Assembly (NCBI GenBank): GCA_963666565.1
Contig: OY762911.1
Location: 2,912,001-2,976,000 of the forward strand
Direction of reading: 5' to 3'
DNA from: Thermoanaerobaculia bacterium
GTDB taxonomy: Bacteria; Acidobacteriota; Thermoanaerobaculia; Multivoradales; Multivoraceae
Length of the DNA: 64,000 bases
Both the position numbers and the translations under genes were made by a program. Position 1 is the stretch's first letter; the number at the start of each line of letters is the position of its first letter. This document shows, one piece after another, positions 1 to 64,000 of this stretch. The notes beneath the pieces are model-generated. The model saw nothing but the letters and a program-made list of their open reading frames with translations. It did not search any database and had not been told where the DNA came from.

Positions 1-1
1 C

Positions 2-427
2 CTGCCGCTGACCCGGCCGCCGTACGGCCGAATGACGGCGATCGATCTGAACACGGGCGAGCACTCCTGGATGAAGCCGCTGGGCGACGGGCCGCGGCGG
101 CAGGTAGAGGACATGACAGGCGAGGATCCGGGCCCCCTCGGCGGTCCGCCCGCGGCCGGTCCGCTGCTGACGAAGACGCTGCTGTTCCAGGCCCAGGGCG
201 GCGCGCCGGGGCTGACCGGCGGCGACGGCGGCGGCCCATCCGTCCTGCGGGCGCACGACAAGGGCACGGGCGAAGTGGTTCACGAGATCGAGCTGGACGG
301 AGCGCCGAGCGGGACGCCGATGTCCTACGAGATCGGCGGCCGGCAGTACATCGCGCTGGCGGTCAGCGGCGCGGAGGAGGGTGAAGCGGGGATCGTCGCC
401 CTCGCCCTGCCGGAGGCCGGCCCGTGA
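2..427 (+). CDS. C-terminal part of a PQQ-dependent (glucose/quinate-type) dehydrogenase, truncated by window start
   Basis: Frame from base 2 reads LPLTRPPYGRMTAIDLNTGEHSWMKPLG...AHDKGTGEVVHE...GTPMSYEIGGRQYIALAVSG, typical last blades of quinoprotein dehydrogenases. Confidence 0.8.
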   Translation: MPLTRPPYGRMTAIDLNTGEHSWMKPLGDGPRRQVEDMTGEDPGPLGGPPAAGPLLTKTLLFQAQGGAPGLTGGDGGGPSVLRAHDKGTGEVVHEIELDGAPSGTPMSYEIGGRQYIALAVSGAEEGEAGIVALALPEAGP

Positions 428-1284
428 AGCTGATGTCTCTGCTGCGCGACGGCCGGTCCGCGATCGGCGTGCTGGCCGGCGACGAGACGGCGGTCGACCT
501 GAGCGTCGCCGCGCCGGACCTGCCGCGCGGCATGTGCCGGTTCCTGGCTGCCGGCCAGGAGGCGATGGAGGCGGCCCGCGCCGCCGTCGACTCCGGCGCC
601 GGCCGCGTGCCGCTCGCCGATCAGACGTTGCTGGCGCCGGTGCCGCGGCCGCGCAAGTTCTTCGCCATCGGCCTGAACTACGCCGACCACGCGGCCGAGA
701 CCGGGCAGGAGCTCCCGAAGTTCCCGACCGTGTTCAACAAGCAGGTCACGTGCGTCAACCGGCCGGGCGGCGACATCCACGTCCCGCGGGCGTCCTCGGC
801 CGTCGACTACGAGGGTGAGTTCGCCTTCGTCGTCGGCCGCAGGTGCCGGGGCGTCGTCGCCGAGGACGCGGCGGCCGCCATCGCCGGCTACACGATCGTC
901 AACGACGTCTCGGTCCGCGACTGGCAGCGGCGCTCGCCGACGATGATCCTCGGCAAGGGCTGGGACACCCACGGTCCGATGGGGCCGTATCTCGTCACCG
1001 CCGACGAGATCGCGGATCCGGACGCGCTCGGCATCCGCACCTGGGTCAACGGCGAGTTGCGGCAGGACTCGAACACGCGGGAACTCGTCTTCGACTGCCG
1101 GAAGCTGGTCGAGACGATCTCGACCATGTGTACGCTCGAACCGGGCGACGTCGTCAGCACCGGCACGCCGGCCGGAGTGGGCGCCGCCTACGATCCGCCG
1201 AAGTTCCTGGTCCCCGGGGACACGGTGCGGATCGAAATCGACGGACTGGGAACGCTCGAGAACCCGGTCGTCGCCGAGCCGTAG
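424..1284 (+). CDS. Fumarylacetoacetate hydrolase family protein
   Basis: Motifs AIGLNYADH, VDYEGE, NDVSVRDWQ, GKGWDTHGPMGP, LEPGDVVSTGTPAGVG; GTGA overlap with upstream stop. Confidence 0.93.
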   Translation: MKLMSLLRDGRSAIGVLAGDETAVDLSVAAPDLPRGMCRFLAAGQEAMEAARAAVDSGAGRVPLADQTLLAPVPRPRKFFAIGLNYADHAAETGQELPKFPTVFNKQVTCVNRPGGDIHVPRASSAVDYEGEFAFVVGRRCRGVVAEDAAAAIAGYTIVNDVSVRDWQRRSPTMILGKGWDTHGPMGPYLVTADEIADPDALGIRTWVNGELRQDSNTRELVFDCRKLVETISTMCTLEPGDVVSTGTPAGVGAAYDPPKFLVPGDTVRIEIDGLGTLENPVVAEP

Positions 1285-1291
1285 CCGCCCG

Positions 1292-1434
1292 CTGGGTGCG
1301 CGGGTCTTCCGACCCGCATGCCGCCGAAGGCGGCGGGAGCATCGTCGCCGGCCTTTGGCCGGCGGCCTTGTTGTCCGGGCTGCGCCGCTCCGCGGCTTTC
1401 GCCCGATTGCGGGTCAGAAGACCCGCGCACCCGG
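1292..1434. repeat. Family-A REP doublet (REPIN/MITE-like)
   Basis: CTGGGTGCGCGGGTCTTCCGACCCGC ... GCGGGTCAGAAGACCCGCGCACCC inverted ends with internal GCCGCCGAAGGCGGC hairpin, between convergent genes. Confidence 0.9.
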
Positions 1435-1441
1435 CGGGAGG

Positions 1442-4400
1442 TCAGCCGCGGCCGCGGCCGACGGCGATGCGCACTTCCAGGTCGGGCCGCCTGGACCGCA
1501 GTTCGACCTGGATGGACTGGACCTCGGACTCGGTGAGCGGCTCCGCGGTCGAGTATCCGAGCATGTACTGGCTGCGGAGCTCCTCGCCGATGTGGTCGTA
1601 GGCCCAGATCACGGCGTCCATGCTGCCGACGTAGTACACCCGGCCGCCGCTCGCCTTGGAGATCGCCTCCATGTCGAGCTTCCTTGGTCCGCGTCCGAAC
1701 GCATCCTCGCCAAGGATCATGTTGATGACGTAGACCGGCACTCCCGAGTTCTCCGCGGTCTTGAAGGTCCGCCGGTAGCTGGCCTGGCTGCCGAAGTCGT
1801 CGCCGTCGGTCAGCACGACGAGCGCGCGGCGGCCCTGGTCGCGGGCGAGATGGACGAGACCGAACTCGATCGCGTCGTAGAGGGCCGTGTGGCCGTCCGC
1901 CCGCATGTCCTTCAAGCTGCCGATCAGGTCCCGGACCCGGCTCGTCGTGTCCGAGATGAGGCGCGGCCGCGTGTCGAAGTCCACGAGAAACGCCTGGTCG
2001 ATCTTCGTCAGAACGTTGCCCAGGAAGCGCGCGGCCGCCCGGCGCGTGTCGGCCATCAGCGGGGCCATGCTCTGGGAGCTGTCCACCGCCAGTCCCAGGA
2101 CCAGGGGCACGTCCTCGGCGATCGCGAAGCGCTCGATCGGGATCTCCCGGCGGCCCGCCCGCAGCACGAAGTCCTCCCGGGTCAGGGTCTTGATCGGTTT
2201 GCCCTGCTCGTCGTTGACGACGACGTACACCTCGACGAGGTTGACGGTCGTCTCGGCGATGGGGTTCTCGGAGGAGAGGAACTCCACATCCTCGACCATC
2301 GTGCCGTCGTCGAAATGGAAGGCGACGCGGGCGAAGTCGGCGCCGGGCATGGCCGGTCCCGGCAGGACGGTTCGGAACGGGGGCCGGGTCATCGTCGCCG
2401 TCAGCCGGTCGTTGCGGTAGAACTCGACCCGGTCGAGGCGCCTGCCTCCCGCCAGTTCCACCTGGGCCTCGATGGCGTAGCTCTCGCCCGCCCGGGCTTC
2501 GACCGACGCGATGCCGACGTCGGTTCTCGCCTGGCGCTGGTTGATCGTCAGTTCGTCCTCGCTCAGCCACCGGTCCGAACGGTCGTAGGCGACGACCCGA
2601 ACGGTGCGGGGCACGGCCTCCGGTCCCAGGTCGATTCTCGTCTCGAACGGCTTCCTGCGGTCGTCGAACACGAGTTCGTCGTCGAGGTAGAACTCGACCC
2701 GCCGGACGATCGTGCTGGTCGCGATCGTGCCGAAGGACCTCTTGCCGCTCAGGCCGGACCGCTGGCCGCGCGGCGGCAGGAGGCGCACCAGGCTCGCCAC
2801 CGGCGCCGCGTCGCCCAGGTCGGGCGGGGGAGGGTCGGCGGCCCAGCCGGAGCGCCGTGCGGCGGCCTTCGCCGCGGCGAGAATCTCCGCTTCGGTCGGT
2901 TCGCCCGCGCCCGGCGCGAGCAGTTCGGGATCGCCGCGGTCGTCCAGGGGATTCGAGCCGGGCTCCAGGAAGGTCGCCGCCCACCGGTCGTTCCGCAGGT
3001 CCTCGACCATCAGGACGAGTTCGTCGATGGCCGTCGGCAGGTCGAAGAGGGCGCGGAAGCGCCAGGCGCCCCCGTCGAGGTCGCCGCCGGCGCCCGAGCG
3101 ATGGAGCAGGAAGGGCGGCGTGTCCAGGCCCCGGCCGTAGACCGTTGCCCTGAGGGCGGCGCTCGACGGCGGAGGACGGCTGCCGATCGTGGCGAGGCCG
3201 TCGAGCGTGACCAGTTCCGCGGCCGCGCCGTCGGCGGTGGTCTGGATCCCCTGAGGCAGCAGGACGCTGCGAATCGTCAGGTCGCCGCTGGCGCCGACGG
3301 AGGCATCGTCTCCGTCCCGGTTCAACGCCTCGAGAGCCCGGCTCGCGCGCAGGGCGATCAGGTCGGTCGGCGCGGCGACCGTGGCCCAGCGGCGCGCGGC
3401 CGGCTCGACCGGCGGGCCGCCGCCGGCCGCCGCCAGCCGGACGTTCACGGGATGCGCGGCGCCGTCCGGGGCGCCGCTCGAGCGGTAGCGGATGCGCCAC
3501 GAGGTCCGCAGCCGGTCGATGGCCGCCATCAGTTCTTCCCCGTTGGCCAGCACCCGGCCGCCGCTGGCGTGGGCGGCCTGCCGCGACGACTCCGCGCGCC
3601 CTGGAAGGAGATCGTCGACTTCCTCGGCCGCGGGCGCCGCGTGGACGGGATAGACGCGCCAGCCGAGAGCCGCGACCGCCCGGGCCAGGCTGCGCTGCCG
3701 GCGCTGCTCGGCGACGGCGGCGCGCTCGAACGCCGGGGTCGGTTCGCCCAGGAGGCGCTGGGCGAAGCCGTCGGCGGAGAGGTCCGTGCCGTCGCGCACC
3801 AGGAACAGGACCCGCGGCGGACCCCTCGCCCAGTCGTCGTCCTCGAGCGTTTCGAGCAGGTTGGACCGCTGCCCGCGCAGCGTGTCGAGTTCCAGCAGGA
3901 AGCCTTCCAGCAGATCGGCCGTGCGCAGGCCGTCCGCGTCGGGATCGCCCGAGCGGGCGTCGGCGGCGTCTTGCAGGTCGCGGCGCAGTTCCAGCAGCGC
4001 GCCCGCGCCGCCGGACTGGGCGGCGACGGCGGCCAGCGCGGCGCGGACGTCGACGGCATTGGCAGTGGGTTCGAGCATCCTCTCGACGATCAGGTCGGCG
4101 GCGGCGATCTCGACGTCGCCGAGCGCGACGAGGGCCTCGGCTGCGTCGCCGATGGCGGCCGCCGCCGTCTCCACGCCGTCCGGCGTCGAACCCGGCAGGT
4201 CGAAGTAGACGACGATCCGCCAGCGTTCGGCGACCGGCTCGACCGCGGAGATCTCCCGGAGTTCGCCGTTCTCCAGCACCTCCAGCGCAGCGGCGTCGGG
4301 CGACGCCAGGGAGCCGGCGGGAAGCTGCACGACGATCTGGGACTCGCGGCTCAGGACCTGCGCCGCGCCGGTGCCGGCGGTCGTGCCGGCGAGCGTCGCA

Positions 4401-4444
4401 GCCAGGACCGGCGACAGCCAGCGCCGCGAACGCGTGGGAATCAT
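1442..4444 (-). CDS. Secreted VWA-domain protein (acidobacterial VWFA type) with Ig-like middle domains
   Basis: Signal peptide; C-terminal VNLVEVYVVV...LGLAVDSSQSM (DxSxS), TALYDAI, LVVLTDGDD, SGGRVY, ELRSQYMLGY. Confidence 0.85.
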   Translation of the reverse strand: MIPTRSRRWLSPVLAATLAGTTAGTGAAQVLSRESQIVVQLPAGSLASPDAAALEVLENGELREISAVEPVAERWRIVVYFDLPGSTPDGVETAAAAIGDAAEALVALGDVEIAAADLIVERMLEPTANAVDVRAALAAVAAQSGGAGALLELRRDLQDAADARSGDPDADGLRTADLLEGFLLELDTLRGQRSNLLETLEDDDWARGPPRVLFLVRDGTDLSADGFAQRLLGEPTPAFERAAVAEQRRQRSLARAVAALGWRVYPVHAAPAAEEVDDLLPGRAESSRQAAHASGGRVLANGEELMAAIDRLRTSWRIRYRSSGAPDGAAHPVNVRLAAAGGGPPVEPAARRWATVAAPTDLIALRASRALEALNRDGDDASVGASGDLTIRSVLLPQGIQTTADGAAAELVTLDGLATIGSRPPPSSAALRATVYGRGLDTPPFLLHRSGAGGDLDGGAWRFRALFDLPTAIDELVLMVEDLRNDRWAATFLEPGSNPLDDRGDPELLAPGAGEPTEAEILAAAKAAARRSGWAADPPPPDLGDAAPVASLVRLLPPRGQRSGLSGKRSFGTIATSTIVRRVEFYLDDELVFDDRRKPFETRIDLGPEAVPRTVRVVAYDRSDRWLSEDELTINQRQARTDVGIASVEARAGESYAIEAQVELAGGRRLDRVEFYRNDRLTATMTRPPFRTVLPGPAMPGADFARVAFHFDDGTMVEDVEFLSSENPIAETTVNLVEVYVVVNDEQGKPIKTLTREDFVLRAGRREIPIERFAIAEDVPLVLGLAVDSSQSMAPLMADTRRAAARFLGNVLTKIDQAFLVDFDTRPRLISDTTSRVRDLIGSLKDMRADGHTALYDAIEFGLVHLARDQGRRALVVLTDGDDFGSQASYRRTFKTAENSGVPVYVINMILGEDAFGRGPRKLDMEAISKASGGRVYYVGSMDAVIWAYDHIGEELRSQYMLGYSTAEPLTESEVQSIQVELRSRRPDLEVRIAVGRGRG

Positions 4445-4466
4445 CTCACCTTTACCTTACTTCCTG

Positions 4467-4510
4467 GCCGCCTTCGGCGGCAGCGTGTCAGAAGACCCGC
4501 GCACCCAGCG
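4467..4510. repeat. Family-A REP half element
   Basis: GCCGCCTTCGGCGGCAGCGTGTCAGAAGACCCGCGCACCCAG. Confidence 0.8.
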
Positions 4511-4559
4511 GACGTGCAGTTCCCTGCGCGACAGCGCAGCCTGACGGCTGCGAGTACTC

Positions 4560-7500
4560 CTACCTTACTTCCCGCCCTTCGATGGTCCGGGCGACGACGT
4601 CGCCGCGCGCCAGCTCGACGCTGACTTCGCGCCAGTTGGGACCGCCCGGCTCTTCCTTCGGGTAATAGGTCAGGAGGTAGTGGCTGCGGAGTTCGCGGCT
4701 GATCGAGTCGAAGATCGGTTCCAGATCCTGGTCGTGGCGCACGTAGTAGACGCGGCCGCCGCCGGCCTTGGCCATCCGTTCGAGCTTGCCGACGAACGTG
4801 CGCGTACTGAAGCTGCGGCCGTCCGTGCGCGCGGCCTCGTCGTTCATCAGCACGAGGTAGACCGGCACCCGGGCGCGCCGCGCCTGCTCCAGGCTCTGCC
4901 GGAAGGCGGCGTCCGAGTCCTCGTCGTCGCCGTCGTAGAAGACGACGAGCGCCTTTCGGCCACGCAGCCCCTCCAACTGGTCGAGCGCCAGCGACAGCGC
5001 GCCCCAGACGGCGGTGCGGCCGCGCGGCCTGAGCGATCCGATGCCGCCGCGCACGGCGTTCAGGTTGTAGGTGGCGGCCCGGACCAGGCGCGGCTCGGTG
5101 CCGAAGCCGACCAGGAAGGCGCGGTCGCGCCGCGGTTCGAGCGATTCGAGGAACTCGGTGGCCGCCCGCTTCACGTCCGGCATGCGGAGGAACAAGCTGC
5201 TGGAGGTGTCGATCGCGAGCCCCAGGGTGAGCGGCAGGTCGAAGGCGATCCGGAACGACTCGAGCTCCTGGGCGCGGTCGTCCTCGAACACGGAGAAGTC
5301 GGCGGCCGTCAGGTCCCTCACCGGCAGACCCGAGCGGTCCGTGGCGACGACGTAGAGCTGGACCAGCTCGACGCCGATGCGGGCGGTCAGGCCGGGCCGG
5401 GAGAGGAACAGCACGTCCTCCGCGATCCGTCCGTCCGTCAACTGGGCCTCGACCCGCAGGTAGGACTCCGGGTCGCCCACCGGCACCAGCACCTCGCGGC
5501 GGAAGGGCGCCTCGGCGGCGGTCGCCGCGAGCCGGTCCTTCACGAAGAAGCGCATCTCCATCAGGCTGCCGCCGCGCGGCAGCTTGACCTCGGCGGCGAC
5601 CTCCACCGGCCCGGCCTGCGGCCCTTCGCTCGGCTCGGTGATGCGGACCCAGAACGCGTGGGGCGGCTGGTTGACGAGCAGTTCGTGGCGGTCGAGCTCC
5701 CGGTCCCCGGCGTCGAAGGCGACGGCCTCCACCCGGCCGAGACGGTCGCCGCGGCCGAGGTCGATCCGCGCCCGGTAGGGCGCCCGGTTGCGCGCCGCGA
5801 CCCGCCGGCCGTTGAAGTAGAAGACGACCCGCTCGACCCGGTCGACGAACGGGTCGAGCACCTCGGCGACGAAGGCCGCGCGGCCGCGCCGGTTCGCCGG
5901 GTCCTCGGGTCGCAGATTGATCGCCTTGGCGCGCTCGCCGCTCCGCGCGTCCGCGGCCTCTTCGACGAGGTCGAGGAAGTCGACGACGGCGTAGCCCCAG
6001 CGCCCGTCGCGGAGGTTCTCGGCCAGGACGATCGCGGAATCCGTGCCGGGCGGAAGCTGGAGAGGCCGCTCGAAGGTCAGGTTCTCCGCGCCGGGCGGGG
6101 CGAACGGGACGCCGTGGCTGGGGACGACGGTACCGTCCTCGCGGTGCAGCCCGGTGCTGACCCGCCAGTCCGAAGCGTCGCCCGGAGGCACTCCGTCCGG
6201 CGGCACGATGGTGCTGGTCAGCCGGCCGACAGTGCGTTGGGGCGACGTCGACTCGATGCGGATCGACGCGACGACCTCGACCCCCGCGCCGTCGCCGCCC
6301 TCGAACTCGCTGTCGAGCTCGCCCTCGAAGGCGCGCCGCAGCCGCACTTCGGCGACGTCGTTCGGCGAGCCCGCTCCGGGGGTGACGGTGGGCGCCGCGA
6401 TCTCCCTGTCGCGAGAGCCGCCGCTCAGATCGAACGGTCCGGCCGCGGCGGCGCGATCCGGCAGATCGAAGCTCGCCTCGAAGCGCTGGGGGAGCCGCTC
6501 GATCCAGTCCGCGATCTCGACCTCGTTCAGAAGCACCTCGCCGCCGGTGGCCTCCGCGGCCGACGCCCAGTCGGACGGCCGCACGAACAGCCCCAGCTCC
6601 TCCTCGACCGTCCGCGAGTCGCCCGACCGGGGCCGGTTGAAGCGCAGCGTGAAGCCCACGGTCACCTCGTTCGAGCGGATCTCCGGCCCGTCGCCGTCCT
6701 CCTCGTCGGCGAAGGCCACGGGCGCCGCGGTCCAGCCGAACGCCGCCGCGGTCCGGCCGACGGCGGCGACGCTCGGCATCGTCGCCGCCTCGACGGCGAG
6801 CGAACCGGCAGTCGGCACGAGTTCGAGGTAGTAGTTCAGCGGATCGGCGACCAGCCCGTCGGCGAGGACGATGAGGTGCCGGCGGTTGGCCGGCGCGTCG
6901 CCCGGGCCGGCCTCCGCGGCCTCGCGCCTCAGGTCCTCCCGGCCCGCCAGGAAGGAAACGAGCTCGTCGATCTGGCGCCGGCGCATCGCCGCCTCGTCGC
7001 GGATCGCATCGGTCGCCAGTTGCTGGAGAACCGCCTCCAACTCCGCCTGCCGAGCGCCGCCGCCCGCCGCCGCCTGCCGTTGAGCGCGCGAAATCTCGAT
7101 CTCCCGCTCGCTCGCGAACAGCCGTCGCCGGTCGACCAGCGCGCTTGCCGCCTCCTCGTCCGTGGCGAGACGGCCCAGCGCCGCCTCCGCGAGGTCCCGG
7201 TCCCGAGTCGGCGGCAGGATCGTCCGCGCCTCCGGATCCGCCACCACGATCTCCAGGCTGCCGGCCTCGAGCAGCGGATCCAGTTGCTCCAGCAGCGCCT
7301 GGGCAAGCTGGAACACCGGCCCCGGCCTGGTCAACGCGAAGTCGACGTAGACCAGCGTCTGCCAGCCGCCATCCGCCCTGGCGACCCGCTCGATCTCGAT
7401 CTCCTCACTGCCGACCCGGAGGTCCAGTTCCCCGCGCAACTCCCGCGCCGACGCACCCTCCGCCTCGAACGTCACCGTCTGCTGGCCCAACGCCGAAGCG

Positions 7501-7766
7501 GCCATGCACGCCCACAAGGCGGCCGATCCGGCGCAGGCGCCGCCAAAGCGGCGCCGGCCCGCCAACCGACGCCGACCAGCCTGCCCGGAGCGCCGAGGGG
7601 GGCGTCGACCAGCGGGCTCGAAGCGAGCGACTCCCGAGCCCACCACGCCTTGCAAGACCGTGCCGAAGCGAGCGAAGTGAAGCGAGCGCAAACCCCTCAT
7701 CCTCTCTGTAAGCGTGAGCGGCCGATGGCCGACGCCCCCCTCGGCGTTCCGGGCAGGCGGGTACAC
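4560..7766 (-). CDS. Secreted VWA-domain protein, paralog of 1442..4444; start uncertain
   Basis: VELVQLYVVATD...LGLAIDTSSSL, TAVWGAL, LVVFYDGDD, GGGRVYY, ELRSHYLLTY; frame open from GTG 7766, just after the upstream stop. Confidence 0.8.
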   Translation of the reverse strand: MYPPARNAEGGVGHRPLTLTERMRGLRSLHFARFGTVLQGVVGSGVARFEPAGRRPPRRSGQAGRRRLAGRRRFGGACAGSAALWACMAASALGQQTVTFEAEGASARELRGELDLRVGSEEIEIERVARADGGWQTLVYVDFALTRPGPVFQLAQALLEQLDPLLEAGSLEIVVADPEARTILPPTRDRDLAEAALGRLATDEEAASALVDRRRLFASEREIEISRAQRQAAAGGGARQAELEAVLQQLATDAIRDEAAMRRRQIDELVSFLAGREDLRREAAEAGPGDAPANRRHLIVLADGLVADPLNYYLELVPTAGSLAVEAATMPSVAAVGRTAAAFGWTAAPVAFADEEDGDGPEIRSNEVTVGFTLRFNRPRSGDSRTVEEELGLFVRPSDWASAAEATGGEVLLNEVEIADWIERLPQRFEASFDLPDRAAAAGPFDLSGGSRDREIAAPTVTPGAGSPNDVAEVRLRRAFEGELDSEFEGGDGAGVEVVASIRIESTSPQRTVGRLTSTIVPPDGVPPGDASDWRVSTGLHREDGTVVPSHGVPFAPPGAENLTFERPLQLPPGTDSAIVLAENLRDGRWGYAVVDFLDLVEEAADARSGERAKAINLRPEDPANRRGRAAFVAEVLDPFVDRVERVVFYFNGRRVAARNRAPYRARIDLGRGDRLGRVEAVAFDAGDRELDRHELLVNQPPHAFWVRITEPSEGPQAGPVEVAAEVKLPRGGSLMEMRFFVKDRLAATAAEAPFRREVLVPVGDPESYLRVEAQLTDGRIAEDVLFLSRPGLTARIGVELVQLYVVATDRSGLPVRDLTAADFSVFEDDRAQELESFRIAFDLPLTLGLAIDTSSSLFLRMPDVKRAATEFLESLEPRRDRAFLVGFGTEPRLVRAATYNLNAVRGGIGSLRPRGRTAVWGALSLALDQLEGLRGRKALVVFYDGDDEDSDAAFRQSLEQARRARVPVYLVLMNDEAARTDGRSFSTRTFVGKLERMAKAGGGRVYYVRHDQDLEPIFDSISRELRSHYLLTYYPKEEPGGPNWREVSVELARGDVVARTIEGREVR
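7579..7758. mobile_element. 180-bp MITE-like element with 37-bp terminal inverted repeats
   Basis: 7579-7615 GCCTGCCCGGAGCGCCGAGGGGGGCGTCGACCAGCGG matches the reverse complement of 7722-7758 with 3 mismatches; no TSD seen. Confidence 0.65.
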
Positions 7767-7779
7767 CCCGGCAGCCCCG

Positions 7780-9258
7780 CTAGGCGACGATCTGGTGGAT
7801 CGGTTCCGCGCCTTCGACGCCGACGAGCTTCTGGTCGAGGCCGGCGTGGAAGTACGAGAGCGCGTTCGGGTCCAGGCCCAACTGCTGGAGGATCGTGGCG
7901 TGGAGGTTCTTGACGTGGAAGCGGTCGACCTCGGCGCGGTTGCCGAGTTCGTCCGTCTCGCCGACGCTGACGCCGCCCTTGATGCCGCCGCCGGCCATCC
8001 ACATCGTGAACCCGTAGGCGTTGTGGTCGCGGCCGGTCCCCTCGGCGTACTCGGCCGTGGGCTGCCGGCCGAACTCGCCGCCCCAGATGACCAGCGTGCT
8101 GTCGAGCAGGCCGCGCTGCTTCAGGTCGCGGAGCAGCCCGGCGATCGGCTGGTCCGTCCCGCCGGCGTGGTACTCGTGGTTCTTCACCAGGTCGCCGTGC
8201 GCGTCCCAGTTGTGGTCGTTGTGGTTGCCGCCCGAGTAGACCTGGATGAAGCGGACGCCGCGCTCGACCAGGCGGCGCGCCAGCAGGCAGCGCCGGCCGA
8301 AGTCCTTCGTGCGGTCCTGGTCCAGGCCGTAGAGCCGGCGCGTCTCCTCCGACTCGCCGGAGAGGTCGACCGCCTCCGGGGCGTGCTGCTGCATCCGGTA
8401 GGCGAGCTCGTAGCTGGCGATGCGGGCGGCAAGCTCGCTGTTCTCGGAGCGCGGCTCGGCGTGCTCCTCGTTGTACTCCCGCAGGCGGTCGAGCAGCCGG
8501 CGCTGCGCCTGTCGCGACATTCCCGGAGGCGGGTCGAGGGCCAGGATCGGCGTCCCGCTCGACCGGATCACGGTGCCCTGATAGCTGGCCGGCATGTAGC
8601 CGCTCGACCAGTTCTTGGCGCCGCTGATCGGTCCGCCGGTGGGGTCCAGCATGACGACGAAGCCGGGCAGGTTCTCGTTCTCGGTGCCGAGGCCGTAGTT
8701 CACCCAGGAACCGAGCGCGGGGCTGCCGGAGAGGATGCGGCCGCTGTTCATCTGGAGCATGGCCGAGCCGTGAAGCGGCGCGTCCGCGGTCATCGAGTGG
8801 ATGAAGGCGATGTCGTCCACGCAGCCGCCCAGGTTCGGGAACAGGTCGGAGACCCACTTGCCGCACTCGCCGTACTGCTTGAACTTCCACTTCGGCCCGA
8901 CCACGCGGCCCTGGTTGCGGGTGCCGCCGCGGCCCTTCGTGGCGATCTCGATCGTCTTGCCGTCGAGCGGGTAGAGATCGGGCTTGTAGTCGAAGGTGTC
9001 GACCTGGCTGGGGCCGCCGTACATGAACAGGAAGATGACCGACTTGGCGGGGCCGTCGAAGTGGGGCGGCTTCGCGGCCAGGGGGTTCTTCCAGGCGGTG
9101 GCGCCGTCGGCGGCGACGGTCTGGGCGGCGAGGAAGTCGTCGTTCGCCAGCATGCCGGCGAGCGCCACGGACGTGAAGGCGCCGCCGGCTTCCCAGAGGA
9201 ACTCGCGCCGGGTCCGGCCGCAGAAGGTGTTGCGTGGGCGTTCGGTTTCGCGGGTCAT
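7780..9258 (-). CDS. DUF1501 (sulfatase-like) protein with Tat-like N-terminus
   Basis: TRREFL; AKSVIFLFMYGGPSQVDTFDYKP; LLARRLVERGVRFIQ; WGGEFGR; GRDHN. Confidence 0.9.
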   Translation of the reverse strand: MTRETERPRNTFCGRTRREFLWEAGGAFTSVALAGMLANDDFLAAQTVAADGATAWKNPLAAKPPHFDGPAKSVIFLFMYGGPSQVDTFDYKPDLYPLDGKTIEIATKGRGGTRNQGRVVGPKWKFKQYGECGKWVSDLFPNLGGCVDDIAFIHSMTADAPLHGSAMLQMNSGRILSGSPALGSWVNYGLGTENENLPGFVVMLDPTGGPISGAKNWSSGYMPASYQGTVIRSSGTPILALDPPPGMSRQAQRRLLDRLREYNEEHAEPRSENSELAARIASYELAYRMQQHAPEAVDLSGESEETRRLYGLDQDRTKDFGRRCLLARRLVERGVRFIQVYSGGNHNDHNWDAHGDLVKNHEYHAGGTDQPIAGLLRDLKQRGLLDSTLVIWGGEFGRQPTAEYAEGTGRDHNAYGFTMWMAGGGIKGGVSVGETDELGNRAEVDRFHVKNLHATILQQLGLDPNALSYFHAGLDQKLVGVEGAEPIHQIVA

Positions 9259-9296
9259 CGTTCCGCTCCTTTCGACTCGACGGTCGAGGCGGTTTC

Positions 9297-11627
9297 TCAA
9301 TCCAGATAGGCGAACTCGTTCAGATTCAACAGCAGGAGGGAGTAGCTGGCGAACGCGGCGGAGGAGTCGAAGCCCTCCTCCCGCCGCAGCTCCTCGATCA
9401 GGCCGACGCCGCGGGCCACTTCGACCGGGCGCGCCCGCCGGGCCAGCACGGCCTCGAGCGCGCCGGAGACCCGGTCTTCCAGCGCGCCCCCGGCGCCGTC
9501 GACGCTCGCCGCCAGCGCCGCCGCCTGTTCGCTCATGAACTCGCCGTTCAGCATCATCAGCGCCTGGGTCGGCTGGGTCGTCGTGAAGCGAACCGGGCAG
9601 GTCGAGTCCGTGTCGGCCATGTCGAGACTCTCGAGCAGCGGATGGAGCAGCGACCGCTTGACGTGGATGTAGACGCTGCGCCGGGATGCCTGCTCCGTCG
9701 TCGCTTCGCCCCAGGCCGCGTCGGGACGCGAGGCGGTCGCCAGAACCTCTTCCGGCATCGGCGGATAGACGCTGGGGCCGCCGAGTTCCAGGTTGAGCCG
9801 GCCGCTCGCGGCGAGGACGGAGTCCCGGATCTCTTCGGCGGTGAGCCGCCTCATGTTGAAGCGGCTGAACAGGTCGTTGCCGGGATCGGCTTCGAGCGCT
9901 CCGTCGGGCGGGCGCGAGGACATCCGGTAGGCCCGGCTGGTCATCATCAGCCGGTGCATCGACTTGAGACTCCAGTCGCGCTCCGTGAACTCGGTCGCCA
10001 GCCAGTCGAGCAGATCGGGATGGGTGGCCGGTTCGCCGAAGCGGCCCAGGTCGTTCGGCGTCGGCGACAGGCCGCGGCCGAAGTGGTATTGCCAGAGCCG
10101 GTTCGCCATCACCCGGGAGGTGCGCAGGTTGCCCTTGTCGGCGATCCACCGGGCCAGGGCGTGGCGGCGGCCGGTCGTGGGGGAGTCGGCCGCGGCCGGT
10201 TCGAGCCCGGGGTCGCCGTCGCCGAGGATGAGCGGGAAGCCGGGCTCGACCCGTTCGGCCGGCGCGTGCGGGTTGCCGCGAATGAGGACGTGGGTCGGCG
10301 GCGCTTCCGGGCCGATCTCCTTGACCCGCAGCACCTGGATGAGGTTCGCCGGGCCCCAGTCCGCCGGCAGGCTGGAAACGCCGGCGTCGCCCAGGTTCGC
10401 CGGGATCCAGTCCGTGTAGTTCCTGGGCGTCGGCTGGTTGCCGCCGCCGACCTTGTAGGGAGCGATGCCGCGGAAGAACGACAGCATCCGGTAGTAGTCG
10501 GTCTGCGGGATCGGGTCGCCGCGGTGGTTGTGGCAGCGCGCGCAGCCGATCGACATGCCGAGCATGACGCGGGAGGTCGTGTCGAGCACCGAGTCCAGGT
10601 CGTCGTACTGCGCGAGTTCCGTGTCCGTCGGCTCGTCGTCCCAGATGCCGAGCCGCAGGTAGCCGGTGGCGACGATCGACGCCGTCGTGGGCTCGTCGAG
10701 TTCGTCGCCGGCGAGCTGGTGGGTCAGGAACTCGTCGTAGGGCATGTCCGCGTTCAGGGCGTCGATCACCCAGTCGCGGTAGCGCCACGCGGAGGGCTTC
10801 TTGCGGTCGCGCTCGTAGCCGTCGGTCTCCGCGTAGCGGACGAGGTCGAGCCAGTGCCGGCCCCAGCGCTCGCCGTAGTGGGGCGAGGCCAGCAGGCGGT
10901 CGATCAGGCGTTCCCAGGCGTCGGGACGCTGGTCCCTCTCGAAGGCCTCGACGTCCGCGAGGGTCGGCGGCAGGCCGGTCAGGTCGTAGCTCGCGCGGCG
11001 GATCAGGGTGCGGCGGTCGGCTGCAGGGGGCGGTTCGAGGCCGGCCGCCTCGATGCGGGCGAGCAGGAAGTTGTCGATCGGGTTGAGCGGCCATTCCGCG
11101 TCCGCCACGGCGGGGACGTCCGGGCGCTCCAGCGGTCGCACGGACCACCAGGCCCGGTCGGCGTCGGTGATCTCGTACTCGTCGCCGGCCGGCGCGACCT
11201 CCGTGAGCTCGTCCTCGTCGCCTCCGAACGGGGCGCCGAGCTGGATCCACTGTCGGATCGCGTCGAGATCGGCGTCGGCCAGACGGCCCGAGGGCGGCAT
11301 CTGCAACTGTTCGTCCTCGTACTCGACCGCGTGCAGGAGCAGGCTCAGGACGGGCTCGGAGGTGGAGATGGCCGGTCCCCGTTCGCCGCCGCGGAGCAGT
11401 CCGGCCCTGGTGGTCAGCAGCAGGCCGTTCTCGGCGCGCTCCGGGTCGGAATGGCACATGAAGCAGTTCCGCTCCAGCACGGGCCGGACGTTCTCCTCGA
11501 ACAGCTTGATGCCGTCGGCCGGCGTCTGGGCGGTCTGCGCGCCCGCCGACGCCGCCGTCAGCAGGGCGAGCGCCGCCGCGGCGCCCGACCTGGCGACGGG
11601 CCGCGTCCGCTGCGCCGATGGAGGCAT
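9297..11627 (-). CDS. PSD1/planctomycete cytochrome c, DUF1549-DUF1553 protein
   Basis: CFMCH and CARCH heme motifs; LIRRASYDLTGLPP; YGERWGRHWLDLVRYAET; HPDLLDWLA; PTQAL; usual partner of DUF1501. Confidence 0.9.
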   Translation of the reverse strand: MPPSAQRTRPVARSGAAAALALLTAASAGAQTAQTPADGIKLFEENVRPVLERNCFMCHSDPERAENGLLLTTRAGLLRGGERGPAISTSEPVLSLLLHAVEYEDEQLQMPPSGRLADADLDAIRQWIQLGAPFGGDEDELTEVAPAGDEYEITDADRAWWSVRPLERPDVPAVADAEWPLNPIDNFLLARIEAAGLEPPPAADRRTLIRRASYDLTGLPPTLADVEAFERDQRPDAWERLIDRLLASPHYGERWGRHWLDLVRYAETDGYERDRKKPSAWRYRDWVIDALNADMPYDEFLTHQLAGDELDEPTTASIVATGYLRLGIWDDEPTDTELAQYDDLDSVLDTTSRVMLGMSIGCARCHNHRGDPIPQTDYYRMLSFFRGIAPYKVGGGNQPTPRNYTDWIPANLGDAGVSSLPADWGPANLIQVLRVKEIGPEAPPTHVLIRGNPHAPAERVEPGFPLILGDGDPGLEPAAADSPTTGRRHALARWIADKGNLRTSRVMANRLWQYHFGRGLSPTPNDLGRFGEPATHPDLLDWLATEFTERDWSLKSMHRLMMTSRAYRMSSRPPDGALEADPGNDLFSRFNMRRLTAEEIRDSVLAASGRLNLELGGPSVYPPMPEEVLATASRPDAAWGEATTEQASRRSVYIHVKRSLLHPLLESLDMADTDSTCPVRFTTTQPTQALMMLNGEFMSEQAAALAASVDGAGGALEDRVSGALEAVLARRARPVEVARGVGLIEELRREEGFDSSAAFASYSLLLLNLNEFAYLD

Positions 11628-11675
11628 GCTGCGCGCGATCATACCGCGCCCGGAGAACCGCACGGCGTCCCTCCG

Positions 11676-11735
11676 CTGGGTGCGCGGGTCTTCTGACCCG
11701 CCCAAGCGCGGCGCCGCGGAGCGGCGCAGCCCGCC
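11676..11735. repeat. Family-A REP partial element
   Basis: CTGGGTGCGCGGGTCTTCTGACCCGC followed by CGCGGAGCGGCGCAGCCCG internal segment. Confidence 0.85.
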
Positions 11736-11797
11736 GGCTCCCGAGAAGAACGCGCCGCGCAGCGGCGACCGCTGCGCCGGGTAAGCTCCGGTGCGGT

Positions 11798-12691
11798 TTG
11801 GCCCAGCACAGACACGGCGCTCTGCCTGCGCCGCATGACGCGACCGCGACGCTGCTCCTGAGTTGCGACGACGCGGTCGGCCTCATCGCCTCCGTCACCG
11901 GGTTCGTCAACGAGCACGGGGGCATCATCTGCTCGTCCGAGACCCACCGCGACGAGGAACTCGGCAAGTTCTTCCAGCGCCTGGAGTTCGAGATCGACCG
12001 CTTCGACCTCGACCGGGAAACGATCCAGCCGTCGATCGAATTGACGATCGGGGATCACGTGTCGGTCAGGAGCCACATCGCCTTCTCGGACGAGGAGCAG
12101 CGGGTGGCGGTGCTGGCCTCGAAGCCGGCGCATTGCCTGCACGACCTGCTGTCGCGCTGGCGGCTGGGCGAGTTGCCGGGGCGGCCGGTCTGCGTCATCA
12201 GCAACCACCCGGATCACGCGGCGGAAGCGGAGTACAACGGGCTGCCGTACCACTGCCTGCCGGTGACGCCCGAGACCCGCGGCGAGCAGGAAGGGCGGAT
12301 GATCGAGATTCTGGAGGAGGCGAAGGTCGATCTGATCGTGCTGGCGCGCTACATGCAGATCCTCTCGCCGCGGTTCCTCGATCGCTTCCCGAACCGGATC
12401 ATCAACATCCACCACTCCTTCCTGCCGGCGTTCCCGGGCGGCAGGCCGTACCGGCAGGCCTACGTGCGCGGCGTCAAGGTCGTCGGCGCCACCGCGCACT
12501 ACGCGACCGCCGACCTGGACCAGGGACCGATCATCGAGCAGGACGTCACCCGCGTCAGCCACCGCGACTCGGTGACCACCCTCGCGCGCCGCGGCAAGGA
12601 CCTCGAACGCGTCGTCCTCGCCCGCGCCGTCCAGGCGCACCTGGAGCACCGCGTCCTCGTCGTGGAGAACCGCGCGATCGTCTTCGGCTAG
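11798..12691 (+). CDS. purU: Formyltetrahydrofolate deformylase
   Basis: N-terminal ACT domain (LLLSCDDAVGLIASV); HCLHDLL, VISNH, VLARYMQILS, INIHHSFLPAF, LDQGPIIEQ; TTG start at 11798 inferred. Confidence 0.93.
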   Translation: MAQHRHGALPAPHDATATLLLSCDDAVGLIASVTGFVNEHGGIICSSETHRDEELGKFFQRLEFEIDRFDLDRETIQPSIELTIGDHVSVRSHIAFSDEEQRVAVLASKPAHCLHDLLSRWRLGELPGRPVCVISNHPDHAAEAEYNGLPYHCLPVTPETRGEQEGRMIEILEEAKVDLIVLARYMQILSPRFLDRFPNRIINIHHSFLPAFPGGRPYRQAYVRGVKVVGATAHYATADLDQGPIIEQDVTRVSHRDSVTTLARRGKDLERVVLARAVQAHLEHRVLVVENRAIVFG

Positions 12692-12692
12692 C

Positions 12693-12929
12693 CGGGTGCA
12701 CTGGGTGCGCGGGTCTTCCGCTGGGTGCGCGGGTCTTCCGACCCGCATGCCGCCGAAGGCGGCGGGAGAAACGTCGCCGGCCTTTGGCCGGCGGCCTTGT
12801 TGTCCGGGCTGCGCCTCGCGCGACTTCTTGTCGACGTGCGCTCGAACTTCTCCTTCGCCATGAGGTTGCTCCTGCTATCTCGCTTCGCGGCTTCGCCAGC
12901 GAGCGGGTCAGAAGACCCGCGCACCCAGC
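12693..12929. repeat. Family-A REP doublet with stuttered left end and an about 66-bp internal insertion
   Basis: Left end CTGGGTGCGCGGGTCTTCCG repeated in tandem; body matches 1292-1434 apart from the insert at 12816-12881. Confidence 0.9.
12835..12873 (-). pseudogene. tuf: Fragment of an elongation factor Tu translation-initiation region (RBS + MAKEKFERT)
   Basis: Minus strand AGGAG-7nt-ATGGCGAAGGAGAAGTTCGAGCGCACG = MAKEKFERT, the canonical EF-Tu N-terminus; similarity stops after 9 codons. Confidence 0.7.
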
Positions 12930-14764
12930 TACTGCTCGGCGCAGGCGGCCCGCAACTGTCGGGAGGCTTGGGCGAACGCCGGATTGTCGGCGGCGAAGCG
13001 GCGGCCATCGTCGAGGAGCGCCGTGGCCTCTTCGCAGCGGTCGGTCCGGGCAAGGATGGCGGCGAGGCGGAGCCGCGCCAGCGTGAAGTCGGGGCGAACG
13101 GCCAGAGTGGCGGCGAAAGCGCGGGCGGCTTCTTCCGGGCGCCGAAGGTCGAGCAGGACCATGCCGAGGACGAAGCTGGTCTGGGGTTCCGTCGGGTCGA
13201 GGCGCTGGGCCGTGCGGAGCTCCCGCGCGGCGTCGGCGAGGCGCCGCTCGATGGCGAGGACGCCGCCAAGTTCGGTTCGCAGGCGAGCCTCTTCGGCGGC
13301 GGGGAACCGCGTGGAGCGAAGGCCCCGTTCCAGGCCGGTCCGGGCTTCGCGCAGCCGGTTCTGCTGCCGCAACACGACGCTCAGCGCCTGCAGGGCGGCG
13401 GCGTCCGACGGGGCGGCGGCGACTCGCGCGTTCAGGATGTCCAGGGCCTCGGCCGGCCGGCCGGACGCGGCGAGGGCGGCGGCGCGCCGGGTCGGCGCCT
13501 CGGCGTAGGCGGGATCGAGCGCCAGGACGCGGTCGTAGCGCTCCAGCGCCTGCGTGGGGCGGCCCGCCCGGTCGAGGAGCAGCGCGAGCTGATAGTGGGC
13601 CTGCTTGTAGTCGGGCGCGAGCTCCGTCGCGCGGGTCAGACGCCGGATCGCTTCGTCCGATCGGCCGAGGGTGGCGAGGAGCTGTCCCAACTCGAAGTGC
13701 GCCGGCGCCTGGTCCGGGTGGAGAGCCAGCAGCTCTTCGTAGGCGGCTTCGGCTTCGTCGAACTGGCCGGCGTCGACCTGGGCCAGCGCCAGGTGCTTGC
13801 GCGCCTCCAGGTTCGTCGGATCCGCCTCGATGGCGCGGCCGAATACGGTCGCCGCGGCAGCGAACTCGCCGGCCTGCACCGCGATCAGACCCTGCTGGAC
13901 GAGAGCGGCGCTGCCGGTGGGCAGGTAGGCGAGTTCCCGGACCAGCGGGTCGTCGAAGGGGAAGTCGGTGTGGCTTGCCCGGGCGAGGTGCTCGGCCGCG
14001 CGGTCTTCGTCGCCCAGGCGGCGCCAGGCCATGGCGAGCGCATAGTGTCCGCGGCCCGCGCCGGGCTCGGCGGCGACGGCGCGCTCCAGGTAGTCGGCGG
14101 CGGTCTCGGCGTCGCCGCGGTCGAGTGCGAGTGTCCCGAGTCCGTACAGGGCCGGCGCGAACTCGGGCCGCAGTTCCAGCGCGCGGTTCCACAGGGCGGC
14201 CGCCTCTTCGGGCTGGCCGCGCTCGGCCTCCGATTGGGCGAGGCGCTGGATCGCCGGCACCAGGTCGGGCTCGATCGCCAGCGCGGCGCGGTAGGAGGCG
14301 GCCGCAGCCTCGTGGTCGCCGCGGGTTTCCTCGCCGAAGCCACGGAGGTAGGGCCAGCGATGGTCGGATGCGTCGAGTCGCTGTGCTTCCCGGTAGCAGG
14401 CTTCGGCCGCCTCGAGCGCGGTGAAGGCGTGGCTGTCCAGCAGTTGCACGCCGTGGTAGAGCTTGCCAAGTTCGCCGACCGCGGCCGCCAGTTCGGGGCC
14501 GGCGGCGCCGGCGTCCTCAAGCGAGCGGACCCGGCGTTCCAGGCTGGCGATCTGGCCGCGGACCGCCGGATCGTGGGCTTCGTAGCTGGAGGGGAGCGGC
14601 AGGCGCTCGGCTGCGCCGCAGGCGAGGAGGGGCAGCAGAACGACGTGGATGGCATGGGTCGCCAAGACGGCGCCGACCTTGCGGTCGGCAGGATTTCCCG
14701 GCCGCCTGCGGCGGCAGCGGGTCGGAAGACCCGCGCACCCGGCGCCACGGCGTTGTTGCTTCAT
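12929..14764 (-). CDS. Exported tetratricopeptide-repeat protein (possible lipoprotein, LLAC)
   Basis: ATG 14764 overlaps the CRTAC1 stop (ATGA); many TPR units (ALELRPEFAPALYGLG, AIEADPTNLEARKHLA, ATELAPDYKQAHYQLA). Confidence 0.85.
   Translation of the reverse strand: MKQQRRGAGCAGLPTRCRRRRPGNPADRKVGAVLATHAIHVVLLPLLACGAAERLPLPSSYEAHDPAVRGQIASLERRVRSLEDAGAAGPELAAAVGELGKLYHGVQLLDSHAFTALEAAEACYREAQRLDASDHRWPYLRGFGEETRGDHEAAAASYRAALAIEPDLVPAIQRLAQSEAERGQPEEAAALWNRALELRPEFAPALYGLGTLALDRGDAETAADYLERAVAAEPGAGRGHYALAMAWRRLGDEDRAAEHLARASHTDFPFDDPLVRELAYLPTGSAALVQQGLIAVQAGEFAAAATVFGRAIEADPTNLEARKHLALAQVDAGQFDEAEAAYEELLALHPDQAPAHFELGQLLATLGRSDEAIRRLTRATELAPDYKQAHYQLALLLDRAGRPTQALERYDRVLALDPAYAEAPTRRAAALAASGRPAEALDILNARVAAAPSDAAALQALSVVLRQQNRLREARTGLERGLRSTRFPAAEEARLRTELGGVLAIERRLADAARELRTAQRLDPTEPQTSFVLGMVLLDLRRPEEAARAFAATLAVRPDFTLARLRLAAILARTDRCEEATALLDDGRRFAADNPAFAQASRQLRAACAEQ
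14699..14743. repeat. Family-A REP half element inside the 5' end of the TPR CDS
   Basis: GCCGCCTGCGGCGGCAGCGGGTCGGAAGACCCGCGCACCCGG, read as GAGCAGLPTRCRRRRP. Confidence 0.85.
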
Positions 14765-16554
14765 CGTTCGCCTTCGCCCTGCCGGAGCTCGTGGTAGGCG
14801 CCGGGTGGAAGCGCGCCGAAGGACTCTTCGGCGCCGGCTAGCCAGTCGACGCGGATGTCCTCGATGGTGGCGTCGCCGAGGCCGATCAGCACCCGCGGAT
14901 CGCTGGACGAGGCGTAGCTCATCGCCGCGCGGACCCGGCGCGCGAGCGCCCGGCCGTCGGTGAGCCGCACCCGGACCAGGCTGCCGAGGGCGTCCCGGTT
15001 GCCGCCGGCGGTCACGAGCCGGAGGCCGATCCAGCCGTTGTCCTGGCCGACCAGGTTCACCAGCAGCCTCGCCGGTCCGCCGTTGTTCGTGACGAGCACG
15101 TCCGTGTCGCCGTCGTTGTCGACGTCGCCGAATGCGGCGCCGCGGGAGACCTCGTAGGCGGCGAAGACCGGTCCGCCGAGCGCGGAGGCATCCTCGAAGC
15201 GGCCGTCGCCGAGATTGCGGAAGAGCTGGTTCGGTTGGCCGAAGCGGCGCTCGTGTTCGGTGGCCGCGGCCGTGCGCGCGGCGGCCCTGTCGCCCGAGCG
15301 GGCGCGGTCCAGGCGCCGCACGGCGCCGTTCACCGCGAGGAGATCGAGGTCGCCGTCGTTGTCGAAGTCGAACCAGCCGGCGCCGAAGCCGGTCATCGGC
15401 AGGCTGGGCGCGTCCAGGCCCGCGGGAACGCCGGCATCGGCGAACAGGGCGTCGCCTTCGTTCACGTAGAGGGTGCTCGTCTCGCCCGTGATGTGGGTCA
15501 CGTAGAGGTCCTCGTCGCCGTCTCCGTCGAGGTCGCCGGCGTCGACGCCCATGCCCGCCTCCGGTTCGCCCCGGCGGTTGACGGCCGAGCCGCCGAAGAA
15601 CGCGCGGTTCTCGAAGCGGCCGTCGCCGAGGTTCATCCACATCTGGTTCGCCGTGCCGTCGTTGGCCACGTAGAGATCGAGCCGGCCGTCGAGATCCAGA
15701 TCGGCCGGCACGGCGCCGAGGCCGTTGCCGAATTCGGCCGCGAGGCCGGCGCGGTCCGTGGACTCCTCGAAGCGCCCGTTGCCGTCGTTGCGGAACAGGC
15801 GGTCCGGCTCGGCGCGGTAGGTCTTCGGGCTGCAGTAGTCCGGCTCGCCGCTGCCGAAGGTGCAGAGCGTGTGGCTGCCGAGATTGAAGTCGACGTAGTT
15901 GCCGACGAACAGGTCGAGCGCTCCGTCCGCGTCGTAGTCGAAGAACGCGGCGGGAACGCTCCATCGCGGGTCGTCGGCGCGGGCAGCCGCTGTCGCGTCT
16001 TCGAATCGGCCGCCGCCCGCGTTGCGCCAGAGCTGGTTGGGGCCCAGGTTCGTGACGTAGAGGTCAACGTGGCCGTCCCCGTCGAAGTCCCCGGCGGCGA
16101 CGCCCATGCCGTAGCCGGTGGCGTCGATGCCGGACTGCTCCGTTGCATCGACAAAGCGAAGTTCGCCTGTTTCGGCCAGTTCGTTTCGGAACAGGCGGTC
16201 GCGAGCGGGGGAGTCGGCGGCGGCACTCCGGGCGCCCGCGGTGCCCGGGTTCAGCGGGCCGCCTTGCACCAGGTATGCGTCGAGATCGCCGTCGCCGTCG
16301 GCGTCGAACAACGCCGCGCCCGAGCCCATGATCTCGGGCAACAGGAACCGGCCGCCGGCGGCGTTCCGGTGCTGGAAGACCAGGCCGACTTCGGCGGCGC
16401 TCTCTTCAAGGGCCGCCGGCGTCGCCGGCGCGGCAGCGGGCGTGTCCGTACTCACCGGTTCCTCCACGAGGCCGATTCGTGGGTCTTCTGCGCAGTTGAG
16501 GATCCCGGCCGTACAGATCAGGACCGTGACGAGCGGGCGGGGCGTTGGCGGCAT
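14761..16554 (-). CDS. CRTAC1 family protein (FG-GAP repeats + ASPIC/UnbV domain), probable lipoprotein
   Basis: EIMGSGAALFDADGDGDLD, repeated DxDxDGxxDL motifs, SRGAAFGDVDNDGDTD, SYASSSDPRVLIGLG; ILNC lipobox-like. Confidence 0.9.
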   Translation of the reverse strand: MPPTPRPLVTVLICTAGILNCAEDPRIGLVEEPVSTDTPAAAPATPAALEESAAEVGLVFQHRNAAGGRFLLPEIMGSGAALFDADGDGDLDAYLVQGGPLNPGTAGARSAAADSPARDRLFRNELAETGELRFVDATEQSGIDATGYGMGVAAGDFDGDGHVDLYVTNLGPNQLWRNAGGGRFEDATAAARADDPRWSVPAAFFDYDADGALDLFVGNYVDFNLGSHTLCTFGSGEPDYCSPKTYRAEPDRLFRNDGNGRFEESTDRAGLAAEFGNGLGAVPADLDLDGRLDLYVANDGTANQMWMNLGDGRFENRAFFGGSAVNRRGEPEAGMGVDAGDLDGDGDEDLYVTHITGETSTLYVNEGDALFADAGVPAGLDAPSLPMTGFGAGWFDFDNDGDLDLLAVNGAVRRLDRARSGDRAAARTAAATEHERRFGQPNQLFRNLGDGRFEDASALGGPVFAAYEVSRGAAFGDVDNDGDTDVLVTNNGGPARLLVNLVGQDNGWIGLRLVTAGGNRDALGSLVRVRLTDGRALARRVRAAMSYASSSDPRVLIGLGDATIEDIRVDWLAGAEESFGALPPGAYHELRQGEGER

Positions 16555-16580
16555 CCTACGGAGTGTATGGAGCGGGAACG

Positions 16581-16612
16581 AGAAAGGGGAGAGAGCCGAA
16601 GCCCTCTCCCCT
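16581..16612 (-). terminator. Intrinsic terminator of TBDR-1
   Basis: Minus strand GGGGAGAGGGC-TTCG-GCTCTCTCCCC-TTTCT. Confidence 0.8.
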
Positions 16613-16763
16613 CGATTCCCTCGACCGGGGGCCGAAGCCCCCAGGCAGCGATCCGGCCTAGCGCCCCGAAACCCCTAGCGGTGCTCGGTGTTTCGGCCCA
16701 TCCCGTCCGCACGGCGGAGCCTGCGCCCCGAACTTGCTCCGCTGCGTTCTGCGGCGCAGGCTC

Positions 16764-19700
16764 CTAGAACCGGATCTTGAAGTTGGCCCGGACCGTCCGC
16801 GGGCGCTGGAAGAACCGGCGCACGGGCAGAACCTCGCCGGCGCTGTTCCAGGAGCGGCGGCGCTGCTGGTTCGTGGCGTTCAGCACCTCGACGCGGAGTT
16901 CGCCGCGGACATCCTGGAAGCCCAGGGGGAATCCCCAGGCGCCGCTCAGGTTGACCGTGTACTCGTCGGCAGTCCGCCTGCCCTCCGTGCCGGACGGATG
17001 GAGCGGGAAGCCGACGCCCGTGTTCGAGGTTCCGGGGCGCTGGTTGGCGTTGGCGTCCGTCACGTCGACCGGCAGGCAGATCGGAATCGACGTGGGGATG
17101 CCGGGCGGCCGCGGACCGCAGGGCCGCTCGTAGCCGGCGCCGGACGACGTGGTCCAGGGCGTGCCGGTCTGGAACGTCAGGTGGCCGCCCAGCGTCAGAT
17201 CCTGGTTGCCCAGGCGCCAGGTCTTGAAGCCGAAGGTGTTCCAGATCCACTCGCGGTCGTACGTGCCGTTGGCCCCGCGCCGGTTGATCATGCTCGCCGG
17301 GTAGCCGAGCCAGTCCGTCAGGCGGGCGACGCAGTCCTCCGGATAGAGCGGCGTCCGCCCGGTGCGGCGGTCCGGCCTCGTCTGGGCGGCCTGGCAACTA
17401 TCGATGTTCTGCTGGTTCAGCACGACGTGAGCCGCCTCGAGGTAGGTGCTGTTCGTGTTGTTCCACCAGGCGCCGGCGCCGGTCGTGTCCGTGCTGGCCC
17501 AGGCCAGGTTGTTGTACAGCGCCCAACCGTCCGCGAAGCGGCGGTTCAACTGGAGCTGAACCCCCTTGAACGAGTTCTTCGCCGGATCGGCCAGTTCAAG
17601 GGCCTCCCGGTTCAGTTGGGCCGGGCGCTCGGCCGGGTCGTAGCCCTGAGCGGCCCAGGTGGCGGCCCGCGCGTCATCGAAGGCCACAAGTATGTCGTAC
17701 AGGTCGTGGTAGTTCTCGGTGACGCCGATGTTCCGTCCCTTGTGGTCGAGCTGGTTGTTGGAGAACATCATGTCCTGCAACTGCCAGTCGATGTACTTGA
17801 GGTCAAGGGCCCAGTTGGGGCGGAACTGCCACTCGAGGCCGAGGATCGCCTCCTGCTTGTAGTACGTCTGGACGTCGTAGTCCAGGACGCCGGCCTGGAC
17901 CGCGTCCCACATGAGGCCCGGCGTCGTCAGCTCCCAGGAGAGGTTGTAGCCGGGCAAGGGCGCGCCGACCGTTCCGTTGTGGAGCGAGTCCCGCCGTTGC
18001 GGGACGCGGCAACCGTAGTTGGTCAGGCCGAGGAACTGCAGGAAGTCGAAGGTCGCGATGTCCGCGGGATCGCAGAAGAGGAAGACCTCGTGCCCCTCGT
18101 AGCCGTTCCACAGGTCGTGCATGCTGGGGACGTTCGAGTCGCCGCCCGAGATCCACGCCTGGTTGAGCATCGCGTGGTACTGGCCCCAGCTCGCGTTGAG
18201 CAGCAGGGCGCCGTCCCCCTTGATGTCGTAGGTGATGTTGATCCGCGGGTCGACGTAGGTGTCGTCGATGACCTGGCGCCGGACGTCGTTCCACGCCTCC
18301 TGCTGCTCGGCCCGAAGGCCCATGTTGATCGTCCAGTGATCGCCGATCGTGAAGCGGTCCCGAATGTAGTAGCCGAGGTTGCGCACCTCGCTGTCGCCCG
18401 TGCCGCGTCCGACGCAGGTGCCGGTCGTACGGACGACTTCGCCGTTCACGTGCTCGACCGTGGTCGGCCGGTGGGGCATGCCGTCAGGGGCGTTGCCCTC
18501 GCAGGTCAGGAAGGTCGAGTTGTGGTCGGTGAAGTAACAGGTCCGGCCGCGGATGGGCGAGGTTCCCGTGCGGGTGAACGGCGTGGCGCAAGTGTCGTCG
18601 GCGATCGTCCCCGCGCCGAGGAAACCGAACGGGTTCGTCGGATCGAAGCCCCAGCCCTGGAGCAGGGGCACGCGGGCGTTCTCGCCCTCCCACTTCGTGT
18701 CCTGGTAGTCGATGCCGTACTTCAGCTCGTGGTTCGCGCCGGCGAACTGGGTCAGGCCGACGTTCGCCTGCTCGCGCGGGAAGGCGTTGAAGCCGAAGCC
18801 GTCGGAGAGGATCCAGCCGTTGTGCCAGGAAGAGAGGTTCTCGGCGTCCCGGTAGACGTTGTAGTTGTTGCCGGGGTAGAAGATGCCCTTGCTCGGGTCG
18901 AACGGGAACCGCAGCGGGTAGCTGGTGTCGCCGCCCGACGTGTTCGTCGCCGTGTGGCCCGCGACCGGCCCGCGGTCGAGCGACTTCGCCTGCAGGCAGG
19001 TCTCGATCATGCGGGCGGGCGTGTCGCGGTAGTTGTCCTGGGACAGCCACTCGAGGACGGGAATGCCGTCCACCGCCTGGGCGGCGGGGTTCTCCTGCTG
19101 GAGCGTGTCGTGGCAGGCGAGGAACTTGTTCTCCTGGGTCTCCTGGTCGGCGATCTTCGCCTCCATGAACCAGTTGCTGGAGAGCGCCCAGTTCCAACTG
19201 ATCGTGGAGAGGACGCTGTCGTTCTCGTGCGGCGTCGGCGTCCAGTAGTCGTAGGACTGCCAGTTGAAGTAGTTGCGGAACGCCGGGGTGTCGATCCCGG
19301 ATGCCGCGAACGAGTGCGACGCCGACGGCTGCATGTTCAGCTTGAGGATGCGGGCGTCGGCGTACAGGCTGACGTCGTACGGGTCGCCGCCGAGCAGGCG
19401 CTCGGAGTAGGCGTCGTCGAACTCGGACGCGCCAATGAAGAACCAGAACTTGTCCCGCATGAGAGGACCGCCGGTGGAGAACTCGTAGCCGTCGCTGGAA
19501 CCGGCCCACTCGTCGCTGCCGGGCAGGCAGGCGTCGCGGTTGATCGTGGAGACTTCCTCGACGATGCTGGGCGGGATCTGGCCGCGGCCCTGGTCCCGTT
19601 CGTCGCCGTGGCAGCGCCGGAACCAATCGACCGGGTAGGGCCGGTTCCGTCGTTCCGCCAGCGAGGGCTGATCCCTGTAGTCGGCGCTCCAGTCGACCCG

Positions 19701-20444
19701 CTGGTGGTTCCAGAGGACATCCGCGTGCCAGCGGTTCGTGCCCGACTTGACGATCACGTTGGTGGAGGAGCCGATGTAGCGGCCGTACTCGGCGGAGGAG
19801 CCGCCGGCCTCCATCGACACCTCGGTCAGAGCCGTCGTGGGCAGGAACACGCGGCTGCCGCCGAACTTGGCGAACGTCGTGTCGACGCCGTCCACGTAGA
19901 CGCCCTGATCGGCGAAGTGGGTGCCGTTGACCGAGGGCCGCGTCTGCTGGATGTCGTCGTTCTCCGCGTCCGCGGTGACGCCCGGAAGGGCGTTGATCAC
20001 GCCGTAGTAGGTGCGCGTCGTGCCGGCGGTCTGCTCGCCGATCTCGGAGGTCACCGTGCTGCCGGCCGTGACGTTGAACTTGTCGACCATCGGCGTTTCG
20101 GCCGTGACGTCGACGACGCCGCCCTCGACCGCGGCCTGCAGGGTGAGGTCGACGGACTTGCGGTCGCCGGCCGCGGCGTGGAAGGTCGCCTGGGCTCCGC
20201 CCAGACCCTCCAGTTCCGCGGTCAGTTCGTAGGTGTCGGGCACGACGCCGACGAACCGGTACTGGCCGTTCTCGTCCGTGATCGCGAACTTGTCGCCGCG
20301 GCCGCTGGAGAGGGTGACGCTGACGCCGGGCAGGGCGGAGCCCCCCGGGTCGACGACGGTGCCGCTGATCGTGGCCGTCTCCGGCGCGTCGGCGAAGGCG
20401 GCGAAGGGGATCAGCAGAATCAGGATCGCTGCGAGTCGCTTCAT
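16764..20444 (-). CDS. TonB-dependent receptor 1 (Oar-like, N-terminal carboxypeptidase-regulatory-like domain)
   Basis: Signal peptide; ISGTVVDPGGSALPGVSVTL; plug motifs DGVDTT, SAEYGR, NVIVKSGTN; GGPLMRDKFWFF; C-terminal Phe (FKIRF). Confidence 0.9.
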   Translation of the reverse strand: MKRLAAILILLIPFAAFADAPETATISGTVVDPGGSALPGVSVTLSSGRGDKFAITDENGQYRFVGVVPDTYELTAELEGLGGAQATFHAAAGDRKSVDLTLQAAVEGGVVDVTAETPMVDKFNVTAGSTVTSEIGEQTAGTTRTYYGVINALPGVTADAENDDIQQTRPSVNGTHFADQGVYVDGVDTTFAKFGGSRVFLPTTALTEVSMEAGGSSAEYGRYIGSSTNVIVKSGTNRWHADVLWNHQRVDWSADYRDQPSLAERRNRPYPVDWFRRCHGDERDQGRGQIPPSIVEEVSTINRDACLPGSDEWAGSSDGYEFSTGGPLMRDKFWFFIGASEFDDAYSERLLGGDPYDVSLYADARILKLNMQPSASHSFAASGIDTPAFRNYFNWQSYDYWTPTPHENDSVLSTISWNWALSSNWFMEAKIADQETQENKFLACHDTLQQENPAAQAVDGIPVLEWLSQDNYRDTPARMIETCLQAKSLDRGPVAGHTATNTSGGDTSYPLRFPFDPSKGIFYPGNNYNVYRDAENLSSWHNGWILSDGFGFNAFPREQANVGLTQFAGANHELKYGIDYQDTKWEGENARVPLLQGWGFDPTNPFGFLGAGTIADDTCATPFTRTGTSPIRGRTCYFTDHNSTFLTCEGNAPDGMPHRPTTVEHVNGEVVRTTGTCVGRGTGDSEVRNLGYYIRDRFTIGDHWTINMGLRAEQQEAWNDVRRQVIDDTYVDPRINITYDIKGDGALLLNASWGQYHAMLNQAWISGGDSNVPSMHDLWNGYEGHEVFLFCDPADIATFDFLQFLGLTNYGCRVPQRRDSLHNGTVGAPLPGYNLSWELTTPGLMWDAVQAGVLDYDVQTYYKQEAILGLEWQFRPNWALDLKYIDWQLQDMMFSNNQLDHKGRNIGVTENYHDLYDILVAFDDARAATWAAQGYDPAERPAQLNREALELADPAKNSFKGVQLQLNRRFADGWALYNNLAWASTDTTGAGAWWNNTNSTYLEAAHVVLNQQNIDSCQAAQTRPDRRTGRTPLYPEDCVARLTDWLGYPASMINRRGANGTYDREWIWNTFGFKTWRLGNQDLTLGGHLTFQTGTPWTTSSGAGYERPCGPRPPGIPTSIPICLPVDVTDANANQRPGTSNTGVGFPLHPSGTEGRRTADEYTVNLSGAWGFPLGFQDVRGELRVEVLNATNQQRRRSWNSAGEVLPVRRFFQRPRTVRANFKIRF

Positions 20445-20489
20445 GAGTGCTCCTCGGATGAGGGTTGGATCGAGGCCGAGTGAGAGGCC

Positions 20490-20517
20490 ACTATACGACC
20501 GATGGGGAGCGAGTCAA
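20490..20517 (-). promoter_or_regulatory. Sigma70-like promoter of TBDR-1
   Basis: TTGACT-16nt-TATAGT on minus strand; GAGGAG RBS downstream. Confidence 0.7.
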
Positions 20518-20530
20518 AGGAGGCGGGACG

Positions 20531-20548
20531 GATCCAGCAGGTTGGATC
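20531..20548. promoter_or_regulatory. Palindromic operator, copy 1
   Basis: GATCCA-GCAGGT-TGGATC; homologous sites lie upstream of the other two TBDRs. Confidence 0.7.
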
Positions 20549-20767
20549 GAGTCTTGCGGGGGCTCGACATCGCGCGCGGCGTACCGTGGTCCGCTTGGGA
20601 GTTGCGGCGCGAGACCGTCGACTCGGCTCGCACGCGCGGCGTACCCGCTCGGCTATGCTGTCCGCGCCCTTGCCGAGTGCCCGGACTGTCGGGCCGCGCA
20701 TTCTCGCTCCTTCATCGGGGCGCTCCCGACCGGAGGCGTCCCACCCGATCAAGGAGAACGACACACC

Positions 20768-21454
20768 ATGACGACCCACGACACAGCGCCGGCGCCCGCC
20801 GGTTCCATCACCCTGGACGAGTTCCGTCAGAGCCTGGCGGAACTCCGCGCACGCGGCCGCGAACTGGAGGCCAGGAAGGACCGGGACCATGCGCGGGCCA
20901 TGAGAGAACTGGCCGAAATCCGGGAGCAGCAGAAAGAGACGGACCGCATCGTGAAGGAGACGGCTCTTCAGCAGAAGGAAACCGACCGTCAGATGAAGGA
21001 GACGGACCGTCGCCTGAAGAAGACGGAGAGCCTCTTCAACACGCAGTGGGGCAGGCTGATGGAGAGCCTGGTCGAGGGCGACATCGTGGCCCTGTTGAGG
21101 GATCGCGGCATCGACGTGCGGCACACCCAGGAGGGGCGGTTCCGCGGCAGGCGGAACGGGGAGCACTTCGAGGTCGACATCCTCGCGGAGAACGGCCGGG
21201 AAGTCGTGGTCGTGGAGGTGAAGACGACGCTGAGGCCGGAGCACGTGAAGAAGTTCGTCTCGAGGCTCCCGGACTTCGCGGAGTACTTTCCCGCCTATCG
21301 GGGCAAGCGAGTCCTCGGCGGGATGGCGTACCTGCAGTGCGACCCGTCATTGCGGACTCACGCGGAACGCCAGGGGCTGTTCGTGATCCAGGCGACGGGA
21401 AGCAGCGCCAGCATCGTCAACGCGCCGGGCTTCGTGCCCCGCGTCTTCTCCTGA
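20768..21454 (+). CDS. DUF3782-like coiled-coil + PD-(D/E)XK nuclease-fold protein
   Basis: AAGGAG RBS; heptad KETDR repeats; WGRLMESLV; EVDILAENGREVVVVEVK. Confidence 0.8.
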   Translation: MTTHDTAPAPAGSITLDEFRQSLAELRARGRELEARKDRDHARAMRELAEIREQQKETDRIVKETALQQKETDRQMKETDRRLKKTESLFNTQWGRLMESLVEGDIVALLRDRGIDVRHTQEGRFRGRRNGEHFEVDILAENGREVVVVEVKTTLRPEHVKKFVSRLPDFAEYFPAYRGKRVLGGMAYLQCDPSLRTHAERQGLFVIQATGSSASIVNAPGFVPRVFS

Positions 21455-21462
21455 CTCCGCCG

Positions 21463-21488
21463 CTGGGTGCGCGGGTCTTCTGACCCGC
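21463..21488. repeat. Family-A single REP
   Basis: CTGGGTGCGCGGGTCTTCTGACCCGC between convergent genes. Confidence 0.85.
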
Positions 21489-21556
21489 TCTGCGGAGGCG
21501 CCGCTGAGCGGACGGCAGGCCGGACTCGACCATGCGCCGGCCGGCCGCCGCGCTCA

Positions 21557-22561
21557 CTATCGCTTGTCCGTGTCGCCCCGTTCGAGCCGGCGGAGGAAAT
21601 CCGCGGCGCTGGCGCATCGGAGCGCTGCGCGCATGAGTTCGGCCTCGCCCAGGTCGTGGAGGTCAGCCAGGCTCGCCCGCTGGGCCGACGTTACGCTGAT
21701 GCCCCGTTCCGCGAGAAGGGCGATCGCGCTTGCGGTTCGCGCTTGGGTCCTCCCCACGGCCTCGCCTTCGGTTCTCCCCTTGGCTTCGCCTTCGGCTCTC
21801 CCCTTGGCGCGGCTCTCGTCGCGGTGACGCCGCAGCCACGGGTCGTCGTCCGGCCCGGTACCTTCGGCGGCCGCCAGCGCCATGCCGACGCGGTGAAGAG
21901 CCTCGACCGTGCCGTGCGACCTTGCCGGTTCGTTCAGGGCCGTGTGGATCTCCTTCGCCGTCCAGCCGGGAAAGACGCGGCTGCTCGTCGCCTGACGGAA
22001 ACGGCCGGCTTCGAGGACGTGGATCGTGAGCCCCGGCAGGCGCGACTTCGGGCGGCTCGCGGACCGTTCCTCCGGCACGTCCACCCACACCTCGGGGAAG
22101 CCCCATGCCTCGTAGAGCGGCACTTTCCAGCCGCGGACGTCGGTGAAGTAGTCGACCTCCAGGACCACGTCCGGCTTGTCGTCCGCGTCCACGTCGAGCC
22201 TCGGCTTCAGTTCCCCTGCGGGTGGCGGGTCTAGGTAGACGATCTGGTCCGCCTGCAGCAACTGGAACGTCCTGCCGCGAGCGCCGAAGCGAACGAGGTC
22301 GGCTGTCCCGAAGGTCTCGATGGGCGCTCCTCTGGAAGCGGCGATCAGGCGCGCGAGCCCGGCCAGCCGCTGCGAGGGCTGCTCGTGGAAGAAGGTCGTC
22401 GGCTCGCTCACGACCATTGCGGTCGCGGTGCGGGATTCCCAATACTCCAGCCGGCCCTCGTAGTCCTCGATCTCCTCGGGGGGAATGTGGATGGCCTTGC
22501 AGCCGGGGAAGTCGGCCGGATCGAGCGGCGCCGCCTTCCATCCAGACGGCGGATTGGGCAT
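21557..22561 (-). CDS. Uma2 family endonuclease-like protein with C-terminal RAEGEAKG repeats
   Basis: RLEYW, HEQP, QADQIVY, PDVVLEVD, LYEAWGFPEVWV, SRVFPG; tail RAKGRAEGEAKGRTEGEAVGR. Confidence 0.8.
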   Translation of the reverse strand: MPNPPSGWKAAPLDPADFPGCKAIHIPPEEIEDYEGRLEYWESRTATAMVVSEPTTFFHEQPSQRLAGLARLIAASRGAPIETFGTADLVRFGARGRTFQLLQADQIVYLDPPPAGELKPRLDVDADDKPDVVLEVDYFTDVRGWKVPLYEAWGFPEVWVDVPEERSASRPKSRLPGLTIHVLEAGRFRQATSSRVFPGWTAKEIHTALNEPARSHGTVEALHRVGMALAAAEGTGPDDDPWLRRHRDESRAKGRAEGEAKGRTEGEAVGRTQARTASAIALLAERGISVTSAQRASLADLHDLGEAELMRAALRCASAADFLRRLERGDTDKR

Positions 22562-22788
22562 CAGTTCAGAATGAGGTGGACGATGAGTGCCAGCACGCCC
22601 ACCGTCCCGTACGTCGCCAGGATGAGCAGTAGCCAGAGAGCCGTGCCGATCCTGCCTAGCTCGGCCCGTAGGCCGCTAACCTGGTTGCAGAGGTCACGGG
22701 CCTGGGACTCAAGGTAGGTTGTCGAGGACCATTGGATCGGCGCGCCGGCACGCGGGGCTCCGAACTTCGCTAGATCGTCTCTCTTCAT
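22561..22788 (-). CDS. Small protein with C-terminal transmembrane helix
   Basis: AGGAG RBS at 22796-22800; hydrophobic LWLLLILATYGTVGVLALIVHLIL; TGATG overlap with the Uma2 start. Confidence 0.6.
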   Translation of the reverse strand: MKRDDLAKFGAPRAGAPIQWSSTTYLESQARDLCNQVSGLRAELGRIGTALWLLLILATYGTVGVLALIVHLILN

Positions 22789-23018
22789 GGCGGTTCTCCT
22801 GGTTGCTTGAGGGTCGAGATAGACGACCTGGCCCGCCGGCAACGGCGCCTGCGTCCCGCCGTCATGGCGTCGATCCTACAGGGCCGGAAATCCTCCCGCG
22901 ACCCGGTCGACTGTCCATGCGCTGCCAGCCTCGGCGCCTCGACTCGGAGGCGACGACAGGACCCGGGCGTGCCGCGGTGGAACCTGCGGTAGATCCCGTC
23001 GCGAACAGCGCCTATGAC

Positions 23019-23165
23019 TCAGCCCTTCACGAGTTCGTCCAGACCGATGGCGAGCGCGTCGGCGAGGCGCCGGAGCGTGTGAACGGAGCCGGTTCGCCGG
23101 CCAGCCTCGATGCCGACGATCTGGACGCGGCTGGTGGCGGCGGCGCGGGCCGGTGGCCCGGCAGT
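23019..23165 (-). pseudogene. Remnant of an XRE/HTH_3 regulator or antitoxin
   Basis: Startless frame AATSRVQIVGIEAGRRTGSVHTLRRLADALAIGLDELVKG* (not in ORF track); in-frame TAG upstream. Confidence 0.7.
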
Positions 23166-23388
23166 TTCCCTGGGAAGCGGTTTCGACTATCTTGAGCATG
23201 GGTGGCCTGTCCTTTCTCCCGGCATCCGACCGGGCATTCGGTTGAACACCCAAGAGGATAGGCCGCCTGGCCTACATCACCGGATCCACGACTTCTGGGA
23301 CTAGCCCGGCTGGCGACATGGACGACCTCAAGGCAGTCCCGTCACGCATGAACCACCACGCGCGTTCTTCGACGAACTGGCCTGACCC

Positions 23389-24423
23389 TTAGGGGGCTCC
23401 CGTACGCGGTCGCCGCAACTCGAGACCGGAGGCGGATTCCTTCCGCGTTCGTATCACGCGGCGATCTTCGTCCCCGGCCAGAGTGGCCGCAAGGTCCTCA
23501 GCAAACGTAAGGTCGTGGAAATGCCACGAGTGAGACCAGTCGCCCACGTCCAGCTCGGGCTCGCGAAGGCCCTTCCAATGATTGCCAACGTTGACGTTAA
23601 CGACGCAATCGGAGGTGTCCTCCGGAGTTCCAACCCGACCGATTCGCGGCTGAGCGCCGAGGCGCTTCACGTTCGACAGCTTGAGCGCTCGATCATAAGG
23701 ATTCTGGTAGTTCGTGATGCGGGTGGAGTGCTCGAAGAGAGAGGCGCTCTTGTTGTCGCGCATCGACAGGGATTTGCGCGCGACATCGGCACCGATAAAC
23801 GCGACCTGACTCACATTCCAGTTCACTCTTGACAAGGGACGTGATTGAGCGGCGTAGTAGAAGGCCTCCCGCACCACATAGGCGCCTGTCGAGTGTGCAA
23901 GGAGATGCACGTCGATGTCACAGTGTAGCTCGTCTTGAGCGCGTTGTGCGAGTGCAAGCAGTCGAATCGCATCGTCAGCCAGTTCATCGGCAGTCTTTCG
24001 CGCGTCAGATCTATCTTCTAGGTAGTTGAGCGCTGAGTCAGCCGAGGGCCAGTCGAAGCTAACGACGGCTCCTGCGAAGCCGAACTTCGAGAGATTTCCT
24101 CGCAAGAGATCCTGACGTTGAAGAACCCTTTCCTGGGAGTTGTTGTAGCCGTGGACGAAGATCAAGACGTCGCCACGAGTGTAACGACTGTAAGGGTTCT
24201 TGGGGTCCGCGATCTCGGACGGGCCTAGGTCTGCGCGCCGACGGAGTTCTGCTAGCCATTTGTCCCTGTCTAGGCGGTGCTCTTCTGGGTGGGGTGTCTC
24301 TCGGGAGGGGACGAGCAGATAGCGAGTAGGTCCGGGCTCGGAGCCGAACTTACCGTTAGACCTGACGTTTCGTACGCAGACCATGAAGTTGGGCAGAGGG
24401 TTCTCAAGGCTCTCTCGTTCCAT
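23389..24423 (-). CDS. Alpha/beta hydrolase, DUF900-like
   Basis: VLIFVHGYNN, FDWPS, HLLAHSTG nucleophile elbow, late His (SHSWH); AGGAG RBS; codon usage less GC-biased. Confidence 0.85.
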   Translation of the reverse strand: MERESLENPLPNFMVCVRNVRSNGKFGSEPGPTRYLLVPSRETPHPEEHRLDRDKWLAELRRRADLGPSEIADPKNPYSRYTRGDVLIFVHGYNNSQERVLQRQDLLRGNLSKFGFAGAVVSFDWPSADSALNYLEDRSDARKTADELADDAIRLLALAQRAQDELHCDIDVHLLAHSTGAYVVREAFYYAAQSRPLSRVNWNVSQVAFIGADVARKSLSMRDNKSASLFEHSTRITNYQNPYDRALKLSNVKRLGAQPRIGRVGTPEDTSDCVVNVNVGNHWKGLREPELDVGDWSHSWHFHDLTFAEDLAATLAGDEDRRVIRTRKESASGLELRRPRTGAP

Positions 24424-24441
24424 ATCGAGCGCTCCTACTGG

Positions 24442-24918
24442 CTAGGTCGACGGTGTCCGTGCCTCAACTTCGGCCTGCTTCTTCTTTGCCTGAGACGCGC
24501 GAAGCGCCGCCTCCGCATTCGCGGCATCGACGAGGGCGTCGCGGGTGGACTTGGAGAACTTGAAGTAGCTTTGGAAGACCGTAATGGCACCCACGCTTCC
24601 TCCGGCGATTAGGAAGCCGGTGATGAGGATGCCGATAGCGTCAGCGCTGGGCGTCTCGAAGAGTACGTGGAGAACGTCAAAGCGGTACTTTGAGGCGATT
24701 CCGAGGGAGAGCGCGAGGGCAAAGAGACCCTTGGTCCCAGGGAGTCTGCTGTGCCTCTTGGAGTGGTCGGCGGTTGAAGGCTTCGTGAAGAGGCGCAGGA
24801 ACCACTCGTGTTCGAAGAGGAAGGCGAGCGCGCGTTCGACGATTCCGGCGACGAGGACGGTAACGGAGAGGGCTACGAAGACATCCTTGAGGTGCTCAGA
24901 CTGCGGGACTTCCTCCAT
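24442..24918 (-). CDS. Membrane protein (about 3 TM helices, charged C-terminal helix), unknown function
   Basis: AGGAG RBS at 24927-24931 before ATG 24918; hydrophobic segments; 18 bp upstream of the hydrolase. Confidence 0.75.
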   Translation of the reverse strand: MEEVPQSEHLKDVFVALSVTVLVAGIVERALAFLFEHEWFLRLFTKPSTADHSKRHSRLPGTKGLFALALSLGIASKYRFDVLHVLFETPSADAIGILITGFLIAGGSVGAITVFQSYFKFSKSTRDALVDAANAEAALRASQAKKKQAEVEARTPST

Positions 24919-24932
24919 TCTTGGGTCTCCTG

Positions 24933-24969
24933 AAAGAAGGGGGGAGAGAGCCGAAGCCCTCTCCCCCTT
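24933..24969 (-). terminator. Intrinsic terminator of TBDR-2
   Basis: Minus strand GGGGGAGAGGGC-TTCG-GCTCTCTCCCCCC-TTCTTT, near-identical to the TBDR-1 terminator. Confidence 0.8.
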
Positions 24970-25022
24970 GATTTCCGACCAAACCAAGGGGCGTCAGGCC
25001 CCCGGGTTCTTGCCGATCCGGT

Positions 25023-28000
25023 CTAGAACCGGAACTTGATGTTGGCGCGGACTGTCCGCGGGCGCTGGAAGAACCGGCGCACGGGGTAGACCTCGCCTCG
25101 ACCGTCCCAGTCGCGGCGGCGCTGCTGGTTGGTCGCGTTCAGGACCTCGACCCGGAGTTCGCCACGAACGTCCCGGTAGCCCATGGGGAAGCCCCATGCG
25201 CCGCTCAGGTTGATCGTGTACTCGTCCGCGGTCCGGTGTCCCTCGGCGCCCGCCGGGAAGAGGCGCACGCCGATCCCGCCGTTCGCCGTGCCCGGCCGCG
25301 CGTCGCTGGTCGGGTCGGAGGGAGTGATCGGCGGGCAGGTCCGCAGACCGCTAGGCCTGGAGCCCGGGGCGCAGGTCTTGGTGGCGCTGATGCCGGCGCC
25401 TTCCGACCGGTACCAGGGGGTGCCGGTCTGGAAGGTCAGGTGACCGCCCAGGGTCAGATCCTGGTTGCCGATCCGCCAGGTCTTGAACCCGAAGGAGTTG
25501 TAGATCCAGGTGCGGTCGTACACGTGGTTCGGACCGCGCTGGTTGATCATGCTGCCAGGCATGCCGATGAACTGAGACAGCCGCGCGTGGCAGTCCTCGG
25601 GATACGTCCTCGTCCTGCCGGTGCGGCGATCGGGTTCCGTCTGGCTTTCCTGACAATCGTCGAGGTGCGCCTCGCTGAGGTTCACGTGAGCCAGCTCCAG
25701 GTAGCCGCTGTCCGTGTTGTTCCACCAGACGCCTCCGCCCGTGGTGTCCGTCTCGGACCAGGCGACGTTGTTGTACAGCGCCCAGCCGTCGGCGAACCGG
25801 CGGTTCAACTGGATCTGCAGACCCCGGTAGGCGTTCTTCGCCGGATCCGCGTTGGCGAGGGCCTCGCGGTTGACGGCACTGACGCGGTCGGCTTCATCGA
25901 AGCCGGCTGCGACCCACCTGTCCCTTCTCGCGTCGTCGAAGGCGAGAACGATCTTCTCGAGGTCGTGGTAGTTCTCCGTGATGCCGATGTTGCGGCCCCG
26001 GTAGTCGAGCTGGAAGTTCGAGAACATCATGTCCTGCAACTGCCAGTCGATGTACTTCACATCCAGGGCCCAGTCGGGGCGGAACTGCCACTCGAGGCCG
26101 ATGATCGCCTCCTGCTTGTAGTAGGTCTGGATGTCAAAGTCGTAGTAGCCCTCCTGGACCGCGTCCCACATGAGGCCGGGTTGCGCCAGCTCCCAAGACA
26201 GGTTGTAGCCCGGGATCCCCTCGCCGACCGTGCCGTTGCGGAGCGTGTCGCGCCGCGACGGGTGGTTGCAGTCGTAGCTGACGTAGCCGATCGACCTCAG
26301 GAGGTTCATCCCGAACACGTCCATCGGATCGCAGAAGAGGAAGACCTCGCGGCCCTCGTACCCGTTCCAGAGGTCGTGCATGCTGGGCCTGGCCACATCG
26401 CCGCCGGAGATCCACGCCTGGTTGAGCATCGCGTGGTACTGGCCCCAGGTTGCGTTGAGCAGCAGGGCGCCATCCCCCTTGATGTCGTAGGCGATGTTGA
26501 TCCGAGGATCGACATAGGTGTCGTCCACGACCTGGCGCCGGACATCGTTCCAGGCCTCCTGGACTTCCGCCCGGACGCCGAGGTTGATCACCCAGTGATC
26601 GCCGATCGTGAAGCGGTCACGGGCGAAGAATCCGACGTTGCGGACTTCCGTGTCGCCGCTGCCGCGACCGACGCAGGTGCCGATCGTGCGGACGATCTCG
26701 CCGTTGACTCTCTCGATCTGCGTGGGCCGGTGCGGCAAGCCGTCCGTGTGGTTGCCCTCGCAGGTCAGGAGCGGCGAGTTGTAATCGACGAAGTAGCAGC
26801 CGCGGCCCCGCGTCGTGGCGCCGAGGAAGTTCGGGCTGTCAGGCGACGTGCCGTAGCCCCGCAGCAGGGAACACGAATCGTCTTCCAGGGAACCGGCCTG
26901 GTAGTAGCCGAAGGGGTTGGTGGAGTCGAAACCCCAGCCGTTGAACAGCGGCACGCGGGCGTTCTCGCCCTCCCACTTCGTGTCCTGGTAGTCCAGGCCG
27001 TACTTCAACTCGTGGTTGGCGCCGATGAACTGGGTCAGGCCGACGTTCCCCTGTTCGCGCGGAAACGCGTTGAAACCGAAGCCGTCGGAGAGGATCCAGC
27101 CGTTGTGCCAGGCCTGCAGGTTCTCGTTGTCCCGGTACACGTTGTAGTTGTTGCCGGGATAGAAGATTCCCAGCTCCGGCTTGAACGGGAACCGCAGCGG
27201 GTAGCTCGTGTCGCCGCCCGAGGTGTTCGTTGCGCTATGTCCGGCGATCGGGCCACGGTCGAGCGACTTGGCCTGCAGGCAGGTCTCCACCATGCGCGCC
27301 GAGGCGTTGGGGAAGTTGTCCTGGGCAAGCCACTCGAGGATTGGAAGGCCGTCGACGTTCAGGACCTCGGGGTTCTCCTGCTCCAGCTTGTTGTAGCAGG
27401 CGAGGTACTTGTTCTCCTGCGTCTCCTGGAAGGCGATCTTGGCCTCCAGGTACCAGTTGCTCGAGATGGCGTAGTTCCAGTTGACCGTCGACAGCACGCT
27501 GTCGTTCTCGTGCGGCGTCGGCGTCCAGTAGTCCGATGACGGAATGTGGAAGTAGTTCCGGAACGCCGGCGTGTCGATCGCCGAAGCGGCGAAGGAGTGG
27601 CTGGCGGTCGGCTGCATGTTCAGCTTGAAGATGCGCGCGTCGTTGAACAGGCTGATGTCGTACGGGTCGCCGCCGATCAGCCGCTCTGAGTACGCGTCGT
27701 CGAACTCGCTGACGCCGAGGAAGAACCAGAACTTGTCGCGCTGGATCGGACCGCCCGCGGAGAACTCGTAACCGTCGGAGGCGCCGGCCCACTCGTCGCT
27801 GCCGGGCAGGCAGGGCTCGCGGTTCGTCGTGAACAGCTCCGAACTCAGGTCGCCGGCGGGGATCTTCCCGCGGCCAGCGTCCCGGTCGTCGCCGTGGCAA
27901 CGGCGGAACCAGTCGACCGGATAGGGCTTGTTCTGCCGCTGGTCGAGGGCCGGCTGGTCCTTGTAGTCGGCGCCCCAGTCGATCGCCTGGCGCTGCCAGA

Positions 28001-28727
28001 GCGCGTCGACGTGCCACCGGTTGGTGCCCGACTTGACGATGACGTTCGTCGAGGAGCCGATGTAGCGGCCGTACTCGGCGGAGGCGCCGCCGGCCTCCAT
28101 CGACACTTCGGTGACCGCCGTGGTCGGCAGGAAGACCCTGCTGCCGCCGAACTTGGCGAACGTCGTGTCGACGCCGTCGATGTAGACGCCCTGGTCGGCG
28201 AAGTGGGTGCCGTTGACCGAGGGGCGCGTCTGCTGGATGTCGTCGTTCTCCGCGTCGGCGGTGACGCCGGGCAGGGCGTTGATGACGCCGTAGTAGGTCC
28301 GCGTCGTGCCGGCGGTCTGCTCGCCGATCTCGGACGTCACGGTGCTGCCCGCGGTGATGTTGAACTTGTCGACCATGGGCGTTTCGCCGGTGACGGTGAC
28401 CTCACCCTCGATGGCGGCCTGCAGCGTCAGATCGACTGACTGCCGGTCGCCGGCGGCCGCGTGGAAGGTCGCGGCGGCTTCGCCCAGGCCCTGAAGTTCC
28501 GCCTTCAGGTCGTACTCGCCTGGCACGACGCCGACGAACCGGAACTGGCCGTTCTCGTCCGTGATCGCGAACTTGTCGCCGCGTTCGCTGGACAGGGTGA
28601 TGCTGACGCCTGGAAGCGCCGAGCCTCCCGGGTCAACGATCGTGCCGCTGACGGTTGCGGTCTCCGGTGCGTCGGCGAAGGCGCCGAACGGGACCAGCAT
28701 CATCAGGACCACTGCGAGTCGCTTCAT
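25023..28727 (-). CDS. TonB-dependent receptor 2 (paralog)
   Basis: Colinear with TBDR-1 over its full length; ends IKFRF. Confidence 0.9.
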   Translation of the reverse strand: MKRLAVVLMMLVPFGAFADAPETATVSGTIVDPGGSALPGVSITLSSERGDKFAITDENGQFRFVGVVPGEYDLKAELQGLGEAAATFHAAAGDRQSVDLTLQAAIEGEVTVTGETPMVDKFNITAGSTVTSEIGEQTAGTTRTYYGVINALPGVTADAENDDIQQTRPSVNGTHFADQGVYIDGVDTTFAKFGGSRVFLPTTAVTEVSMEAGGASAEYGRYIGSSTNVIVKSGTNRWHVDALWQRQAIDWGADYKDQPALDQRQNKPYPVDWFRRCHGDDRDAGRGKIPAGDLSSELFTTNREPCLPGSDEWAGASDGYEFSAGGPIQRDKFWFFLGVSEFDDAYSERLIGGDPYDISLFNDARIFKLNMQPTASHSFAASAIDTPAFRNYFHIPSSDYWTPTPHENDSVLSTVNWNYAISSNWYLEAKIAFQETQENKYLACYNKLEQENPEVLNVDGLPILEWLAQDNFPNASARMVETCLQAKSLDRGPIAGHSATNTSGGDTSYPLRFPFKPELGIFYPGNNYNVYRDNENLQAWHNGWILSDGFGFNAFPREQGNVGLTQFIGANHELKYGLDYQDTKWEGENARVPLFNGWGFDSTNPFGYYQAGSLEDDSCSLLRGYGTSPDSPNFLGATTRGRGCYFVDYNSPLLTCEGNHTDGLPHRPTQIERVNGEIVRTIGTCVGRGSGDTEVRNVGFFARDRFTIGDHWVINLGVRAEVQEAWNDVRRQVVDDTYVDPRINIAYDIKGDGALLLNATWGQYHAMLNQAWISGGDVARPSMHDLWNGYEGREVFLFCDPMDVFGMNLLRSIGYVSYDCNHPSRRDTLRNGTVGEGIPGYNLSWELAQPGLMWDAVQEGYYDFDIQTYYKQEAIIGLEWQFRPDWALDVKYIDWQLQDMMFSNFQLDYRGRNIGITENYHDLEKIVLAFDDARRDRWVAAGFDEADRVSAVNREALANADPAKNAYRGLQIQLNRRFADGWALYNNVAWSETDTTGGGVWWNNTDSGYLELAHVNLSEAHLDDCQESQTEPDRRTGRTRTYPEDCHARLSQFIGMPGSMINQRGPNHVYDRTWIYNSFGFKTWRIGNQDLTLGGHLTFQTGTPWYRSEGAGISATKTCAPGSRPSGLRTCPPITPSDPTSDARPGTANGGIGVRLFPAGAEGHRTADEYTINLSGAWGFPMGYRDVRGELRVEVLNATNQQRRRDWDGRGEVYPVRRFFQRPRTVRANIKFRF

Positions 28728-28770
28728 GGAGCTCCTCCTCGGATCAAGTTGTAGGGAAATGCGTGAAGGG

Positions 28771-28797
28771 ACTATACACGAGCGGGGAGGATGTCAA
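28771..28797 (-). promoter_or_regulatory. Sigma70-like promoter of TBDR-2
   Basis: TTGACA-15nt-TATAGT (short spacer); GAGGAGGAG RBS downstream. Confidence 0.6.
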
Positions 28798-28833
28798 GGG
28801 CGGAGCGGGAGACCGGGCTTGCGGGGCGTGGAG

Positions 28834-28851
28834 GATCCAGATGGTTGGATC
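28834..28851. promoter_or_regulatory. Palindromic operator, copy 2
   Basis: GATCCA-GATGGT-TGGATC. Confidence 0.7.
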
Positions 28852-28949
28852 GGGACCGGGTACGTCGGCGTCTTGGGGCGTTCGGCGCCGGAAGAGCGAT
28901 CCGGCGGCAGTAGAGCGTTCCTGGAGACGGGCGGCCTCGGTTCAGGCCG

Positions 28950-29324
28950 TCAGCGTTGCGGCTCGCCCGCCAGCGGCACGAGCCGCGAGGCGCGGATTCT
29001 CCGGTCCCGGGTGAGCAGCGGCGCCTTCTCCACGATGCTGGTCGCCGCGATCAACTCGTCGGCCGGGTCGGCCCGGAAGTCGAGTTGGCAACTGGTGTGG
29101 CAGATCGCCGGCGTCAGGGGCCAGATCCGAATCTGGCGCAGGACCCGGCGGACTCTTGGGTCCTCGAGGTCGAACTCGATCCGCCCAAGCTGTGCGAGCT
29201 TGGCGATCTCCCAGAGGACGATCGGCGAGATTCCCCACTCGTTCGCGGCCAGAATCCGGCGTTCGCCGGGACGCAGGGCGTCCTCGAGGGCGTGAATCAG
29301 GATGTGGGTGTCAAGATTCAGCAT
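28950..29324 (-). CDS. vapC: PIN-domain (VapC-like) toxin
   Basis: LDTHILI, ISPIVLWEIA, DPADELIAAT, LLTRD. Confidence 0.9.
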   Translation of the reverse strand: MLNLDTHILIHALEDALRPGERRILAANEWGISPIVLWEIAKLAQLGRIEFDLEDPRVRRVLRQIRIWPLTPAICHTSCQLDFRADPADELIAATSIVEKAPLLTRDRRIRASRLVPLAGEPQR

Positions 29325-29532
29325 CCCACTTGACGCCGGTGCTCATGATGTCGCCCGTGACGCGGATCTTGCCTCGGAGACTGCCGATCAGGTGCTCCGA
29401 CGTGCGGGCGACCGGGATCAGTTTCGCCACGGGGCGTCCGCGTTTGGTGATGACGATGCCGTCCGGGTCGACCCGATCCAGGATAGCCAGACACTTCTCC
29501 TTGAACTGAGCGGCGGCGATGGTCCGGGTCAT
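29311..29532 (-). CDS. Phd/YefM family antitoxin
   Basis: IAAAQFKEKCLAILDRV...IVITKRGRPVAKL; GGAG RBS; overlaps the toxin start; near-palindrome GATCATATGACC at 29583-29594 upstream. Confidence 0.9.
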   Translation of the reverse strand: MTRTIAAAQFKEKCLAILDRVDPDGIVITKRGRPVAKLIPVARTSEHLIGSLRGKIRVTGDIMSTGVKWDAES

Positions 29533-29693
29533 CTCCGTATCCTCCTTGGGCGTACTCCGCGTCCGTTGCTGCAAAGCGGACAGATCATATGACCGGACGT
29601 TGTTGGTGTCCAGAACGGAGCCGTCGCACCGCTGCCGGATGCGTCTACTTGGTGGAGTTTCCCCCGCTTTCGCGGACGGTTCGTGTTTAGGGT

Positions 29694-30554
29694 TCAGGCG
29701 GCTTCGTAGTCCCGGTGGTAGTCGTTCTCGAAGTTGACGGGCGAGAGGTACCCGAGGGCCGGGTGGCGACGATGCGGGTTGTACCAGCCCTCGATGTAGC
29801 GGAAGAGTTCCCTCCTTGCCTCGGCATGGTTCCGGAACGTGGTCCGGTCGAGGAGTTCGCACTCAAGGCTGGCGAAGAGGCTCTCGGCCATCGCGTTGTC
29901 GTAGCAGTCTCCGACCGAGCCCATGGAGAGCCGGATCCCGGCCTTGCGGCAGCGCTTCCCGAACTGGAGCGAAGTGTACTGGCTGCCTCGATCGGAGTGA
30001 TGGACGACCCCCTCGCCCGGGCGGCGCTGGGCGACGGCCATGTTCAGGGCGTCCACCACGAGTTCGGCCCGCGGGCGGCCGGCCATCGCCCAGCCGACGA
30101 TCCGGCGGCTGAAGACGTCCAGCACGATGGCCAGGCAGAGAAAGCCGCACAGCGTCGGCACGTACGTGAAGTCGGCCACCCAGAGGCGGTCGGGCGCTTC
30201 GCTCTCGAACTCCCGGTCGACCAGATCCGGCGCCGGGCGAGCGGTCTTGTCGCGGCGCGTCGTCCGCGGCCTCTTGCGGCGGCTTACGCCGGCCAGGTCC
30301 GACTCTCGCATGAGTCTGGCGACGCGCTTGCGGCTCGCCAGGACGCCCTCGTCGGCCAACTGTGCCTGGATCCGGGGAGCGCCGTAGGTGCCCCGGCTGG
30401 CTTCGTGGATCGACCGAACCCGCTCGGACAGGGCGGCGTCCGCCCGGACCCTGGCCGACGGGACTCGCTTGCGCCACGCGTAGTACCCGCTCGTGGAGAC
30501 GCCGAGCACTCGAGCCATCGCAGCGATCCGGAACTCGGCCTGGTACGCCCTCAT
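29694..30554 (-). CDS. IS3 transposase OrfB (DDE integrase core)
   Basis: YGAPRI, WVADFTY, DVFSRRIVGW, HHSDRGSQY, DNAMAES, WYNPHRRH. Confidence 0.95.
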   Translation of the reverse strand: MRAYQAEFRIAAMARVLGVSTSGYYAWRKRVPSARVRADAALSERVRSIHEASRGTYGAPRIQAQLADEGVLASRKRVARLMRESDLAGVSRRKRPRTTRRDKTARPAPDLVDREFESEAPDRLWVADFTYVPTLCGFLCLAIVLDVFSRRIVGWAMAGRPRAELVVDALNMAVAQRRPGEGVVHHSDRGSQYTSLQFGKRCRKAGIRLSMGSVGDCYDNAMAESLFASLECELLDRTTFRNHAEARRELFRYIEGWYNPHRRHPALGYLSPVNFENDYHRDYEAA

Positions 30555-30859
30555 GAACCCGTAGACCTCTTGGGCTTTGTCTCCCGGGCGAACCAGGCCG
30601 TTGCTCTTGCCAGTATCTCCCGCTCTTCCCGCAGCCGGCGATTCTCGCGGCGCAGACGGCGGAGCTCTTCGCGCTCCGCCGTGGTCAGTCCGTCAGCGCG
30701 GCGGCCTTCGTCCCGATCCGCCTGCGCCGCCCAGTTGCGGATGGACTGCGCTGAAGGCTCGAACTCGCGGGCGAGTTGGTCCGGGCTGCGCCCGGACCGG
30801 ACCAGATCCACCATCTGGCGCCGGTACTCAGCCGGGTACCGGGGTCTTGATCTTGGCAT
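30551..30859 (-). CDS. IS3 transposase OrfA (HTH + leucine zipper)
   Basis: RYPAEYRRQMVDLV...ELRRLRRENRRLREEREIL; GGAGG RBS; ATGA overlap with orfB. Confidence 0.9.
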   Translation of the reverse strand: MPRSRPRYPAEYRRQMVDLVRSGRSPDQLAREFEPSAQSIRNWAAQADRDEGRRADGLTTAEREELRRLRRENRRLREEREILARATAWFARETKPKRSTGS

Positions 30860-31215
30860 CGTGGGTACCTCCTCCTCCAAGGATGTGGTGTCCACGAAAC
30901 CGGGTCAACCTCAGGAAACACCCCCCGCGGACGACGCGCCGGCCCTGGGCACCCCAACGTCTCTGCTTTCGTCCCGCCATCGATCCGCCTTGCCAACGTG
31001 TGCTCTCCACTATTCAACGGGATGCCCGCTGTGTCACGTACGTTGGCAGAGAGGGCGGCTGCGATCGTGCGGGTCATTCGGATGTCCTTGTGGCGGGCTC
31101 AGCGCCTCTTGGACAGACCATGCGATCGGACACTGTTTGTGTCCAGAGGATCGAGCGCGGTGTTTGGGAAGGTGCGAGTGGCTGGTTGCTGGCCAGCGAC
31201 TGGCGTACTCCGTGC

Positions 31216-33897
31216 CTACTCGGGCGTGGGCTCAAGGGTGACAGTGAAGGGAAGCTCCTCTGGACCCGGATCGAGTTCGAACGCTGCACCCCACCGGTGT
31301 TCGCCGACCCAGAGCGAAACTGTGTAGGCGCCCGGAGTCAAGCAGCCGAGGCCCACCCGGCCGTCCTCCGAGAAGGTCGTACCGGGCAGTGCTCCAGGCA
31401 GATGATGGGCGACCTTGACGCCAGCTTCGGTGTTGACCCGGACGAGGGAGAGGGTTTCGCCCGCACAACTTCGGCCCAAGCACCGGAGCTCCAGCAGGCG
31501 GCCCAATGGCAAGGTGCGATTCAACTGTGCCGTCCGCGCGGCCTCGACCGTCACCTTGTCGGCACCGACACAGGCGCCACCATGACTCCAGAGGACCGTG
31601 ACCTCTCCTGGTGGTACGTTGTCGGCTCGGAGAACGTCGGCGGCCTCGGCGACGAGGCCAGCCGCGGCCAAAGTCTCGTCGGGACCCAGGACGTGAATCC
31701 ATGCACCGACCATCGGAAGACCCGGTGTGGCGAGCCGGACTTCCACTTCGCCGAGTGTCCCCTCGTTGACTTGGAGAGTCTGGAAGGGAAAGTGCATGTC
31801 CGCGTTCAGAGTGAGTTCGGTGTGGGCAAGGCCCGCTCCGGTGTCGGCCTGTAGCCGATAGTGGCCCGGCGGTGCAGGGGGCAGGGTGAAGTACCCATTC
31901 TCTGCCGTGGAGGTGCCGGCGACTTCGAGACCCAGATCGCCGATCAGTGCAACGTGGGCCTGCTTGAGGGTGTGGCCTGCTGGCGGCCGCAGTTCGCCGC
32001 TGACTACGGAAGTCCCGCCCAACTCGAACTGGGAAAGCGGCCGATCAGGCCAGATCCTGCCGATACGGCTTCGACCGTTTGCCGAGACCCACGTCATCCA
32101 CAAGGACTCGTCGGGCGCTCCTTTCACCGTGAACGAGCCGTCCGCTGCCACCCTGGATTGGCGCAGGAACGCTTGGCCGGGCCGCAACGTCGTCGAGTGC
32201 GTAACGGTGTCGCCTTGTTGGACATTGATCTGGAGGAGCCCGGTGCCTGCCCGCGAGCCTGGAATCCGCTCGAAACCGACAAGACCCCCATTCACCGGAA
32301 CGCCGTCCAGCGTCAAAGTGCTTTGGATGGTGCGGTTCCGGTACACGAGGTCCACTTCGACGCGGTCGGCAGGGTCGTAGGCGTGGACCTGAATCTCCTT
32401 CGACACGAGGAGTGAGTCAGAGGAATCCCGGAGGTCGATCCGGTAACGACCGGATGCGAGCTGGACCACCGCGAACGAAGATGGGGCTCGGTTCCCTCCA
32501 CCTGTCGGTTGGAGATTGGCCGTCGCCAGAGGCGCTTCCATCTCACGAAACCGGTCCATCACGCGCACCGTGCCATGTGTCACTCCGTGCGCTCTCACGA
32601 GAACGGTGCGAGGCGCGGGCATCCATATCTCCCCGAGGTCGGCACGCTCTGAGGCGTCGAGGGCAATGAGCCGTGCGATAGGAGGCCCTGTCCTACACTC
32701 CGCACGCAGGTAGTAGCGGCCCTCGCTCAGTCCGCCAAGGAGGAAGCCGCCATCGCCGTCTGAGACGGTGATGTCCTGCCTGCCTCGCAGGCGGTGCAGA
32801 ATGTGTGCATTACCGGCCGGCAGAAGCTCCAGTACGCACCCAGCGACGGGCTCGGCACCGCCAGCGGCGAACAGCCGTCCGGTCACGACAGCGCCCGGTT
32901 CCAGATAGACGACGCCGAGGTCCATGACGCGCCCCGGATTCAGAGATAGGCCGTAGGCACCTGACAGGAGGTGGTTCTCCGCCTGGAAGTCGACTTGCAC
33001 GAGATCGGCCTGCCCAACGTCGCCGGGAATCGGGACGATCACGGGGGACGTCCCCTGCTCGACCTCCGTGCTGAGTGTCGAGTGCGACCGGACCCGCTTG
33101 ATCAAGACGCGCATCGTGAAGCGATCAACGGGAACCCCGGCGGCGGAGAACACCTGCACCCGGACGCCCTCCGAACTTGCTATGCGGACTGCCGCTTCAT
33201 CGCCGGTCGCCTCTGCGGGTAGCCTGAGGAGGATCGGTTGGTCTGGCCAAGGCGAGCCGGCGATGTCTCTCGCGGCGCGGCCATAACCCTCAGCCTCGGC
33301 CAGGACCTCGGCTTCAGGAAAGGCCGACAGACCGGTTACGACAAACCGACCGTCGTTGCCGCTAGCGACGCATCGGCGCACAGCGTCGGCGGGGAATGGC
33401 GCGTTCTCGTCTCTCCAACGCACACAAACAGTAGCTCCTGTCGCCCCCCGGCCATCGGAAGAGAAGACGCGTCCCTCCAAGGACCGTCCTGGCCCGAGCC
33501 GGATTGTCGTCGGCATCCGACCGTCGTCGAAAGTGCCGACGAACCTCTCGTGCTGAGGATGATCGACGACGAGTGTCATTCCGCGAACGCTCGGAAGCCA
33601 ACGCTCCGTCGCACCGTTGCTTGTGGTTCGCGTCCGAATCAGGAGCGCGCCGTTAGGAAGCGGTGCACCTGCATGTGGCGCCCGGAGTACCTGGACGACC
33701 GCGCCTTCAATGCCGCCACCTTCGCCGTCCACGACCGAAACGGCCGCCGCGTCAGGAGGGGAGTCCTGCGAGAACCCCACGCCGGGCGCGACGGCGCTTG
33801 CAAGCGCCCCAGCGGCCAGCAGCAACCTCGACCCGCGAACCGGACGAAGTTCGTGTTGGAGCGGCAGACCAGCCTGTCCGCTTCCCGTTGTTCTCAT
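31216..33897 (-). CDS. Secreted protein with repeated carboxypeptidase-regulatory-like beta-sandwich domains
   Basis: Signal-like N-terminus; repeated units (LEGRVFSSDGRGATGATV, SGNDGRFVVTGL, SDGDGGFLLGGLSEGRY, TAENGYFTLPPAPPGHY); less GC-biased codons. Confidence 0.75.
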   Translation of the reverse strand: MRTTGSGQAGLPLQHELRPVRGSRLLLAAGALASAVAPGVGFSQDSPPDAAAVSVVDGEGGGIEGAVVQVLRAPHAGAPLPNGALLIRTRTTSNGATERWLPSVRGMTLVVDHPQHERFVGTFDDGRMPTTIRLGPGRSLEGRVFSSDGRGATGATVCVRWRDENAPFPADAVRRCVASGNDGRFVVTGLSAFPEAEVLAEAEGYGRAARDIAGSPWPDQPILLRLPAEATGDEAAVRIASSEGVRVQVFSAAGVPVDRFTMRVLIKRVRSHSTLSTEVEQGTSPVIVPIPGDVGQADLVQVDFQAENHLLSGAYGLSLNPGRVMDLGVVYLEPGAVVTGRLFAAGGAEPVAGCVLELLPAGNAHILHRLRGRQDITVSDGDGGFLLGGLSEGRYYLRAECRTGPPIARLIALDASERADLGEIWMPAPRTVLVRAHGVTHGTVRVMDRFREMEAPLATANLQPTGGGNRAPSSFAVVQLASGRYRIDLRDSSDSLLVSKEIQVHAYDPADRVEVDLVYRNRTIQSTLTLDGVPVNGGLVGFERIPGSRAGTGLLQINVQQGDTVTHSTTLRPGQAFLRQSRVAADGSFTVKGAPDESLWMTWVSANGRSRIGRIWPDRPLSQFELGGTSVVSGELRPPAGHTLKQAHVALIGDLGLEVAGTSTAENGYFTLPPAPPGHYRLQADTGAGLAHTELTLNADMHFPFQTLQVNEGTLGEVEVRLATPGLPMVGAWIHVLGPDETLAAAGLVAEAADVLRADNVPPGEVTVLWSHGGACVGADKVTVEAARTAQLNRTLPLGRLLELRCLGRSCAGETLSLVRVNTEAGVKVAHHLPGALPGTTFSEDGRVGLGCLTPGAYTVSLWVGEHRWGAAFELDPGPEELPFTVTLEPTPE

Positions 33898-34182
33898 TCT
33901 CGAAGCCGAGCCAAGCGAGGGACGGTCTTGGGGTTGCCTATCTCGGCGCGGCCGAGCGCGGGTCGCGCGACGCTACCGGGCGCTCTCGGATTCGGTGCGG
34001 GGAGGTTGCGAATCGCCGACGAGGAACTCGACGCGGGTTCCCCACCCGCTTCCGGTGCCGATTGGCACAGGGCGGAAGCCGCGAGAACCGGTCACCGGAG
34101 GGAACCAAAGCGCCGTCAGGGAGACGTTCCAGCGGTGAACCCGCTGGAACAAGCAGGTCGGTGGGCTCCCTTGGACCATCAC

Positions 34183-34578
34183 TCAACCTTGACAGATCGC
34201 CTCAGCCTCCTCAACGGAGGACGCACCAAGCATGAGAAGGCCCAAGTCAATCTGAGCTTGATCTCCCCTCCGTAATCCAGTAGCGAGTGTCGTGCAGGCG
34301 ACTTGGTTGCCAGAGGGAGTGACTCCATCTGGGGTGGGGTCCGTTTCGCGGACGGCCAGCGGTTCCCGGGGTTCGATCGGCGCAGCGGGGCACGGAATGG
34401 GCGTCACTGTGGTAGTGGACGTGATCTGCCCATTCCCGTGCTGCGTAATGGTCGTGGTAACGAGGTAGCAAGCGCCAGCACCACCAGCAGCGAGTGCGGG
34501 CGAACTGAAGAGCAGAAGCACTACTCCCAGAAGAAGTACCACGACGGTTGTCTGAGCGAACCTGCCTGTCCTGATCAT
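34183..34578 (-). CDS. Small secreted protein with 4 Cys, unknown function
   Basis: AAGGAG RBS; signal peptide ending PALA; Thr-rich segment flanked by Cys. Confidence 0.7.
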   Translation of the reverse strand: MIRTGRFAQTTVVVLLLGVVLLLFSSPALAAGGAGACYLVTTTITQHGNGQITSTTTVTPIPCPAAPIEPREPLAVRETDPTPDGVTPSGNQVACTTLATGLRRGDQAQIDLGLLMLGASSVEEAEAICQG

Positions 34579-34626
34579 TGCCTACGGGCTCCTTTGGGCG
34601 AACTGCGGAAAGGGCGAAGAAAGACG

Positions 34627-34677
34627 ATCCTACACGTCGGCTGAGAAGGGTGTCAACGCAGTGTACTGCTCAGTACA
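34627..34677 (-). promoter_or_regulatory. Sigma70-like promoter with upstream palindrome
   Basis: TTGACA-18nt-TAGGAT; TGTACTG-CT-CAGTACA at 34662-34677. Confidence 0.6.
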
Positions 34678-34685
34678 TGTGAAGC

Positions 34686-34718
34686 AAAGGGGAGAGAGGC
34701 AAAGCTCTCTCCCCTTTT
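34686..34718 (-). terminator. Intrinsic terminator of TBDR-3 (possibly bidirectional)
   Basis: AAAGGGGAGAGAGGC-AAA-GCTCTCTCCCCTTTT, homologous to the other two. Confidence 0.8.
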
Positions 34719-34768
34719 CTAGCCTCTGATCCCCGGGCTCAGCCCCGGCGATCTCTGCGCCCCGGCTC

Positions 34769-37700
34769 CTAGAAGCGGAACCTCAGCGAGGCGCGCACCT
34801 GGCGCGGGCGCTGGAAGAAGCGCCGCACCGGGTAGACCTGCCCGTCGCCGCCCCAGGAGCGTCGCCGCTGCTGGTTGGTGGCGTTCAGCACCTCGACCCG
34901 GACTTCACCGCGCACGTCGCGGTAGCCCATGGGGAAGCCCCAGGCGCCGCTCAGGTTGAGGGTGTACTCGTCCGACGTGAAGCGGCCCTGCGTGCCTGGG
35001 GCATGCAGATTGAAGCCGACATCGCGGTTCGGAGTACCTGGTTTCGGGTCGTTGGGGTTGCGGTTGACCGTGGCCGAATCGTCGAGATCGATACGCGTCC
35101 CCTCCGAGCGGACCCAAGGCGTTCCGGTCTGGAAGCTCAGATGACCCGAGAGAGTCAGGTCCTGGTTGCCGAGGCGCCAGGTCTTGAACCCGAACGAGTT
35201 GTAGATCCAGGTCCGATCGTAGGCGCCGTTGAGACCGCGCCGGTTGATCATCGACACCGGATAGCCGAGCCACTGGGAGAGTGCCTGATCGCAGTCCACC
35301 GGGAAGAGCTCCGTGCGACCGGTGCGCCGGTCCGGAATCGCCTGGTTGGCGTTGCACTCGTCGATGTGCTGCTGTTCTAGCACGACACTCAGGTTCTCGA
35401 GGTAGCTGCTGTTCGTGTTGTTCCACCAAGCGCCGGCACCGGTCGTGTCGGTCTCCGACCAGGACACATTGTTGTACAGAGCCCAGCCGTCGGCGAAGCG
35501 CCGATTGAGCTGTATCTGAAGCCCGCGGTAGGAGTTCTTCGCCGGATCCGCCGAGGCCAGAGCCTCGTCGTTGAGGTTCCGGGGAAGGCCCTTGGCCTCG
35601 CGCGCGTCGGCCGTGTTGGTCACGATCTGCGCAAGGTCGTGGTAGTTGCCGGTGATGAAGATGTTCCGGCCCTTGTGGTCGTACTGGGTGTTGGAGAACA
35701 TCATGTCCTGCATCTTCCAGTCGATGTACTTGACGTCGAGCGCCCAATTCGGAGCGAACTGCCATTCAAGGCCGAGGATCAGATCGTCGCGGTAGTACGG
35801 GTCGATGTCGTGATCCCAGATCTCGCAGTCGATGGCGGACATCTCGCCGTCCTGGCATGGCCTCACGGCGTCCCACATCAGTCCAGGAACCAGGGTGCTC
35901 CAGGCGAAGTTGTAGCCAGGAAGACGTGCGCCGACGGTGCCGGTAGCACGCGTGTCGTTGCGGTCGGGAACCAGGCACCAGACGGCGGCCTCGACCGGAT
36001 CGCAGAACAGCCAGACTTCGTAGCCTTCGTAGCCGTTCCACTGATCGTGCATGCCGCCGGCGGTGTCGCCTCCGCCGGAGATCCAGGCCTGGTTCAGCAT
36101 CGCGTGGTACTGACCCCAGTTCGCGGTGAGCAGCAGCCGACCGTCACCCTTGACGTCGTAGGTGATGTTCACTCGCGGATCAGCGTAGGTGGAGTCCACG
36201 ACCTTGCGGCGAATGTCGTTCCAGCCCTCTTGGATCTCGGCACGCACGCCGAGGTTGAATGTCCAATGATCGCCGATGGTGAACCGGTCTCTGAGGTAGA
36301 AGGCGGTGTCCTTCATCTCGGCGTCGCCGGTCCCGCGACCGATACAACTCGTACGGTCGTTGAAGTCCGTACGGTGGATCTGGCCGTTGACCTTCGTGAT
36401 CTCAACTGGCGTGAGTTCCTCGCCGACCGGGCCCTGGCAGGTCAGTTTGGGCGAGTTGTAGTCGACGTAGGTGCAACCGCGCGACCGGGTGGTCTGCGGC
36501 GGGATGAACCCCGGGATCGGCGTGTAGGGGTTGTCGGGCGAGGTGGTCGTCGGACGAGCCCAGCCGAGGCCGCAGCTATCGTCCACGAGAGTGCCGGCGC
36601 CGCCGTACCCGAACGGGTTGTAGGAGTCGTAGCCCCAGCCGTTCATGAACGACGTACGGGCGTTCTCGCCCTCCCATTTCGTGTCCTGGTAGTCGATGCC
36701 GTACTTCAACTCGTGGTTGGCGCCGACGAATTGGGTCAGGCCGACGTTGGCCTGCTCTCGGGGGAACGCGTTGAAGCCGAAGCCGTCCGAGAGGATCCAG
36801 CCGTTGTGCCAGGCGCCGAGGTTCTCACCGTCGACGTAGACCTTGTAGTTGTTGCCCGGCCAGAAGAAGCCCTTGCTGGGGTCGAACGGGAACCGTAGCG
36901 GCCAGTTCGTGTCGCCGCCGGACGTGTTCAACTCGCTGTGCCCCGCTTCGGGTCCACGGTCGAGCGCCTTCGCCTGCAGACATGTGGTCACCATCTCCGC
37001 GGGGACTTCCGGCAGGTGGCTGAGGCCGAGCCAGTCGAGAATCGGTTGGCCGTCGACGCTGAGAACGTCCGGGTTTTCCTGGGCGAGCGTGTTGTGGCAG
37101 CCGAGAAACTTGTTCTCCTGCGTTTCCTGTTGGGCAAGCTTGGCCTCGAGGAACCAGTTGGACGAGATTGCCCAGTTCCAGTTGCCGGTCAGCAGGTCGC
37201 TGTCGTTCTCGTGCGGCGTCGGCGTCCAGTAGTCGAACGACTGCGGGTTGAAGTAGTTCCTGAACGTCGGCGTCTCGATCCACGAGGCGTTGAACGAGTG
37301 GGCGTTGTTCGCCTGCAGGTTCAGCTTCATGATCCGCGTGTCGTCGAACAGGCTGATGTCGTAGGGGTCGCCGCCGACCAGCCGCTCGGAGTACGCGTCG
37401 TCGAACTCGCTGTAGCCGGTGTAGAACCAGAACTTGTCGCGCGCGATGGGGCCGCCGAGGGAAACCTCGAAGCCGTCGCTGGCGCCGGCCCACTCGGAGC
37501 CGCCCGGCCGGCAGGGCTCGAGTTCGCGGGAGCCGTCCGTGCCGCCGGGGATCAGTCCGCGGCCCTGGTCCCGGTCATCGCCGTGGCAGCGCTTGAACCA
37601 GTCCGCCGGATAAGGCTTGTTCGTCCTCTCGGTCAGGGAAGGCTGGTCCTTGTAGTCGGCGCCCCAGTCGATTCGCTGGTGGTTCCAGAGGGTGTCCGCG

Positions 37701-38419
37701 TGGAACCGGTTCGTGCCCGACTTGACGATGACGTTCGTGGCGGAACCGACGTAGCGGCCGTACTCGGCCGACGATCCGCCGGCCTCCATGGAGACCTCGG
37801 TCAGGGCAGTCGTCGGCACCCGGACCCGGCTGCCGCCGAACTTGGCGAACGTCGTGTCGACGCCGTCGATGAACACGCCCTGGTCGGCGAAGTGCGCGCC
37901 GTTGACCGAGGGACGGGTCTGCTGGATGTCGTCGTTCTCCGCGTCGGCGGTGACGCCGGGCAGAGCGTTGATGATGCCGTAGTAGGTGCGGGTGACGCCG
38001 CCGATCTGCTCGCCGATCTCGCCGGAAACCGTGGCGCCGGCGGAGACGTTGAACTTGTCGACCATCGGCGTCTCGCCGGTGACGGTGACCTCGCCCTCGA
38101 TCGCAGCCTGCAGCGTGAGGTCGAGGGATGTGCGGTCGCCGGCCACCGCGCGCACCTGGGCCGCGGCTTCGCCGAGGCCCTCCAGCGAGGCGGTCAGGCT
38201 GTAGTCGCCGGGGGTCACGCCGACGAAGCGGTAGGCGCCGTTCTCGTCGGTGATGCCGAACTTGTCCCCGCGCTCGCCGCTCAGCGTGACGCTCACGCCG
38301 GGCAGGGGCGATCCGCCGGGATCCACGATCCGGCCGCTGATCGTCGCCGTCTCGGGCGCGTCGGCAAGGGCGCCGACGGGCAGGAGCAGCAGCAACGCGG
38401 CCACCAAGAGTCGTTTCAT
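34769..38419 (-). CDS. TonB-dependent receptor 3 (paralog)
   Basis: MKRLL start by homology, GGAGG RBS; colinear with TBDR-1 and -2; ends LRFRF. Confidence 0.9.
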   Translation of the reverse strand: MKRLLVAALLLLLPVGALADAPETATISGRIVDPGGSPLPGVSVTLSGERGDKFGITDENGAYRFVGVTPGDYSLTASLEGLGEAAAQVRAVAGDRTSLDLTLQAAIEGEVTVTGETPMVDKFNVSAGATVSGEIGEQIGGVTRTYYGIINALPGVTADAENDDIQQTRPSVNGAHFADQGVFIDGVDTTFAKFGGSRVRVPTTALTEVSMEAGGSSAEYGRYVGSATNVIVKSGTNRFHADTLWNHQRIDWGADYKDQPSLTERTNKPYPADWFKRCHGDDRDQGRGLIPGGTDGSRELEPCRPGGSEWAGASDGFEVSLGGPIARDKFWFYTGYSEFDDAYSERLVGGDPYDISLFDDTRIMKLNLQANNAHSFNASWIETPTFRNYFNPQSFDYWTPTPHENDSDLLTGNWNWAISSNWFLEAKLAQQETQENKFLGCHNTLAQENPDVLSVDGQPILDWLGLSHLPEVPAEMVTTCLQAKALDRGPEAGHSELNTSGGDTNWPLRFPFDPSKGFFWPGNNYKVYVDGENLGAWHNGWILSDGFGFNAFPREQANVGLTQFVGANHELKYGIDYQDTKWEGENARTSFMNGWGYDSYNPFGYGGAGTLVDDSCGLGWARPTTTSPDNPYTPIPGFIPPQTTRSRGCTYVDYNSPKLTCQGPVGEELTPVEITKVNGQIHRTDFNDRTSCIGRGTGDAEMKDTAFYLRDRFTIGDHWTFNLGVRAEIQEGWNDIRRKVVDSTYADPRVNITYDVKGDGRLLLTANWGQYHAMLNQAWISGGGDTAGGMHDQWNGYEGYEVWLFCDPVEAAVWCLVPDRNDTRATGTVGARLPGYNFAWSTLVPGLMWDAVRPCQDGEMSAIDCEIWDHDIDPYYRDDLILGLEWQFAPNWALDVKYIDWKMQDMMFSNTQYDHKGRNIFITGNYHDLAQIVTNTADAREAKGLPRNLNDEALASADPAKNSYRGLQIQLNRRFADGWALYNNVSWSETDTTGAGAWWNNTNSSYLENLSVVLEQQHIDECNANQAIPDRRTGRTELFPVDCDQALSQWLGYPVSMINRRGLNGAYDRTWIYNSFGFKTWRLGNQDLTLSGHLSFQTGTPWVRSEGTRIDLDDSATVNRNPNDPKPGTPNRDVGFNLHAPGTQGRFTSDEYTLNLSGAWGFPMGYRDVRGEVRVEVLNATNQQRRRSWGGDGQVYPVRRFFQRPRQVRASLRFRF

Positions 38420-38472
38420 CGAGTCCTCCATCGCCGACGGTTCGCGTCGGCCGTGTTGAAAGAAAGCGGCGA

Positions 38473-38501
38473 ATCCTCGCGGAGTAAGGGCGCGATGTCA
38501 A
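38473..38501 (-). promoter_or_regulatory. Sigma70-like promoter of TBDR-3
   Basis: TTGACA-17nt-GAGGAT. Confidence 0.5.
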
Positions 38502-38535
38502 ATCCCGCCCCGCCGGGGCGTGCAAGGCGCTCTCC

Positions 38536-38553
38536 GATTCAACCTGTTGGTTC
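38536..38553. promoter_or_regulatory. Palindromic operator, copy 3
   Basis: GATTCA-ACCTGT-TGGTTC (2 mismatches to GATCCA-N6-TGGATC). Confidence 0.6.
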
Positions 38554-38606
38554 GGCGTTCAGCGTCTTGGAGCGCCAGCGTCGGTTCCGGCAAGGTCGCT
38601 TGACGC

Positions 38607-41036
38607 TCAGGGCCGCGGGCGGACCGGGGCCAGTTCGCCTCGCCCCTCGACGAGCCGGTAGAGGCTGTCCGGCTGGACGCTGGCGAAGCTCTCGGTCCGG
38701 TCGCTCGCGGGCCAGTAGACCGCGACCCTCTCGACGGCTTCTGGCTGGCCGAGCCCGATCGTCTGGCGCAGCGGGTTGCCGCCGAAACTGCCGCCGCCGT
38801 TGACGCGGCGGTGGATGCTGCGCCGGGCGCCGTCCGGGTCAAGGACGTCGACCCGGATGCGGGCGCCGATCGCCGAGCGGTTGCTCACCGTCCCCATCAG
38901 GCGGAGCGCCAGCCAGCGGTTGCCGAAGCCCGGGTTGCGGAAAAGGGCGTCGCCGAAGCGGTCGCCGGGGAAGGCCCCGCCCATCTGCTCGAACACGTCC
39001 AGGTCGCCGTCGCCGTCGAGATCGGCGAAGGCGACCGCGTGGCCCTTCTGCAGGTGGCCGAAGCCGGCGGCGAGGCTGACGTCGACGAACCGGCGGCCCG
39101 CCAGGTTCCGGTAGAGGACGTTCGGCATGATCGCCTCGTAGTCGGGATAGCCGGTGCCGAGGTAGAAGTCGAGGTAGCCGTCGAAGTCGAGGTCGCCGAA
39201 GTTCGAGCCCATCGGAAGCTGCAGGCGGGTGAGCCCGCTCTTCACGGCAACGTCCTCGAAGCCGCCCTTGCCGTCGCCCCGGTAGAGCCTGGCGAGTTCC
39301 CATGGACCCGGAAAGCCCTGGTAGCTGGCGGCGACGAAGCCGAGGCCGCCGCGGTCGCCGGTGTAGCTGGAGACGAATAGGTCCAGGTTGCCGTCGTTGT
39401 CGAAGTCCCAGAACCAGGCCGGGAAGCTCTGGCGGGGTCCGGCGACGCCGAGCCGGGGCGCTGTGTCCTCGAAGCTGCCGTCGCCGCGGTTGCGGAACAG
39501 GCGGTTGGGGCCGCCGAGCACGGAGAGGTAGAGGTCGGGAAAGCGGTCGTTGTCGTAGTCGCCCCAGACGGCTGCCTTGACGAAGGCGCGGGTGGCGACG
39601 CCGGCTTCCGCCGCGACATCCCGAAAGCGGACGACGCCGTCCTCGCCCTGGCCCTCGTTGCGGAAGAGTTGCGACGGCGCGTCGACCGCCGGGCCGTGCT
39701 CGTTGCCGACGAAGAGGTCGAGGTCGCCGTCGTTGTCGTAGTCGGCCCAGGCGGCGGTCTGCGTGGGGTAGTGGGTCTCGCCGAGGCCGGAGAGGAACGT
39801 GACGTCCCGGAAGACCGGCGGCCCCGGCTCGCCGCCGTCGGCCGACTGGTTCAGCAGAAGCGAGTTCGGGTGGCGGCCGTGCGGGCCGAACCAGGCGCCG
39901 CGCAGCACGAAGAGGTCGAGGTCGCCGTCGTTGTCGGCGTCGCCGTGGACGACGTTCAGGCCGCCGTAGAGCCCATCGAGGCCGGCCGCGGCAGAGAAGT
40001 CGGTGAAGGTGCCTGTGCCGTCGTTAAGGAAGAGCCGGGGCGAGACCGCGGGATCGAAGGTCGTGGTGAAGATGTCGAGGTCGAAGTCGCCGTCGAAGTC
40101 GTCGACGACGGCGCCGCCGGAGAGGTTGAAGCTGTCGATCCCGAGCTCGGGCGCGACGTTGACGAAGCGCGGGAACTCGGCCGCCGAACCGAAGGCCGCG
40201 AGCGGCAGCCGGTGATCCGGTTCGACCGCCGCCGGGTGGTCGCCCAAGGTCATGTGGGCCAGGTTCAGCAGCCACTTCGCCTTGACCTGCTGCACGGAGT
40301 TCGGCGGTACGGCCGCGAGGTACTCGCGGAGGAAGCGCGCCGCCTGCTCGGAGCCCTCACGTTCGCTGTGAACGGCATCGCCGCGGATCGGCAGGATGCA
40401 CGCGTTGGCCCCCCCTGGCGACCCGTGCAGCCCGGCGCAGTTGCGGCTTTCGCCGTAGCGCAGCCAGGCGACGGCGATCCGGAACAGGGTCTCGGTCTCG
40501 TCGCCGAGCGTCGCGGGCGATGCGGACGTGAGTTCGTACGCTTCGCCGAAACGCTCCAGCGCGGCCGGCTCGTCGCCGAGGCGGAGTTCCTCCTCGGCCA
40601 GGTCGACGAGGAGGCGGAACCGCGTGGCGGCGGGGGCATCGGCGGCCGCGGCGAGCGCTTCGCGCGCGGCTTGGGCCGGGGCCTCGCCCAGCCAGGGGTT
40701 GCGGTCGAGGTCTTGGGTGCGGATCGTCTCCAGCGTCTCGACCATCCGGGCGTGGCTCGCGTCGATGGAGGCTGGCCGGACGGGAGGTTCCTGGGCCGCG
40801 GTGGCTGGGGCCAGGAGCAGGGCAGTCAGGAACCACCATGAGCGGAGGCAAGGCCGTGTCGGCGCCGGCCTGGCGGCCGGCCCGGTTTCCTGGCCGCCTT
40901 CGGCGGCAGCGGGTCGGCACCCTGGTGGCGCGTCACCGCGCCACCAGCGTCCCAGTCCGTGCGCCCGTCCTCGGGCGCACGGATGGCAGACCCGCGCACC
41001 CGGCGAAGCCTCGGCAAGTCGGCGGGCAGCCAGCAC
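38607..41036 (-). CDS. CRTAC1 family protein with helical/TPR-like N-terminal region, FG-GAP repeats and ASPIC/UnbV domain
   Basis: GESRNC...CILPI; KWLLNLAHMTLG; DYDNDGDLDL repeats; GHLQKGHAVAF; GGSFGGNPLRQTIGLG; GTG 41036 is the only in-frame start between the upstream stop and the signal peptide. Confidence 0.85.
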   Translation of the reverse strand: MLAARRLAEASPGARVCHPCARGRAHGLGRWWRGDAPPGCRPAAAEGGQETGPAARPAPTRPCLRSWWFLTALLLAPATAAQEPPVRPASIDASHARMVETLETIRTQDLDRNPWLGEAPAQAAREALAAAADAPAATRFRLLVDLAEEELRLGDEPAALERFGEAYELTSASPATLGDETETLFRIAVAWLRYGESRNCAGLHGSPGGANACILPIRGDAVHSEREGSEQAARFLREYLAAVPPNSVQQVKAKWLLNLAHMTLGDHPAAVEPDHRLPLAAFGSAAEFPRFVNVAPELGIDSFNLSGGAVVDDFDGDFDLDIFTTTFDPAVSPRLFLNDGTGTFTDFSAAAGLDGLYGGLNVVHGDADNDGDLDLFVLRGAWFGPHGRHPNSLLLNQSADGGEPGPPVFRDVTFLSGLGETHYPTQTAAWADYDNDGDLDLFVGNEHGPAVDAPSQLFRNEGQGEDGVVRFRDVAAEAGVATRAFVKAAVWGDYDNDRFPDLYLSVLGGPNRLFRNRGDGSFEDTAPRLGVAGPRQSFPAWFWDFDNDGNLDLFVSSYTGDRGGLGFVAASYQGFPGPWELARLYRGDGKGGFEDVAVKSGLTRLQLPMGSNFGDLDFDGYLDFYLGTGYPDYEAIMPNVLYRNLAGRRFVDVSLAAGFGHLQKGHAVAFADLDGDGDLDVFEQMGGAFPGDRFGDALFRNPGFGNRWLALRLMGTVSNRSAIGARIRVDVLDPDGARRSIHRRVNGGGSFGGNPLRQTIGLGQPEAVERVAVYWPASDRTESFASVQPDSLYRLVEGRGELAPVRPRP
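40892..41003. repeat. Family-A REP with a 69-bp family-B double-hairpin module in its loop
   Basis: GCGGGTC-GGCA-[CCCTGGTGGCGCG..CGCGCCACC..TCCGTGCGCCCG..CGGGCGCACGGAT]-GGCA-GACCCGCGCACCC. Confidence 0.8.
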
Positions 41037-41041
41037 GGCGG

Positions 41042-42889
41042 CTACTTCGGGCCGATGTTTCCCGTGGACGTCAGCACGGTCCCTGTCAGCGGATCGTAGA
41101 CGGCGATGACGTAGGTGTGTTCGCGCCGGCGAAGCTGCAGGTCCGTCTGGTAGTAGAAAACCTGGCCGGGGCTCGGTCTGGCGGGGCCGGCGATCCGGAC
41201 CTTCTCGACCGACATGTCGGCGCGGGCGCCGGTCATGTCCATCGCCGTGACGCGCACCTCGATTTCGGTGAGCCACTCGCCGGCCACGGGCAGAAGCTGG
41301 ATCTCGTCGAGCGGGATGGCGACCTCCACGGGGACCGAGATCCGGCCGCGTCGGCGGCCGCGGCCGCGTACCGGGTCGGAAAAACTCACCTCGAGGGGCC
41401 GGACGCCGGGCTGGCCCCCGAACAGCATGGCCGCCTCGACCGTCATGTCGACTTCGCGGTCGCGCGACATGTCCACGTAGCCTTCGCGGGTCCGCACGCG
41501 AAGCTCGGGGCGCCCGGCCAGACGGACCTCGACGTCGTGGAACGCGTCGTCCTCGCGCCGCCTCGGCTCGAAGCCCAGCCAGTAGTACGAGCGGGTGTCC
41601 TCGACCGCCCCGGCCAGCGCCGCGTCGCGCTCGGCGTTCAGCAGCGGCACGCCGCCGGTGGCGCGGGCCAGCAACTGGAGTGTGCCGTGGAGCAGGTCTT
41701 CCCGGTTCGTCGACCCGGCGACGACGCCGAGGCTGTCGGGCGTCGCGTCCGGCCCCAGCGCCCGCGAGGCGTCGCCCGCGAACTCCGCGCTCATGGCCGG
41801 CACGTCCACCGGATAGAGCGAGTAGCCGATCAGGTTCGCCGCCGAGACGAGCGGACCGTAGAGCTCGTCTTCCGAGGCCAGGAACCCGTCGGCCACGGCG
41901 GCGGCGTTGACGGTGTTCTCGCTCGCGTCCGCCACGGTATAGAGCGCCGGCGACCGCGGCCAGCCTCCCGCCAGCAGCAGCATGACCTTGCGGCCCGCGG
42001 GGTTGGAGAAGCTGCGCATGCTCGCCACCGCGGCCAGCACGGAGCGGCGCAACCGCTCCTCCATGCTCCTCGCGAACCGGCGCTCGAGGCCGGAGAGGGA
42101 CGAGCCCAGCACGTCCTGCGCGCTGCCGGTGTCCTCGGGGAGCATCGCGTCCGCCTCCCTCAGCCCGGCGCCGGGATCGGCGAATCCGGCCGGCACGGCG
42201 TCCGCCGGGCCGGCGATCTCCTCCGGCCTCAGCCGATCGCCCGAGAAAGCCTGGTCGGCGACGGCCTCCAGGACGGCCTCGGCTTCCCGGTCGCCGGCCA
42301 GGATCGTCCGTTCGCCGAGTCGCTGCCAGCCGTAGCTCGGCCGCTCGCGGGCGCGGGCGAGCGCGTCGGCCAGCCGGCCCGGCGCCGCGGTCCAGCCGGT
42401 CAGGGTGTCGATGCTCCGGCCGTCGAAGGCGACGGCGGCCATCCGGTCCGCAGGGTGGAGGCGCGACAGGTCCGCCTCCAGGCGGTCGAGCACCCGGTTC
42501 CGGTCGCGCTCCATGGCGAACACGTCGTCGACGAAGACGAGGAAGTTCGTGCCCACCGGCGTGTTCGGGTCCAGGCTCGGCACGCCGGCCACCGCTGCGC
42601 CGGCGCCGGCTCTGGCGATGCTCTCGTCGATCTCGGTGAAGTAGCTGATCGGCATCGGCTCGCCGTCCACCAGGAGCTCGAACTCCGCCGCCTCCAGCCC
42701 GTGGACCCGGTTTCCGTCTCCGTCGGTGACGACGACCTCGATGTTGACCACCCGGACATCGATCGTCTCCGTGAACACGGCCGGCAGTTCGCTCTGCTGG
42801 GCCGCGGCAGGGGCCGGGATCGCCGCGGCGAGCAGAGGAAGCGCCGCGACGATGCGGGCGGCGTGGACGGGACTGAGGAGGGTTGTCAT
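41042..42889 (-). CDS. Secreted acidobacterial-type VWA-related protein
   Basis: Signal peptide; FTETIDVRVVNIEVVVTD; GRKVMLLLAGG; LARATGG; SYYWLGF; VRTREGY. Confidence 0.85.
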   Translation of the reverse strand: MTTLLSPVHAARIVAALPLLAAAIPAPAAAQQSELPAVFTETIDVRVVNIEVVVTDGDGNRVHGLEAAEFELLVDGEPMPISYFTEIDESIARAGAGAAVAGVPSLDPNTPVGTNFLVFVDDVFAMERDRNRVLDRLEADLSRLHPADRMAAVAFDGRSIDTLTGWTAAPGRLADALARARERPSYGWQRLGERTILAGDREAEAVLEAVADQAFSGDRLRPEEIAGPADAVPAGFADPGAGLREADAMLPEDTGSAQDVLGSSLSGLERRFARSMEERLRRSVLAAVASMRSFSNPAGRKVMLLLAGGWPRSPALYTVADASENTVNAAAVADGFLASEDELYGPLVSAANLIGYSLYPVDVPAMSAEFAGDASRALGPDATPDSLGVVAGSTNREDLLHGTLQLLARATGGVPLLNAERDAALAGAVEDTRSYYWLGFEPRRREDDAFHDVEVRLAGRPELRVRTREGYVDMSRDREVDMTVEAAMLFGGQPGVRPLEVSFSDPVRGRGRRRGRISVPVEVAIPLDEIQLLPVAGEWLTEIEVRVTAMDMTGARADMSVEKVRIAGPARPSPGQVFYYQTDLQLRRREHTYVIAVYDPLTGTVLTSTGNIGPK

Positions 42890-42977
42890 GTCTTGGGGTG
42901 GGACACGATAGCGCGGGGCGGTTGGGTGACGAAGTCGCCGCCGCTTCGCGCTGCGTTCATGGCCGCCGGCGGCGACA

Positions 42978-43072
42978 GCCGGCGCGAACCTGAGTGGCGC
43001 CTGGGGGGCCACCCACGAACCAGTCCGTGCGCTCGCCAGTCGGTCGCGCGGATGGCGCTCCGGCGGGCCCGG
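42978..43072. repeat. Family-B repeat, degenerate
   Basis: GTGGCGC..GGCCACC..CCAGTCCGTGCGC..GCGCGGATGG inside a GCCGG..CCGGC stem. Confidence 0.65.
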
Positions 43073-43116
43073 TGCGGAGCGTTCACGGCCCGCATGCTCG
43101 TCGGTCTCAGGCGAAG

Positions 43117-44997
43117 CTAACGGGCGCCGCCGGGAGCGCGGAGGGGTTGCCTCGCCCGGTAGAGGCGAAGGCGGTCGAGCCGTTGCGGCGAGTTGCCGCC
43201 GGCGGTCTCGCGCTCGCGGTCGAGGGCCCGCTGTTGCCAGGAGACGGCTTCGTCGAAGCGGCCGGCCTCGGCCATCGCCATCGCGAGCGTTTCGAGGTGG
43301 TCGACGGCCGGTTGCTCGTCGACGACGGAGCGGGCGAGTTCCACGGCGCGTTCGCCGTCGCGCGCCGCTGCGTCGGAGCTGGTGGCGAGCAGCCGGGCGA
43401 GCAGGTGGCGGACGGCGAGGTCGCCTGGGAAACGTTCGAGCGCCGTCTCCAGCGTCTCGCGGGCGGCGGCGAACCGGCCGCTCTGGAACCGCGTCAGGCC
43501 GAGGTTGAAGTGGACGCGGAGGTCGTCCGGGGTCAGCGCGGCCAGGGCGGCGAGGTGCTCGGCGGCCCGGCCCGGCTCGCCGGCCTCCAGCAGCAGGGCG
43601 GCCAGCAGCCGGTGCGCCTCGATGGCGCCCGGGTCGAGCCGGACGATCTCCTCGAGTTCGGCGCGGGCGCCGGTGGCGTTGCCGGCGTCGGCCCGGGCCT
43701 GCGCCCGCATCAGCCGCCACTGGAGGTTCTCCGGGTCGAGGTCGGCGGCCCGCTCCAGGTGCAGCGCTCCCTCGGCGGTGCGGCCGGTGCGGCCGAGCAG
43801 GAGGGCGAGGTTGAAGTGCGCCGCGCCGTGGGCGGGATTCGCTGCGATCGCGTGCCGAAGGTGCTCCTCGGCGGCCGCCCGGTCGCCGCTCTCGATCAGG
43901 GAGCGGGCCAGATTGAAGTGGAGTTCCGGGTCGGCGTCGGCGTCGGCGTCGGCGTCGCCGTCGCCCTCGGCCAGGAGTTCCCGGTACAGGGCGACCGCCT
44001 CCTCGTTCCGGCCGGAGCGGGCGGCGCGCACCGCGCGGTCGAACCGGGCCTCGGTCTTCACGCCGTAGATCTGGAGCCGGTCCCGGAGAGGATCGGCGAT
44101 GGCGATCGGCACCTGCCGGTTGCGCGCGAGTTCGGCGCGGGCACGGGCGGCGTCTCCGCTCGCCCGCAGAGCCATGCCGAGGTGGTGGTGGACGACGCTG
44201 CCTTCCGGCTGCGAGGCGAGCACCGCCTCGAAGGCGGCGATCGCTTCCGCGGTGCGGCCCCGGTCCATCGCGACCCGGCCGAGGCCGAACCGCGCCGCGG
44301 CGCTCTCGGGCCGTGCGTCGAGCGCCCGCGCGTAGGCGGCTTCGGCGGCGTCCAGATCGCCTGCGTCGAGGTGAAGGTCGCCGGCGCGGATCAGGGTCGC
44401 CGTGTCGTCCGGGCGCAGCGCGAGGGCTGCGCGGGCTGCGAGCCGGGCGCGCTCCAGGTTGCCGGTGGCGTCGTGGAGCAGCAGCTCGTAGTAGGTCCAC
44501 TGGAAGTCGTTCGGCGCCAGCAGCCGGAGCTGCGCCAGGCAGACGGCGGCGGCGCCGTGAAGTTCGTGGTGGAGGTACTGCAGGCAGAGGTGGCCGAAGG
44601 AGTTGGCGGCGATCTGGGCTTCTTCGTCGGTGGCCGCGGCCTCCAGGGCGGCGCCGACGGCGGCGCGGCCGGCGGCGATCTGCTCGCGGGTCTCGGCGTC
44701 GAGGTGGTCGAGCGATGGGGCCGGCACGGCGTCGAGGGAGAGGAGGGCGCGGACCTTGCGGGCGTCGTCGGTGGGCTGCGGCGCCTGGGCGGCGGCCTGC
44801 GCGGCGCCGGCGAAGATGAGGCACAGGAAAAGGCCGCCCACTGGGTGCGCGGGTCCTCTGACCCGCTGCCGCCGAAGGCGGCCAGAAGAACGACGGCCGA
44901 AGGCCGACCTCTTTCTCCGGCCTGCACCGCTCTGCGGCGCCGGGCCGGAGGGCGGGTCAGAAGACCCGCGCACCCAGAGGAAGCGTAGTCGGGTCAA
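43117..44997 (-). CDS. Exported tetratricopeptide-repeat protein, paralog of 12929..14764
   Basis: TTGA overlap with the CRTAC1 stop; signal core GGLFLCLIFAGAAQA; many TPR units; ARDGERAVELA...AEAGRFDEAV. Confidence 0.85.
   Translation of the reverse strand: MTRLRFLWVRGSSDPPSGPAPQSGAGRRKRSAFGRRSSGRLRRQRVRGPAHPVGGLFLCLIFAGAAQAAAQAPQPTDDARKVRALLSLDAVPAPSLDHLDAETREQIAAGRAAVGAALEAAATDEEAQIAANSFGHLCLQYLHHELHGAAAVCLAQLRLLAPNDFQWTYYELLLHDATGNLERARLAARAALALRPDDTATLIRAGDLHLDAGDLDAAEAAYARALDARPESAAARFGLGRVAMDRGRTAEAIAAFEAVLASQPEGSVVHHHLGMALRASGDAARARAELARNRQVPIAIADPLRDRLQIYGVKTEARFDRAVRAARSGRNEEAVALYRELLAEGDGDADADADADPELHFNLARSLIESGDRAAAEEHLRHAIAANPAHGAAHFNLALLLGRTGRTAEGALHLERAADLDPENLQWRLMRAQARADAGNATGARAELEEIVRLDPGAIEAHRLLAALLLEAGEPGRAAEHLAALAALTPDDLRVHFNLGLTRFQSGRFAAARETLETALERFPGDLAVRHLLARLLATSSDAAARDGERAVELARSVVDEQPAVDHLETLAMAMAEAGRFDEAVSWQQRALDRERETAGGNSPQRLDRLRLYRARQPLRAPGGAR
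44841..44977. repeat. Family-A REP doublet within the 5' end of the TPR ORF
   Basis: CTGGGTGCGCGGGTCCTCTGACCCGC...GCGGGTCAGAAGACCCGCGCACCCAG. Confidence 0.9.
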
Positions 44998-46730
44998 GGC
45001 GGCGTCCCTGGGGCCGCAGCGGCCCTCTGCACGATGTGGTAACGGCCAGTCTCAAGCGTGACTGTCTGCGCGGCGCCGTCGGGCCAGCGGACCTCGACGA
45101 CGAGGCGGTTCCGGTTCTCGGCTGGCTCGCCGGTGCCCGGCAGCGGGAAGAGCAGCCGCGGATCGCGGGCGGCTGCGTAGCTGCCGTCGGTATGCACCCT
45201 GCGCCAGCCGCCTCCGTCGACGACGCGGGCGCGCGCGCCGTAAACGTCGACGAAGTCCTGCCGGTCGTCGCCGACTGCCTCCACCAGCCTCAGGCCGACC
45301 CAGTCGTCCGCCGGCTGGCGCCGGTTCAAGAGCACCCGCGCCGGTCCGGCGTTGTTCGTCACGACGAGATCCGGGTCGCCGTCGTTGTCCAGGTCGCCGA
45401 CCGCCAGGCCGCGGCTGACCTCGACGTGAACCGGCCGCTCGCGGCGTTCCGCCGGCACGGTCTCGAAACGGCCGTCACCGAGACCGCGGAAGAGCTGGTT
45501 CTCCATCCGCAGCGGGTGAGGATCGCCGGCCTCGACCTGGCTCTCGATCCGCCGCACCGCCCCGTTCGCGACGTAGAGATCGAGCACGCCGTCGCCGTCG
45601 AAGTCGAGGCTGGCGGCGCCGAAACCCGTCATCGGCCAGCTCGCGTCGATCAGGCCGGCCTCGCGGCTGCGGTCGTCGAAGATCCCGTCGCCGTCGTTCA
45701 GGTAGAGCGTGTTGTGCTCGCGGACGAGGTGGGAGAGGAAGATGTCGGGCGCGCCGTTGCCGTCGAAGTCGCCGACGGCCACGCCCATGCTGGCCTGCGG
45801 GCGGCCGTCGCGGTCGAAGGCGGCGCCCGCGAACACCGCGTCCTCGACGAAGGTCCCGTCGCCCCGGTTGAGCCAGAGGTGGTTGGCCATCTGGTCGTTG
45901 GCGACGTAGAGGTCGACGAGACCGTCGCCGTTGAAATCGGCGGCGACCGCGCCCAGCGCCGTGCCGGCGTCAACCGAGTCCGCGCCCAGGCCGGAACGGA
46001 CCGTGGCGTCGACGAAGGTGCCGTCGCCCAGGTTGCGGAGCAGGCGGTCGGCCTGCGCCGGCTGGCTGAGCGGCCCGCAGTAGTCCGGCTGGCCGCCGGT
46101 CAGGAAGCAGCGCTTGCGGTTGGCGCGGTGGAAGCGGTGGTAGTTGCCGACGTAGAGGTCGAGCCAGCCGTCGGCGTCGTAGTCGAAGAAGACGGCCGGC
46201 ACGCTGAATCGCCGGTCGTCTGCGCCGGCGGCCGCCGTGACGTCCTCGAAGCCGCGTCCGTCGATGTTGCGAAGGAGCCGGTTCGAGCCCAGGTTCGTCA
46301 GGTAGAGGTCGACCCAGCCGTCGCGGTCGTAGTCGCCGGTGGCGACGCCGGTGTTGTAGCCCGGCGCGTGGAGGCCGACTTCCCGCGTGGCGTCGGCGAA
46401 ACGGAGTTCCCCGGTCTCGGCGAGAGCGTTGCGGAACAGGCGGTCCGTGGGTTCGGCGGCCGGCGGCGGGAAGACGGGCTCGCGATCCTCGTCGCCGTCG
46501 AAGGAGCGGCCCTGCCCGAGGTAGACGTCGAGGTCGCCGTCGTTGTCGTAGTCGAACAGGGCGACTCCGGCGCCGACGACTTCGGCAGTGTAGAGCTGCC
46601 CGGTCATGCCGTTCCAGTGGACGAAGTCGATGCCCACCTCGGCGGCGACCTCTTGGAAGGCAGGCGAGACATCCTCGAGGCTTCCGGGCGCCGCGGCGAG
46701 GGCGGTGCTGAGCGCCAGTACGACCATCAT
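44994..46730 (-). CDS. CRTAC1 family protein (FG-GAP + ASPIC/UnbV)
   Basis: EVVGAGVALFDYDNDGDLD, PDYCGP, QASMG, SRGLAVGDLDNDGDPD, GSYAAARDPRL. Confidence 0.9.
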   Translation of the reverse strand: MMVVLALSTALAAAPGSLEDVSPAFQEVAAEVGIDFVHWNGMTGQLYTAEVVGAGVALFDYDNDGDLDVYLGQGRSFDGDEDREPVFPPPAAEPTDRLFRNALAETGELRFADATREVGLHAPGYNTGVATGDYDRDGWVDLYLTNLGSNRLLRNIDGRGFEDVTAAAGADDRRFSVPAVFFDYDADGWLDLYVGNYHRFHRANRKRCFLTGGQPDYCGPLSQPAQADRLLRNLGDGTFVDATVRSGLGADSVDAGTALGAVAADFNGDGLVDLYVANDQMANHLWLNRGDGTFVEDAVFAGAAFDRDGRPQASMGVAVGDFDGNGAPDIFLSHLVREHNTLYLNDGDGIFDDRSREAGLIDASWPMTGFGAASLDFDGDGVLDLYVANGAVRRIESQVEAGDPHPLRMENQLFRGLGDGRFETVPAERRERPVHVEVSRGLAVGDLDNDGDPDLVVTNNAGPARVLLNRRQPADDWVGLRLVEAVGDDRQDFVDVYGARARVVDGGGWRRVHTDGSYAAARDPRLLFPLPGTGEPAENRNRLVVEVRWPDGAAQTVTLETGRYHIVQRAAAAPGTPP

Positions 46731-46756
46731 GGCTGGGCGGCATCATACGACCGCCG

Positions 46757-46908
46757 CTGGGTGCGCGCTGGGTGCGCGGGTCTTCTGACCCGCTGCCGCC
46801 GAAGGCGGCCAACAGCATCGTCGCCGGCCTTGGGCCGGCGGCCCGACTGTCCGGGCTGCGCCGCTCCGCGGCGCCGCCCGATGCGGGTCGGAAGACCCGC
46901 GCACCCGG
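46757..46908. repeat. Family-A REP doublet with stuttered left end
   Basis: CTGGGTGCGCG-CTGGGTGCGCGGGTCTTCTGACCCGC...GCGGGTCGGAAGACCCGCGCACCC. Confidence 0.9.
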
Positions 46909-46918
46909 TGGGGGATGT

Positions 46919-49474
46919 CTAGCGGACCGGCTCCGTGCCGACCACGTTGTCGCGCTCCAGCGCATCGAGTTCCGATTCGCTCAGGCCGAGCAGCCGGCTC
47001 AGCACCTCGCGGTTGTGCTCGCCAAGCGTCGGCGCGGGCCACTCGACGGCGTAGGGCCGGTTCTCGCCGTCATCGCTCACGGGCCGGAATGGCGCGGACG
47101 GGTTGGGATGGTCGCCGACATGGGCGCGCTCGCGCCACTGCCAGTAGCCGCGGGCATCGAGATGCGGGTCGTAGAGCACGTCGAGGGTGTTCCGCAGCAC
47201 GGCGGCCGGCACGCCCGCGCCGGCGAGGCGTCGCTCCAGGGCCAGGCCGTCGTGGAGACTGGTGCGGGCCGCCAGCGCCCGGTCGAGTTCGTCCTCGCGC
47301 CGCTTCCGGGCCTCGGCGCTGGCGAAGCGGCCGTCCTCCGCGTCCATTCCGAGCGCCGCGCACAGGCCGCGCCACTGGTCCCCGGTCTCGACGGTGACGG
47401 TAATCCAGGGCTCGGCGCCGATGCACGGATAGACGCCCCAGGGCGCGAAGACCGGGTGGCGTCCGCCGGAGCGCTCGGGCGGGGCGCCGCGGACCGCCTG
47501 CTCGATCAGGCCGTGGGCCGCGAGCGGGAACATGGACTGGACGTGGGAGAGGTCGACGTACTGGCCCTCGCCGGTCCGCTTGAGGTGGCGGAGGGCGGTC
47601 AGCAGCGCCGCGGCCCCGTTGATGCCGGCGATCGGGTCGCCCAGGGCGACGTGCTGCATCGTCGGCGGGTCGCTGGCGCGGCCGTTCAGGTGGGGCAGCC
47701 CCGAAGCCTGCTCGACGGTCGAGCCGTAGGCGCGGTGGTTCAGCCACGGGCCGCTCGCGCCGAACGGCGGCATGGAGACCATGACGAGCTCCTGGTTCGC
47801 CCGGCGCAGGCAGTCGTAGTCGAGACCCAGCTTCGGCAGGACGCTGGCGGTGTAGTTCTCGATCACCGCGTCCGACTTCGCGACGAGCCGCAGCAGCAGG
47901 TCCTTGCCGCGCCGGCTGGTCAGGTCGAGCGTGATCCCCAGCTTGTTGCGCCCGGTCGTGTTGAAGGCGGTCGATTGCTCGTAGAGCTTCTGCGCGATCG
48001 ACTCCGGCGTCGACTCCCAGCCGCGCCACCAGTCGAAGTACTGGCACGACTCGACCTTGATCACCTCGGCGCCCAGGTCGGCGAGCTGGCGGGTGGCGAG
48101 CGGGCCGGCCCAGCCCATCGTCAGGTCGACGATGCGGATGTCCTGGAGGTGGGCCGGCCGGCGGCTGGCCGGTCGGCGCGCCGGCCCGACATCCGACCGT
48201 CCGCTGACGGGAGCTCGGACTGTGACGCTGGTTGCGCGCGGACGCGCCGCCAGGGTTCTGGCCGGCATCCGGTCCGCCGGCTGCTCGGGGTCGACGGCCG
48301 GTTGCGCGCTGGACCCCTGGCCTTCGGCTGCAGTCGCTACGCGGTCGTGTTCGCCCAGGCGCGGCGCCCTCCCGCCAATTGCCGCGGGAGTGCGGTGCAG
48401 GCGAAACGGCGTGCCTGCGGCGGGAAAGCTCCCCTGGTCGGGATGTTCGGCTTCGACCCAGGCGCCGCGGTCCCGGAACTGCTCGAGGTCGAACAGCTCG
48501 GCCGGCGTCGGCGCCAGCGCAAGCGGGATGCGCGCGGCCTGCCCGGCTTCGACCCACTCCAGGGCGGTCCGTTCGAGCAGGCGCGGGCGGATCGCCGCGT
48601 CGATTCGGTCGGCGTCCTCCAGCCGGTTGATCGACACCTGGTATCGGGGTTCGGTCCCGAGTTCGGGAAGGCCCAGGAGGGCGCAGAAGCTCCGCCATTG
48701 CGAGGGCGTTACCGTCGTCACGCCGAGCCAGCCGTCGCGGCACGGATACACGCCAACCGGGAAGGTCGGCCAGAAGCGGTTGATGCCGAGGCGGGGACGG
48801 ATCTCGCCGGTCGCGAGTGTGCCCGGAGGGCCCGGTTCGGTGATGCACATCGCGGCCTCGAAGATGGAGACGTCGAGGTGAAGCGGAGCGTCGAGCCGGC
48901 CGGTCCCGCGCGCCAGCAGATGGCCCGCGGCGGCGACGTATGCGAGTGTGCCGGCGACGATCTGCGGCGCGTGGCCCGTCGCCAGAATCGGCGGGCCTTC
49001 GGCGGTTCCGATCGCCCGGGCTGCGCCGGTGTGGGTGCTGATGACCGGGTCCGTGGAGGCGCGGCCGGCATAGGGCCCCGAGGCGCCGAACCAGGAGATG
49101 GAGAGCCGCGTCTGGCGGTCGAGCAGCCTCCTCTCAGCGGTGGGGTCGGCGTCGAGGATGAGATCGGCGGCACCGAGGAGGGCGCGGGCCTCCGCGTGCT
49201 CCGGGAGGGCCGCAACGCTTCGCTTGCCGAGGGAGAGCCACGTCGCGAGCGCGCTGGCCTCGGGCGGGGACGACCGCGGATGGAAGGGATGCAGGCGGCG
49301 GATCGGGTGGCCTTCGCCCGGCGGTTCGAGGTTCGTCACCGTCGCGCCGAGGTCGCGGAAGAGCTTGCCGCAGTAGGCGGTCGCGACCGTGCCGGCAAGG
49401 TCGACGGCGTGGATGCCGTGCAGGGCACCGCGTCGGGGTTCTCGTTTCGCGGACTTCTCGGTGTCGTCTTGCAT
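46919..49474 (-). CDS. Double-domain CoA-transferase family III (CaiB/BaiF)
   Basis: Two halves: AYCGKLFRDLGATV..GKRSV..APRLGEH and WAGPLATRQLADLGAEVIKVE..RNKLGITLDL..APTLGEH. Confidence 0.9.
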   Translation of the reverse strand: MQDDTEKSAKREPRRGALHGIHAVDLAGTVATAYCGKLFRDLGATVTNLEPPGEGHPIRRLHPFHPRSSPPEASALATWLSLGKRSVAALPEHAEARALLGAADLILDADPTAERRLLDRQTRLSISWFGASGPYAGRASTDPVISTHTGAARAIGTAEGPPILATGHAPQIVAGTLAYVAAAGHLLARGTGRLDAPLHLDVSIFEAAMCITEPGPPGTLATGEIRPRLGINRFWPTFPVGVYPCRDGWLGVTTVTPSQWRSFCALLGLPELGTEPRYQVSINRLEDADRIDAAIRPRLLERTALEWVEAGQAARIPLALAPTPAELFDLEQFRDRGAWVEAEHPDQGSFPAAGTPFRLHRTPAAIGGRAPRLGEHDRVATAAEGQGSSAQPAVDPEQPADRMPARTLAARPRATSVTVRAPVSGRSDVGPARRPASRRPAHLQDIRIVDLTMGWAGPLATRQLADLGAEVIKVESCQYFDWWRGWESTPESIAQKLYEQSTAFNTTGRNKLGITLDLTSRRGKDLLLRLVAKSDAVIENYTASVLPKLGLDYDCLRRANQELVMVSMPPFGASGPWLNHRAYGSTVEQASGLPHLNGRASDPPTMQHVALGDPIAGINGAAALLTALRHLKRTGEGQYVDLSHVQSMFPLAAHGLIEQAVRGAPPERSGGRHPVFAPWGVYPCIGAEPWITVTVETGDQWRGLCAALGMDAEDGRFASAEARKRREDELDRALAARTSLHDGLALERRLAGAGVPAAVLRNTLDVLYDPHLDARGYWQWRERAHVGDHPNPSAPFRPVSDDGENRPYAVEWPAPTLGEHNREVLSRLLGLSESELDALERDNVVGTEPVR
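48174..48270. repeat. Family-B repeat in frame in the CoA-transferase interdomain linker
   Basis: Minus strand GATGCCGGCC..CCCTGGCGGCGCG..CAGTCCGAGCTCCCGTCAGCGGACGGTCGGATG; encodes VRAPVSGR. Confidence 0.7.
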
Positions 49475-49523
49475 TGGAACTTGCCGCGAGAGCGTCGGCG
49501 ACGATAGCGGAGCCGGCCGCCCG

Positions 49524-49692
49524 CCGGGTGCGCGGGTCCTCTGACCCGCATGCCGCCGAAGGCGGCCATTAGCGTCGCCGGCCTTTGGGCGGCGTCCTTC
49601 TTGTCCGGGCTGCGCCGCTACGCGGCTTCGCCCGAAGAGCGGGTCGGAAGACCCGCGCACCCAGCGTCCGGCTGTCAGACCCACGCACCCGG
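49524..49692. repeat. Family-A REP doublet plus a degenerate third end
   Basis: Same inverted ends and body as 1292-1434; extra GTCAGACCCACGCACCC. Confidence 0.9.
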
Positions 49693-49715
49693 CGGAGGGC
49701 GTAGGATGCGTTTCC

Positions 49716-50975
49716 GTGAAACGCCAGACGTATCTCCGGCTATCCGTCATGATGCTCCTGCAGTACGGCGTATGGGGCGTCTGGCTGCCGGTCCTGGCCC
49801 GCTACCTCCAGGCCGATCAGGCCGAGGGCGGCCTGGGCTTCAGTCCCGGCCAGGTCGGCTGGATCCTGGGCCTGGCGAGTTCGATCGGCGCCGTCACCGC
49901 GCCCTTCGTTGCCGGCCAGCTTGCGGACCGCTCGTTCTCGACCCAGCGCGTCCTCGCGGTGCTGCTGCTGGCCGGCGGCGCCGTCAAGATCGTCACCGCG
50001 TACCAGACGAGCTTCTCCGCCTGGCTTTGGCTCTCGGTGGCCTACTCGGTCCTCTACACGCCGACGCTGGCGCTCTCGAACTCGCTCGCCTTCGCGCACA
50101 TGGACGACCCCGACGGCCAGTTTCCGAAGGTGCGGGTATGGGGCACGATCGGCTGGATCGCGGCGAGCTGGGCGTTCCCGCTGTTCTGGCTGCTCTCCGA
50201 CGTGCGCTTCTCCTGGCTGCCGCCGTTCTACGTCGGGGTCGAGGCCACGGACGCGACGGCCCGCCTGGTCGACTCGCTGATCTGGAGCGGCCTTCTCGCC
50301 TTCGGTTACGCCCTGTTCTGCTTGGTGTTGCCTGCGACGCCGCCGCGGCGGGACGCGGAGGAGAAGCTGGCCTTCGCCAAGGCCTTCGCGCTGTTCCGCC
50401 GGCGCTCGTTCGCGGTGCTCGTCGCGGCGAGCCTGCCGATCGCGGTAATCCACCAGATCTACTTCATGCAGACCGCGCCGTTCATGAGCGAGGTCCTGGG
50501 GCTCGCGGACAGCCGGATCGGACCGGCAATGAGCATCGGCCAGTTCGCCGAGATCGCGGTCATGGTGGCCACGGGCTGGCTGCTGTCCCGGCTCGGGTTT
50601 CGGGGCGTGATCGTCGTCGGCGCCTTCGCCTACTGCGCGCGCTACGCGATCTTCGGCAGCGACTTTCTGCCCGTGGAGGTCATCGTCGCCAGCCAGGCGC
50701 TGCACGGCCTCTGCTACGCGTGCTTCTTCGCCGCTGCGTTCATCTACGTGGACCGCATCGCCGAGCCGGATGTCAGGCACTCGGCGCAGACGGTGTTCGG
50801 GATCGTGATTCTGGGTCTCGGGCCGGTCTTGGCGGCGCCGGTGCTCCAGGTGCTGTCGGAGGTCTTCACGAACGAGGCCGGCGTGCTGGACTATTCGGCG
50901 CTGTGGTACTCGCTGTCGGCGCTGGCGCTGCTGACGATGCTGGCCTTCGGGGCGCTCTTCCGCGACGAGACCTGA
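49716..50975 (+). CDS. MFS transporter, nucleoside:H+ symporter (NHS/YegT-like) family
   Basis: LSVMMLLQYGVWGVW, GQLADR, YTPTLALSNS, RVWGTIGWI, MSIGQFAEI, LHGLCY. Confidence 0.9.
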   Translation: MKRQTYLRLSVMMLLQYGVWGVWLPVLARYLQADQAEGGLGFSPGQVGWILGLASSIGAVTAPFVAGQLADRSFSTQRVLAVLLLAGGAVKIVTAYQTSFSAWLWLSVAYSVLYTPTLALSNSLAFAHMDDPDGQFPKVRVWGTIGWIAASWAFPLFWLLSDVRFSWLPPFYVGVEATDATARLVDSLIWSGLLAFGYALFCLVLPATPPRRDAEEKLAFAKAFALFRRRSFAVLVAASLPIAVIHQIYFMQTAPFMSEVLGLADSRIGPAMSIGQFAEIAVMVATGWLLSRLGFRGVIVVGAFAYCARYAIFGSDFLPVEVIVASQALHGLCYACFFAAAFIYVDRIAEPDVRHSAQTVFGIVILGLGPVLAAPVLQVLSEVFTNEAGVLDYSALWYSLSALALLTMLAFGALFRDET

Positions 50976-50979
50976 TTCG

Positions 50980-51122
50980 CTGGGTGCGCGGGTCTTCCGA
51001 CCCGCCCACCGGGCGAAGCCGCGGAGCGGCGCAGCCCGGAGAAAAAGGACGCCGGCCAGAGGCCGGCGACGATACTGGCCGCCGCCTCCGGCGGCAGCGG
51101 GTCAGAAGACCCGCGCACCCAG
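50980..51122. repeat. Family-A REP doublet (opposite orientation)
   Basis: Inverted REP ends between convergent genes. Confidence 0.9.
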
Positions 51123-51126
51123 CGAA

Positions 51127-51993
51127 TCAGACGTCGCAGACGCTCACACCATGCGCGAGAGCGGCGAGCTTGTCGTCGCTCTTGGGGATGAACTCCTGGC
51201 CCACGATGCCCGTGTAGCCGGTTTCCAGGATGGCGCGCATGATCGCCGGGTAGTACAGCTCCTGGTCCTCGTCCAGTTCGTTGCGGCCGGGGTTGCCGGC
51301 CGTGTGGTAGTGCCCGATGTGCTGGTGGAAGTCGCGGATCGTGCGGATGACGTCCCCTTCCATGACCTGCGCGTGGTAGATGTCGTAGAGGATCTTGAAC
51401 CGGTCCGAGGCGACCCGGTCCACCAGTTCGACCAGCCAGGGCATGTTGTCGGCCATGTAGTCGGCGTGGTTGACCTTGGAGTTCAGCAGTTCCATGCAGA
51501 TGGTGACGCCCTCGCGCTCGGCGTGGCCGACGATCTGCTTAAGGGCCGTCACGCAGTTCTCCAGGCCGACGCTGTCGGCCATGCCGTCGCGGTTGCCCGA
51601 GAAGGTGATCACGTTGGGAAAGCCGGCCTCGGCGGTGGCGTCGATGGCTGTCGCGATCGCCTCCAGGCAGGCCTCGTGGTTGGCGGGGTCGTTCAGGCCC
51701 TTCGGGATGCCGTGGCTGTTCGTCATGGCGCAGGAGAGGCCGTGTTCCCGCAGGGTCGGGAAGGCCTCGGGACCCAGGATCTCGATCGATTCGAGACCCA
51801 TCGCGCTGGCGGCGGCGGCAAGTTCCCCGAGCGGTATGCGGCCGTAGCACCACTGGCACACGGACTGGCGGATTCTCCCGTTCCTGATCACCCGTTCCTG
51901 TTGGGCGGGCACGGCCGTGGGAACGGCGGCGGCCGCGGCGACCGAAGCGGCGCCGGCGATCAGGGTGCGGCGGGACAGAGGTTCTGCGTTCAT
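51127..51993 (-). CDS. Hydroxypyruvate isomerase-like TIM-barrel protein with Tat signal
   Basis: SRRTLI; QSVCQWCY; MELLNSKVNH; LYDIYHAQVMEG; HYHTAGNPGR; GQEF. Confidence 0.9.
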   Translation of the reverse strand: MNAEPLSRRTLIAGAASVAAAAAVPTAVPAQQERVIRNGRIRQSVCQWCYGRIPLGELAAAASAMGLESIEILGPEAFPTLREHGLSCAMTNSHGIPKGLNDPANHEACLEAIATAIDATAEAGFPNVITFSGNRDGMADSVGLENCVTALKQIVGHAEREGVTICMELLNSKVNHADYMADNMPWLVELVDRVASDRFKILYDIYHAQVMEGDVIRTIRDFHQHIGHYHTAGNPGRNELDEDQELYYPAIMRAILETGYTGIVGQEFIPKSDDKLAALAHGVSVCDV

Positions 51994-52049
51994 GGGATGT
52001 CCTCCGGTTGACGTTCATCTTAGCCCCCGGCGTTTCGCCCGGCTCTGTA

Positions 52050-52135
52050 GCCGCCTGCGGCCGGCGGCCCTGTCTTCCGGGCTGCGTCGCTCCGCGACAC
52101 AGCCCGTGGGCGGGTCGGAAGACCCGCGCACCCAG
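52050..52135. repeat. Family-A partial element
   Basis: TCCGGGCTGCGTCGCTCCGCG...GCGGGTCGGAAGACCCGCGCACCCAG. Confidence 0.85.
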
Positions 52136-52165
52136 CGGAAGGCCGGCTCGGCTACGATTCGGGCC

Positions 52166-53008
52166 ATGCGGACCAACGGCGAGTCGAGACGAGGCTGGCG
52201 GGCGCCCGCGCTCGTGGCCGTTCTGACGCTGCTCATGGCCTCGCTGACCACCGCCCAGTGGTGGCGCCCGGTGCCGGCTCGCTACCCCGAGGAGGGCCGC
52301 CAGTATCTGGAGGGCTTCGTCTTCTGCCGCGGCCAGTACCGGCAGGTCATCGACGAGTGGCTGGGCCAGGGCTGGTTCACGGACTACCCCGACTCCGAGT
52401 ACAACTTCATGACCCGGCTGGCCCAGTTGACGACGGTCGAGATCCAGCGGACCGCGTTCGGCGACCCGGAACACCTGGTGCTCACGCTCGACGACCCGCG
52501 GCTGTTCGAATTCCCGTTCCTGTTCATGTCGGACGTCGGCACGATCGGCATCGACGACGTCGAGGCGCAGAACCTGCGGCACTACCTGCTGGCCGGGGGC
52601 TTTCTCTACGTGGACGACTTCTGGGGGCCGACGGCGTGGGACCGCTGGGCGCGGCAGATCGGCCGGGTGCTGCCGCCGGGCGAGTACCCGATCGTCGACA
52701 TTCCGCTCGATCACCCGATCTTCAGCACCTTCTTCACGGTCGACGAGGTGCCGCAGATCCCGTCGATCCAGTACTGGAACATGAGCGGCCGCGCCGGCAC
52801 CTCGGAGCGGGGCATGGACTCCGCCGAACCGCACTTCCGCGGCATCTTCGACGAGAACGGCCGCCTGATGGTGGCGATGACCCATAACACGGACATCGCC
52901 GACGGCTGGGAGCGGGAGGGCGAGTCGCGGGAGTTCTTCGAGCGCTTCTCGCTGACGAAGTCCTACCCGTTCGGCGTCAACCTGGTCCTGTACGCGCTGT
53001 CGCACTGA
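52166..53008 (+). CDS. DUF4159 domain secreted protein
   Basis: WFTDYPDSE, FPFLFM, LRHYLLAGGFLYVDDFWG, HPIF, HNTDIADGWE, GVNLVLYALSH. Confidence 0.85.
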   Translation: MRTNGESRRGWRAPALVAVLTLLMASLTTAQWWRPVPARYPEEGRQYLEGFVFCRGQYRQVIDEWLGQGWFTDYPDSEYNFMTRLAQLTTVEIQRTAFGDPEHLVLTLDDPRLFEFPFLFMSDVGTIGIDDVEAQNLRHYLLAGGFLYVDDFWGPTAWDRWARQIGRVLPPGEYPIVDIPLDHPIFSTFFTVDEVPQIPSIQYWNMSGRAGTSERGMDSAEPHFRGIFDENGRLMVAMTHNTDIADGWEREGESREFFERFSLTKSYPFGVNLVLYALSH

Positions 53009-53118
53009 GGACGGCTCGGGGTCCGCGGGGCGGCGCGACGGACTGCTAGGGTCCGCGCATCCGCCCGGCCGCGCCGGCCGGCCGGTTCCCGAATCCACTC
53101 CCCGACGAGGACAGACAC

Positions 53119-54018
53119 ATGGCACGCACGCCGCTACGTTCCCGTTTCCCGGCGGTTCCCGCCGCGATCGCCGCCGCCCTCCTGGCCGCTCCGACCGCGG
53201 CGCAGCAGGACTTCTCTGCCGTCGAGGTGACCGCCGAACACGTCGCCGGCGCGGTCCACATGCTGACCGGCGCCGGCGGCAACATCGGCGTTTCGGCCGG
53301 CGAGGACGGCATCCTGATCGTCGACGACCAGTTCGCGCCCCTGGCCGACAAGATCCGGGCGGCGCTCGCCGGGATCTCGCCCGGCGACCTCGAGTTCGTC
53401 GTCAACACCCACTTCCACTTCGACCACACGGGCGGCAACGCCATCTTCGGCAAGGAGGCGCTGATCGTGGCCCACACGAATGTGCGCAAGCGGCTGGCGG
53501 AGGGCGCGGGGGTGCGCGGCCGACCCGCCGAGCCGGCGCCGAAGGAGGCCCTGCCGGTCGTCACCTACGACGACGGACTGTCGATCCACTTCAACGGCGA
53601 GGAGGTCGTGGTCGGCCACCTGCAGGCCGGGCACACGGACGGCGACAGCTTCATCTACTTCACGGACTCGAACGTCGTTCACCTGGGCGATCAGTTCTTC
53701 GCCGGGCGCTTCCCCTTCGTCGACGTCGGCAACGGCGGCAACGCGGTCGGGCTGCGGGACAGCATCGGGTGGGCGCTCGATCACCTGCCGGCCGACGCGA
53801 AGGTGATCCCCGGCCACGGGCCGCTGTCGTCCGTGGACGACCTGAGGAAGTACCACCGGATGCTCGCCGAGTGCGTGGCGACCGTGAAGGCGGGCAAGGA
53901 CGCGGGCAAGACGGTGGAGGAGATCCAGGCCGCCGGACTGCCGGACGAGTGGGACGGCTGGGGTTCCGGCTTCATCAACGAGGCCGTCTTCATCGGTTTC
54001 ATTTTCGAGAGCCTGTAG
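53119..54018 (+). CDS. Secreted metallo-beta-lactamase fold hydrolase (cyclase-like)
   Basis: NTHFHFDHTGGN, HTDGD, HLGD, VIPGHG; signal peptide. Confidence 0.9.
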   Translation: MARTPLRSRFPAVPAAIAAALLAAPTAAQQDFSAVEVTAEHVAGAVHMLTGAGGNIGVSAGEDGILIVDDQFAPLADKIRAALAGISPGDLEFVVNTHFHFDHTGGNAIFGKEALIVAHTNVRKRLAEGAGVRGRPAEPAPKEALPVVTYDDGLSIHFNGEEVVVGHLQAGHTDGDSFIYFTDSNVVHLGDQFFAGRFPFVDVGNGGNAVGLRDSIGWALDHLPADAKVIPGHGPLSSVDDLRKYHRMLAECVATVKAGKDAGKTVEEIQAAGLPDEWDGWGSGFINEAVFIGFIFESL

Positions 54019-54028
54019 GAGGGTCGCC

Positions 54029-55381
54029 GTGACGGTCATGCGTCTGGATGGAGTGCTGCGCTCGGAGTACGTCGCGCTGATGGCCGCGCTGGCCCTGGCG
54101 GCTGGGGTCGCTGGCGCGGCGCCGCCCGGCAGTTCGGATGTAGAGGGCGGCTGGCCGGCATGGCGCGGGCCGAGCCGCACGGGGTCGGCGCCGGCCGGCA
54201 ACCCGCCGATCGAGTGGTCCGAAACGAAGAACGTGCGGTGGAAGAAGGCGGTGCCGGGGCTCGGCCTCTCGTCGCCCATCGTCTGGGGCGACCGGCTGTT
54301 CCTGACCACCGCCGTGCCCACGGGCGAGAAGGTCGGCAACGCGCCGCCGGCCGGTCGGCGCGACGGTGTGCCGCCGGACCGGGTCCTGAGCTACGAGGTC
54401 CTCGCGCTCGACCGCGCGGACGGGTCCACGGCGTGGAAGCGATCCGTGCGGACGGAGGCGCCGCACGAGGGCACCCATCCCGACGGCGCCTGGGCCGCCG
54501 GCTCGCCGGTAACGGACGGCGAGGTGCTGATCGCCTTCTTCGGTTCGCGCGGCCTCTACGCCTTCGACCTCGACGGAGCGGAGCTCTGGCGGCGCGACTT
54601 CGGCGACATGAGGACCCGGCTCGGCTTCGGCGAGGGAAGTTCGCCGGCGCTTCACGGCGACCGCGTCTTCGTCATCTGGGACCACGAGGACGACTCCTTC
54701 ATGTTCGCCCTGGACAAGATGACCGGCGAGGAGATCTGGCGCCGCGACCGCGACGAGATGACGGCCTGGACGACGCCTCTCGTCGTCGTGCATGGCGGCC
54801 GGACGCAGGTCGTAACGAGCGCGACGAACCGCGTTCGCTCCTACGACGCGGACACCGGCGAGCCGATCTGGGAGGCGACCGGAATGACGCTCAACGCGAT
54901 TCCGTCGCCCGTCTACGAGGACGGCGTCGTCTACCTGACAAGCGGCTTCCGCGGCAGCAAGCTGCTGGCGGTGCGGCTCGACGGCGCCGAGGGCGACGTC
55001 ACGGGGACGGAGAACGTCGTCTGGTCGGTGGACCGGGACACGCCGTACGTGCCTTCGCCGCTGCTGCACGATGGCGTCATCTACTTCACGAAGTCGAACA
55101 GCGGCATCCTCTCGGCGTTCGACGCCGGGACGGGCGAGGCGCTCTACGCGAACCAGCGGCTGGGCGCCGTGCGCAACGTCTACGCCTCGCCGGTCGGAGT
55201 CGGCGACCGCGTCTACTTCGCCAGCCGCGACGGCGAGTTCCTGGTCGCCAGGGCGGGACCGACCTTCGAGGTCCTGGCCGAGAACGAACTCGACGACCGC
55301 TTCGACGCCTCGCCCGCGATCGTCGGCGACGAGATCTACCTGCGCGGCCGCGGCAACCTGTACTGCATCGCGGCCCCGTAG
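54029..55381 (+). CDS. PQQ-binding-like beta-propeller protein (BamB-like repeats)
   Basis: WPAWRGP, WSETKNVRWK, SSPIVWGDR, GEGSSP, PYVPSP, YASPV, ASPAI; AGGAGG RBS. Confidence 0.88.
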   Translation: MTVMRLDGVLRSEYVALMAALALAAGVAGAAPPGSSDVEGGWPAWRGPSRTGSAPAGNPPIEWSETKNVRWKKAVPGLGLSSPIVWGDRLFLTTAVPTGEKVGNAPPAGRRDGVPPDRVLSYEVLALDRADGSTAWKRSVRTEAPHEGTHPDGAWAAGSPVTDGEVLIAFFGSRGLYAFDLDGAELWRRDFGDMRTRLGFGEGSSPALHGDRVFVIWDHEDDSFMFALDKMTGEEIWRRDRDEMTAWTTPLVVVHGGRTQVVTSATNRVRSYDADTGEPIWEATGMTLNAIPSPVYEDGVVYLTSGFRGSKLLAVRLDGAEGDVTGTENVVWSVDRDTPYVPSPLLHDGVIYFTKSNSGILSAFDAGTGEALYANQRLGAVRNVYASPVGVGDRVYFASRDGEFLVARAGPTFEVLAENELDDRFDASPAIVGDEIYLRGRGNLYCIAAP

Positions 55382-55531
55382 CGTCGTCGGCGCGTCGTCG
55401 TGGAGCGGCTGCGTGGCGTTGTCGGTGGCACCCGCCTGTCCGGGGGCCGGTAGAGAGGGTCCCGGACGGCTGGACTTCGTCGGGCTTCCCGGCGCCGGAT
55501 GCCTGCGTTGCGGGTTGGATGAGGTCGCACA

Positions 55532-55574
55532 CTGGGTGCGCGGGTCCTCTGACCCGCTGCCGCCGGAGGCGGCC
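55532..55574. repeat. Family-A half element
   Basis: CTGGGTGCGCGGGTCCTCTGACCCGCTGCCGCCGGAGGCGGCC. Confidence 0.85.
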
Positions 55575-55591
55575 AGAAAACGCGCCGGCCG

Positions 55592-58237
55592 TCAGGCCGG
55601 CTCCCTTGGGTCGCCAGTGCCACGCAGGCCGGCGAGGGGAACTTCGAGTACGACGGTCTCGGGCAGCAGACAGAGTTGGTCGTCGCAGGCCTGGAGGCGG
55701 AGGGAGATCGGAACCGAGACGGGGCGTGGATCGGGAGCGGAGCTTGAAGGCCGGAGCGCGAACGTGATGCGCTGCCGACCCTCGTAGATCAGGACGTCGC
55801 CGGATTGGGTGCCGACCCGGGTTCGCCGCGGTTCCGGGTAGCGGAGGTTCGCGATGTCGAAGCCGCTGCCGGCCCCTTCGACCGTCGTGCCGATCAGGTC
55901 TTCCTGGAGCGGCTCGGGGCCGTTCAGGTGCCAGCCTTCGGCGATGACGAGGTCGACGTCGACTTCGTACTCGCCTGCGTCGCTGGCGGGCCGCAGGACC
56001 GCCGCCACGACGACGGCGCCGTTGCCGGCAAAGGCCCGCGGACCCGCGTCGCCTTCGAGGGCCACGGCGAGTCCGGTCAACATGTAGGTGTAGGCGGCCG
56101 GCATCCGTTCGAGGTTGGCGGCGAACGCGGCGACGGTCGCGAGCGCCCGGTCTGTGGCGTTCCGGTCGCCGGTGCGGCGGCCGAGTTCGGCCAGGGCGCG
56201 GACGGCGACCGAGTTGCCGGACGGCACGGCGCCGTCGGTCGGGCTCTTCGGCTGGGCGATCAGCAGGTTCGCCTTCTCCCGCTCGGCGATGAAGAAGCCG
56301 CTGCCGAGGCTCGGCTCGGCCGCGGCGCTGGCCGGAGCGGCCGCGGCGCCTGCCGGAGCGGCTGCGGCGTCTGCCGGAGTGGCCGCGGCGTCTGCCGGAG
56401 CGGCGCCGGCGCCTACCGCCGCAGTATCGGGATCCCAGAAGCGCTCGACCATCTCCGCCGCGACCGCCGCGGCCCGTTCGAGCCAGTCGCCGTCGGAGGT
56501 CACGTCGTGGATAGCGACAAAGGCGTGGGCGAGGTGGGCGTAGTCCTGAACCAGGCCGGGAGTCGACGCTTCGCCGTCCAGCCAGACGCGCCACAGGCCG
56601 CCTCCGTCGCGCCGGGCGTGCCGCCACAGGAAGTCCGCCGCCCGCGCCGCGGCCTCCGCGTAGGCGGGCTCGCCGAGGGCATCGGCGGCTTCTGCAAGGG
56701 CCCGGATCGTCATCCCGTTCCAGGAGGTGAGCACCTTGTCGTCGCGCAGCGGATGGAGGCGGCGCTCCCGGACTTGGTAGAGCCGCTCCCGGATCCCATC
56801 GAGCCGGTCGAGCAGATCGTTCAGCGGCAGTCCGAAGTCGGCGGCGCTCTCGTCCAGCGGCCGGTCGAGGAACAGGATGTTCCGGTGCTCGAAGTTGCCG
56901 GCGTCGCTCACGCCGAAGAGCCGAATCGCCAGTTCGGCGTGGTCGGGCGGAAGCGCGTCCCGGAGTTGGTCCTTCGTCCAGACGAAGAACTCGCCCTCGA
57001 CCGACTCGCCGTCCGCCGCTTCGCTGTCCGCGTCGGTGGCGGAATAGAAGGCGCCCTCCGGCGAGGTCATGTCGCGCAGCACGTAGTCGGCGGTCTCGCG
57101 GGCCACCCGCGCCAGCAGCGGATCGCCGGTCAGCCGCCAGGCCAGGGCGTAGGCGCGGAGCAGGTGCGCCTGGTTGTAGAGCATCTTCTCGAAGTGGGGT
57201 ACCAGCCAGCGCCCGTCCACGGAGTACCGGTGGAAGCCGCCGCCGACCTGGTCGTGGATGCCGCCGCGGGCCATCGCGCGCAGGGTGATCAGCGCGGCGT
57301 CGAGCGGCGCCCGGTCGCCGGTCCGAAGCGCCTCCTCCAGCAGCAGCAGAAGGTTCGTTTCGTTCGGAAACTTGGGCGCGTCGCCGAAGCCGCCGTGGAC
57401 CCGGTCCGTGCTGGCGACGAGGCCCCGTACTGCTTCGCCCACAACCGCGCGGCCCAGGTTCTTCGCCGCGCCGCGGGCCGCCGTGATCTGGCGCACGAGG
57501 TCGGTGATCTGCGCGGCGCTGGCTTCGAGGTCCGCGCGCCGCTCGCGCCACGCGGTGTCGACCTGGCGCATCAGATTGACGAACTGTTGCGGCGGAAAGT
57601 ACGTGGCGCCGAAGAAGGGCCGCCGGTCGGGGAGCAGGAAGCTCGACATCGGCCAGCCGCCCCGCTGCTGCGTGACCTGGACGGCGGTCATGTAGATGTC
57701 GTCGATGTCGGGCCGCTGCTCGCGGTCCACCTTGATGCAGATGAACAGCTCGTTCATCAGAGTCGCCACCTCGACGTTGTCGAAGCTCTCGCGCTCCATA
57801 ACGTGGCACCAGTGGCAGGTGGAGTAGCCGATCGAGAGGAAGACGGGCTTGTCCTCGGCCCGTGCGCGCTCGAACGCCTCCTCGCCCCAGGGGAACCAGT
57901 CGACGGGGTTGTGCGCGTGCTGCCGGAGATAGGGCGACGTCTCCAGGATGAGCCGGTTCAGGTAGAGGGGCTGGCCGCCGGCGTCGAGGAGTTCCGTCCG
58001 CGGCTCGTAGTCGGCGGGCATCGCGGCGAGCGTCGCCTCCAGCCTGGCCTGGAGCTCGGGCGGGCGCGCCGCGGCGCCGGGAGGCGGGATGGCGGATGCG
58101 GCGGGAGCGTTGGCCATGGTCAGGAAGGCGACGGCGAGGCCCACTGCGACCCGGGCGGCGCGGTCCTCCGTCCGCCCGCTGACGGGCGCACGGACTGCGA
58201 CGCGTGTGGCGCCGATCGCGCCACTCGGGTGGGGCAC
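55592..58237 (-). CDS. YyaL/SPATA20-like thioredoxin + six-hairpin glycosidase protein with C-terminal DsbD-N-like domain
   Basis: [56 protein letters not shown]; tail IAEGWHLN...[11 protein letters not shown]; GTG 58237 inferred. Confidence 0.88.
56318..56414. repeat. 21-bp in-frame tandem repeat (about 4.5 units)
   Basis: GCCGGAGCGGCCGCGGCGCCT-like units at 56331, 56352, 56373, 56394; encodes (AAPADAA)n. Confidence 0.8.
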
Positions 58238-58358
58238 GGCTTGCGAGGATACCGCCCCGAAGACGCGGCGCAGCCCGGACAGCAAGGCCGCCGGTCAGGA
58301 GCCGGCGACGATTGGACGCCGCCTTCGGCGGCAGCGGGTCAGAAGACCCGCGCACCCA
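58160..58358. repeat. Family-B module (58160-58235, in CDS) next to a family-A partial element (58264-58358)
   Basis: Minus strand GTGGCGCGATCGGCGCCAC..CAGTCCGTGCGCCCGTCAGCGGGCGGACGGA; plus strand GCCGCCTTCGGCGGCAGCGGGTCAGAAGACCCGCGCACCC. Confidence 0.8.
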
Positions 58359-58387
58359 AGGGGATGGCCGCTGTACGATTCGCCGCG

Positions 58388-59119
58388 ATGTCTGAACTGC
58401 GGCCGCCTGCGGCGGGTCGGAAGCTGATCCTGGAAGTGCGGCGCGAGTTGAAGGCCGCGGGCGACCCGGAGCGGGCCAGGGGGCAGCAGGCGTACATGAG
58501 GTCGGAGATGCCCTTCTGGGGGGTGACGACGCCGGAACTGCGCAAGATCGGCCGCGCGGCGTTCAAGCGCCATCCGCTGGACGGCTTCGAGGAGTGGCGC
58601 TCCACCGTCCTGACCCTGTGGCGAACGGCCGGCCGCCGCGAGGAACGGCACGCGGCGATCGACCTCGGCGGCTACCGGAAGTACGAGGCGCTTCGCACGA
58701 TGAAGGCGTTGCCCGTCTTCGAGGAGATGATCGTCTCCGGCGCTTGGTGGGACTACGTCGACGCCGTCGCGAGCCACCGGCTGCGCGAGCTCGTCGAGCG
58801 CTATCCGAAGACGATGGCGAAGCGGATGAAGGTCTGGAGCCGGTGCCCCGACATGTGGAAGCGTCGCGCGTCGATGATCTGCCAGCTCGGTCGCAAGGGC
58901 GACACGGACCTCGATCTGCTCCACGCGACGATCGCCGAGAACCTGCTGGAATCCCGCTTCGGCGGCGAGTTCTTCATTCGCAAGGCGATCGGCTGGGCGC
59001 TGCGCGACCTGGCCTGGCACGACCCGGAAGAAGTGCAGCGTTTCGTGGGCGAGCACGAGGAGCGGCTGAGTCCGCTCAGCCGGCGAGAGGCGCTCAGAAA
59101 TCTGGGGGGCGGACGGTGA
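58388..59119 (+). CDS. DNA alkylation repair protein (AlkD-like HEAT-repeat glycosylase)
   Basis: QQAYMRSEMPFWGV, WWDYVDAVA, WKRRASM, EFFIRKAIGWALRD, LSPLSRREA. Confidence 0.9.
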   Translation: MSELRPPAAGRKLILEVRRELKAAGDPERARGQQAYMRSEMPFWGVTTPELRKIGRAAFKRHPLDGFEEWRSTVLTLWRTAGRREERHAAIDLGGYRKYEALRTMKALPVFEEMIVSGAWWDYVDAVASHRLRELVERYPKTMAKRMKVWSRCPDMWKRRASMICQLGRKGDTDLDLLHATIAENLLESRFGGEFFIRKAIGWALRDLAWHDPEEVQRFVGEHEERLSPLSRREALRNLGGGR

Positions 59120-61623
59120 GGGTGGTGCGAACGGCCTGCGGAGGCCGACGCTTCGCGCCGGATGCCGGCGAGCACCCGGGTGGCGCGAATTCGCGCCACC
59201 GGCGAGCCAGTCCGTGCGCCCGTCAGCGGGTGCACGGATGGCACCCCGGCGCACCCAGTGTGTGGCGGGCATGCCGTTTGCGCGTTGCGGGCGTGGTCGC
59301 CGTGCTGCTGCTGGCGGCGCTTGCGGTGCTCGGCTGTGGCGGCGCCGAGTCGTCGCTTCGCTGGGTCGACTGGGCGGACGCGGCCCACCGCCAGGTCGTC
59401 GTCGACCGGGAACCCGGCCAGTACCTGGGCCACCCGACGACGGTGCTGCTCTCCGACGAGCGTTCCATCCTCACCGTCTACCCGAAGGGCCACGGCGCCG
59501 GCCCGATCGTCATGAAGCGGAGCGGCGACGGCGGGCTCACCTGGTCCGAGCGTCTGCCGACGCCGGCAAGCTGGGCGACGTCGATGGAGACGCCGACCGT
59601 CTTCCCGGTCGATCTGGCGGACGGGCGGCGGCGGCTCGTCATGTTCTCCGGGCTCTACCCGGTGCGGATGGCCCGTTCGGAGGACGAAGGCGAGACCTGG
59701 ACGGAGCTCGAGCCGATCGGCCACTTCGGCGGCGTCGTCGCGATGTCGTCGGTCGAGCGGCTGCGCAGCCTGGACGGCGAGCTGATGGCGCTCTTCCACG
59801 ACGACGGCCGGTTCTTTCGCCGGCCGACGTCCCGTTACGAGCGGATTCCAGGGTTCGAGCCCGAGTTCAAGGTCTACAAGACGATCTCGCTCGACGACGG
59901 TCTCACCTGGTCCGAACCGGAGGTCATCGCCGAGCATCCCGAGGCGCACCTCTGCGAGCCGGGGCTGATCCGCTCGCCCGACGACCGCGAGATCGCCGTG
60001 CTGCTGCGGGAGAACAGCCGCCAGTTCAACTCCTTCGTCGTCTTCTCGCCCGACGAGGGCCGCACCTGGAGCCGGCCGATCGAGTTGCCGTCCTCGCTCA
60101 CCGGCGATCGGCACGTGGGCCGCTACACGCCGGACGGGCGCCTCTTCGTCACGTTCCGCGACCAGGCGCCGTCCAGCCCGTGGCGCGGCGACTGGGTGGG
60201 CTGGCTGGGCCGCTACGAGGACCTGCGCCGCGGCAAGCGCGACCCGTGGGCCGGCGAGGCGCGGGTGCGGCTGATGGACAACACGTACGCCGCCGACACG
60301 GCGTACCCGGGCCTCGAAGTGCTGCCGGACGGCACGTTCGTGACCACGACCTACGGCCACTTCACTCCGGGGGAGGAGCCGTGGATCGCTTCGGTCCGCT
60401 TCACGACGGCGGAGCTCGACGAGGCGGCCGCCGCCGCGCCGGCCGAGGCGCCGCCGAAGCCGGTGTTGCGAGTGGGAACGAGCGGCGACTACCCGCCGTT
60501 CTCCACAGGCGAAGAGGCGGTCCGCCAAGGCTTCGACATCGAGGTGGCGCGCCGGCTCGCTTCGGATCTCGGCTACGACCTGGAGTTCCGGCCGTTCGAC
60601 TGGCCCGATCTGAGCGACGCCGTCGCCGCCGGCGACTTCGATCTCGCGATGAGCGGCGTCACCTGGCGGCCCGGCCGGGCCGCCGTGGGCTGGATGAGCC
60701 GGGCGGTCGCGGCGGGCGGTCCGTGCGTGGTCGCTTCGGCGACGGCGGCCGACCCGCCGCGCCGCGTGGCGGTCAACCGGGGCGGCATCCTGGAACGCTG
60801 GGCGAGAGAGCGATTCGCCGGCGGCGCCGCCGGGACGCCGGCGCCTGACGCGGGCCGGCGAGCCGCCCGACGAGCGGCCGGCTGGCCAGTGGAAGTGATG
60901 GCCGTGGACGACAACCTGTCGCTGCCCGGCCGTCTCGAACGCGGCGAGGTGGACGCCTTCGTCACCGATTCCTTCGAGGTCGAACACTTCGCGCGCGAGG
61001 GCTGGCGCCGGGAGTGCGAGCCGCCCGTCGATCGCAAGGTCTTCTGGGCGTCGCCGGAGCGGGCCGCCGGCCTGGGTCCCGCCATCGACCGCTGGATCCA
61101 GCGCAACGAAGGCTGGATCGAGCAGCGGCGCGAGGAGTGGTTCGGGCAGGGGCAGGGCCGCGACGAACTGGACCACCTGCTCGACCTGACGGCGAGGCGT
61201 CTCGCCTTCATGCCGCCGATCGCTGCCTGGAAGGCGGCGCGGGGCGTGCCGATCGAGGACCTGGAACGGGAGCTGGTGGTGCTGGAGGCGGCCGAGCGGA
61301 ACGCCGCGGAGTATGGGCTCGATCCAGCGCCGGTCCGCGCCTGGTTCGAACTCCAGGTCGATCTGGCCAAGGCCGTGCAGCGCCGGGCTCCGGCGGCGGC
61401 GCCCACCCTGGAACTGGACGCGATTCGGCCAGCCTTGATCCGCCTCGGCGAGCGGCAGATGCGGTCGTTGCGAGCTCTCGCCTCGGGCCTTGCCCCTGAG
61501 CTCGACGCCGCGGACCTCAAGGTGCTTGCGCCCTGGCTGCGCGCCGCGGAGGTGGAGCGGGTGCGCGTCGGGTTGCTGCGTGTGCTGGCGGAGGTCGCTA
61601 CTCGCGGTCGAGCGCCGCGATGA
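59116..61623 (+). CDS. Lipoprotein fusion: BNR/Asp-box sialidase-like propeller + cyclohexadienyl dehydratase-like SBP + AroQ chorismate mutase
   Basis: GTGA coupling; lipobox VLGC; Asp-boxes SGDGGLTW, SEDEGETW, SLDDGLTW, SPDEGRTW; LRVGTSGDYPPFS; RRLAFMPPIAAWK..PIEDLERE. Confidence 0.8.
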   Translation: MRVVRTACGGRRFAPDAGEHPGGANSRHRRASPCARQRVHGWHPGAPSVWRACRLRVAGVVAVLLLAALAVLGCGGAESSLRWVDWADAAHRQVVVDREPGQYLGHPTTVLLSDERSILTVYPKGHGAGPIVMKRSGDGGLTWSERLPTPASWATSMETPTVFPVDLADGRRRLVMFSGLYPVRMARSEDEGETWTELEPIGHFGGVVAMSSVERLRSLDGELMALFHDDGRFFRRPTSRYERIPGFEPEFKVYKTISLDDGLTWSEPEVIAEHPEAHLCEPGLIRSPDDREIAVLLRENSRQFNSFVVFSPDEGRTWSRPIELPSSLTGDRHVGRYTPDGRLFVTFRDQAPSSPWRGDWVGWLGRYEDLRRGKRDPWAGEARVRLMDNTYAADTAYPGLEVLPDGTFVTTTYGHFTPGEEPWIASVRFTTAELDEAAAAAPAEAPPKPVLRVGTSGDYPPFSTGEEAVRQGFDIEVARRLASDLGYDLEFRPFDWPDLSDAVAAGDFDLAMSGVTWRPGRAAVGWMSRAVAAGGPCVVASATAADPPRRVAVNRGGILERWARERFAGGAAGTPAPDAGRRAARRAAGWPVEVMAVDDNLSLPGRLERGEVDAFVTDSFEVEHFAREGWRRECEPPVDRKVFWASPERAAGLGPAIDRWIQRNEGWIEQRREEWFGQGQGRDELDHLLDLTARRLAFMPPIAAWKAARGVPIEDLERELVVLEAAERNAAEYGLDPAPVRAWFELQVDLAKAVQRRAPAAAPTLELDAIRPALIRLGERQMRSLRALASGLAPELDAADLKVLAPWLRAAEVERVRVGLLRVLAEVATRGRAPR
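59161..59258. repeat. REP variant with a 69-bp family-B module, in frame in the signal n-region
   Basis: GCACCC direct repeats at 59172 and 59241 bracket two hairpins; ends CCGGCGCACCCAG. Confidence 0.8.
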
Positions 61624-62671
61624 TGCCGCGGGCCATCTGCCAGGTGGAGGATCGGCCTCCGAGATCGGGGGTGAGGCGCTCGCCCGCCTTGAGCACCGCC
61701 GTCACGGCGCGGTCGATCCGGTCCGCCTCCTCGTAGCGGTCGAAGTGCCGCAGCATGGCGATGGCCGGCGTCAGCAGCGGCAGCAGGTTCGCCTGGCCGG
61801 TGCCGATCAGGTGCGGCGCGTCGCCGTGGACGGCCTCGAAGACGTGGCAGTCGTCGCCGACGTTGATCGCGTGGCCGGTGGAGATGCCGCCGGCGAGGCC
61901 GGCGCCGAGGTTGCTCAGGATGTCGCCGTAGAGGTTCTCCATCACCATGATGTCGAAGTCGTACGGGTTCAGCACCAGGCGCATGCAGGCCGCGTCGACG
62001 ATGCAGTCGTCCACCTCGATGTCGGGGTAGTCGCCGGCGACGGACCGGACCGACTCCAGGAACAGGCCGTCGCTCTGCTTCATGATGTTCGCCTTGTGGA
62101 TCGCGGTGACCTTCTTGCGCCCGTGGCGCCGGGCGATGCGGAAGGCGTAGTCCGCGATGCGGCGGCTGGCGGCGCGGCTGACCACCTTCATGCTCTCGAC
62201 CACGCCGTCGACGATCTCGTGCTCGATGCCCCGGTAGACGCTCTCGGTGATCTCGCGGATGAGCAGCACGTCGAGGTCGGGATAGCGCGTCGCCAGCCCC
62301 GGAATCGACCGCACGGGACGCACGCTTGCCCACAGCCCCAGCATCTGCCGGAGCGCGACGTTCGGGTTCTGCGGTCCCGGCCCCACCCGCACGGCGTCGC
62401 GGCCCGGGCCGATGAGACGGGTCTTGAGCGCCACCCGGCACTCGCGGATCGCGTCGGCCGCCGGGCCCAGGACGGTCTCCGTGTTGCGCCGCACCGCGGT
62501 CGGCACGTCGACGCGGACGAAGTCGAAGTCGGCGCCGGCGGACTTCAGGATCTCGAGTACCGGCGGCGCGGTTTCGGCGCCGATGCCGATGCTGCCGACG
62601 ATCAGGGCGACCCGGGGTCGGGCCGCCGCGCTCCGGTCCGCCCCGGACGCGGCCTCGCCGTTCGCGGTCAT
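61598..62671 (-). CDS. Isocitrate/isopropylmalate dehydrogenase family protein, degenerate (regulatory-like) subunit
   Basis: IHKANIMKQSDGLF and IVD retained, but NLYGDILSN and HGDAPHL. Confidence 0.85.
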   Translation of the reverse strand: MTANGEAASGADRSAAARPRVALIVGSIGIGAETAPPVLEILKSAGADFDFVRVDVPTAVRRNTETVLGPAADAIRECRVALKTRLIGPGRDAVRVGPGPQNPNVALRQMLGLWASVRPVRSIPGLATRYPDLDVLLIREITESVYRGIEHEIVDGVVESMKVVSRAASRRIADYAFRIARRHGRKKVTAIHKANIMKQSDGLFLESVRSVAGDYPDIEVDDCIVDAACMRLVLNPYDFDIMVMENLYGDILSNLGAGLAGGISTGHAINVGDDCHVFEAVHGDAPHLIGTGQANLLPLLTPAIAMLRHFDRYEEADRIDRAVTAVLKAGERLTPDLGGRSSTWQMARGIIAALDRE

Positions 62672-62832
62672 TGGGCGGCCTCCCGTTCCGCGGCCACGGC
62701 GTCGAGTTCGGCCAGCAGGGCGTCGGTCAGCTCTGACTTCCGAGGGACCCGGGCCGAGCCGCTCATTGGGCGGCCTCCCGTTCCGCGGCCACGACGTCGA
62801 GTTCGGCCAGCAGGGCGTCGGTCAGCTCTGAC
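62668..62832. repeat. 70-bp direct duplication of the 3' end of the upstream dehydrogenase gene
   Basis: 62668-62737 and 62763-62832 identical except one base. Confidence 0.95.
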
Positions 62833-63800
62833 GTATTGGCCGAGCCGCCCAGGTCGCGGGTGAGCGCCCGGCCGCCCACCAACAGGCGTTCGACGCCGGC
62901 GCGCAGGTGGGCCGCCGCCTCCGCCTCGCCGACGTAGCGAAGCATCAGTTCCGCCGACAGGATCAGCGCGATGGGATTCGCCAGGTCGCGGCCCGCGATG
63001 TCGGGCGCCGTGCCGTGGACCGCCTCGAACACCGCGCAGCCGGCGCCGTAGTTGGCGCCGGGAACGACGCCCAGGCCGCCGACCAGGCCGGCGCAGAGGT
63101 CGCTCATCAGGTCCCCGTCGAGGTTGCCCATGACCAGCATGTCGAAGCGGGTCGGGTCCGTGGCCAGTTCGAGGGCGAGGTTGTCGAGCGGCAGGTAGTC
63201 GACCTGGAAGAAGGGGTAGTTCCGTTCGCACTCGCGGGCGCAATCCAGGAACAGGTTGTCCGACAGCGGCGTGATCGACGCCTTGTGGACGATAGTCAGC
63301 CTCTTGCGGCCGTGGCTGCGCGCGTACTCGAAGGCGAACTGCATGATCCGACGGGAGGCGTCGCGGGTGACGATCCGGAGCGCCTCGACCACGCCGTCGA
63401 CAACCTCGTGCTCGCGGCCGCTGTAGAGGCCCTCCGTGTTCTCGCGCACGATGATCAGGTCGACGCCGTCGTAGCGGGCGCGGGTGGCGCCGGGCATCGA
63501 CTGGACCGGGCGCACGCACGCGAAGAGATCGAGGGACTGGCGCAGGAGCACGTTGACGCTGCGCCAGCCGCCGCCGACGGGCGTCTGCAGCGGTCCCTTG
63601 ATGGCGATCCGGTTGCGCCGGATCGAGTCGATCGCCTCGTCCGGGAGCGGCGACAGGCCCTGGTCGACCGCCGTGCTCCCGGCGATGACCGGCTCCCATT
63701 CGATCCGCCCGCCGGTGACGAAGTCGACGGCGCGCACCATCGCCTTGCTGACCTCGGGGCCGATGCCGTCGCCGGGCAGCAGGGTGATGGAGTACTTCAT
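62763..63800 (-). CDS. NAD-dependent isocitrate dehydrogenase family protein (catalytic-like subunit)
   Basis: LPGDGIGPEV, KGPLQTPVGGGWRSVNVLLR, RENTEGLY, GDLMSD, FEAVHGTAPDIAG. Confidence 0.88.
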   Translation of the reverse strand: MKYSITLLPGDGIGPEVSKAMVRAVDFVTGGRIEWEPVIAGSTAVDQGLSPLPDEAIDSIRRNRIAIKGPLQTPVGGGWRSVNVLLRQSLDLFACVRPVQSMPGATRARYDGVDLIIVRENTEGLYSGREHEVVDGVVEALRIVTRDASRRIMQFAFEYARSHGRKRLTIVHKASITPLSDNLFLDCARECERNYPFFQVDYLPLDNLALELATDPTRFDMLVMGNLDGDLMSDLCAGLVGGLGVVPGANYGAGCAVFEAVHGTAPDIAGRDLANPIALILSAELMLRYVGEAEAAAHLRAGVERLLVGGRALTRDLGGSANTSELTDALLAELDVVAAEREAAQ

Positions 63801-63830
63801 GCGGCGCCCACCGGGTGCGCCGGCGTCCTC

Positions 63831-63875
63831 GCCGGCTGCCGCCGCAGGCGGCCAGGGAGACGCGCCGGCCGCCAG
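63831..63875. repeat. REP variant
   Basis: GGGTGCGCCGGCGTCCTCGCCGGCTGCCGCCGCAGGCGGCC: same GGGTGC foot and second hairpin as family A. Confidence 0.7.
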
Positions 63876-63905
63876 GCCGGCTCTACGCTGGCGGCTACTT
63901 CCATG

Positions 63906-64000
63906 CTAGGCCCCGTCGCTCACCATCGCCTCGATCAGGCAGGGACCCGGCTCGGCGAAGCCGCGTTCGAGCGCCTCCGTCAGTTCCTCGCCGGTGCGGA
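63906..64000 (-). CDS. C-terminus of a thiamine-diphosphate-dependent enzyme (acetolactate synthase-like), truncated by window end
   Basis: RTGEELTEALERGFAEPGPCLIEAMVSDGA*. Confidence 0.65.
   Translation of the reverse strand, partial: RTGEELTEALERGFAEPGPCLIEAMVSDGA

Follow-up and report, generated by a model that had tools for sequence, protein, structure and literature searches.

The locus described here is tentatively regarded, with a chance that we put a little short of even, as a loose nutrient-acquisition cluster, in which a self-lidded TonB import gate would be accompanied by an accessory Ca-propeller/TPR module whose task would be to bind the substrate, probably a glycan, or to process it. 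It lies in a window of 64,000 nucleotides of a Thermoanaerobaculia genome, the whole stretch that was analysed, where an ORF check confirmed the nine genes listed in an earlier note, all on the minus strand and in the order given there: three CRTAC1/ASPIC-UnbV genes (CRT_A, CRT_B and CRT_C), three TonB-dependent barrel genes (TBDR1-3), two TPR genes (TPR_A and TPR_C) and one VWA gene (VWA_M). Export of all nine products, also proposed earlier, was borne out by signal peptides or lipoboxes visible by inspection in 9/9. As had likewise been stated, no glycosidase or siderophore gene was detected by Pfam among the 35 window proteins scanned, and no CAZyme, inner-membrane sugar transporter or regulator was detected within 12929-46730.

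The nine genes occupy 22.4 of 33.8 kb and do not constitute one operon, since the barrels are kept apart by 10.6 kb of IS, toxin-antitoxin and foreign genes, and a promoter and a terminator belong to each of them. TBDR3 (34769..38431), which probably starts at the second ATG at 38419, is preceded by a sigma70-like promoter at 38473..38501 (TTGACA and a non-canonical -10, conserved in orthologues) and followed by a terminator-like hairpin at 34691..34714; TBDR2 (25023..28727) carries a sigma70-like promoter, TTGACA-N15-TATAGT, at 28771..28797 and such a hairpin at 24940..24967; and TBDR1 (16764..20444) carries TTGACT-N16-TATAGT, likewise sigma70-like, at 20490..20517 and a terminator-like hairpin at 16588..16611, between it and CRT_C, all of these features being on the minus strand. 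The 6.0-kb gap between TBDR3 and TBDR2 is filled by an accessory insert (28728..34690) outside the system, comprising a 131-aa secreted ORF, an 893-aa CarboxypepD-repeat protein, an IS3 element (29694-30895) and a Phd/PIN toxin-antitoxin pair (28950-29532); its two non-IS ORFs show low GC3, and each of its genes was found in only 1 to 5 of 41 loci. The 4.6-kb gap holds a second insert outside the system (20465..24939) with a membrane ORF, a DUF900 hydrolase, a Uma2 nuclease and a nuclease-like ORF on the opposite, plus strand (20465-21454). Own promoters were matched strictly at 47/91 barrel starts versus 2/566 background windows, and a hairpin follows 62/88 barrel ends; the promoters are near-consensus in look and not substrate-specific.

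All three barrels are CarboxypepD-NTE TonB-dependent transporters, in which the PF13620 N-terminal extension (NTE) marking the Oar subclass (PMC6434023) is present; the plug PF07715 was matched by Pfam in TBDR1 and TBDR2, and no SusC/RagA model occurred among the NCBIfam matches of the three (E<=0.001). The predicted structure of TBDR3 (pLDDT 86.9) displays the TBDT fold with an N-terminal plug and 22 strands counted from DSSP, EVTVTG in the flexible linker before the plug fits the TonB box consensus, and the terminal residue is F. The extracellular loops of this structure comprise 649/1197 barrel residues, about half, and contain all 14 Cys; they probably capture the substrate without a SusD lid, as a self-lidded gate. 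TBDR2 is 75% identical to TBDR1 and 67% to TBDR3, and the barrels are a recent tandem triplication, with 1 to 4 copies across loci, so that the '3+3' symmetry of barrels and propellers is incidental. Because the paralogues diverge mainly in the loops (60-69% identity, versus 86-97% in the plug), their sequences suggest that they bind related yet different ligands.

Import of proteins or peptides in the manner of FusA and YddB, with the CRTAC1-TPR module receiving polypeptides, is a very unlikely reading of these barrels. TPRs do bind peptides, FusA and YddB are the top two Foldseek matches, and no VIA alignment is longer than that with FusA (685 residues, Z 35.0, rmsd 5.3, VIA rank 6); FusA is also described as having extended loops for its protein ligand (PMC11658791). 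Siderophore receptors nevertheless rank equal or higher by Z (Fiu, Z 37.6, rmsd 3.0, 535 aligned), and neither an M16 protease nor an ABC transporter was seen among the 35 window proteins scanned.

The robust unit of the locus is the CRTAC1-TPR pair. CRT_A (44994..46730, minus strand), a propeller protein of the Cys-loop subfamily with a Sec/SPI signal and PF13517 x6 + PF07593, is followed by TPR_A (43117..44997, minus strand), a superhelical TPR protein with an SPI signal, whose TTG start overlaps the CRT_A stop. The lipoprotein CRT_C (14761..16554, minus strand), a seven-bladed Ca-loop propeller with a UnbV beta-sandwich, is followed by TPR_C (12929..14764, minus strand), a TPR lipoprotein with an LLAC lipobox, whose ATG overlaps the CRT_C stop. 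The translational coupling noted before for both pairs (4-bp overlaps ATGA and TTGA) holds well beyond the window, since a 4-bp overlap is kept at 53/58 CRTAC1-TPR junctions, these two included. The partners are gained and lost together, with joint loss in loci L030 and L036, and of the 150 top homolog clusters 14 are fusions of the two, 13 of which show no leftover signal-like stretch by inspection. A lipobox-type Cys occurs in TPR_C (24/24), TPR_D (10/10) and TPR_A (1/19), and CRT_C and CRT_D carry the matching Cys; TPR_A and TPR_C have an in-frame REP-like repeat in the signal n-region, and a -10-like TAnnnT lies upstream of CRT_A in 16/18 orthologues. The TPR superhelix would scaffold the propeller by physical binding, pair C being lipid-anchored on both partners and pair A soluble, and CRT_B carries its own helical domain. 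CRT_B (38607..41036, minus strand) represents a second CRTAC1 subfamily with an SPI h-region and probably starts at GTG 41036, a remnant of a deleted CRT_D gene; the TPR-like N-terminus formerly ascribed to it obtained an ESM Atlas score of 0.93 and no Pfam match.

All three propeller proteins possess PF13517+PF07593, CRT_A and CRT_C being 49% identical and CRT_B approximately 30% identical to both. FG-GAP and UnbV-ASPIC domains characterize the CRTAC1/UnbV family (PMC10477339), and the predicted structure of CRT_C (pLDDT 96.2) combines an FG-GAP Ca-loop propeller bearing 7 DxDxDG loops with a UnbV-ASPIC domain, matching murine CRTAC1 with Z 40.6 and rmsd 2.2 A over 441 residues. In Foldseek, CRTAC1 itself was followed by GlcNAc lectins and then by the integrin headpiece and aldos-2-ulose dehydratase. 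The family comprises 67,432 clusters at 50% identity (E<=0.001), 8371 of them at E<1e-30, and some of its entries are also named 'enediyne E4'. The literature searched, mostly the main texts of open papers, contained neither an assigned function for bacterial CRTAC1/ASPIC-UnbV proteins nor a mention of the CRTAC1 family together with TonB-dependent transporters. The C-x8-YC[SG]P motif pointed out before in CRT_A and CRT_C is indeed present, albeit as a family-wide trait (103/150 representatives) and not as a feature of this locus. The polar and aromatic residues that never vary (E14, Y160, C171-C181, Y180, N238, D239, M275, H294, E298 and R411, numbered from window position 16374) cluster on one putative pocket and not on per-blade sites; judged from topology, this pocket would lie centrally on the top face, as expected of an enzyme or of a protein with a single binding site.

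This clustering bears on the unlikely alternative of Oar-like export or adhesion, by which the barrels would secrete CRTAC1 with TPR as chaperone, and CRTAC1 would be a Ca-dependent surface adhesin or host-interaction protein. The Oar protein of Myxococcus shares the PF13620 NTE and secretes PopC, a protease of 50.8 kDa (PMC6434023, PMC11658791), the propeller is integrin-like (PMC3192720), and the Poribacteria, which are sponge symbionts, are rich in TPR, VCBS and ASPIC-UnbV domains (PMC3909097). A single putative pocket is nonetheless at odds with adhesion, as is the occurrence of the same CRTAC1 subfamily in glycan loci of soil Terriglobia. VWA_M (41042..42889, minus strand; acidobacterial VWFA protein, TIGR03436, 136 bits), once taken for a system member resembling integrin I-domains, lends no help to adhesion either: it lacks the DxSxS of a MIDAS, occurs in 1/41 loci and in 0/20 that span its slot, and no VWA fusion was found among 390 CRTAC1 homologues. 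It is a passenger and no conserved member of the locus.

Neighbourhoods of homologous barrels revealed the expected linkage to CRTAC1 and TPR, with CRTAC1 present in 37/41 close loci; only the VWA part of that expectation failed. Close-range synteny alone does not discriminate, because flanking housekeeping genes are syntenic within Multivoraceae as well, PurU and PSD1 being so in 21/23 loci reaching them. Linkage in distant members of the clade is indicated indirectly: 8/49 contigs with distant (32-62%) barrels, spread across the clade, have exactly the same size as contigs with a CRT_B homologue (jitter null mean 0.09, maximum 3), and no such match was found between distant barrels and 41 distant CRT_C hits. 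The incidental sharing of an old chromosomal position by two expanded families appears quite unlikely. In Solibacter both belong to the paralogue groups that have expanded (PMC3174227), the 8371 CRTAC1 clusters attest to a large family, and the separate promoters, a barrel whose flanks are free of CRTAC1 for 10 kb on either side (L041) and non-significant barrel-CRT_B co-evolution (Mantel rho 0.30, p 0.11, 9 pairs) fit this view, as does the inversion of the upstream CRTAC1-TPR block in 14/35 loci showing it, by which co-orientation, correct for the window, does not extend to relatives. Against chance neighbourhood stand the contigs of 8-60 kb, where 5/22 match against 0.14-0.98 expected (assuming 2-15 CRT_B-type genes per 5 Mb), and the finding that in further classes and phyla, too, CRTAC1 adjoins barrels, though unrelated ones.

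Glycan loci provide the context. In 12 plasmid loci, a small glycan-rich sample with no baseline control, a TBDT was found in 9 and glycosidase, lyase, sugar-transporter, LacI or ROK genes in 11. The same CRTAC1 subfamily and TPR adjoin unrelated Oar-type barrels inside Terriglobia glycan loci, in Acidisarcina in the TBDT-CRTAC1-TPR order of the window; these barrels are 20-27% identical to those of the window, over NTE and plug only, and the loci do carry CAZymes, an inner-membrane sugar transporter and a regulator. Their CRTAC1s retain Y160, C171, C181, P183, D239, M275 and R411 in 6/6 and E14 in 5/6, while E14, the Cys loop and R411 are all missing from the Bacteroidota homologues. A CRTAC1 homologue without a barrel occurs in Tritonibacter and in one Acidisarcina locus. 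Since homologous barrels are linked to CRTAC1 and TPR and unrelated Oar-type barrels adjoin them in glycan loci, the uptake-associated half of the former 'uptake or adhesion machine' is supported, its SusD-type role for CRTAC1 is not, and the arrangement hints that CRTAC1 relatives bind or process imported nutrients.

A strict SusCD analogue, with a propeller or TPR lipoprotein as hinged lid on the barrel in a fixed complex, is quite improbable. SusD contains TPR motifs, TPR_C and CRT_C are both lipoproteins, and SusD was not among the genes listed for 4 Terriglobia loci whose barrels have TPR and CRTAC1 at their sides. On the other side, true SusD coexists with a CRTAC1 homologue in 6/6 Bacteroidota and Gemmatimonadota loci, by which CRTAC1 was rejected as a SusD substitute; SusD was absent from the best 25 of 31 Pfam families for TPR_C (to E 5e-4) and the best 25 of 29 for TPR_A (to E 0.1), although the same library detects it at 1e-34 in Gemmatirosa; a terminator separates TBDR1 from CRT_C; and the barrel already has its 649 loop residues. 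TBDR1 is missing from 6 loci keeping CRT_C-TPR_C and present in 2 without that pair, and this independent loss, together with the separate transcription units, leaves the one machine with three barrels plus three propellers that was envisaged before without support.

The least probable reading makes the propeller a subunit of oxidative enzymes in the envelope, or their scaffold; in this locus they might be the cytochrome c PSD1/DUF1501 pair that lies downstream. The enediyne cassette, composed of PKS, thioesterase, E3, E4 (= UnbV) and E5, has a role in iodination, which together with the 'enediyne E4' labels speaks for it, as do vanadium-haloperoxidase-annotated genes in 3/5 Bacteroidota loci, c-type cytochromes in two Granulicella loci and PSD1 in 21/41 loci. 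The occurrence of the family in a non-glycan context, hydrazine-synthase-like gene clusters (PMC12758564), likewise counts in its favour, and against the glycan reading. Oxidative partners vary from case to case, however, the window has no haloperoxidase, and an opposite-strand PurU lies between TPR_C and PSD1.

In the preferred nutrient-acquisition cluster, the gate would be the Oar-class transporter, in 1 to 4 tandem copies that are each a separate transcription unit, and the second module the translationally coupled pair of TPR and seven-bladed, Ca2+-loop CRTAC1. The likeliest task of this module is to bind what the transporter takes up, or to alter it chemically, within the envelope; that substrate is probably an oligosaccharide or a glycoconjugate, and the module would fill an accessory slot, not that of SusD. 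A bolder and rather doubtful version is a SusD-free Acidobacteriota utilisome, whose self-lidded barrels would pass substrate to TPR-tethered CRTAC1 as an undescribed class of carbohydrate-active enzyme or lectin with a Glu/Asp/His/Arg/Tyr pocket and a disulfide lid. If true, it would give a first biochemical function to a family whose clusters number in the tens of thousands, human CRTAC1 included. With TPR identified as partner, TBDT glycan loci as context, and candidate active-site residues and cultured hosts (Granulicella tundricola and Acidisarcina polymorpha) named, CRTAC1 function is directly testable; the analysis also bears on how Acidobacteriota feed via many TBDTs without SusD.

Among known systems, vertebrate CRTAC1 (PDB 9etn) matches the CRT_C model in fold over its whole length, whereas the bacterial copies differ from it and from enediyne E4/UnbV in lacking an EGF domain and in being coupled to TPR or fused with it; enediyne PKS, thioesterase, E3 and E5 families were not found in the window proteins (Pfam, NCBIfam). 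FusA and YddB (PDB 4zgv, 6ofr) share the very long extracellular loops, but at ~10% identity, and the locus is without partner protease or ABC transporter. Bacteroidota SusCD loci have ASPIC-UnbV homologues downstream of SusCD pairs; unlike them, the window has no SusD, glycosidase or regulator, its barrels are not SusC-type by NCBIfam, and they are monocistronic. A TBDT with a CarboxypepD-type NTE and neighbouring lipoproteins is likewise common to the SusCD utilisome (PMC11658791). Myxococcus xanthus Oar resembles the barrels in its PF13620 NTE, plug, TonB box and 22 strands, but exports PopC and adjoins ton genes (PMC6434023), while the scan of 35 window proteins turned up no exbBD/tonB. 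Xanthomonas CUT loci also take up carbohydrate by SusD-free TBDTs, in a genus that has Oar-like TBDTs, and are defined by their degradative enzymes, inner-membrane transporter and regulator (PMC1790865), all of which the window lacks and the Terriglobia loci have.

All nine genes that the earlier note had assembled into a candidate SusCD-analogous uptake or adhesion machine (12929..46730) are present on the minus strand of the window in the proposed order, and their domain types agree with Pfam and NCBIfam. By both databases, the CRTAC1/ASPIC-UnbV propeller proteins CRT_A (44994-46730), CRT_B (38607 to about 41036) and CRT_C (14761-16554), all on the minus strand, carry FG-GAP and UnbV domains, while the other six genes encode two TPR proteins (TPR_A and TPR_C, the partners of CRT_A and CRT_C), one acidobacterial VWFA protein (VWA_M) and three TonB-dependent barrels (TBDR1 to TBDR3) with a CarboxypepD-type N-terminal extension (NTE). 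According to PMC6434023, this PF13620 extension is the defining mark of the Oar subclass. Together the nine genes fill 22.4 of 33.8 kb, and the inter-barrel gaps of 6041 and 4578 nt contain an IS3 element, a Phd/PIN pair, DUF900, Uma2 and further ORFs, several with low GC3. In relatives these gaps are occupied by different transposases, by PIN toxins and by a methylase, which makes them hot spots for insertion. The genome scan, covering the best 80 of 176 stretches, gave close relatives throughout; the closest are Thermoanaerobaculia, many of them called Ca. Multivorans, a marine-sponge inhabitant for which no relevant paper was found in the literature searched. Neither tRNA genes nor Rfam families were found in the window. 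Two low-GC3 ORFs with a promoter-like site of their own lie between 31216 and 34578 (minus): one encodes a 131-aa secreted product, the other an 893-aa CarboxypepD-repeat protein, and among the related loci L005 alone has them. A 329-aa ORF (20465-21454, plus) shows weak nuclease-like Pfam matches, and its homologues in 14/41 loci, variable in position and sometimes several per locus, suggest a mobile or defence gene.

Promoter and hairpin calls, which are consensus matches rather than measured transcripts, point to a set of separate transcription units rather than one operon. A sigma70-like promoter and a strong Shine-Dalgarno sequence precede every barrel gene, and a hairpin lies beyond its end. 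In the related loci, a strict TTGAC-N-TAnnnT match precedes 47/91 barrel starts against 2/566 background windows, most TBDR3 starts having TTGACA with a non-canonical -10, and a hairpin follows 62/88 barrel ends. An own -10-like motif was likewise detected for CRT_A (16/18) and CRT_C (20/26), compared with 48/533 background windows.

Strong genomic evidence argues for CRTAC1-TPR as a functional unit, as judged from coupling, export type, joint presence or absence, and fusion. CRTAC1 stop and TPR start share 4 bp at 53/58 junctions, and two of the five exceptions (L018, L023) look like frameshifts or mis-calls. A lipobox-type Cys, scored with a crude pattern, occurs in TPR_C (24/24) and in TPR_D, the partner of CRT_D in relatives (10/10), and in one of 19 TPR_A proteins; it is likewise seen in CRT_C and CRT_D and absent in CRT_A, so that export type co-varies between the members of the pairs. 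Among 23 loci extending to the downstream flank, 21 possess both CRT_C and TPR_C and two possess neither. CRTAC1-TPR fusions in the same gene order were found in 14 of the best 150 CRT_C representatives, although one of them, P0321, which retains a signal-like linker, may be artefactual. The best 60 of 211 PDB matches to the TPR profile were all generic TPRs, with no SusD among them.

The CRT_D-TPR_D pair, found in many relatives, has been deleted from the window: aligned with L006 (1-3880), the DNA past VWA_M (41189-40702) corresponds first to the CRT_D start and then, after a gap of about 3.5 kb, to the CRT_B start, and CRT_B now appears to use the former CRT_D start codon. A family of REP-like palindromic repeats occupies 19 mostly intergenic sites in the window, for example at 1294, 12723, 12903, 14717, 21465, 44843, 44952, 46770 and 58334, and its presence in only 4/41 related loci points to a lineage-specific expansion; no linked transposase was seen in the window. 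In-frame copies lie in the signal-peptide n-regions of TPR_C (14717-14740), TPR_A (44952-44975) and probably CRT_B (about 40860-41000), as well as in the TPR_A of L020, extending these regions by about 30-60 residues with the coupled start kept. The coupling as an artefact of repeats at TPR 5' ends was ruled out, because orthologues without repeats retain the overlap. Within a repeat cluster, a short ORF (12760-12861, minus) with a Shine-Dalgarno sequence begins MAKEKFER, which resembles the EF-Tu N-terminus, and is possibly a captured gene fragment.

A CRTAC1 gene was found in 37/41 loci (36 assemblies). Two of the four loci without one are contigs shorter than 4 kb, L015 represents the other chromosome end of L038, which leaves L041 as the one real exception, its barrel having no CRTAC1 within 10 kb. 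This close-locus linkage alone proves little, since synteny extends to the flanking housekeeping genes as well and 14/35 loci show the upstream block inverted; the inversion also favours incidental synteny, a reading that we consider unlikely. Distant barrels (32-62% identity) extend the comparison: 8/49 of their contigs, spread over the barrel clade, are exactly equal in size to contigs of CRT_B homologues (best 120 of 6773), three of them being 10-17 kb (jitter null mean 0.09), a linkage resting on identical contig size and not on gene adjacency read directly. The same comparison with 41 distant CRT_C matches revealed no identical contig size.

The three barrels are mutually 66-75% identical and form one clade with those of close loci (support 1.0; FastTree, 131 sequences), with one to four copies per stretch seen. 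One-to-one barrel/propeller pairing was ruled out, as the barrels represent a Multivoraceae triplication and the propellers are old (30-49%); a mirror-tree test of barrel against CRT_B distances gave no significant correlation. Partial or chimeric copies beside full ones in L002, L010, L026, L029 and L035 reflect either tandem-array recombination or assembly errors. The TBDR3 model (66 sequences, pLDDT 86.9) comprises the NTE, a flexible TonB-box linker, a plug and 22 strands counted by inspection. Its extracellular loops account for 649/1197 residues and contain every one of the 14 Cys; it is in these loops that paralogues differ most (60-69% identity versus 86-97% for the plug). The fold is uninformative on substrate, because Foldseek places FusA and YddB on top while VIA-align ranks siderophore receptors equal to or above FusA, which has the longest alignment, with a SusC at Z 30.2; protein import through the barrels is considered improbable. 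Barrel searches returned no relative outside the NTE among PDB sequences and no match among plasmid sequences.

The CRT_C model (147 sequences, pLDDT 96.2) matches murine CRTAC1 along its length (Z 40.6, rmsd 2.2, 441 residues), followed in Foldseek by GlcNAc lectins, integrins, aldos-2-ulose dehydratase and rhamnogalacturonan lyases; an ESM Atlas search gave only FG-GAP look-alikes. Besides seven DxDxDG loops, it has invariant non-calcium residues (E14, Q37, W138, Y160, C171, Y180, C181, N238, D239, M275, H294, E298, T328, N349, R411) situated ahead of strand one or past strand two in different blades, namely in top-face loops, so that strand and loop topology, rather than coordinates, would place a single central pocket beneath the Cys loop. 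The Cys motif, present in 103/150 and 114/120 members of two homologue sets and in 0/120 CRT_B relatives, marks the Cys-loop subfamily to which CRT_A and CRT_C belong; CRT_B has a different set of conserved residues. A redox accessory function is given little credence.

VWA_M drops out of the proposed system, being found in 1/41 loci and in none of 20 spanning its slot. The integrin analogy also fails for this gene, which is rare, lacks the DxSxS motif and is fused to 0/390 CRTAC1 homologues; it has no relative among PDB sequences. Export or adhesion as the role of the locus is regarded as a poor prospect. Outside the candidate system lie two more large VWFA proteins (TIGR03436) with DxSxS intact (1442-7766, minus), a cytochrome c/DUF1549/DUF1553 gene and a DUF1501 gene (7780-11705, minus) beyond TPR_C and PurU, conserved downstream in relatives, and an unusual fusion of BNR-repeat, family 3 solute-binding and chorismate mutase domains (58594-61623, plus).

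Plasmid matches to CRT_C, a small, glycan-locus-rich and uncontrolled sample (13 records, 12 analysed loci, with L054, a second Tritonibacter strain, left out), include a TBDT in 9 loci and carbohydrate genes in 11. The Terriglobia loci carry a TPR gene in 4/4 cases, next to CRTAC1 in 3/4, and have six CRTAC1s, all of them Cys-loop subfamily members. In Acidisarcina pACPOL3 the TBDT-CRTAC1-TPR genes are flanked by GH172, LacI and fucP genes; in Tritonibacter the CRTAC1 gene follows a sugar ABC system and a ROK gene, with no barrel. In three Bacteroidota SusCD loci (L046, L049, L050), ASPIC-UnbV genes lie near genes annotated as vanadium haloperoxidases. A lid function, with CRTAC1 in the role of SusD, is disfavoured and has a slim chance, since true SusD stands beside the homologues, there of a different subfamily, in 6/6 Bacteroidota and Gemmatimonadota loci. 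That the CRTAC1-TPR module binds or processes substrate, probably a glycan, is the tentatively preferred reading, falling just short of an even chance. The finding stands, though in a looser form than first envisaged: the defensible system comprises one or more Oar-class TBDTs and an accessory CRTAC1-TPR module, and is a variant of the TBDT-centred utilisation loci that lacks SusD.

Follow-up and report, generated by a model that had tools for sequence, protein, structure and literature searches.

How do three neighbouring genes for large surface receptors keep nearly the same plug and barrel while a few of their loops become so different, and what are the different loops used for? The question is raised by a 64,000-nt window from the genome of a Thermoanaerobaculia bacterium, in which ORF calling and translation gave three related genes, TBDR-1, TBDR-2 and TBDR-3 (Table 1). 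A preliminary description had proposed a constant scaffold displaying interchangeable and hypervariable loops closed by disulfides, which would serve either ligand diversification or the evasion of phages and host immunity. Our results bear out the scaffold and the cysteine pairs, and lead to another view of how the loops vary. In fact the three paralogs are 70-76% identical (TBDR-2 76% and TBDR-3 70% against TBDR-1), and the six loop strings quoted in that description were all found letter for letter in the translations. In ungapped columns the fraction identical in all three proteins is 0.83 in the plug and 0.70 in the barrel, while it is 0.60 in loops outside the Cys pairs and 0.38 between the Cys pairs. 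The concentration of indels between paired Cys holds as well, with 59 of the 76 indel columns lying strictly in such segments, which make up 192 of the 1240 alignment columns (15%). For TBDR-3, the second Met (MKRL...) at 38419 is the start used by most orthologs, and this was also the end coordinate given previously.

Table 1. Positions in the window of the three receptor genes, their loop segments and the surrounding features
Feature	Position	Strand	Remark
TBDR-1 (P0001, 1226 aa)	16764..20444	-	ORF calling and translation
TBDR-2 (P0002, 1234 aa)	25023..28727	-	ORF calling and translation
TBDR-3 (P0003, 1220 aa)	34769..38431	-	ORF calling and translation
TBDR-1 loop L1 pair	19527..19613	-	C278-C306
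TBDR-2 equivalent of L1 pair	27810-27899	-	
TBDR-3 equivalent of L1 pair	37511-37588	-	
TBDR-1 loop L5, two Cys-bracketed segments	18414..18590	-	C619-C636 and C648-C677
TBDR-2 loop L5, two Cys-bracketed segments	26673..26873	-	C619-C644 and C656-C685
TBDR-3 loop L5, two Cys-bracketed segments	36344..36574	-	C620-C653 and C665-C696
TBDR-3 loop L7	35825..36004	-	C810-C819 (8 residues between) and TBDR-3-specific C859-C869
TBDR-1 loop L10 pair	17076..17120	-	C1109-C1123
TBDR-2 loop L10 pair	25335-25373	-	C1119-C1131; L10 pair absent from TBDR-3
Terminator-like hairpin GGGGAGAGGGCTTCGGCTCTCTCCCC with T-rich tail	16586..16611	-	153 nt past TBDR-1 stop codon
Hairpin GGGGAGAGGGCTTCGGCTCTCTCCCC again	24941..24966	-	57 nt past TBDR-2 stop codon
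Hairpin GGGGAGAGGGCTTCGGCTCTCTCCCC with 3 mismatches	34689..34714	-	55 nt past TBDR-3 stop codon
Promoter-like TTGACT-16-TATAGT	20490..20517	-	upstream of TBDR-1
Conserved TTGACA...TATAGT and GAGGAGG leader	~28740-28800		directly upstream of TBDR-2; alignment with G006 and G009
Insertion between TBDR-2 and TBDR-1	20445..25022		in this genome; ~180-240 bp in relatives
Dispersed repeat	~21460-21550		in TBDR-1/TBDR-2 insertion
Uma2-like ORF	21557-22561		in TBDR-1/TBDR-2 insertion
DUF900 hydrolase	23389-24423		in TBDR-1/TBDR-2 insertion
Insertion between TBDR-3 and TBDR-2	28728..34688		mostly ~240-340 bp in relatives
PIN-domain gene	28950-29324		in TBDR-2/TBDR-3 insertion
IS3-type transposase	29694-30554		in TBDR-2/TBDR-3 insertion
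893-aa protein with CarboxypepD_reg domains	31216-33897		in TBDR-2/TBDR-3 insertion
TPR gene	within 12929-14760		next after the downstream FG-GAP/UnbV gene
FG-GAP/UnbV (CRTAC1-like) gene	14761..16554	-	directly downstream of TBDR-1; conserved neighbour
FG-GAP/UnbV gene	38607..41276	-	directly upstream of TBDR-3
TPR gene	43117-44997		beyond the upstream FG-GAP/UnbV gene
FG-GAP/UnbV gene	44994-46730		beyond the upstream FG-GAP/UnbV gene

Domain architecture and predicted fold

The architecture of TBDR-1 consists of a signal peptide, a CarboxypepD_reg domain (residues 25-103), a plug, a predicted 22-strand barrel and the C-terminal ...KIRF, and TBDR-2 and TBDR-3 are built in the same way; all three end in ...RF, with the C-terminal aromatic residue that is an outer-membrane insertion signal. 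CarboxypepD_reg (PF13620) matches TBDR-1, TBDR-2 and TBDR-3 with 58, 54.9 and 62.2 bits (cut-off 32.3), and the Pfam Plug matches TBDR-1 with 25.0 bits (cut-off 23.9) and TBDR-2 and TBDR-3 below the cut-off with 23.4 and 19.5. The segments VVDVTAETP in TBDR-1 and EVTVTGETP in TBDR-2 and TBDR-3, where the family consensus is EEITVTSEAP, we take to be TonB-box-like from their resemblance to canonical boxes, and the genome has five matches to TonB_C (PF03544) over the cut-off, the best with 80.8 bits. The AF2 models of TBDR-1 (pLDDT 87.1, pTM 0.86) and TBDR-3 (pLDDT 86.6, pTM 0.88) both have, according to DSSP, 22 long strands, in which long connectors (up to ~116 residues) alternate with turns of 2-6 residues.

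The TBDR-1 model was matched to FusA (4zgv; Z 37.8, 683 residues aligned, rmsd 5.5; Foldseek E 1e-33) and to BtuB (1nqe; Z 36.9, 526/549 aligned, rmsd 2.7, model residues 14-1121), and since the top matches are tied within Z 1 of each other, the substrate class is not readable from their ranking. These two, together with Fiu, Cir and YddB (6ofr), have a plug-in-barrel fold like that of the trio; however, their identity with it is only 8-16%, they have no N-terminal CarboxypepD_reg domain as the trio has, and their loops are much shorter than L1, L4, L5, L7, L9 and L10 of the trio, which reach ~66-116 residues. A family profile search by sequence found no solved transporter. The three proteins are classed, by domain architecture, as predicted Oar-type TonB-dependent transporters, sharing with that subclass, as described in PMC6434023, the signal peptide, CarboxypepD_reg (PF13620), a plug with a putative TonB box and a predicted 22-strand barrel. 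Compared with Oar by architecture, the trio differs in its size of ~1220 aa, its seven loop Cys pairs and its genus-wide tandem arrangement.

Homologs in Acidobacteriota at 25-66% identity are named 'TonB-dependent receptor / carboxypeptidase regulatory-like domain' and have matching Pfam domains (PF25183 OMP_b-brl_4 family). This family matches the trio weakly, with 34.1 bits for TBDR-3 by hmmscan, and a six-frame search gave 19.6-25.6 bits where the cut-off is 30. Relative to this wider family the trio is ~150 residues longer and has the extra pairs 278-306, 648-677 and 1109-1123 or 859-869. An NCBIfam search of the proteins gave no meaningful family, an Rfam search gave no match and no riboswitch, and neither a ligand nor a regulator of the trio was identified.

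Paired cysteines in the predicted extracellular loops

Each protein has exactly 14 Cys, as had been counted by hand: 278, 306, 444, 483, 619, 636, 648, 677, 791, 812, 1017, 1038, 1109 and 1123 in TBDR-1; 277, 306, 444, 483, 619, 644, 656, 685, 799, 820, 1025, 1046, 1119 and 1131 in TBDR-2; and 282, 307, 445, 484, 620, 653, 665, 696, 810, 819, 859, 869, 1026 and 1047 in TBDR-3. The last of these does lack the C-terminal pair and has instead C859-QDGEMSAID-C869. The pairwise gain and loss of Cys, as previously noted, extends to the family: leaving aside the first 30 residues, the number of Cys is even in 76 of 78 full-length homologs. We counted, over a family alignment of 76 sequences, how often both partners, neither or one alone are present, which gave 21/55/0 for 278/306, 19/57/0 for 648/677, 70/5/1 for 619/636, 73/2/1 for 1017/1038, 44/29/3 for 444/483 and 11/64/1 for 1109 or 1111 with 1123, while the weakest pair, 791 with 812 or 826, gave 53/11/12. 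With even counts and co-occurring partners, the pairing of Cys is beyond chance. Homologs carry 6, 8, 10 or 14 Cys, the pairs 619-636, 1017-1038 and 791-x are common to the whole family, and the seven pairs of the trio are a stepwise build-up within it.

In the TBDR-1 model all seven pairs lie in long loops, namely L1, L4, L5 (two), L7, L9 and L10, and in the TBDR-3 model they lie in L1, L4, L5 (two), L7 (two) and L9. All 14 Cys of both proteins are on the predicted extracellular side, taking strand parity from the plug onwards to tell the sides apart, which agrees with the extracellular position proposed for these loops. The genome has five matches to the DSBA family (PF01323) over the cut-off, the best with 103 bits, and the loop Cys pairs most likely form disulfides. 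FepA and FhuA of E. coli and TbpA of Neisseria have native disulfides within extracellular loops, each protein with one pair or a few; the trio likewise has its Cys pairs in predicted extracellular loops, but there are seven of them.

Age of the array and conservation of the loops

The tandem trio is present in all 18 sampled species of the genus, mostly as a tight array, and in other genera of the order, represented by 12 genomes, no match at E<=1e-100 was found. Its sequences fall into three clean ortholog groups of 9, 16 and 14 members, which points to an old tandem array whose paralogs have separate sets of orthologs in the other species. Within these groups the whole-gene pN/pS is 0.13, 0.21 and 0.19 (groups 1, 2 and 3) and that between the Cys is 0.16, 0.29 and 0.33, compared with 0.78 between the Cys in comparisons of paralogs. 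The loops of TBDR-1 are nearly invariant across 9 species, and those of TBDR-2 change little across 16. The term hypervariable is accordingly not suited to loops which are conserved within each ortholog group.

Could the three copies simply do the same job, with a loop divergence that is mostly neutral drift in tolerant, disulfide-stabilised excursions? We regard this as unlikely, although several observations fit with it. The constraint between the Cys is relaxed, because in 52% of the between-Cys columns one or more of the ortholog groups show variation, and drift instead of specialisation may account for part of the loop divergence. Across the family the bracket lengths vary widely, with ranges of 2-40 (619-636), 7-38 (444-483) and 12-31 residues (1017-1038). 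Moreover three relatives (G003, G018 and G014) have a TBDR-1 that is split or interrupted by a stop, and no TBDR-1-type match was found in four others (G002, G005, G010 and G015); its apparent breakage or absence in several relatives hints at some redundancy. However, most of the 18 species keep all three lineages with their frames intact, the loop pN/pS is well below 1, and about a quarter of the between-Cys columns (26%, against 8-9% in plug and barrel) are fixed within each group yet differ between groups.

A second alternative is surface variation for evasion, in which diversifying selection would act on the loops as exposed epitopes or as phage-receptor sites, with variants reshuffled among lineages by recombination. 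The between-Cys segments are in fact the fastest evolving parts: in groups 2 and 3 their non-synonymous changes amount to 2.1-2.2 per codon, compared with 0.8-1.0 for the barrel. Two forms are found for the TBDR-3 loops L5 and L10 and for the TBDR-2 loop L1. Yet by the counting method, which excludes gapped columns and with them the most variable parts, 176, 380 and 385 codons (groups 1, 2 and 3) have a non-synonymous deficit and only 0, 1 and 2 have an excess, none of the latter being among the ~150-160 between-Cys codons of each group. The site-wise test that had been suggested for diversifying selection thus speaks against it, as do the within-group pN/pS of at most 0.33 and the near invariance of the TBDR-1 and TBDR-2 loops. 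Variation among samples points the same way: contig pieces among the matches listed, from four runs (at most three samples), show no differences over the covered L5, L7 and L9 brackets of TBDR-3, and the L5 segment is identical in the pieces of X2, X3 and X4, though contigs drop rare variants and such a comparison is weak evidence on loop polymorphism. Taken with the lack of paralog conversion and of donor cassettes described below, evasion of phages or host immunity seems quite improbable here. In Neisseria FrpB/FetA, a TonB-dependent barrel of which the variant structures 4aiq, 4aip and 4b7o are among our fold matches, the variable part is the surface loops, which vary between strains of one species; the loops of the trio, in contrast, are conserved from one species to the next, and the differences lie between the old paralogs.

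As the loops are stable across related species, they suggest an ordinary division of labour between old gene copies. The explanation we hold probable is paralog specialisation, that is, three old transporters of the Oar subclass with distinct conserved loop surfaces, probably for three related but distinct ligands. Of the two purposes initially proposed, ligand diversification between paralogs is the one that best fits loops fixed differently in each lineage and conserved within it.

Recombination and loop exchange

Loop exchange as first imagined has two sides. Among the paralogs no swapping was seen: the identity of paralogs from the same and from different genomes differs by no more than 0.033 in every 40-codon window, which leaves no sign of gene conversion, and a search of the 4.79-Mb genome with the loop DNA of TBDR-2 and of TBDR-3 recovered the paralogs themselves and no donor cassettes. 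A variation system based on cassettes or gene conversion finds no support in these results, and with old separate ortholog groups the view of loops interchangeable among paralogs is not supported either, which also counts against evasion.

Between species, on the other side, exchange did occur, and TBDR-3 is a mosaic formed by recombination between species. Its nearest relatives are G004/G005 over residues 19-400, G007/G012 over 401-586, G013/G005/G001 in L5a and G007-like sequences over 641-1100; the long form of its L5 segment, C620-C653, is common to G013, G005 and G001. A PHI-type test was significant for TBDR-3 (z -9.3) and TBDR-1 (z -3.4), and in neither case did any of 1000 permutations reach so low a value. 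The mosaic and these tests would favour reshuffling for evasion, but the test for TBDR-2 was not significant (57/1000). One could go further and regard the Cys pairs as display sites that take insertions of 2-40 residues, such that the genus built three receptors from one and still exchanges loop variants between species by homologous recombination under phage or host pressure. We give this reading little credence; if it were true, a disulfide would clamp the base of the loop and insertions would leave the barrel undisturbed, and the conserved neighbouring FG-GAP/UnbV beta-propeller and TPR proteins could join the transporters as partners at the surface.

Proposed course of divergence

Under paralog specialisation, the locus would hold three anciently duplicated TonB-dependent transporters, each separately transcribed, with the CarboxypepD_reg domain in the periplasm, followed by the putative TonB box, the plug and the predicted 22-strand barrel. 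Purifying selection would hold the plug, the strands and the periplasmic turns constant, while the periplasmic Dsb system would make the disulfides of the seven pairs ahead of membrane insertion, stapling the bases of the long excursions in L1, L4, L5, L7, L9 and L10. Since stapled excursions would tolerate insertions and substitutions, they could diverge fast after each duplication, and each paralog lineage would then have fixed its own loop version. Loops fixed by lineage would thus give three different conserved binding surfaces, where the extracellular loops presumably set ligand specificity and the direction of transport is presumably import.

Gene neighbourhood and expression signals

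The opposite direction has also to be considered. Myxococcus xanthus Oar, the one characterised Oar-type transporter, is required for export of the protein PopC according to PMC6434023, and by analogy the trio could be TonB-energised conduits secreting particular proteins, with paralog-specific loops and channels matching different cargoes and the FG-GAP/UnbV neighbours as possible cargoes. The N-terminal architecture of CarboxypepD_reg, plug and barrel is that of the Oar subclass (PMC6434023). The neighbourhood, too, is conserved, with several FG-GAP/UnbV and TPR genes: the downstream arrangement is the same in two relatives (G009 and G010), which also have genes similar to those upstream of TBDR-3, and at least one neighbouring FG-GAP/UnbV protein has a signal-peptide-like N-terminus. 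Nevertheless export appears very improbable, as cargo recognition is expected in the periplasm, yet the divergence sits mainly in the loops on the extracellular side, and no part is more conserved than the plug. The likeness to Oar is moreover one of architecture and not of sequence comparison, and such architecture is widespread, the proteins that have it being annotated for the most part as receptors.

In this genome both intergenic regions of the trio carry insertions (Table 1). As regards a diversity-generating retroelement, none of the 19 ORFs that were scanned from 9 to 50 kb has a reverse-transcriptase domain. All three genes are followed by a terminator-like hairpin of the same kind, for which a search of 100 shuffles gave no match at all, and a relative (G009) carries the same three hairpins.

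The three receptors and their cysteine-bracketed loops

The three paralogous TonB-type receptor genes TBDR-1, TBDR-2 and TBDR-3 probably encode TonB-dependent transporters of the Oar type that are old and are transcribed independently; on this reading their disulfide-stapled extracellular loops diverged once the genes had been duplicated and are conserved today, so that there are three binding surfaces. Their third-position GC is very high (0.89-0.94), and TBDR-1 shares 76% identity with TBDR-2 and 70% with TBDR-3. Each protein has exactly 14 cysteines, as counted in a preliminary description of this DNA, and 12 of them fall in columns aligned across all three. A seventh pair near residues 1109-1131 is present in TBDR-1 and TBDR-2 and absent from TBDR-3, which carries the substitute pair C859-QDGEMSAID-C869; this replacement had been noticed before, and all the loop strings quoted at that time are found in the translations as written. 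The earlier impression that much of the indel variation is between Cys pairs is also borne out, since 59 of the 76 indel columns among the paralogs are strictly between paired Cys, in segments making up 192 of 1240 columns. Three-way identity is 0.83 in the plug, 0.70 in the barrel, 0.60 in loops outside the Cys pairs and 0.38 between the pairs. The plug and barrel are fixed, and nearly all length change is inside loop segments bracketed by predicted disulfides; what is most unusual is that as many as seven loop disulfides are predicted and that length change is so strictly confined between them.

Features of the window and predicted cysteine pairs (window coordinates unless marked otherwise)
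Feature	Position	Strand	Size	Content or basis
TBDR-1	16764-20444	-	1226 aa	ORF and translation
TBDR-2	25023-28727	-	1234 aa	ORF and translation
TBDR-3	34769-38431	-	1220 aa	ORF and translation
TBDR-1 Cys pairs	residues: L1 278-306; L4 444-483; L5 619-636 and 648-677; L7 791-812; L9 1017-1038; L10 1109-1123			AF2 model
TBDR-3 Cys pairs	residues: L1; L4; L5 (two); L7 810-819 and 859-869; L9			AF2 model
Insertion between TBDR-1 and TBDR-2	20445-25022			Uma2-like ORF, DUF900 hydrolase, dispersed repeat
Insertion between TBDR-2 and TBDR-3	28728-34688			PIN-domain gene, IS3-type transposase, 893-aa CarboxypepD_reg protein
ORF directly after TBDR-2	24442-24987		181 aa	no family match
TBDR-2 terminator hairpin	24941-24966
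Dispersed repeat	about 21460-21550; about 44916-44980; 11670-11724		about 65-90 nt
FG-GAP/UnbV (CRTAC1-like) and TPR genes	12929-16554; 38607-46730			both sides of the array
PSCyt1/DUF1549/DUF1553 gene	9297-11705			in relatives' loci L059:4496-8530 and L062:5628-10329
Fourth, more distant relative of the trio, outside the window	G000:C1:4365094-4368213		1064 aa	open frame in the same genome

The pairing of cysteines extends to the whole family. In fact 76 of 78 full-length homologs have an even Cys count after residue 30, the commonest counts being 8 (25 proteins), 6 (20), 14 (16) and 10 (10). As the preliminary description had proposed from the three proteins, partners come and go together in an alignment of 76 sequences: the pair 278/306 has both partners in 21 sequences, neither in 55 and a single one in none, and the corresponding counts are 19, 57 and 0 for 648/677, 70, 5 and 1 for 619/636, and 53, 11 and 12 for the loosest pair, 791 with 812 or 826. 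The lengths between conserved pairs range over 2-40 residues for 619-636, 7-38 for 444-483 and 12-31 for 1017-1038. Since bracket variability and pairing both hold across the family, Cys-bracketed loops of variable length are a trait of the whole family and not of the window alone.

Fold and loop topology

All three proteins match Pfam CarboxypepD_reg over residues 25-108 (55-62 bits), while the Plug match is weak, with 25.0, 23.4 and 19.5 bits for TBDR-1, TBDR-2 and TBDR-3 against a cut-off of 23.9; TBDR-3 also matches OMP_b-brl_4, as do at least 10 other loci of the genome. NCBIfam gave no meaningful match for the trio, and in a profile search of PDB sequences only the N-terminal domain was matched (NOMO and similar proteins). 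Named homologs, from Acidobacteriota and Thermoanaerobaculia, are called 'TonB-dependent receptor' or 'carboxypeptidase regulatory-like domain-containing protein'. In the same genome a fourth, more distant relative is 37-40% identical to the trio, and TBDR-1 has a dozen more weak matches there, mostly confined to the N-terminal region.

AlphaFold2 models built with the 76-sequence alignments are confident both for TBDR-1 (residues 106-1226; pLDDT 87.1, pTM 0.86) and for TBDR-3 (residues 111-1220; pLDDT 86.6, pTM 0.88). By its modelled fold TBDR-1 groups with solved TonB-dependent transporters, for example FusA (Foldseek E 1e-33, VIA-align Z 37.8) and BtuB (Z 36.9, 526 of 549 residues aligned, rmsd 2.7), where matches less than 1 Z unit apart are taken as tied and the ranking is uninformative on substrate. 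The architecture is the same as that of the Oar subclass described for Myxococcus xanthus, in which secretion of the PopC protease needs Oar (PMC6434023, in excerpt). An export role of the trio, as for Oar, seems very doubtful.

According to DSSP, both models have 22 long strands, and long connectors alternate with connectors of 2-6 residues, a long one coming first after strand 1. Because the plug is taken as the periplasmic side, the long connectors are the predicted extracellular loops L1-L11. All Cys pairs of TBDR-1 and TBDR-3 are placed in these loops, as the preliminary description had expected of such models, and the strands, periplasmic turns and plug of the two models have no Cys. Proteins of the DsbA family are encoded in the genome, as are TonB C-terminal domains. 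We infer that the disulfides form, given the pairing statistics, the predicted location and the Dsb proteins. In the literature, we found no paper on the trio or on multi-disulfide loops in Oar-type transporters, and in the sections of PMC11658791 at hand the disulfides treated are engineered ones only.

Age, copy content and transcription units

Close matches to the trio occur in each of the 18 further species of the genus that were sampled (given G numbers below); at E<=1e-100, the 12 genomes taken from the order's other genera have none. Most relatives carry the genes close together in tandem, TBDR-3 first, then TBDR-2 and TBDR-1, separated by about 180-340 bp. Four intact ORFs whose N-terminus could not be located were set aside (G008, 1090 aa; G010, 1425 aa; two from G016); the other 39 sequences fall cleanly into three ortholog groups, groups 1, 2 and 3, with 9, 16 and 14 members for TBDR-1, TBDR-2 and TBDR-3. 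The triplication is therefore older than the genus, and the three lineages are kept side by side across all of it. The relatives differ in which copies they carry. In G004 there are two TBDR-2-type genes; in G003 and G018 TBDR-1 is split, and in G014 it contains a TAG stop. G002, G005, G010 and G015 gave no TBDR-1-type match, and in G002 the two genes that remain are 1.3 Mb apart.

A hairpin, GC-rich and ending in a T-rich tail, recurs 55-153 nt 3' of each stop codon, with 3 matches in the window and none in any of 100 shuffles, and in G009 it likewise follows each gene. Moreover a promoter-like site TTGAC(A/T)...TATAGT and a conserved leader are kept for TBDR-1 and TBDR-2. It was thus a whole transcription unit that was duplicated. 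The short ORF directly after TBDR-2 overlaps the hairpin of that gene and has no family match, and therefore is probably not a gene as drawn.

Loop conservation and selection

The loops had been called hypervariable, which is not supported within the ortholog groups, where they are strongly conserved. For example, the L5 segment of TBDR-1 is identical or differs by 1-2 residues in 8 of 9 species, and by three in G012; the L10 pair segment of TBDR-1 is similarly conserved. Within groups 1, 2 and 3, Nei-Gojobori pN/pS is 0.13, 0.21 and 0.19 for whole genes and 0.16, 0.29 and 0.33 between Cys, and parsimony counting on the group trees gives a between-Cys dN/dS of 0.15, 0.27 and 0.29. A non-synonymous deficit is found at 176, 380 and 385 codons and a nominal excess (p<0.1) at 0, 1 and 2; the site-wise dN/dS that had been suggested as a check shows no excess codon between Cys by parsimony counting over ungapped columns.

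The between-Cys segments are nevertheless the fastest-evolving part of the proteins, with 52% of their columns varying within some group (barrel 28%, plug 11%) and 26% fixed differently in each group versus 8-9% in barrel and plug. Between paralogs, pN/pS is 0.78 between Cys and rises to 1.1 (L1 bracket) and 1.3 (L10 bracket); as uncorrected proportions with synonymous sites near saturation, these values point to rapid divergence following duplication without proving it. When fixed and polymorphic changes were contrasted by a McDonald-Kreitman-type test, odds ratios were 9-83 in classes with fixed differences, barrel and plug included where present; this is not read as positive selection, since the synonymous sites are at saturation (GC3 about 0.9), with few of them 'fixed'.

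Redundancy among the copies with relaxed loops would go with the missing or broken TBDR-1 genes and the fast between-Cys segments; considering the low within-group ratios and the three lineages held across the genus, we regard it as unlikely. Loop variation driven by evasion is slightly less likely still, as the loops are conserved within groups and excess codons between Cys are absent. On the reading we prefer, that of old transporters with diverged and then conserved loops, the disulfide-stapled extracellular loops would have diverged after duplication and then been conserved within lineages, which would yield the three binding surfaces. The trio would then be a clean natural example of outer-membrane transporter diversification. 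For the Oar-type transporters of Acidobacteriota, which are little studied, it would be well suited to finding out which loops decide ligand specificity, and its seven predicted disulfides and lineage-specific loop residues, in three sets, are targets that can be tested. No new mechanism of variation is revealed by it.

Recombination and the exchange of loop forms

There is no sign of gene conversion among the paralogs, as identities of same-genome and different-genome paralogs differ by at most 0.033 in every 40-codon window; it was rejected as the origin of the long identical stretches, same-genome paralogs being no more alike than different-genome ones. Nor does the loop DNA of TBDR-2 and TBDR-3 have another copy in the genome that might serve as a donor cassette. 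Compared with its orthologs, TBDR-3 of this genome is a mosaic (segment trees were built without support values), its nearest relative being G004/G005 for residues 19-400, G007/G012 for 401-586 and G007-like for 641-1100, and its L5a, the first Cys-bracketed segment of L5, is nearest G013/G005/G001 with a nucleotide identity of 0.86 versus about 0.70 for others. A PHI-type permutation test gives z -9.3 for TBDR-3 (0/1000), -3.4 for TBDR-1 (0/1000) and -1.6 for TBDR-2 (57/1000). Moreover TBDR-3 L5, TBDR-3 L10 and TBDR-2 L1 each occur in two forms, distributed independently of overall identity. Segments, loops among them, therefore pass between species by homologous recombination, and the exchange runs among a few conserved forms, not a hypervariable pool; the earlier proposal of interchangeable loops is not supported. 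A group-1-like L1 in some TBDR-2 was considered as a conversion tract and rejected, its nucleotide identity to group 1 being only 0.68 vs 0.63, and is more likely retained ancestral sequence.

Variation in sequencing runs

Four runs of one study, X1-X4, contain 0.90-0.99 of the sampled words; metagenome and metatranscriptome runs from sponge, coral-reef and marine sources contain only 0.06-0.18 and are not taken to show habitat or expression. Logan contigs of the four runs (at most three samples) were placed on 18432-38431. The variation by loop that was to be checked in metagenomic reads did not appear in these contigs: where the listed contig pieces cover TBDR-3 brackets (L5 in X2, X3 and X4; L7 in X1 and X4; L9 in X1, X2 and X4) there are no differences, which is weak evidence since contigs drop rare variants. 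Among the differences listed, beyond which there are 109 more, most are in the IS region (29.7-31.0 kb). Two small groups fall in TBDR-2; that at 26631-26667 is read as paralog cross-mapping because its source contig also fits TBDR-1 exactly, and that at 26058-26064 is read in the same way, short of proof. The contig joints 25398->30646, 23234->30637 and 23120->34346 are short-sided or reach IS ends; 25398 is inside TBDR-2 near L10, and both 25398 and 23234 are joined to the IS end at about 30640. Such joints may reflect IS-mediated rearrangement or deletion in some of the population, or may be artefacts of repeats.

Insertions and neighbouring genes

In the window the array is split by two insertions. 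The dispersed repeat has 71 matches in the 4.79-Mb genome and a contig depth about 40-fold above its surroundings, so it looks REP or MITE-like. The FG-GAP/UnbV and TPR genes on both sides are followed further out by PSCyt/DUF1549/DUF1553, DUF1501, formyl-transferase and CoA-transferase genes, and the same neighbours surround the array in G009 and G010 (loci L059-L062). There is no Rfam match, riboswitch or other, over 12-47 kb of the window, and tRNA genes were not found either. The transporters could have the repeated FG-GAP/UnbV and TPR pairs as partners or as cargo. As lipoproteins the FG-GAP/UnbV neighbours were not accepted, their N-termini being not clearly lipoboxes, and the idea of surface-lipoprotein partners stays speculative for that reason. 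For another acidobacterium, TonB-receptor and ASPIC/UnbV paralog families are listed in the part of PMC3174227 at hand. In relatives, the PSCyt1/DUF1549/DUF1553 gene has a DUF1501 partner, and this 'planctomycete cytochrome' pair is kept near the array in an acidobacterium.
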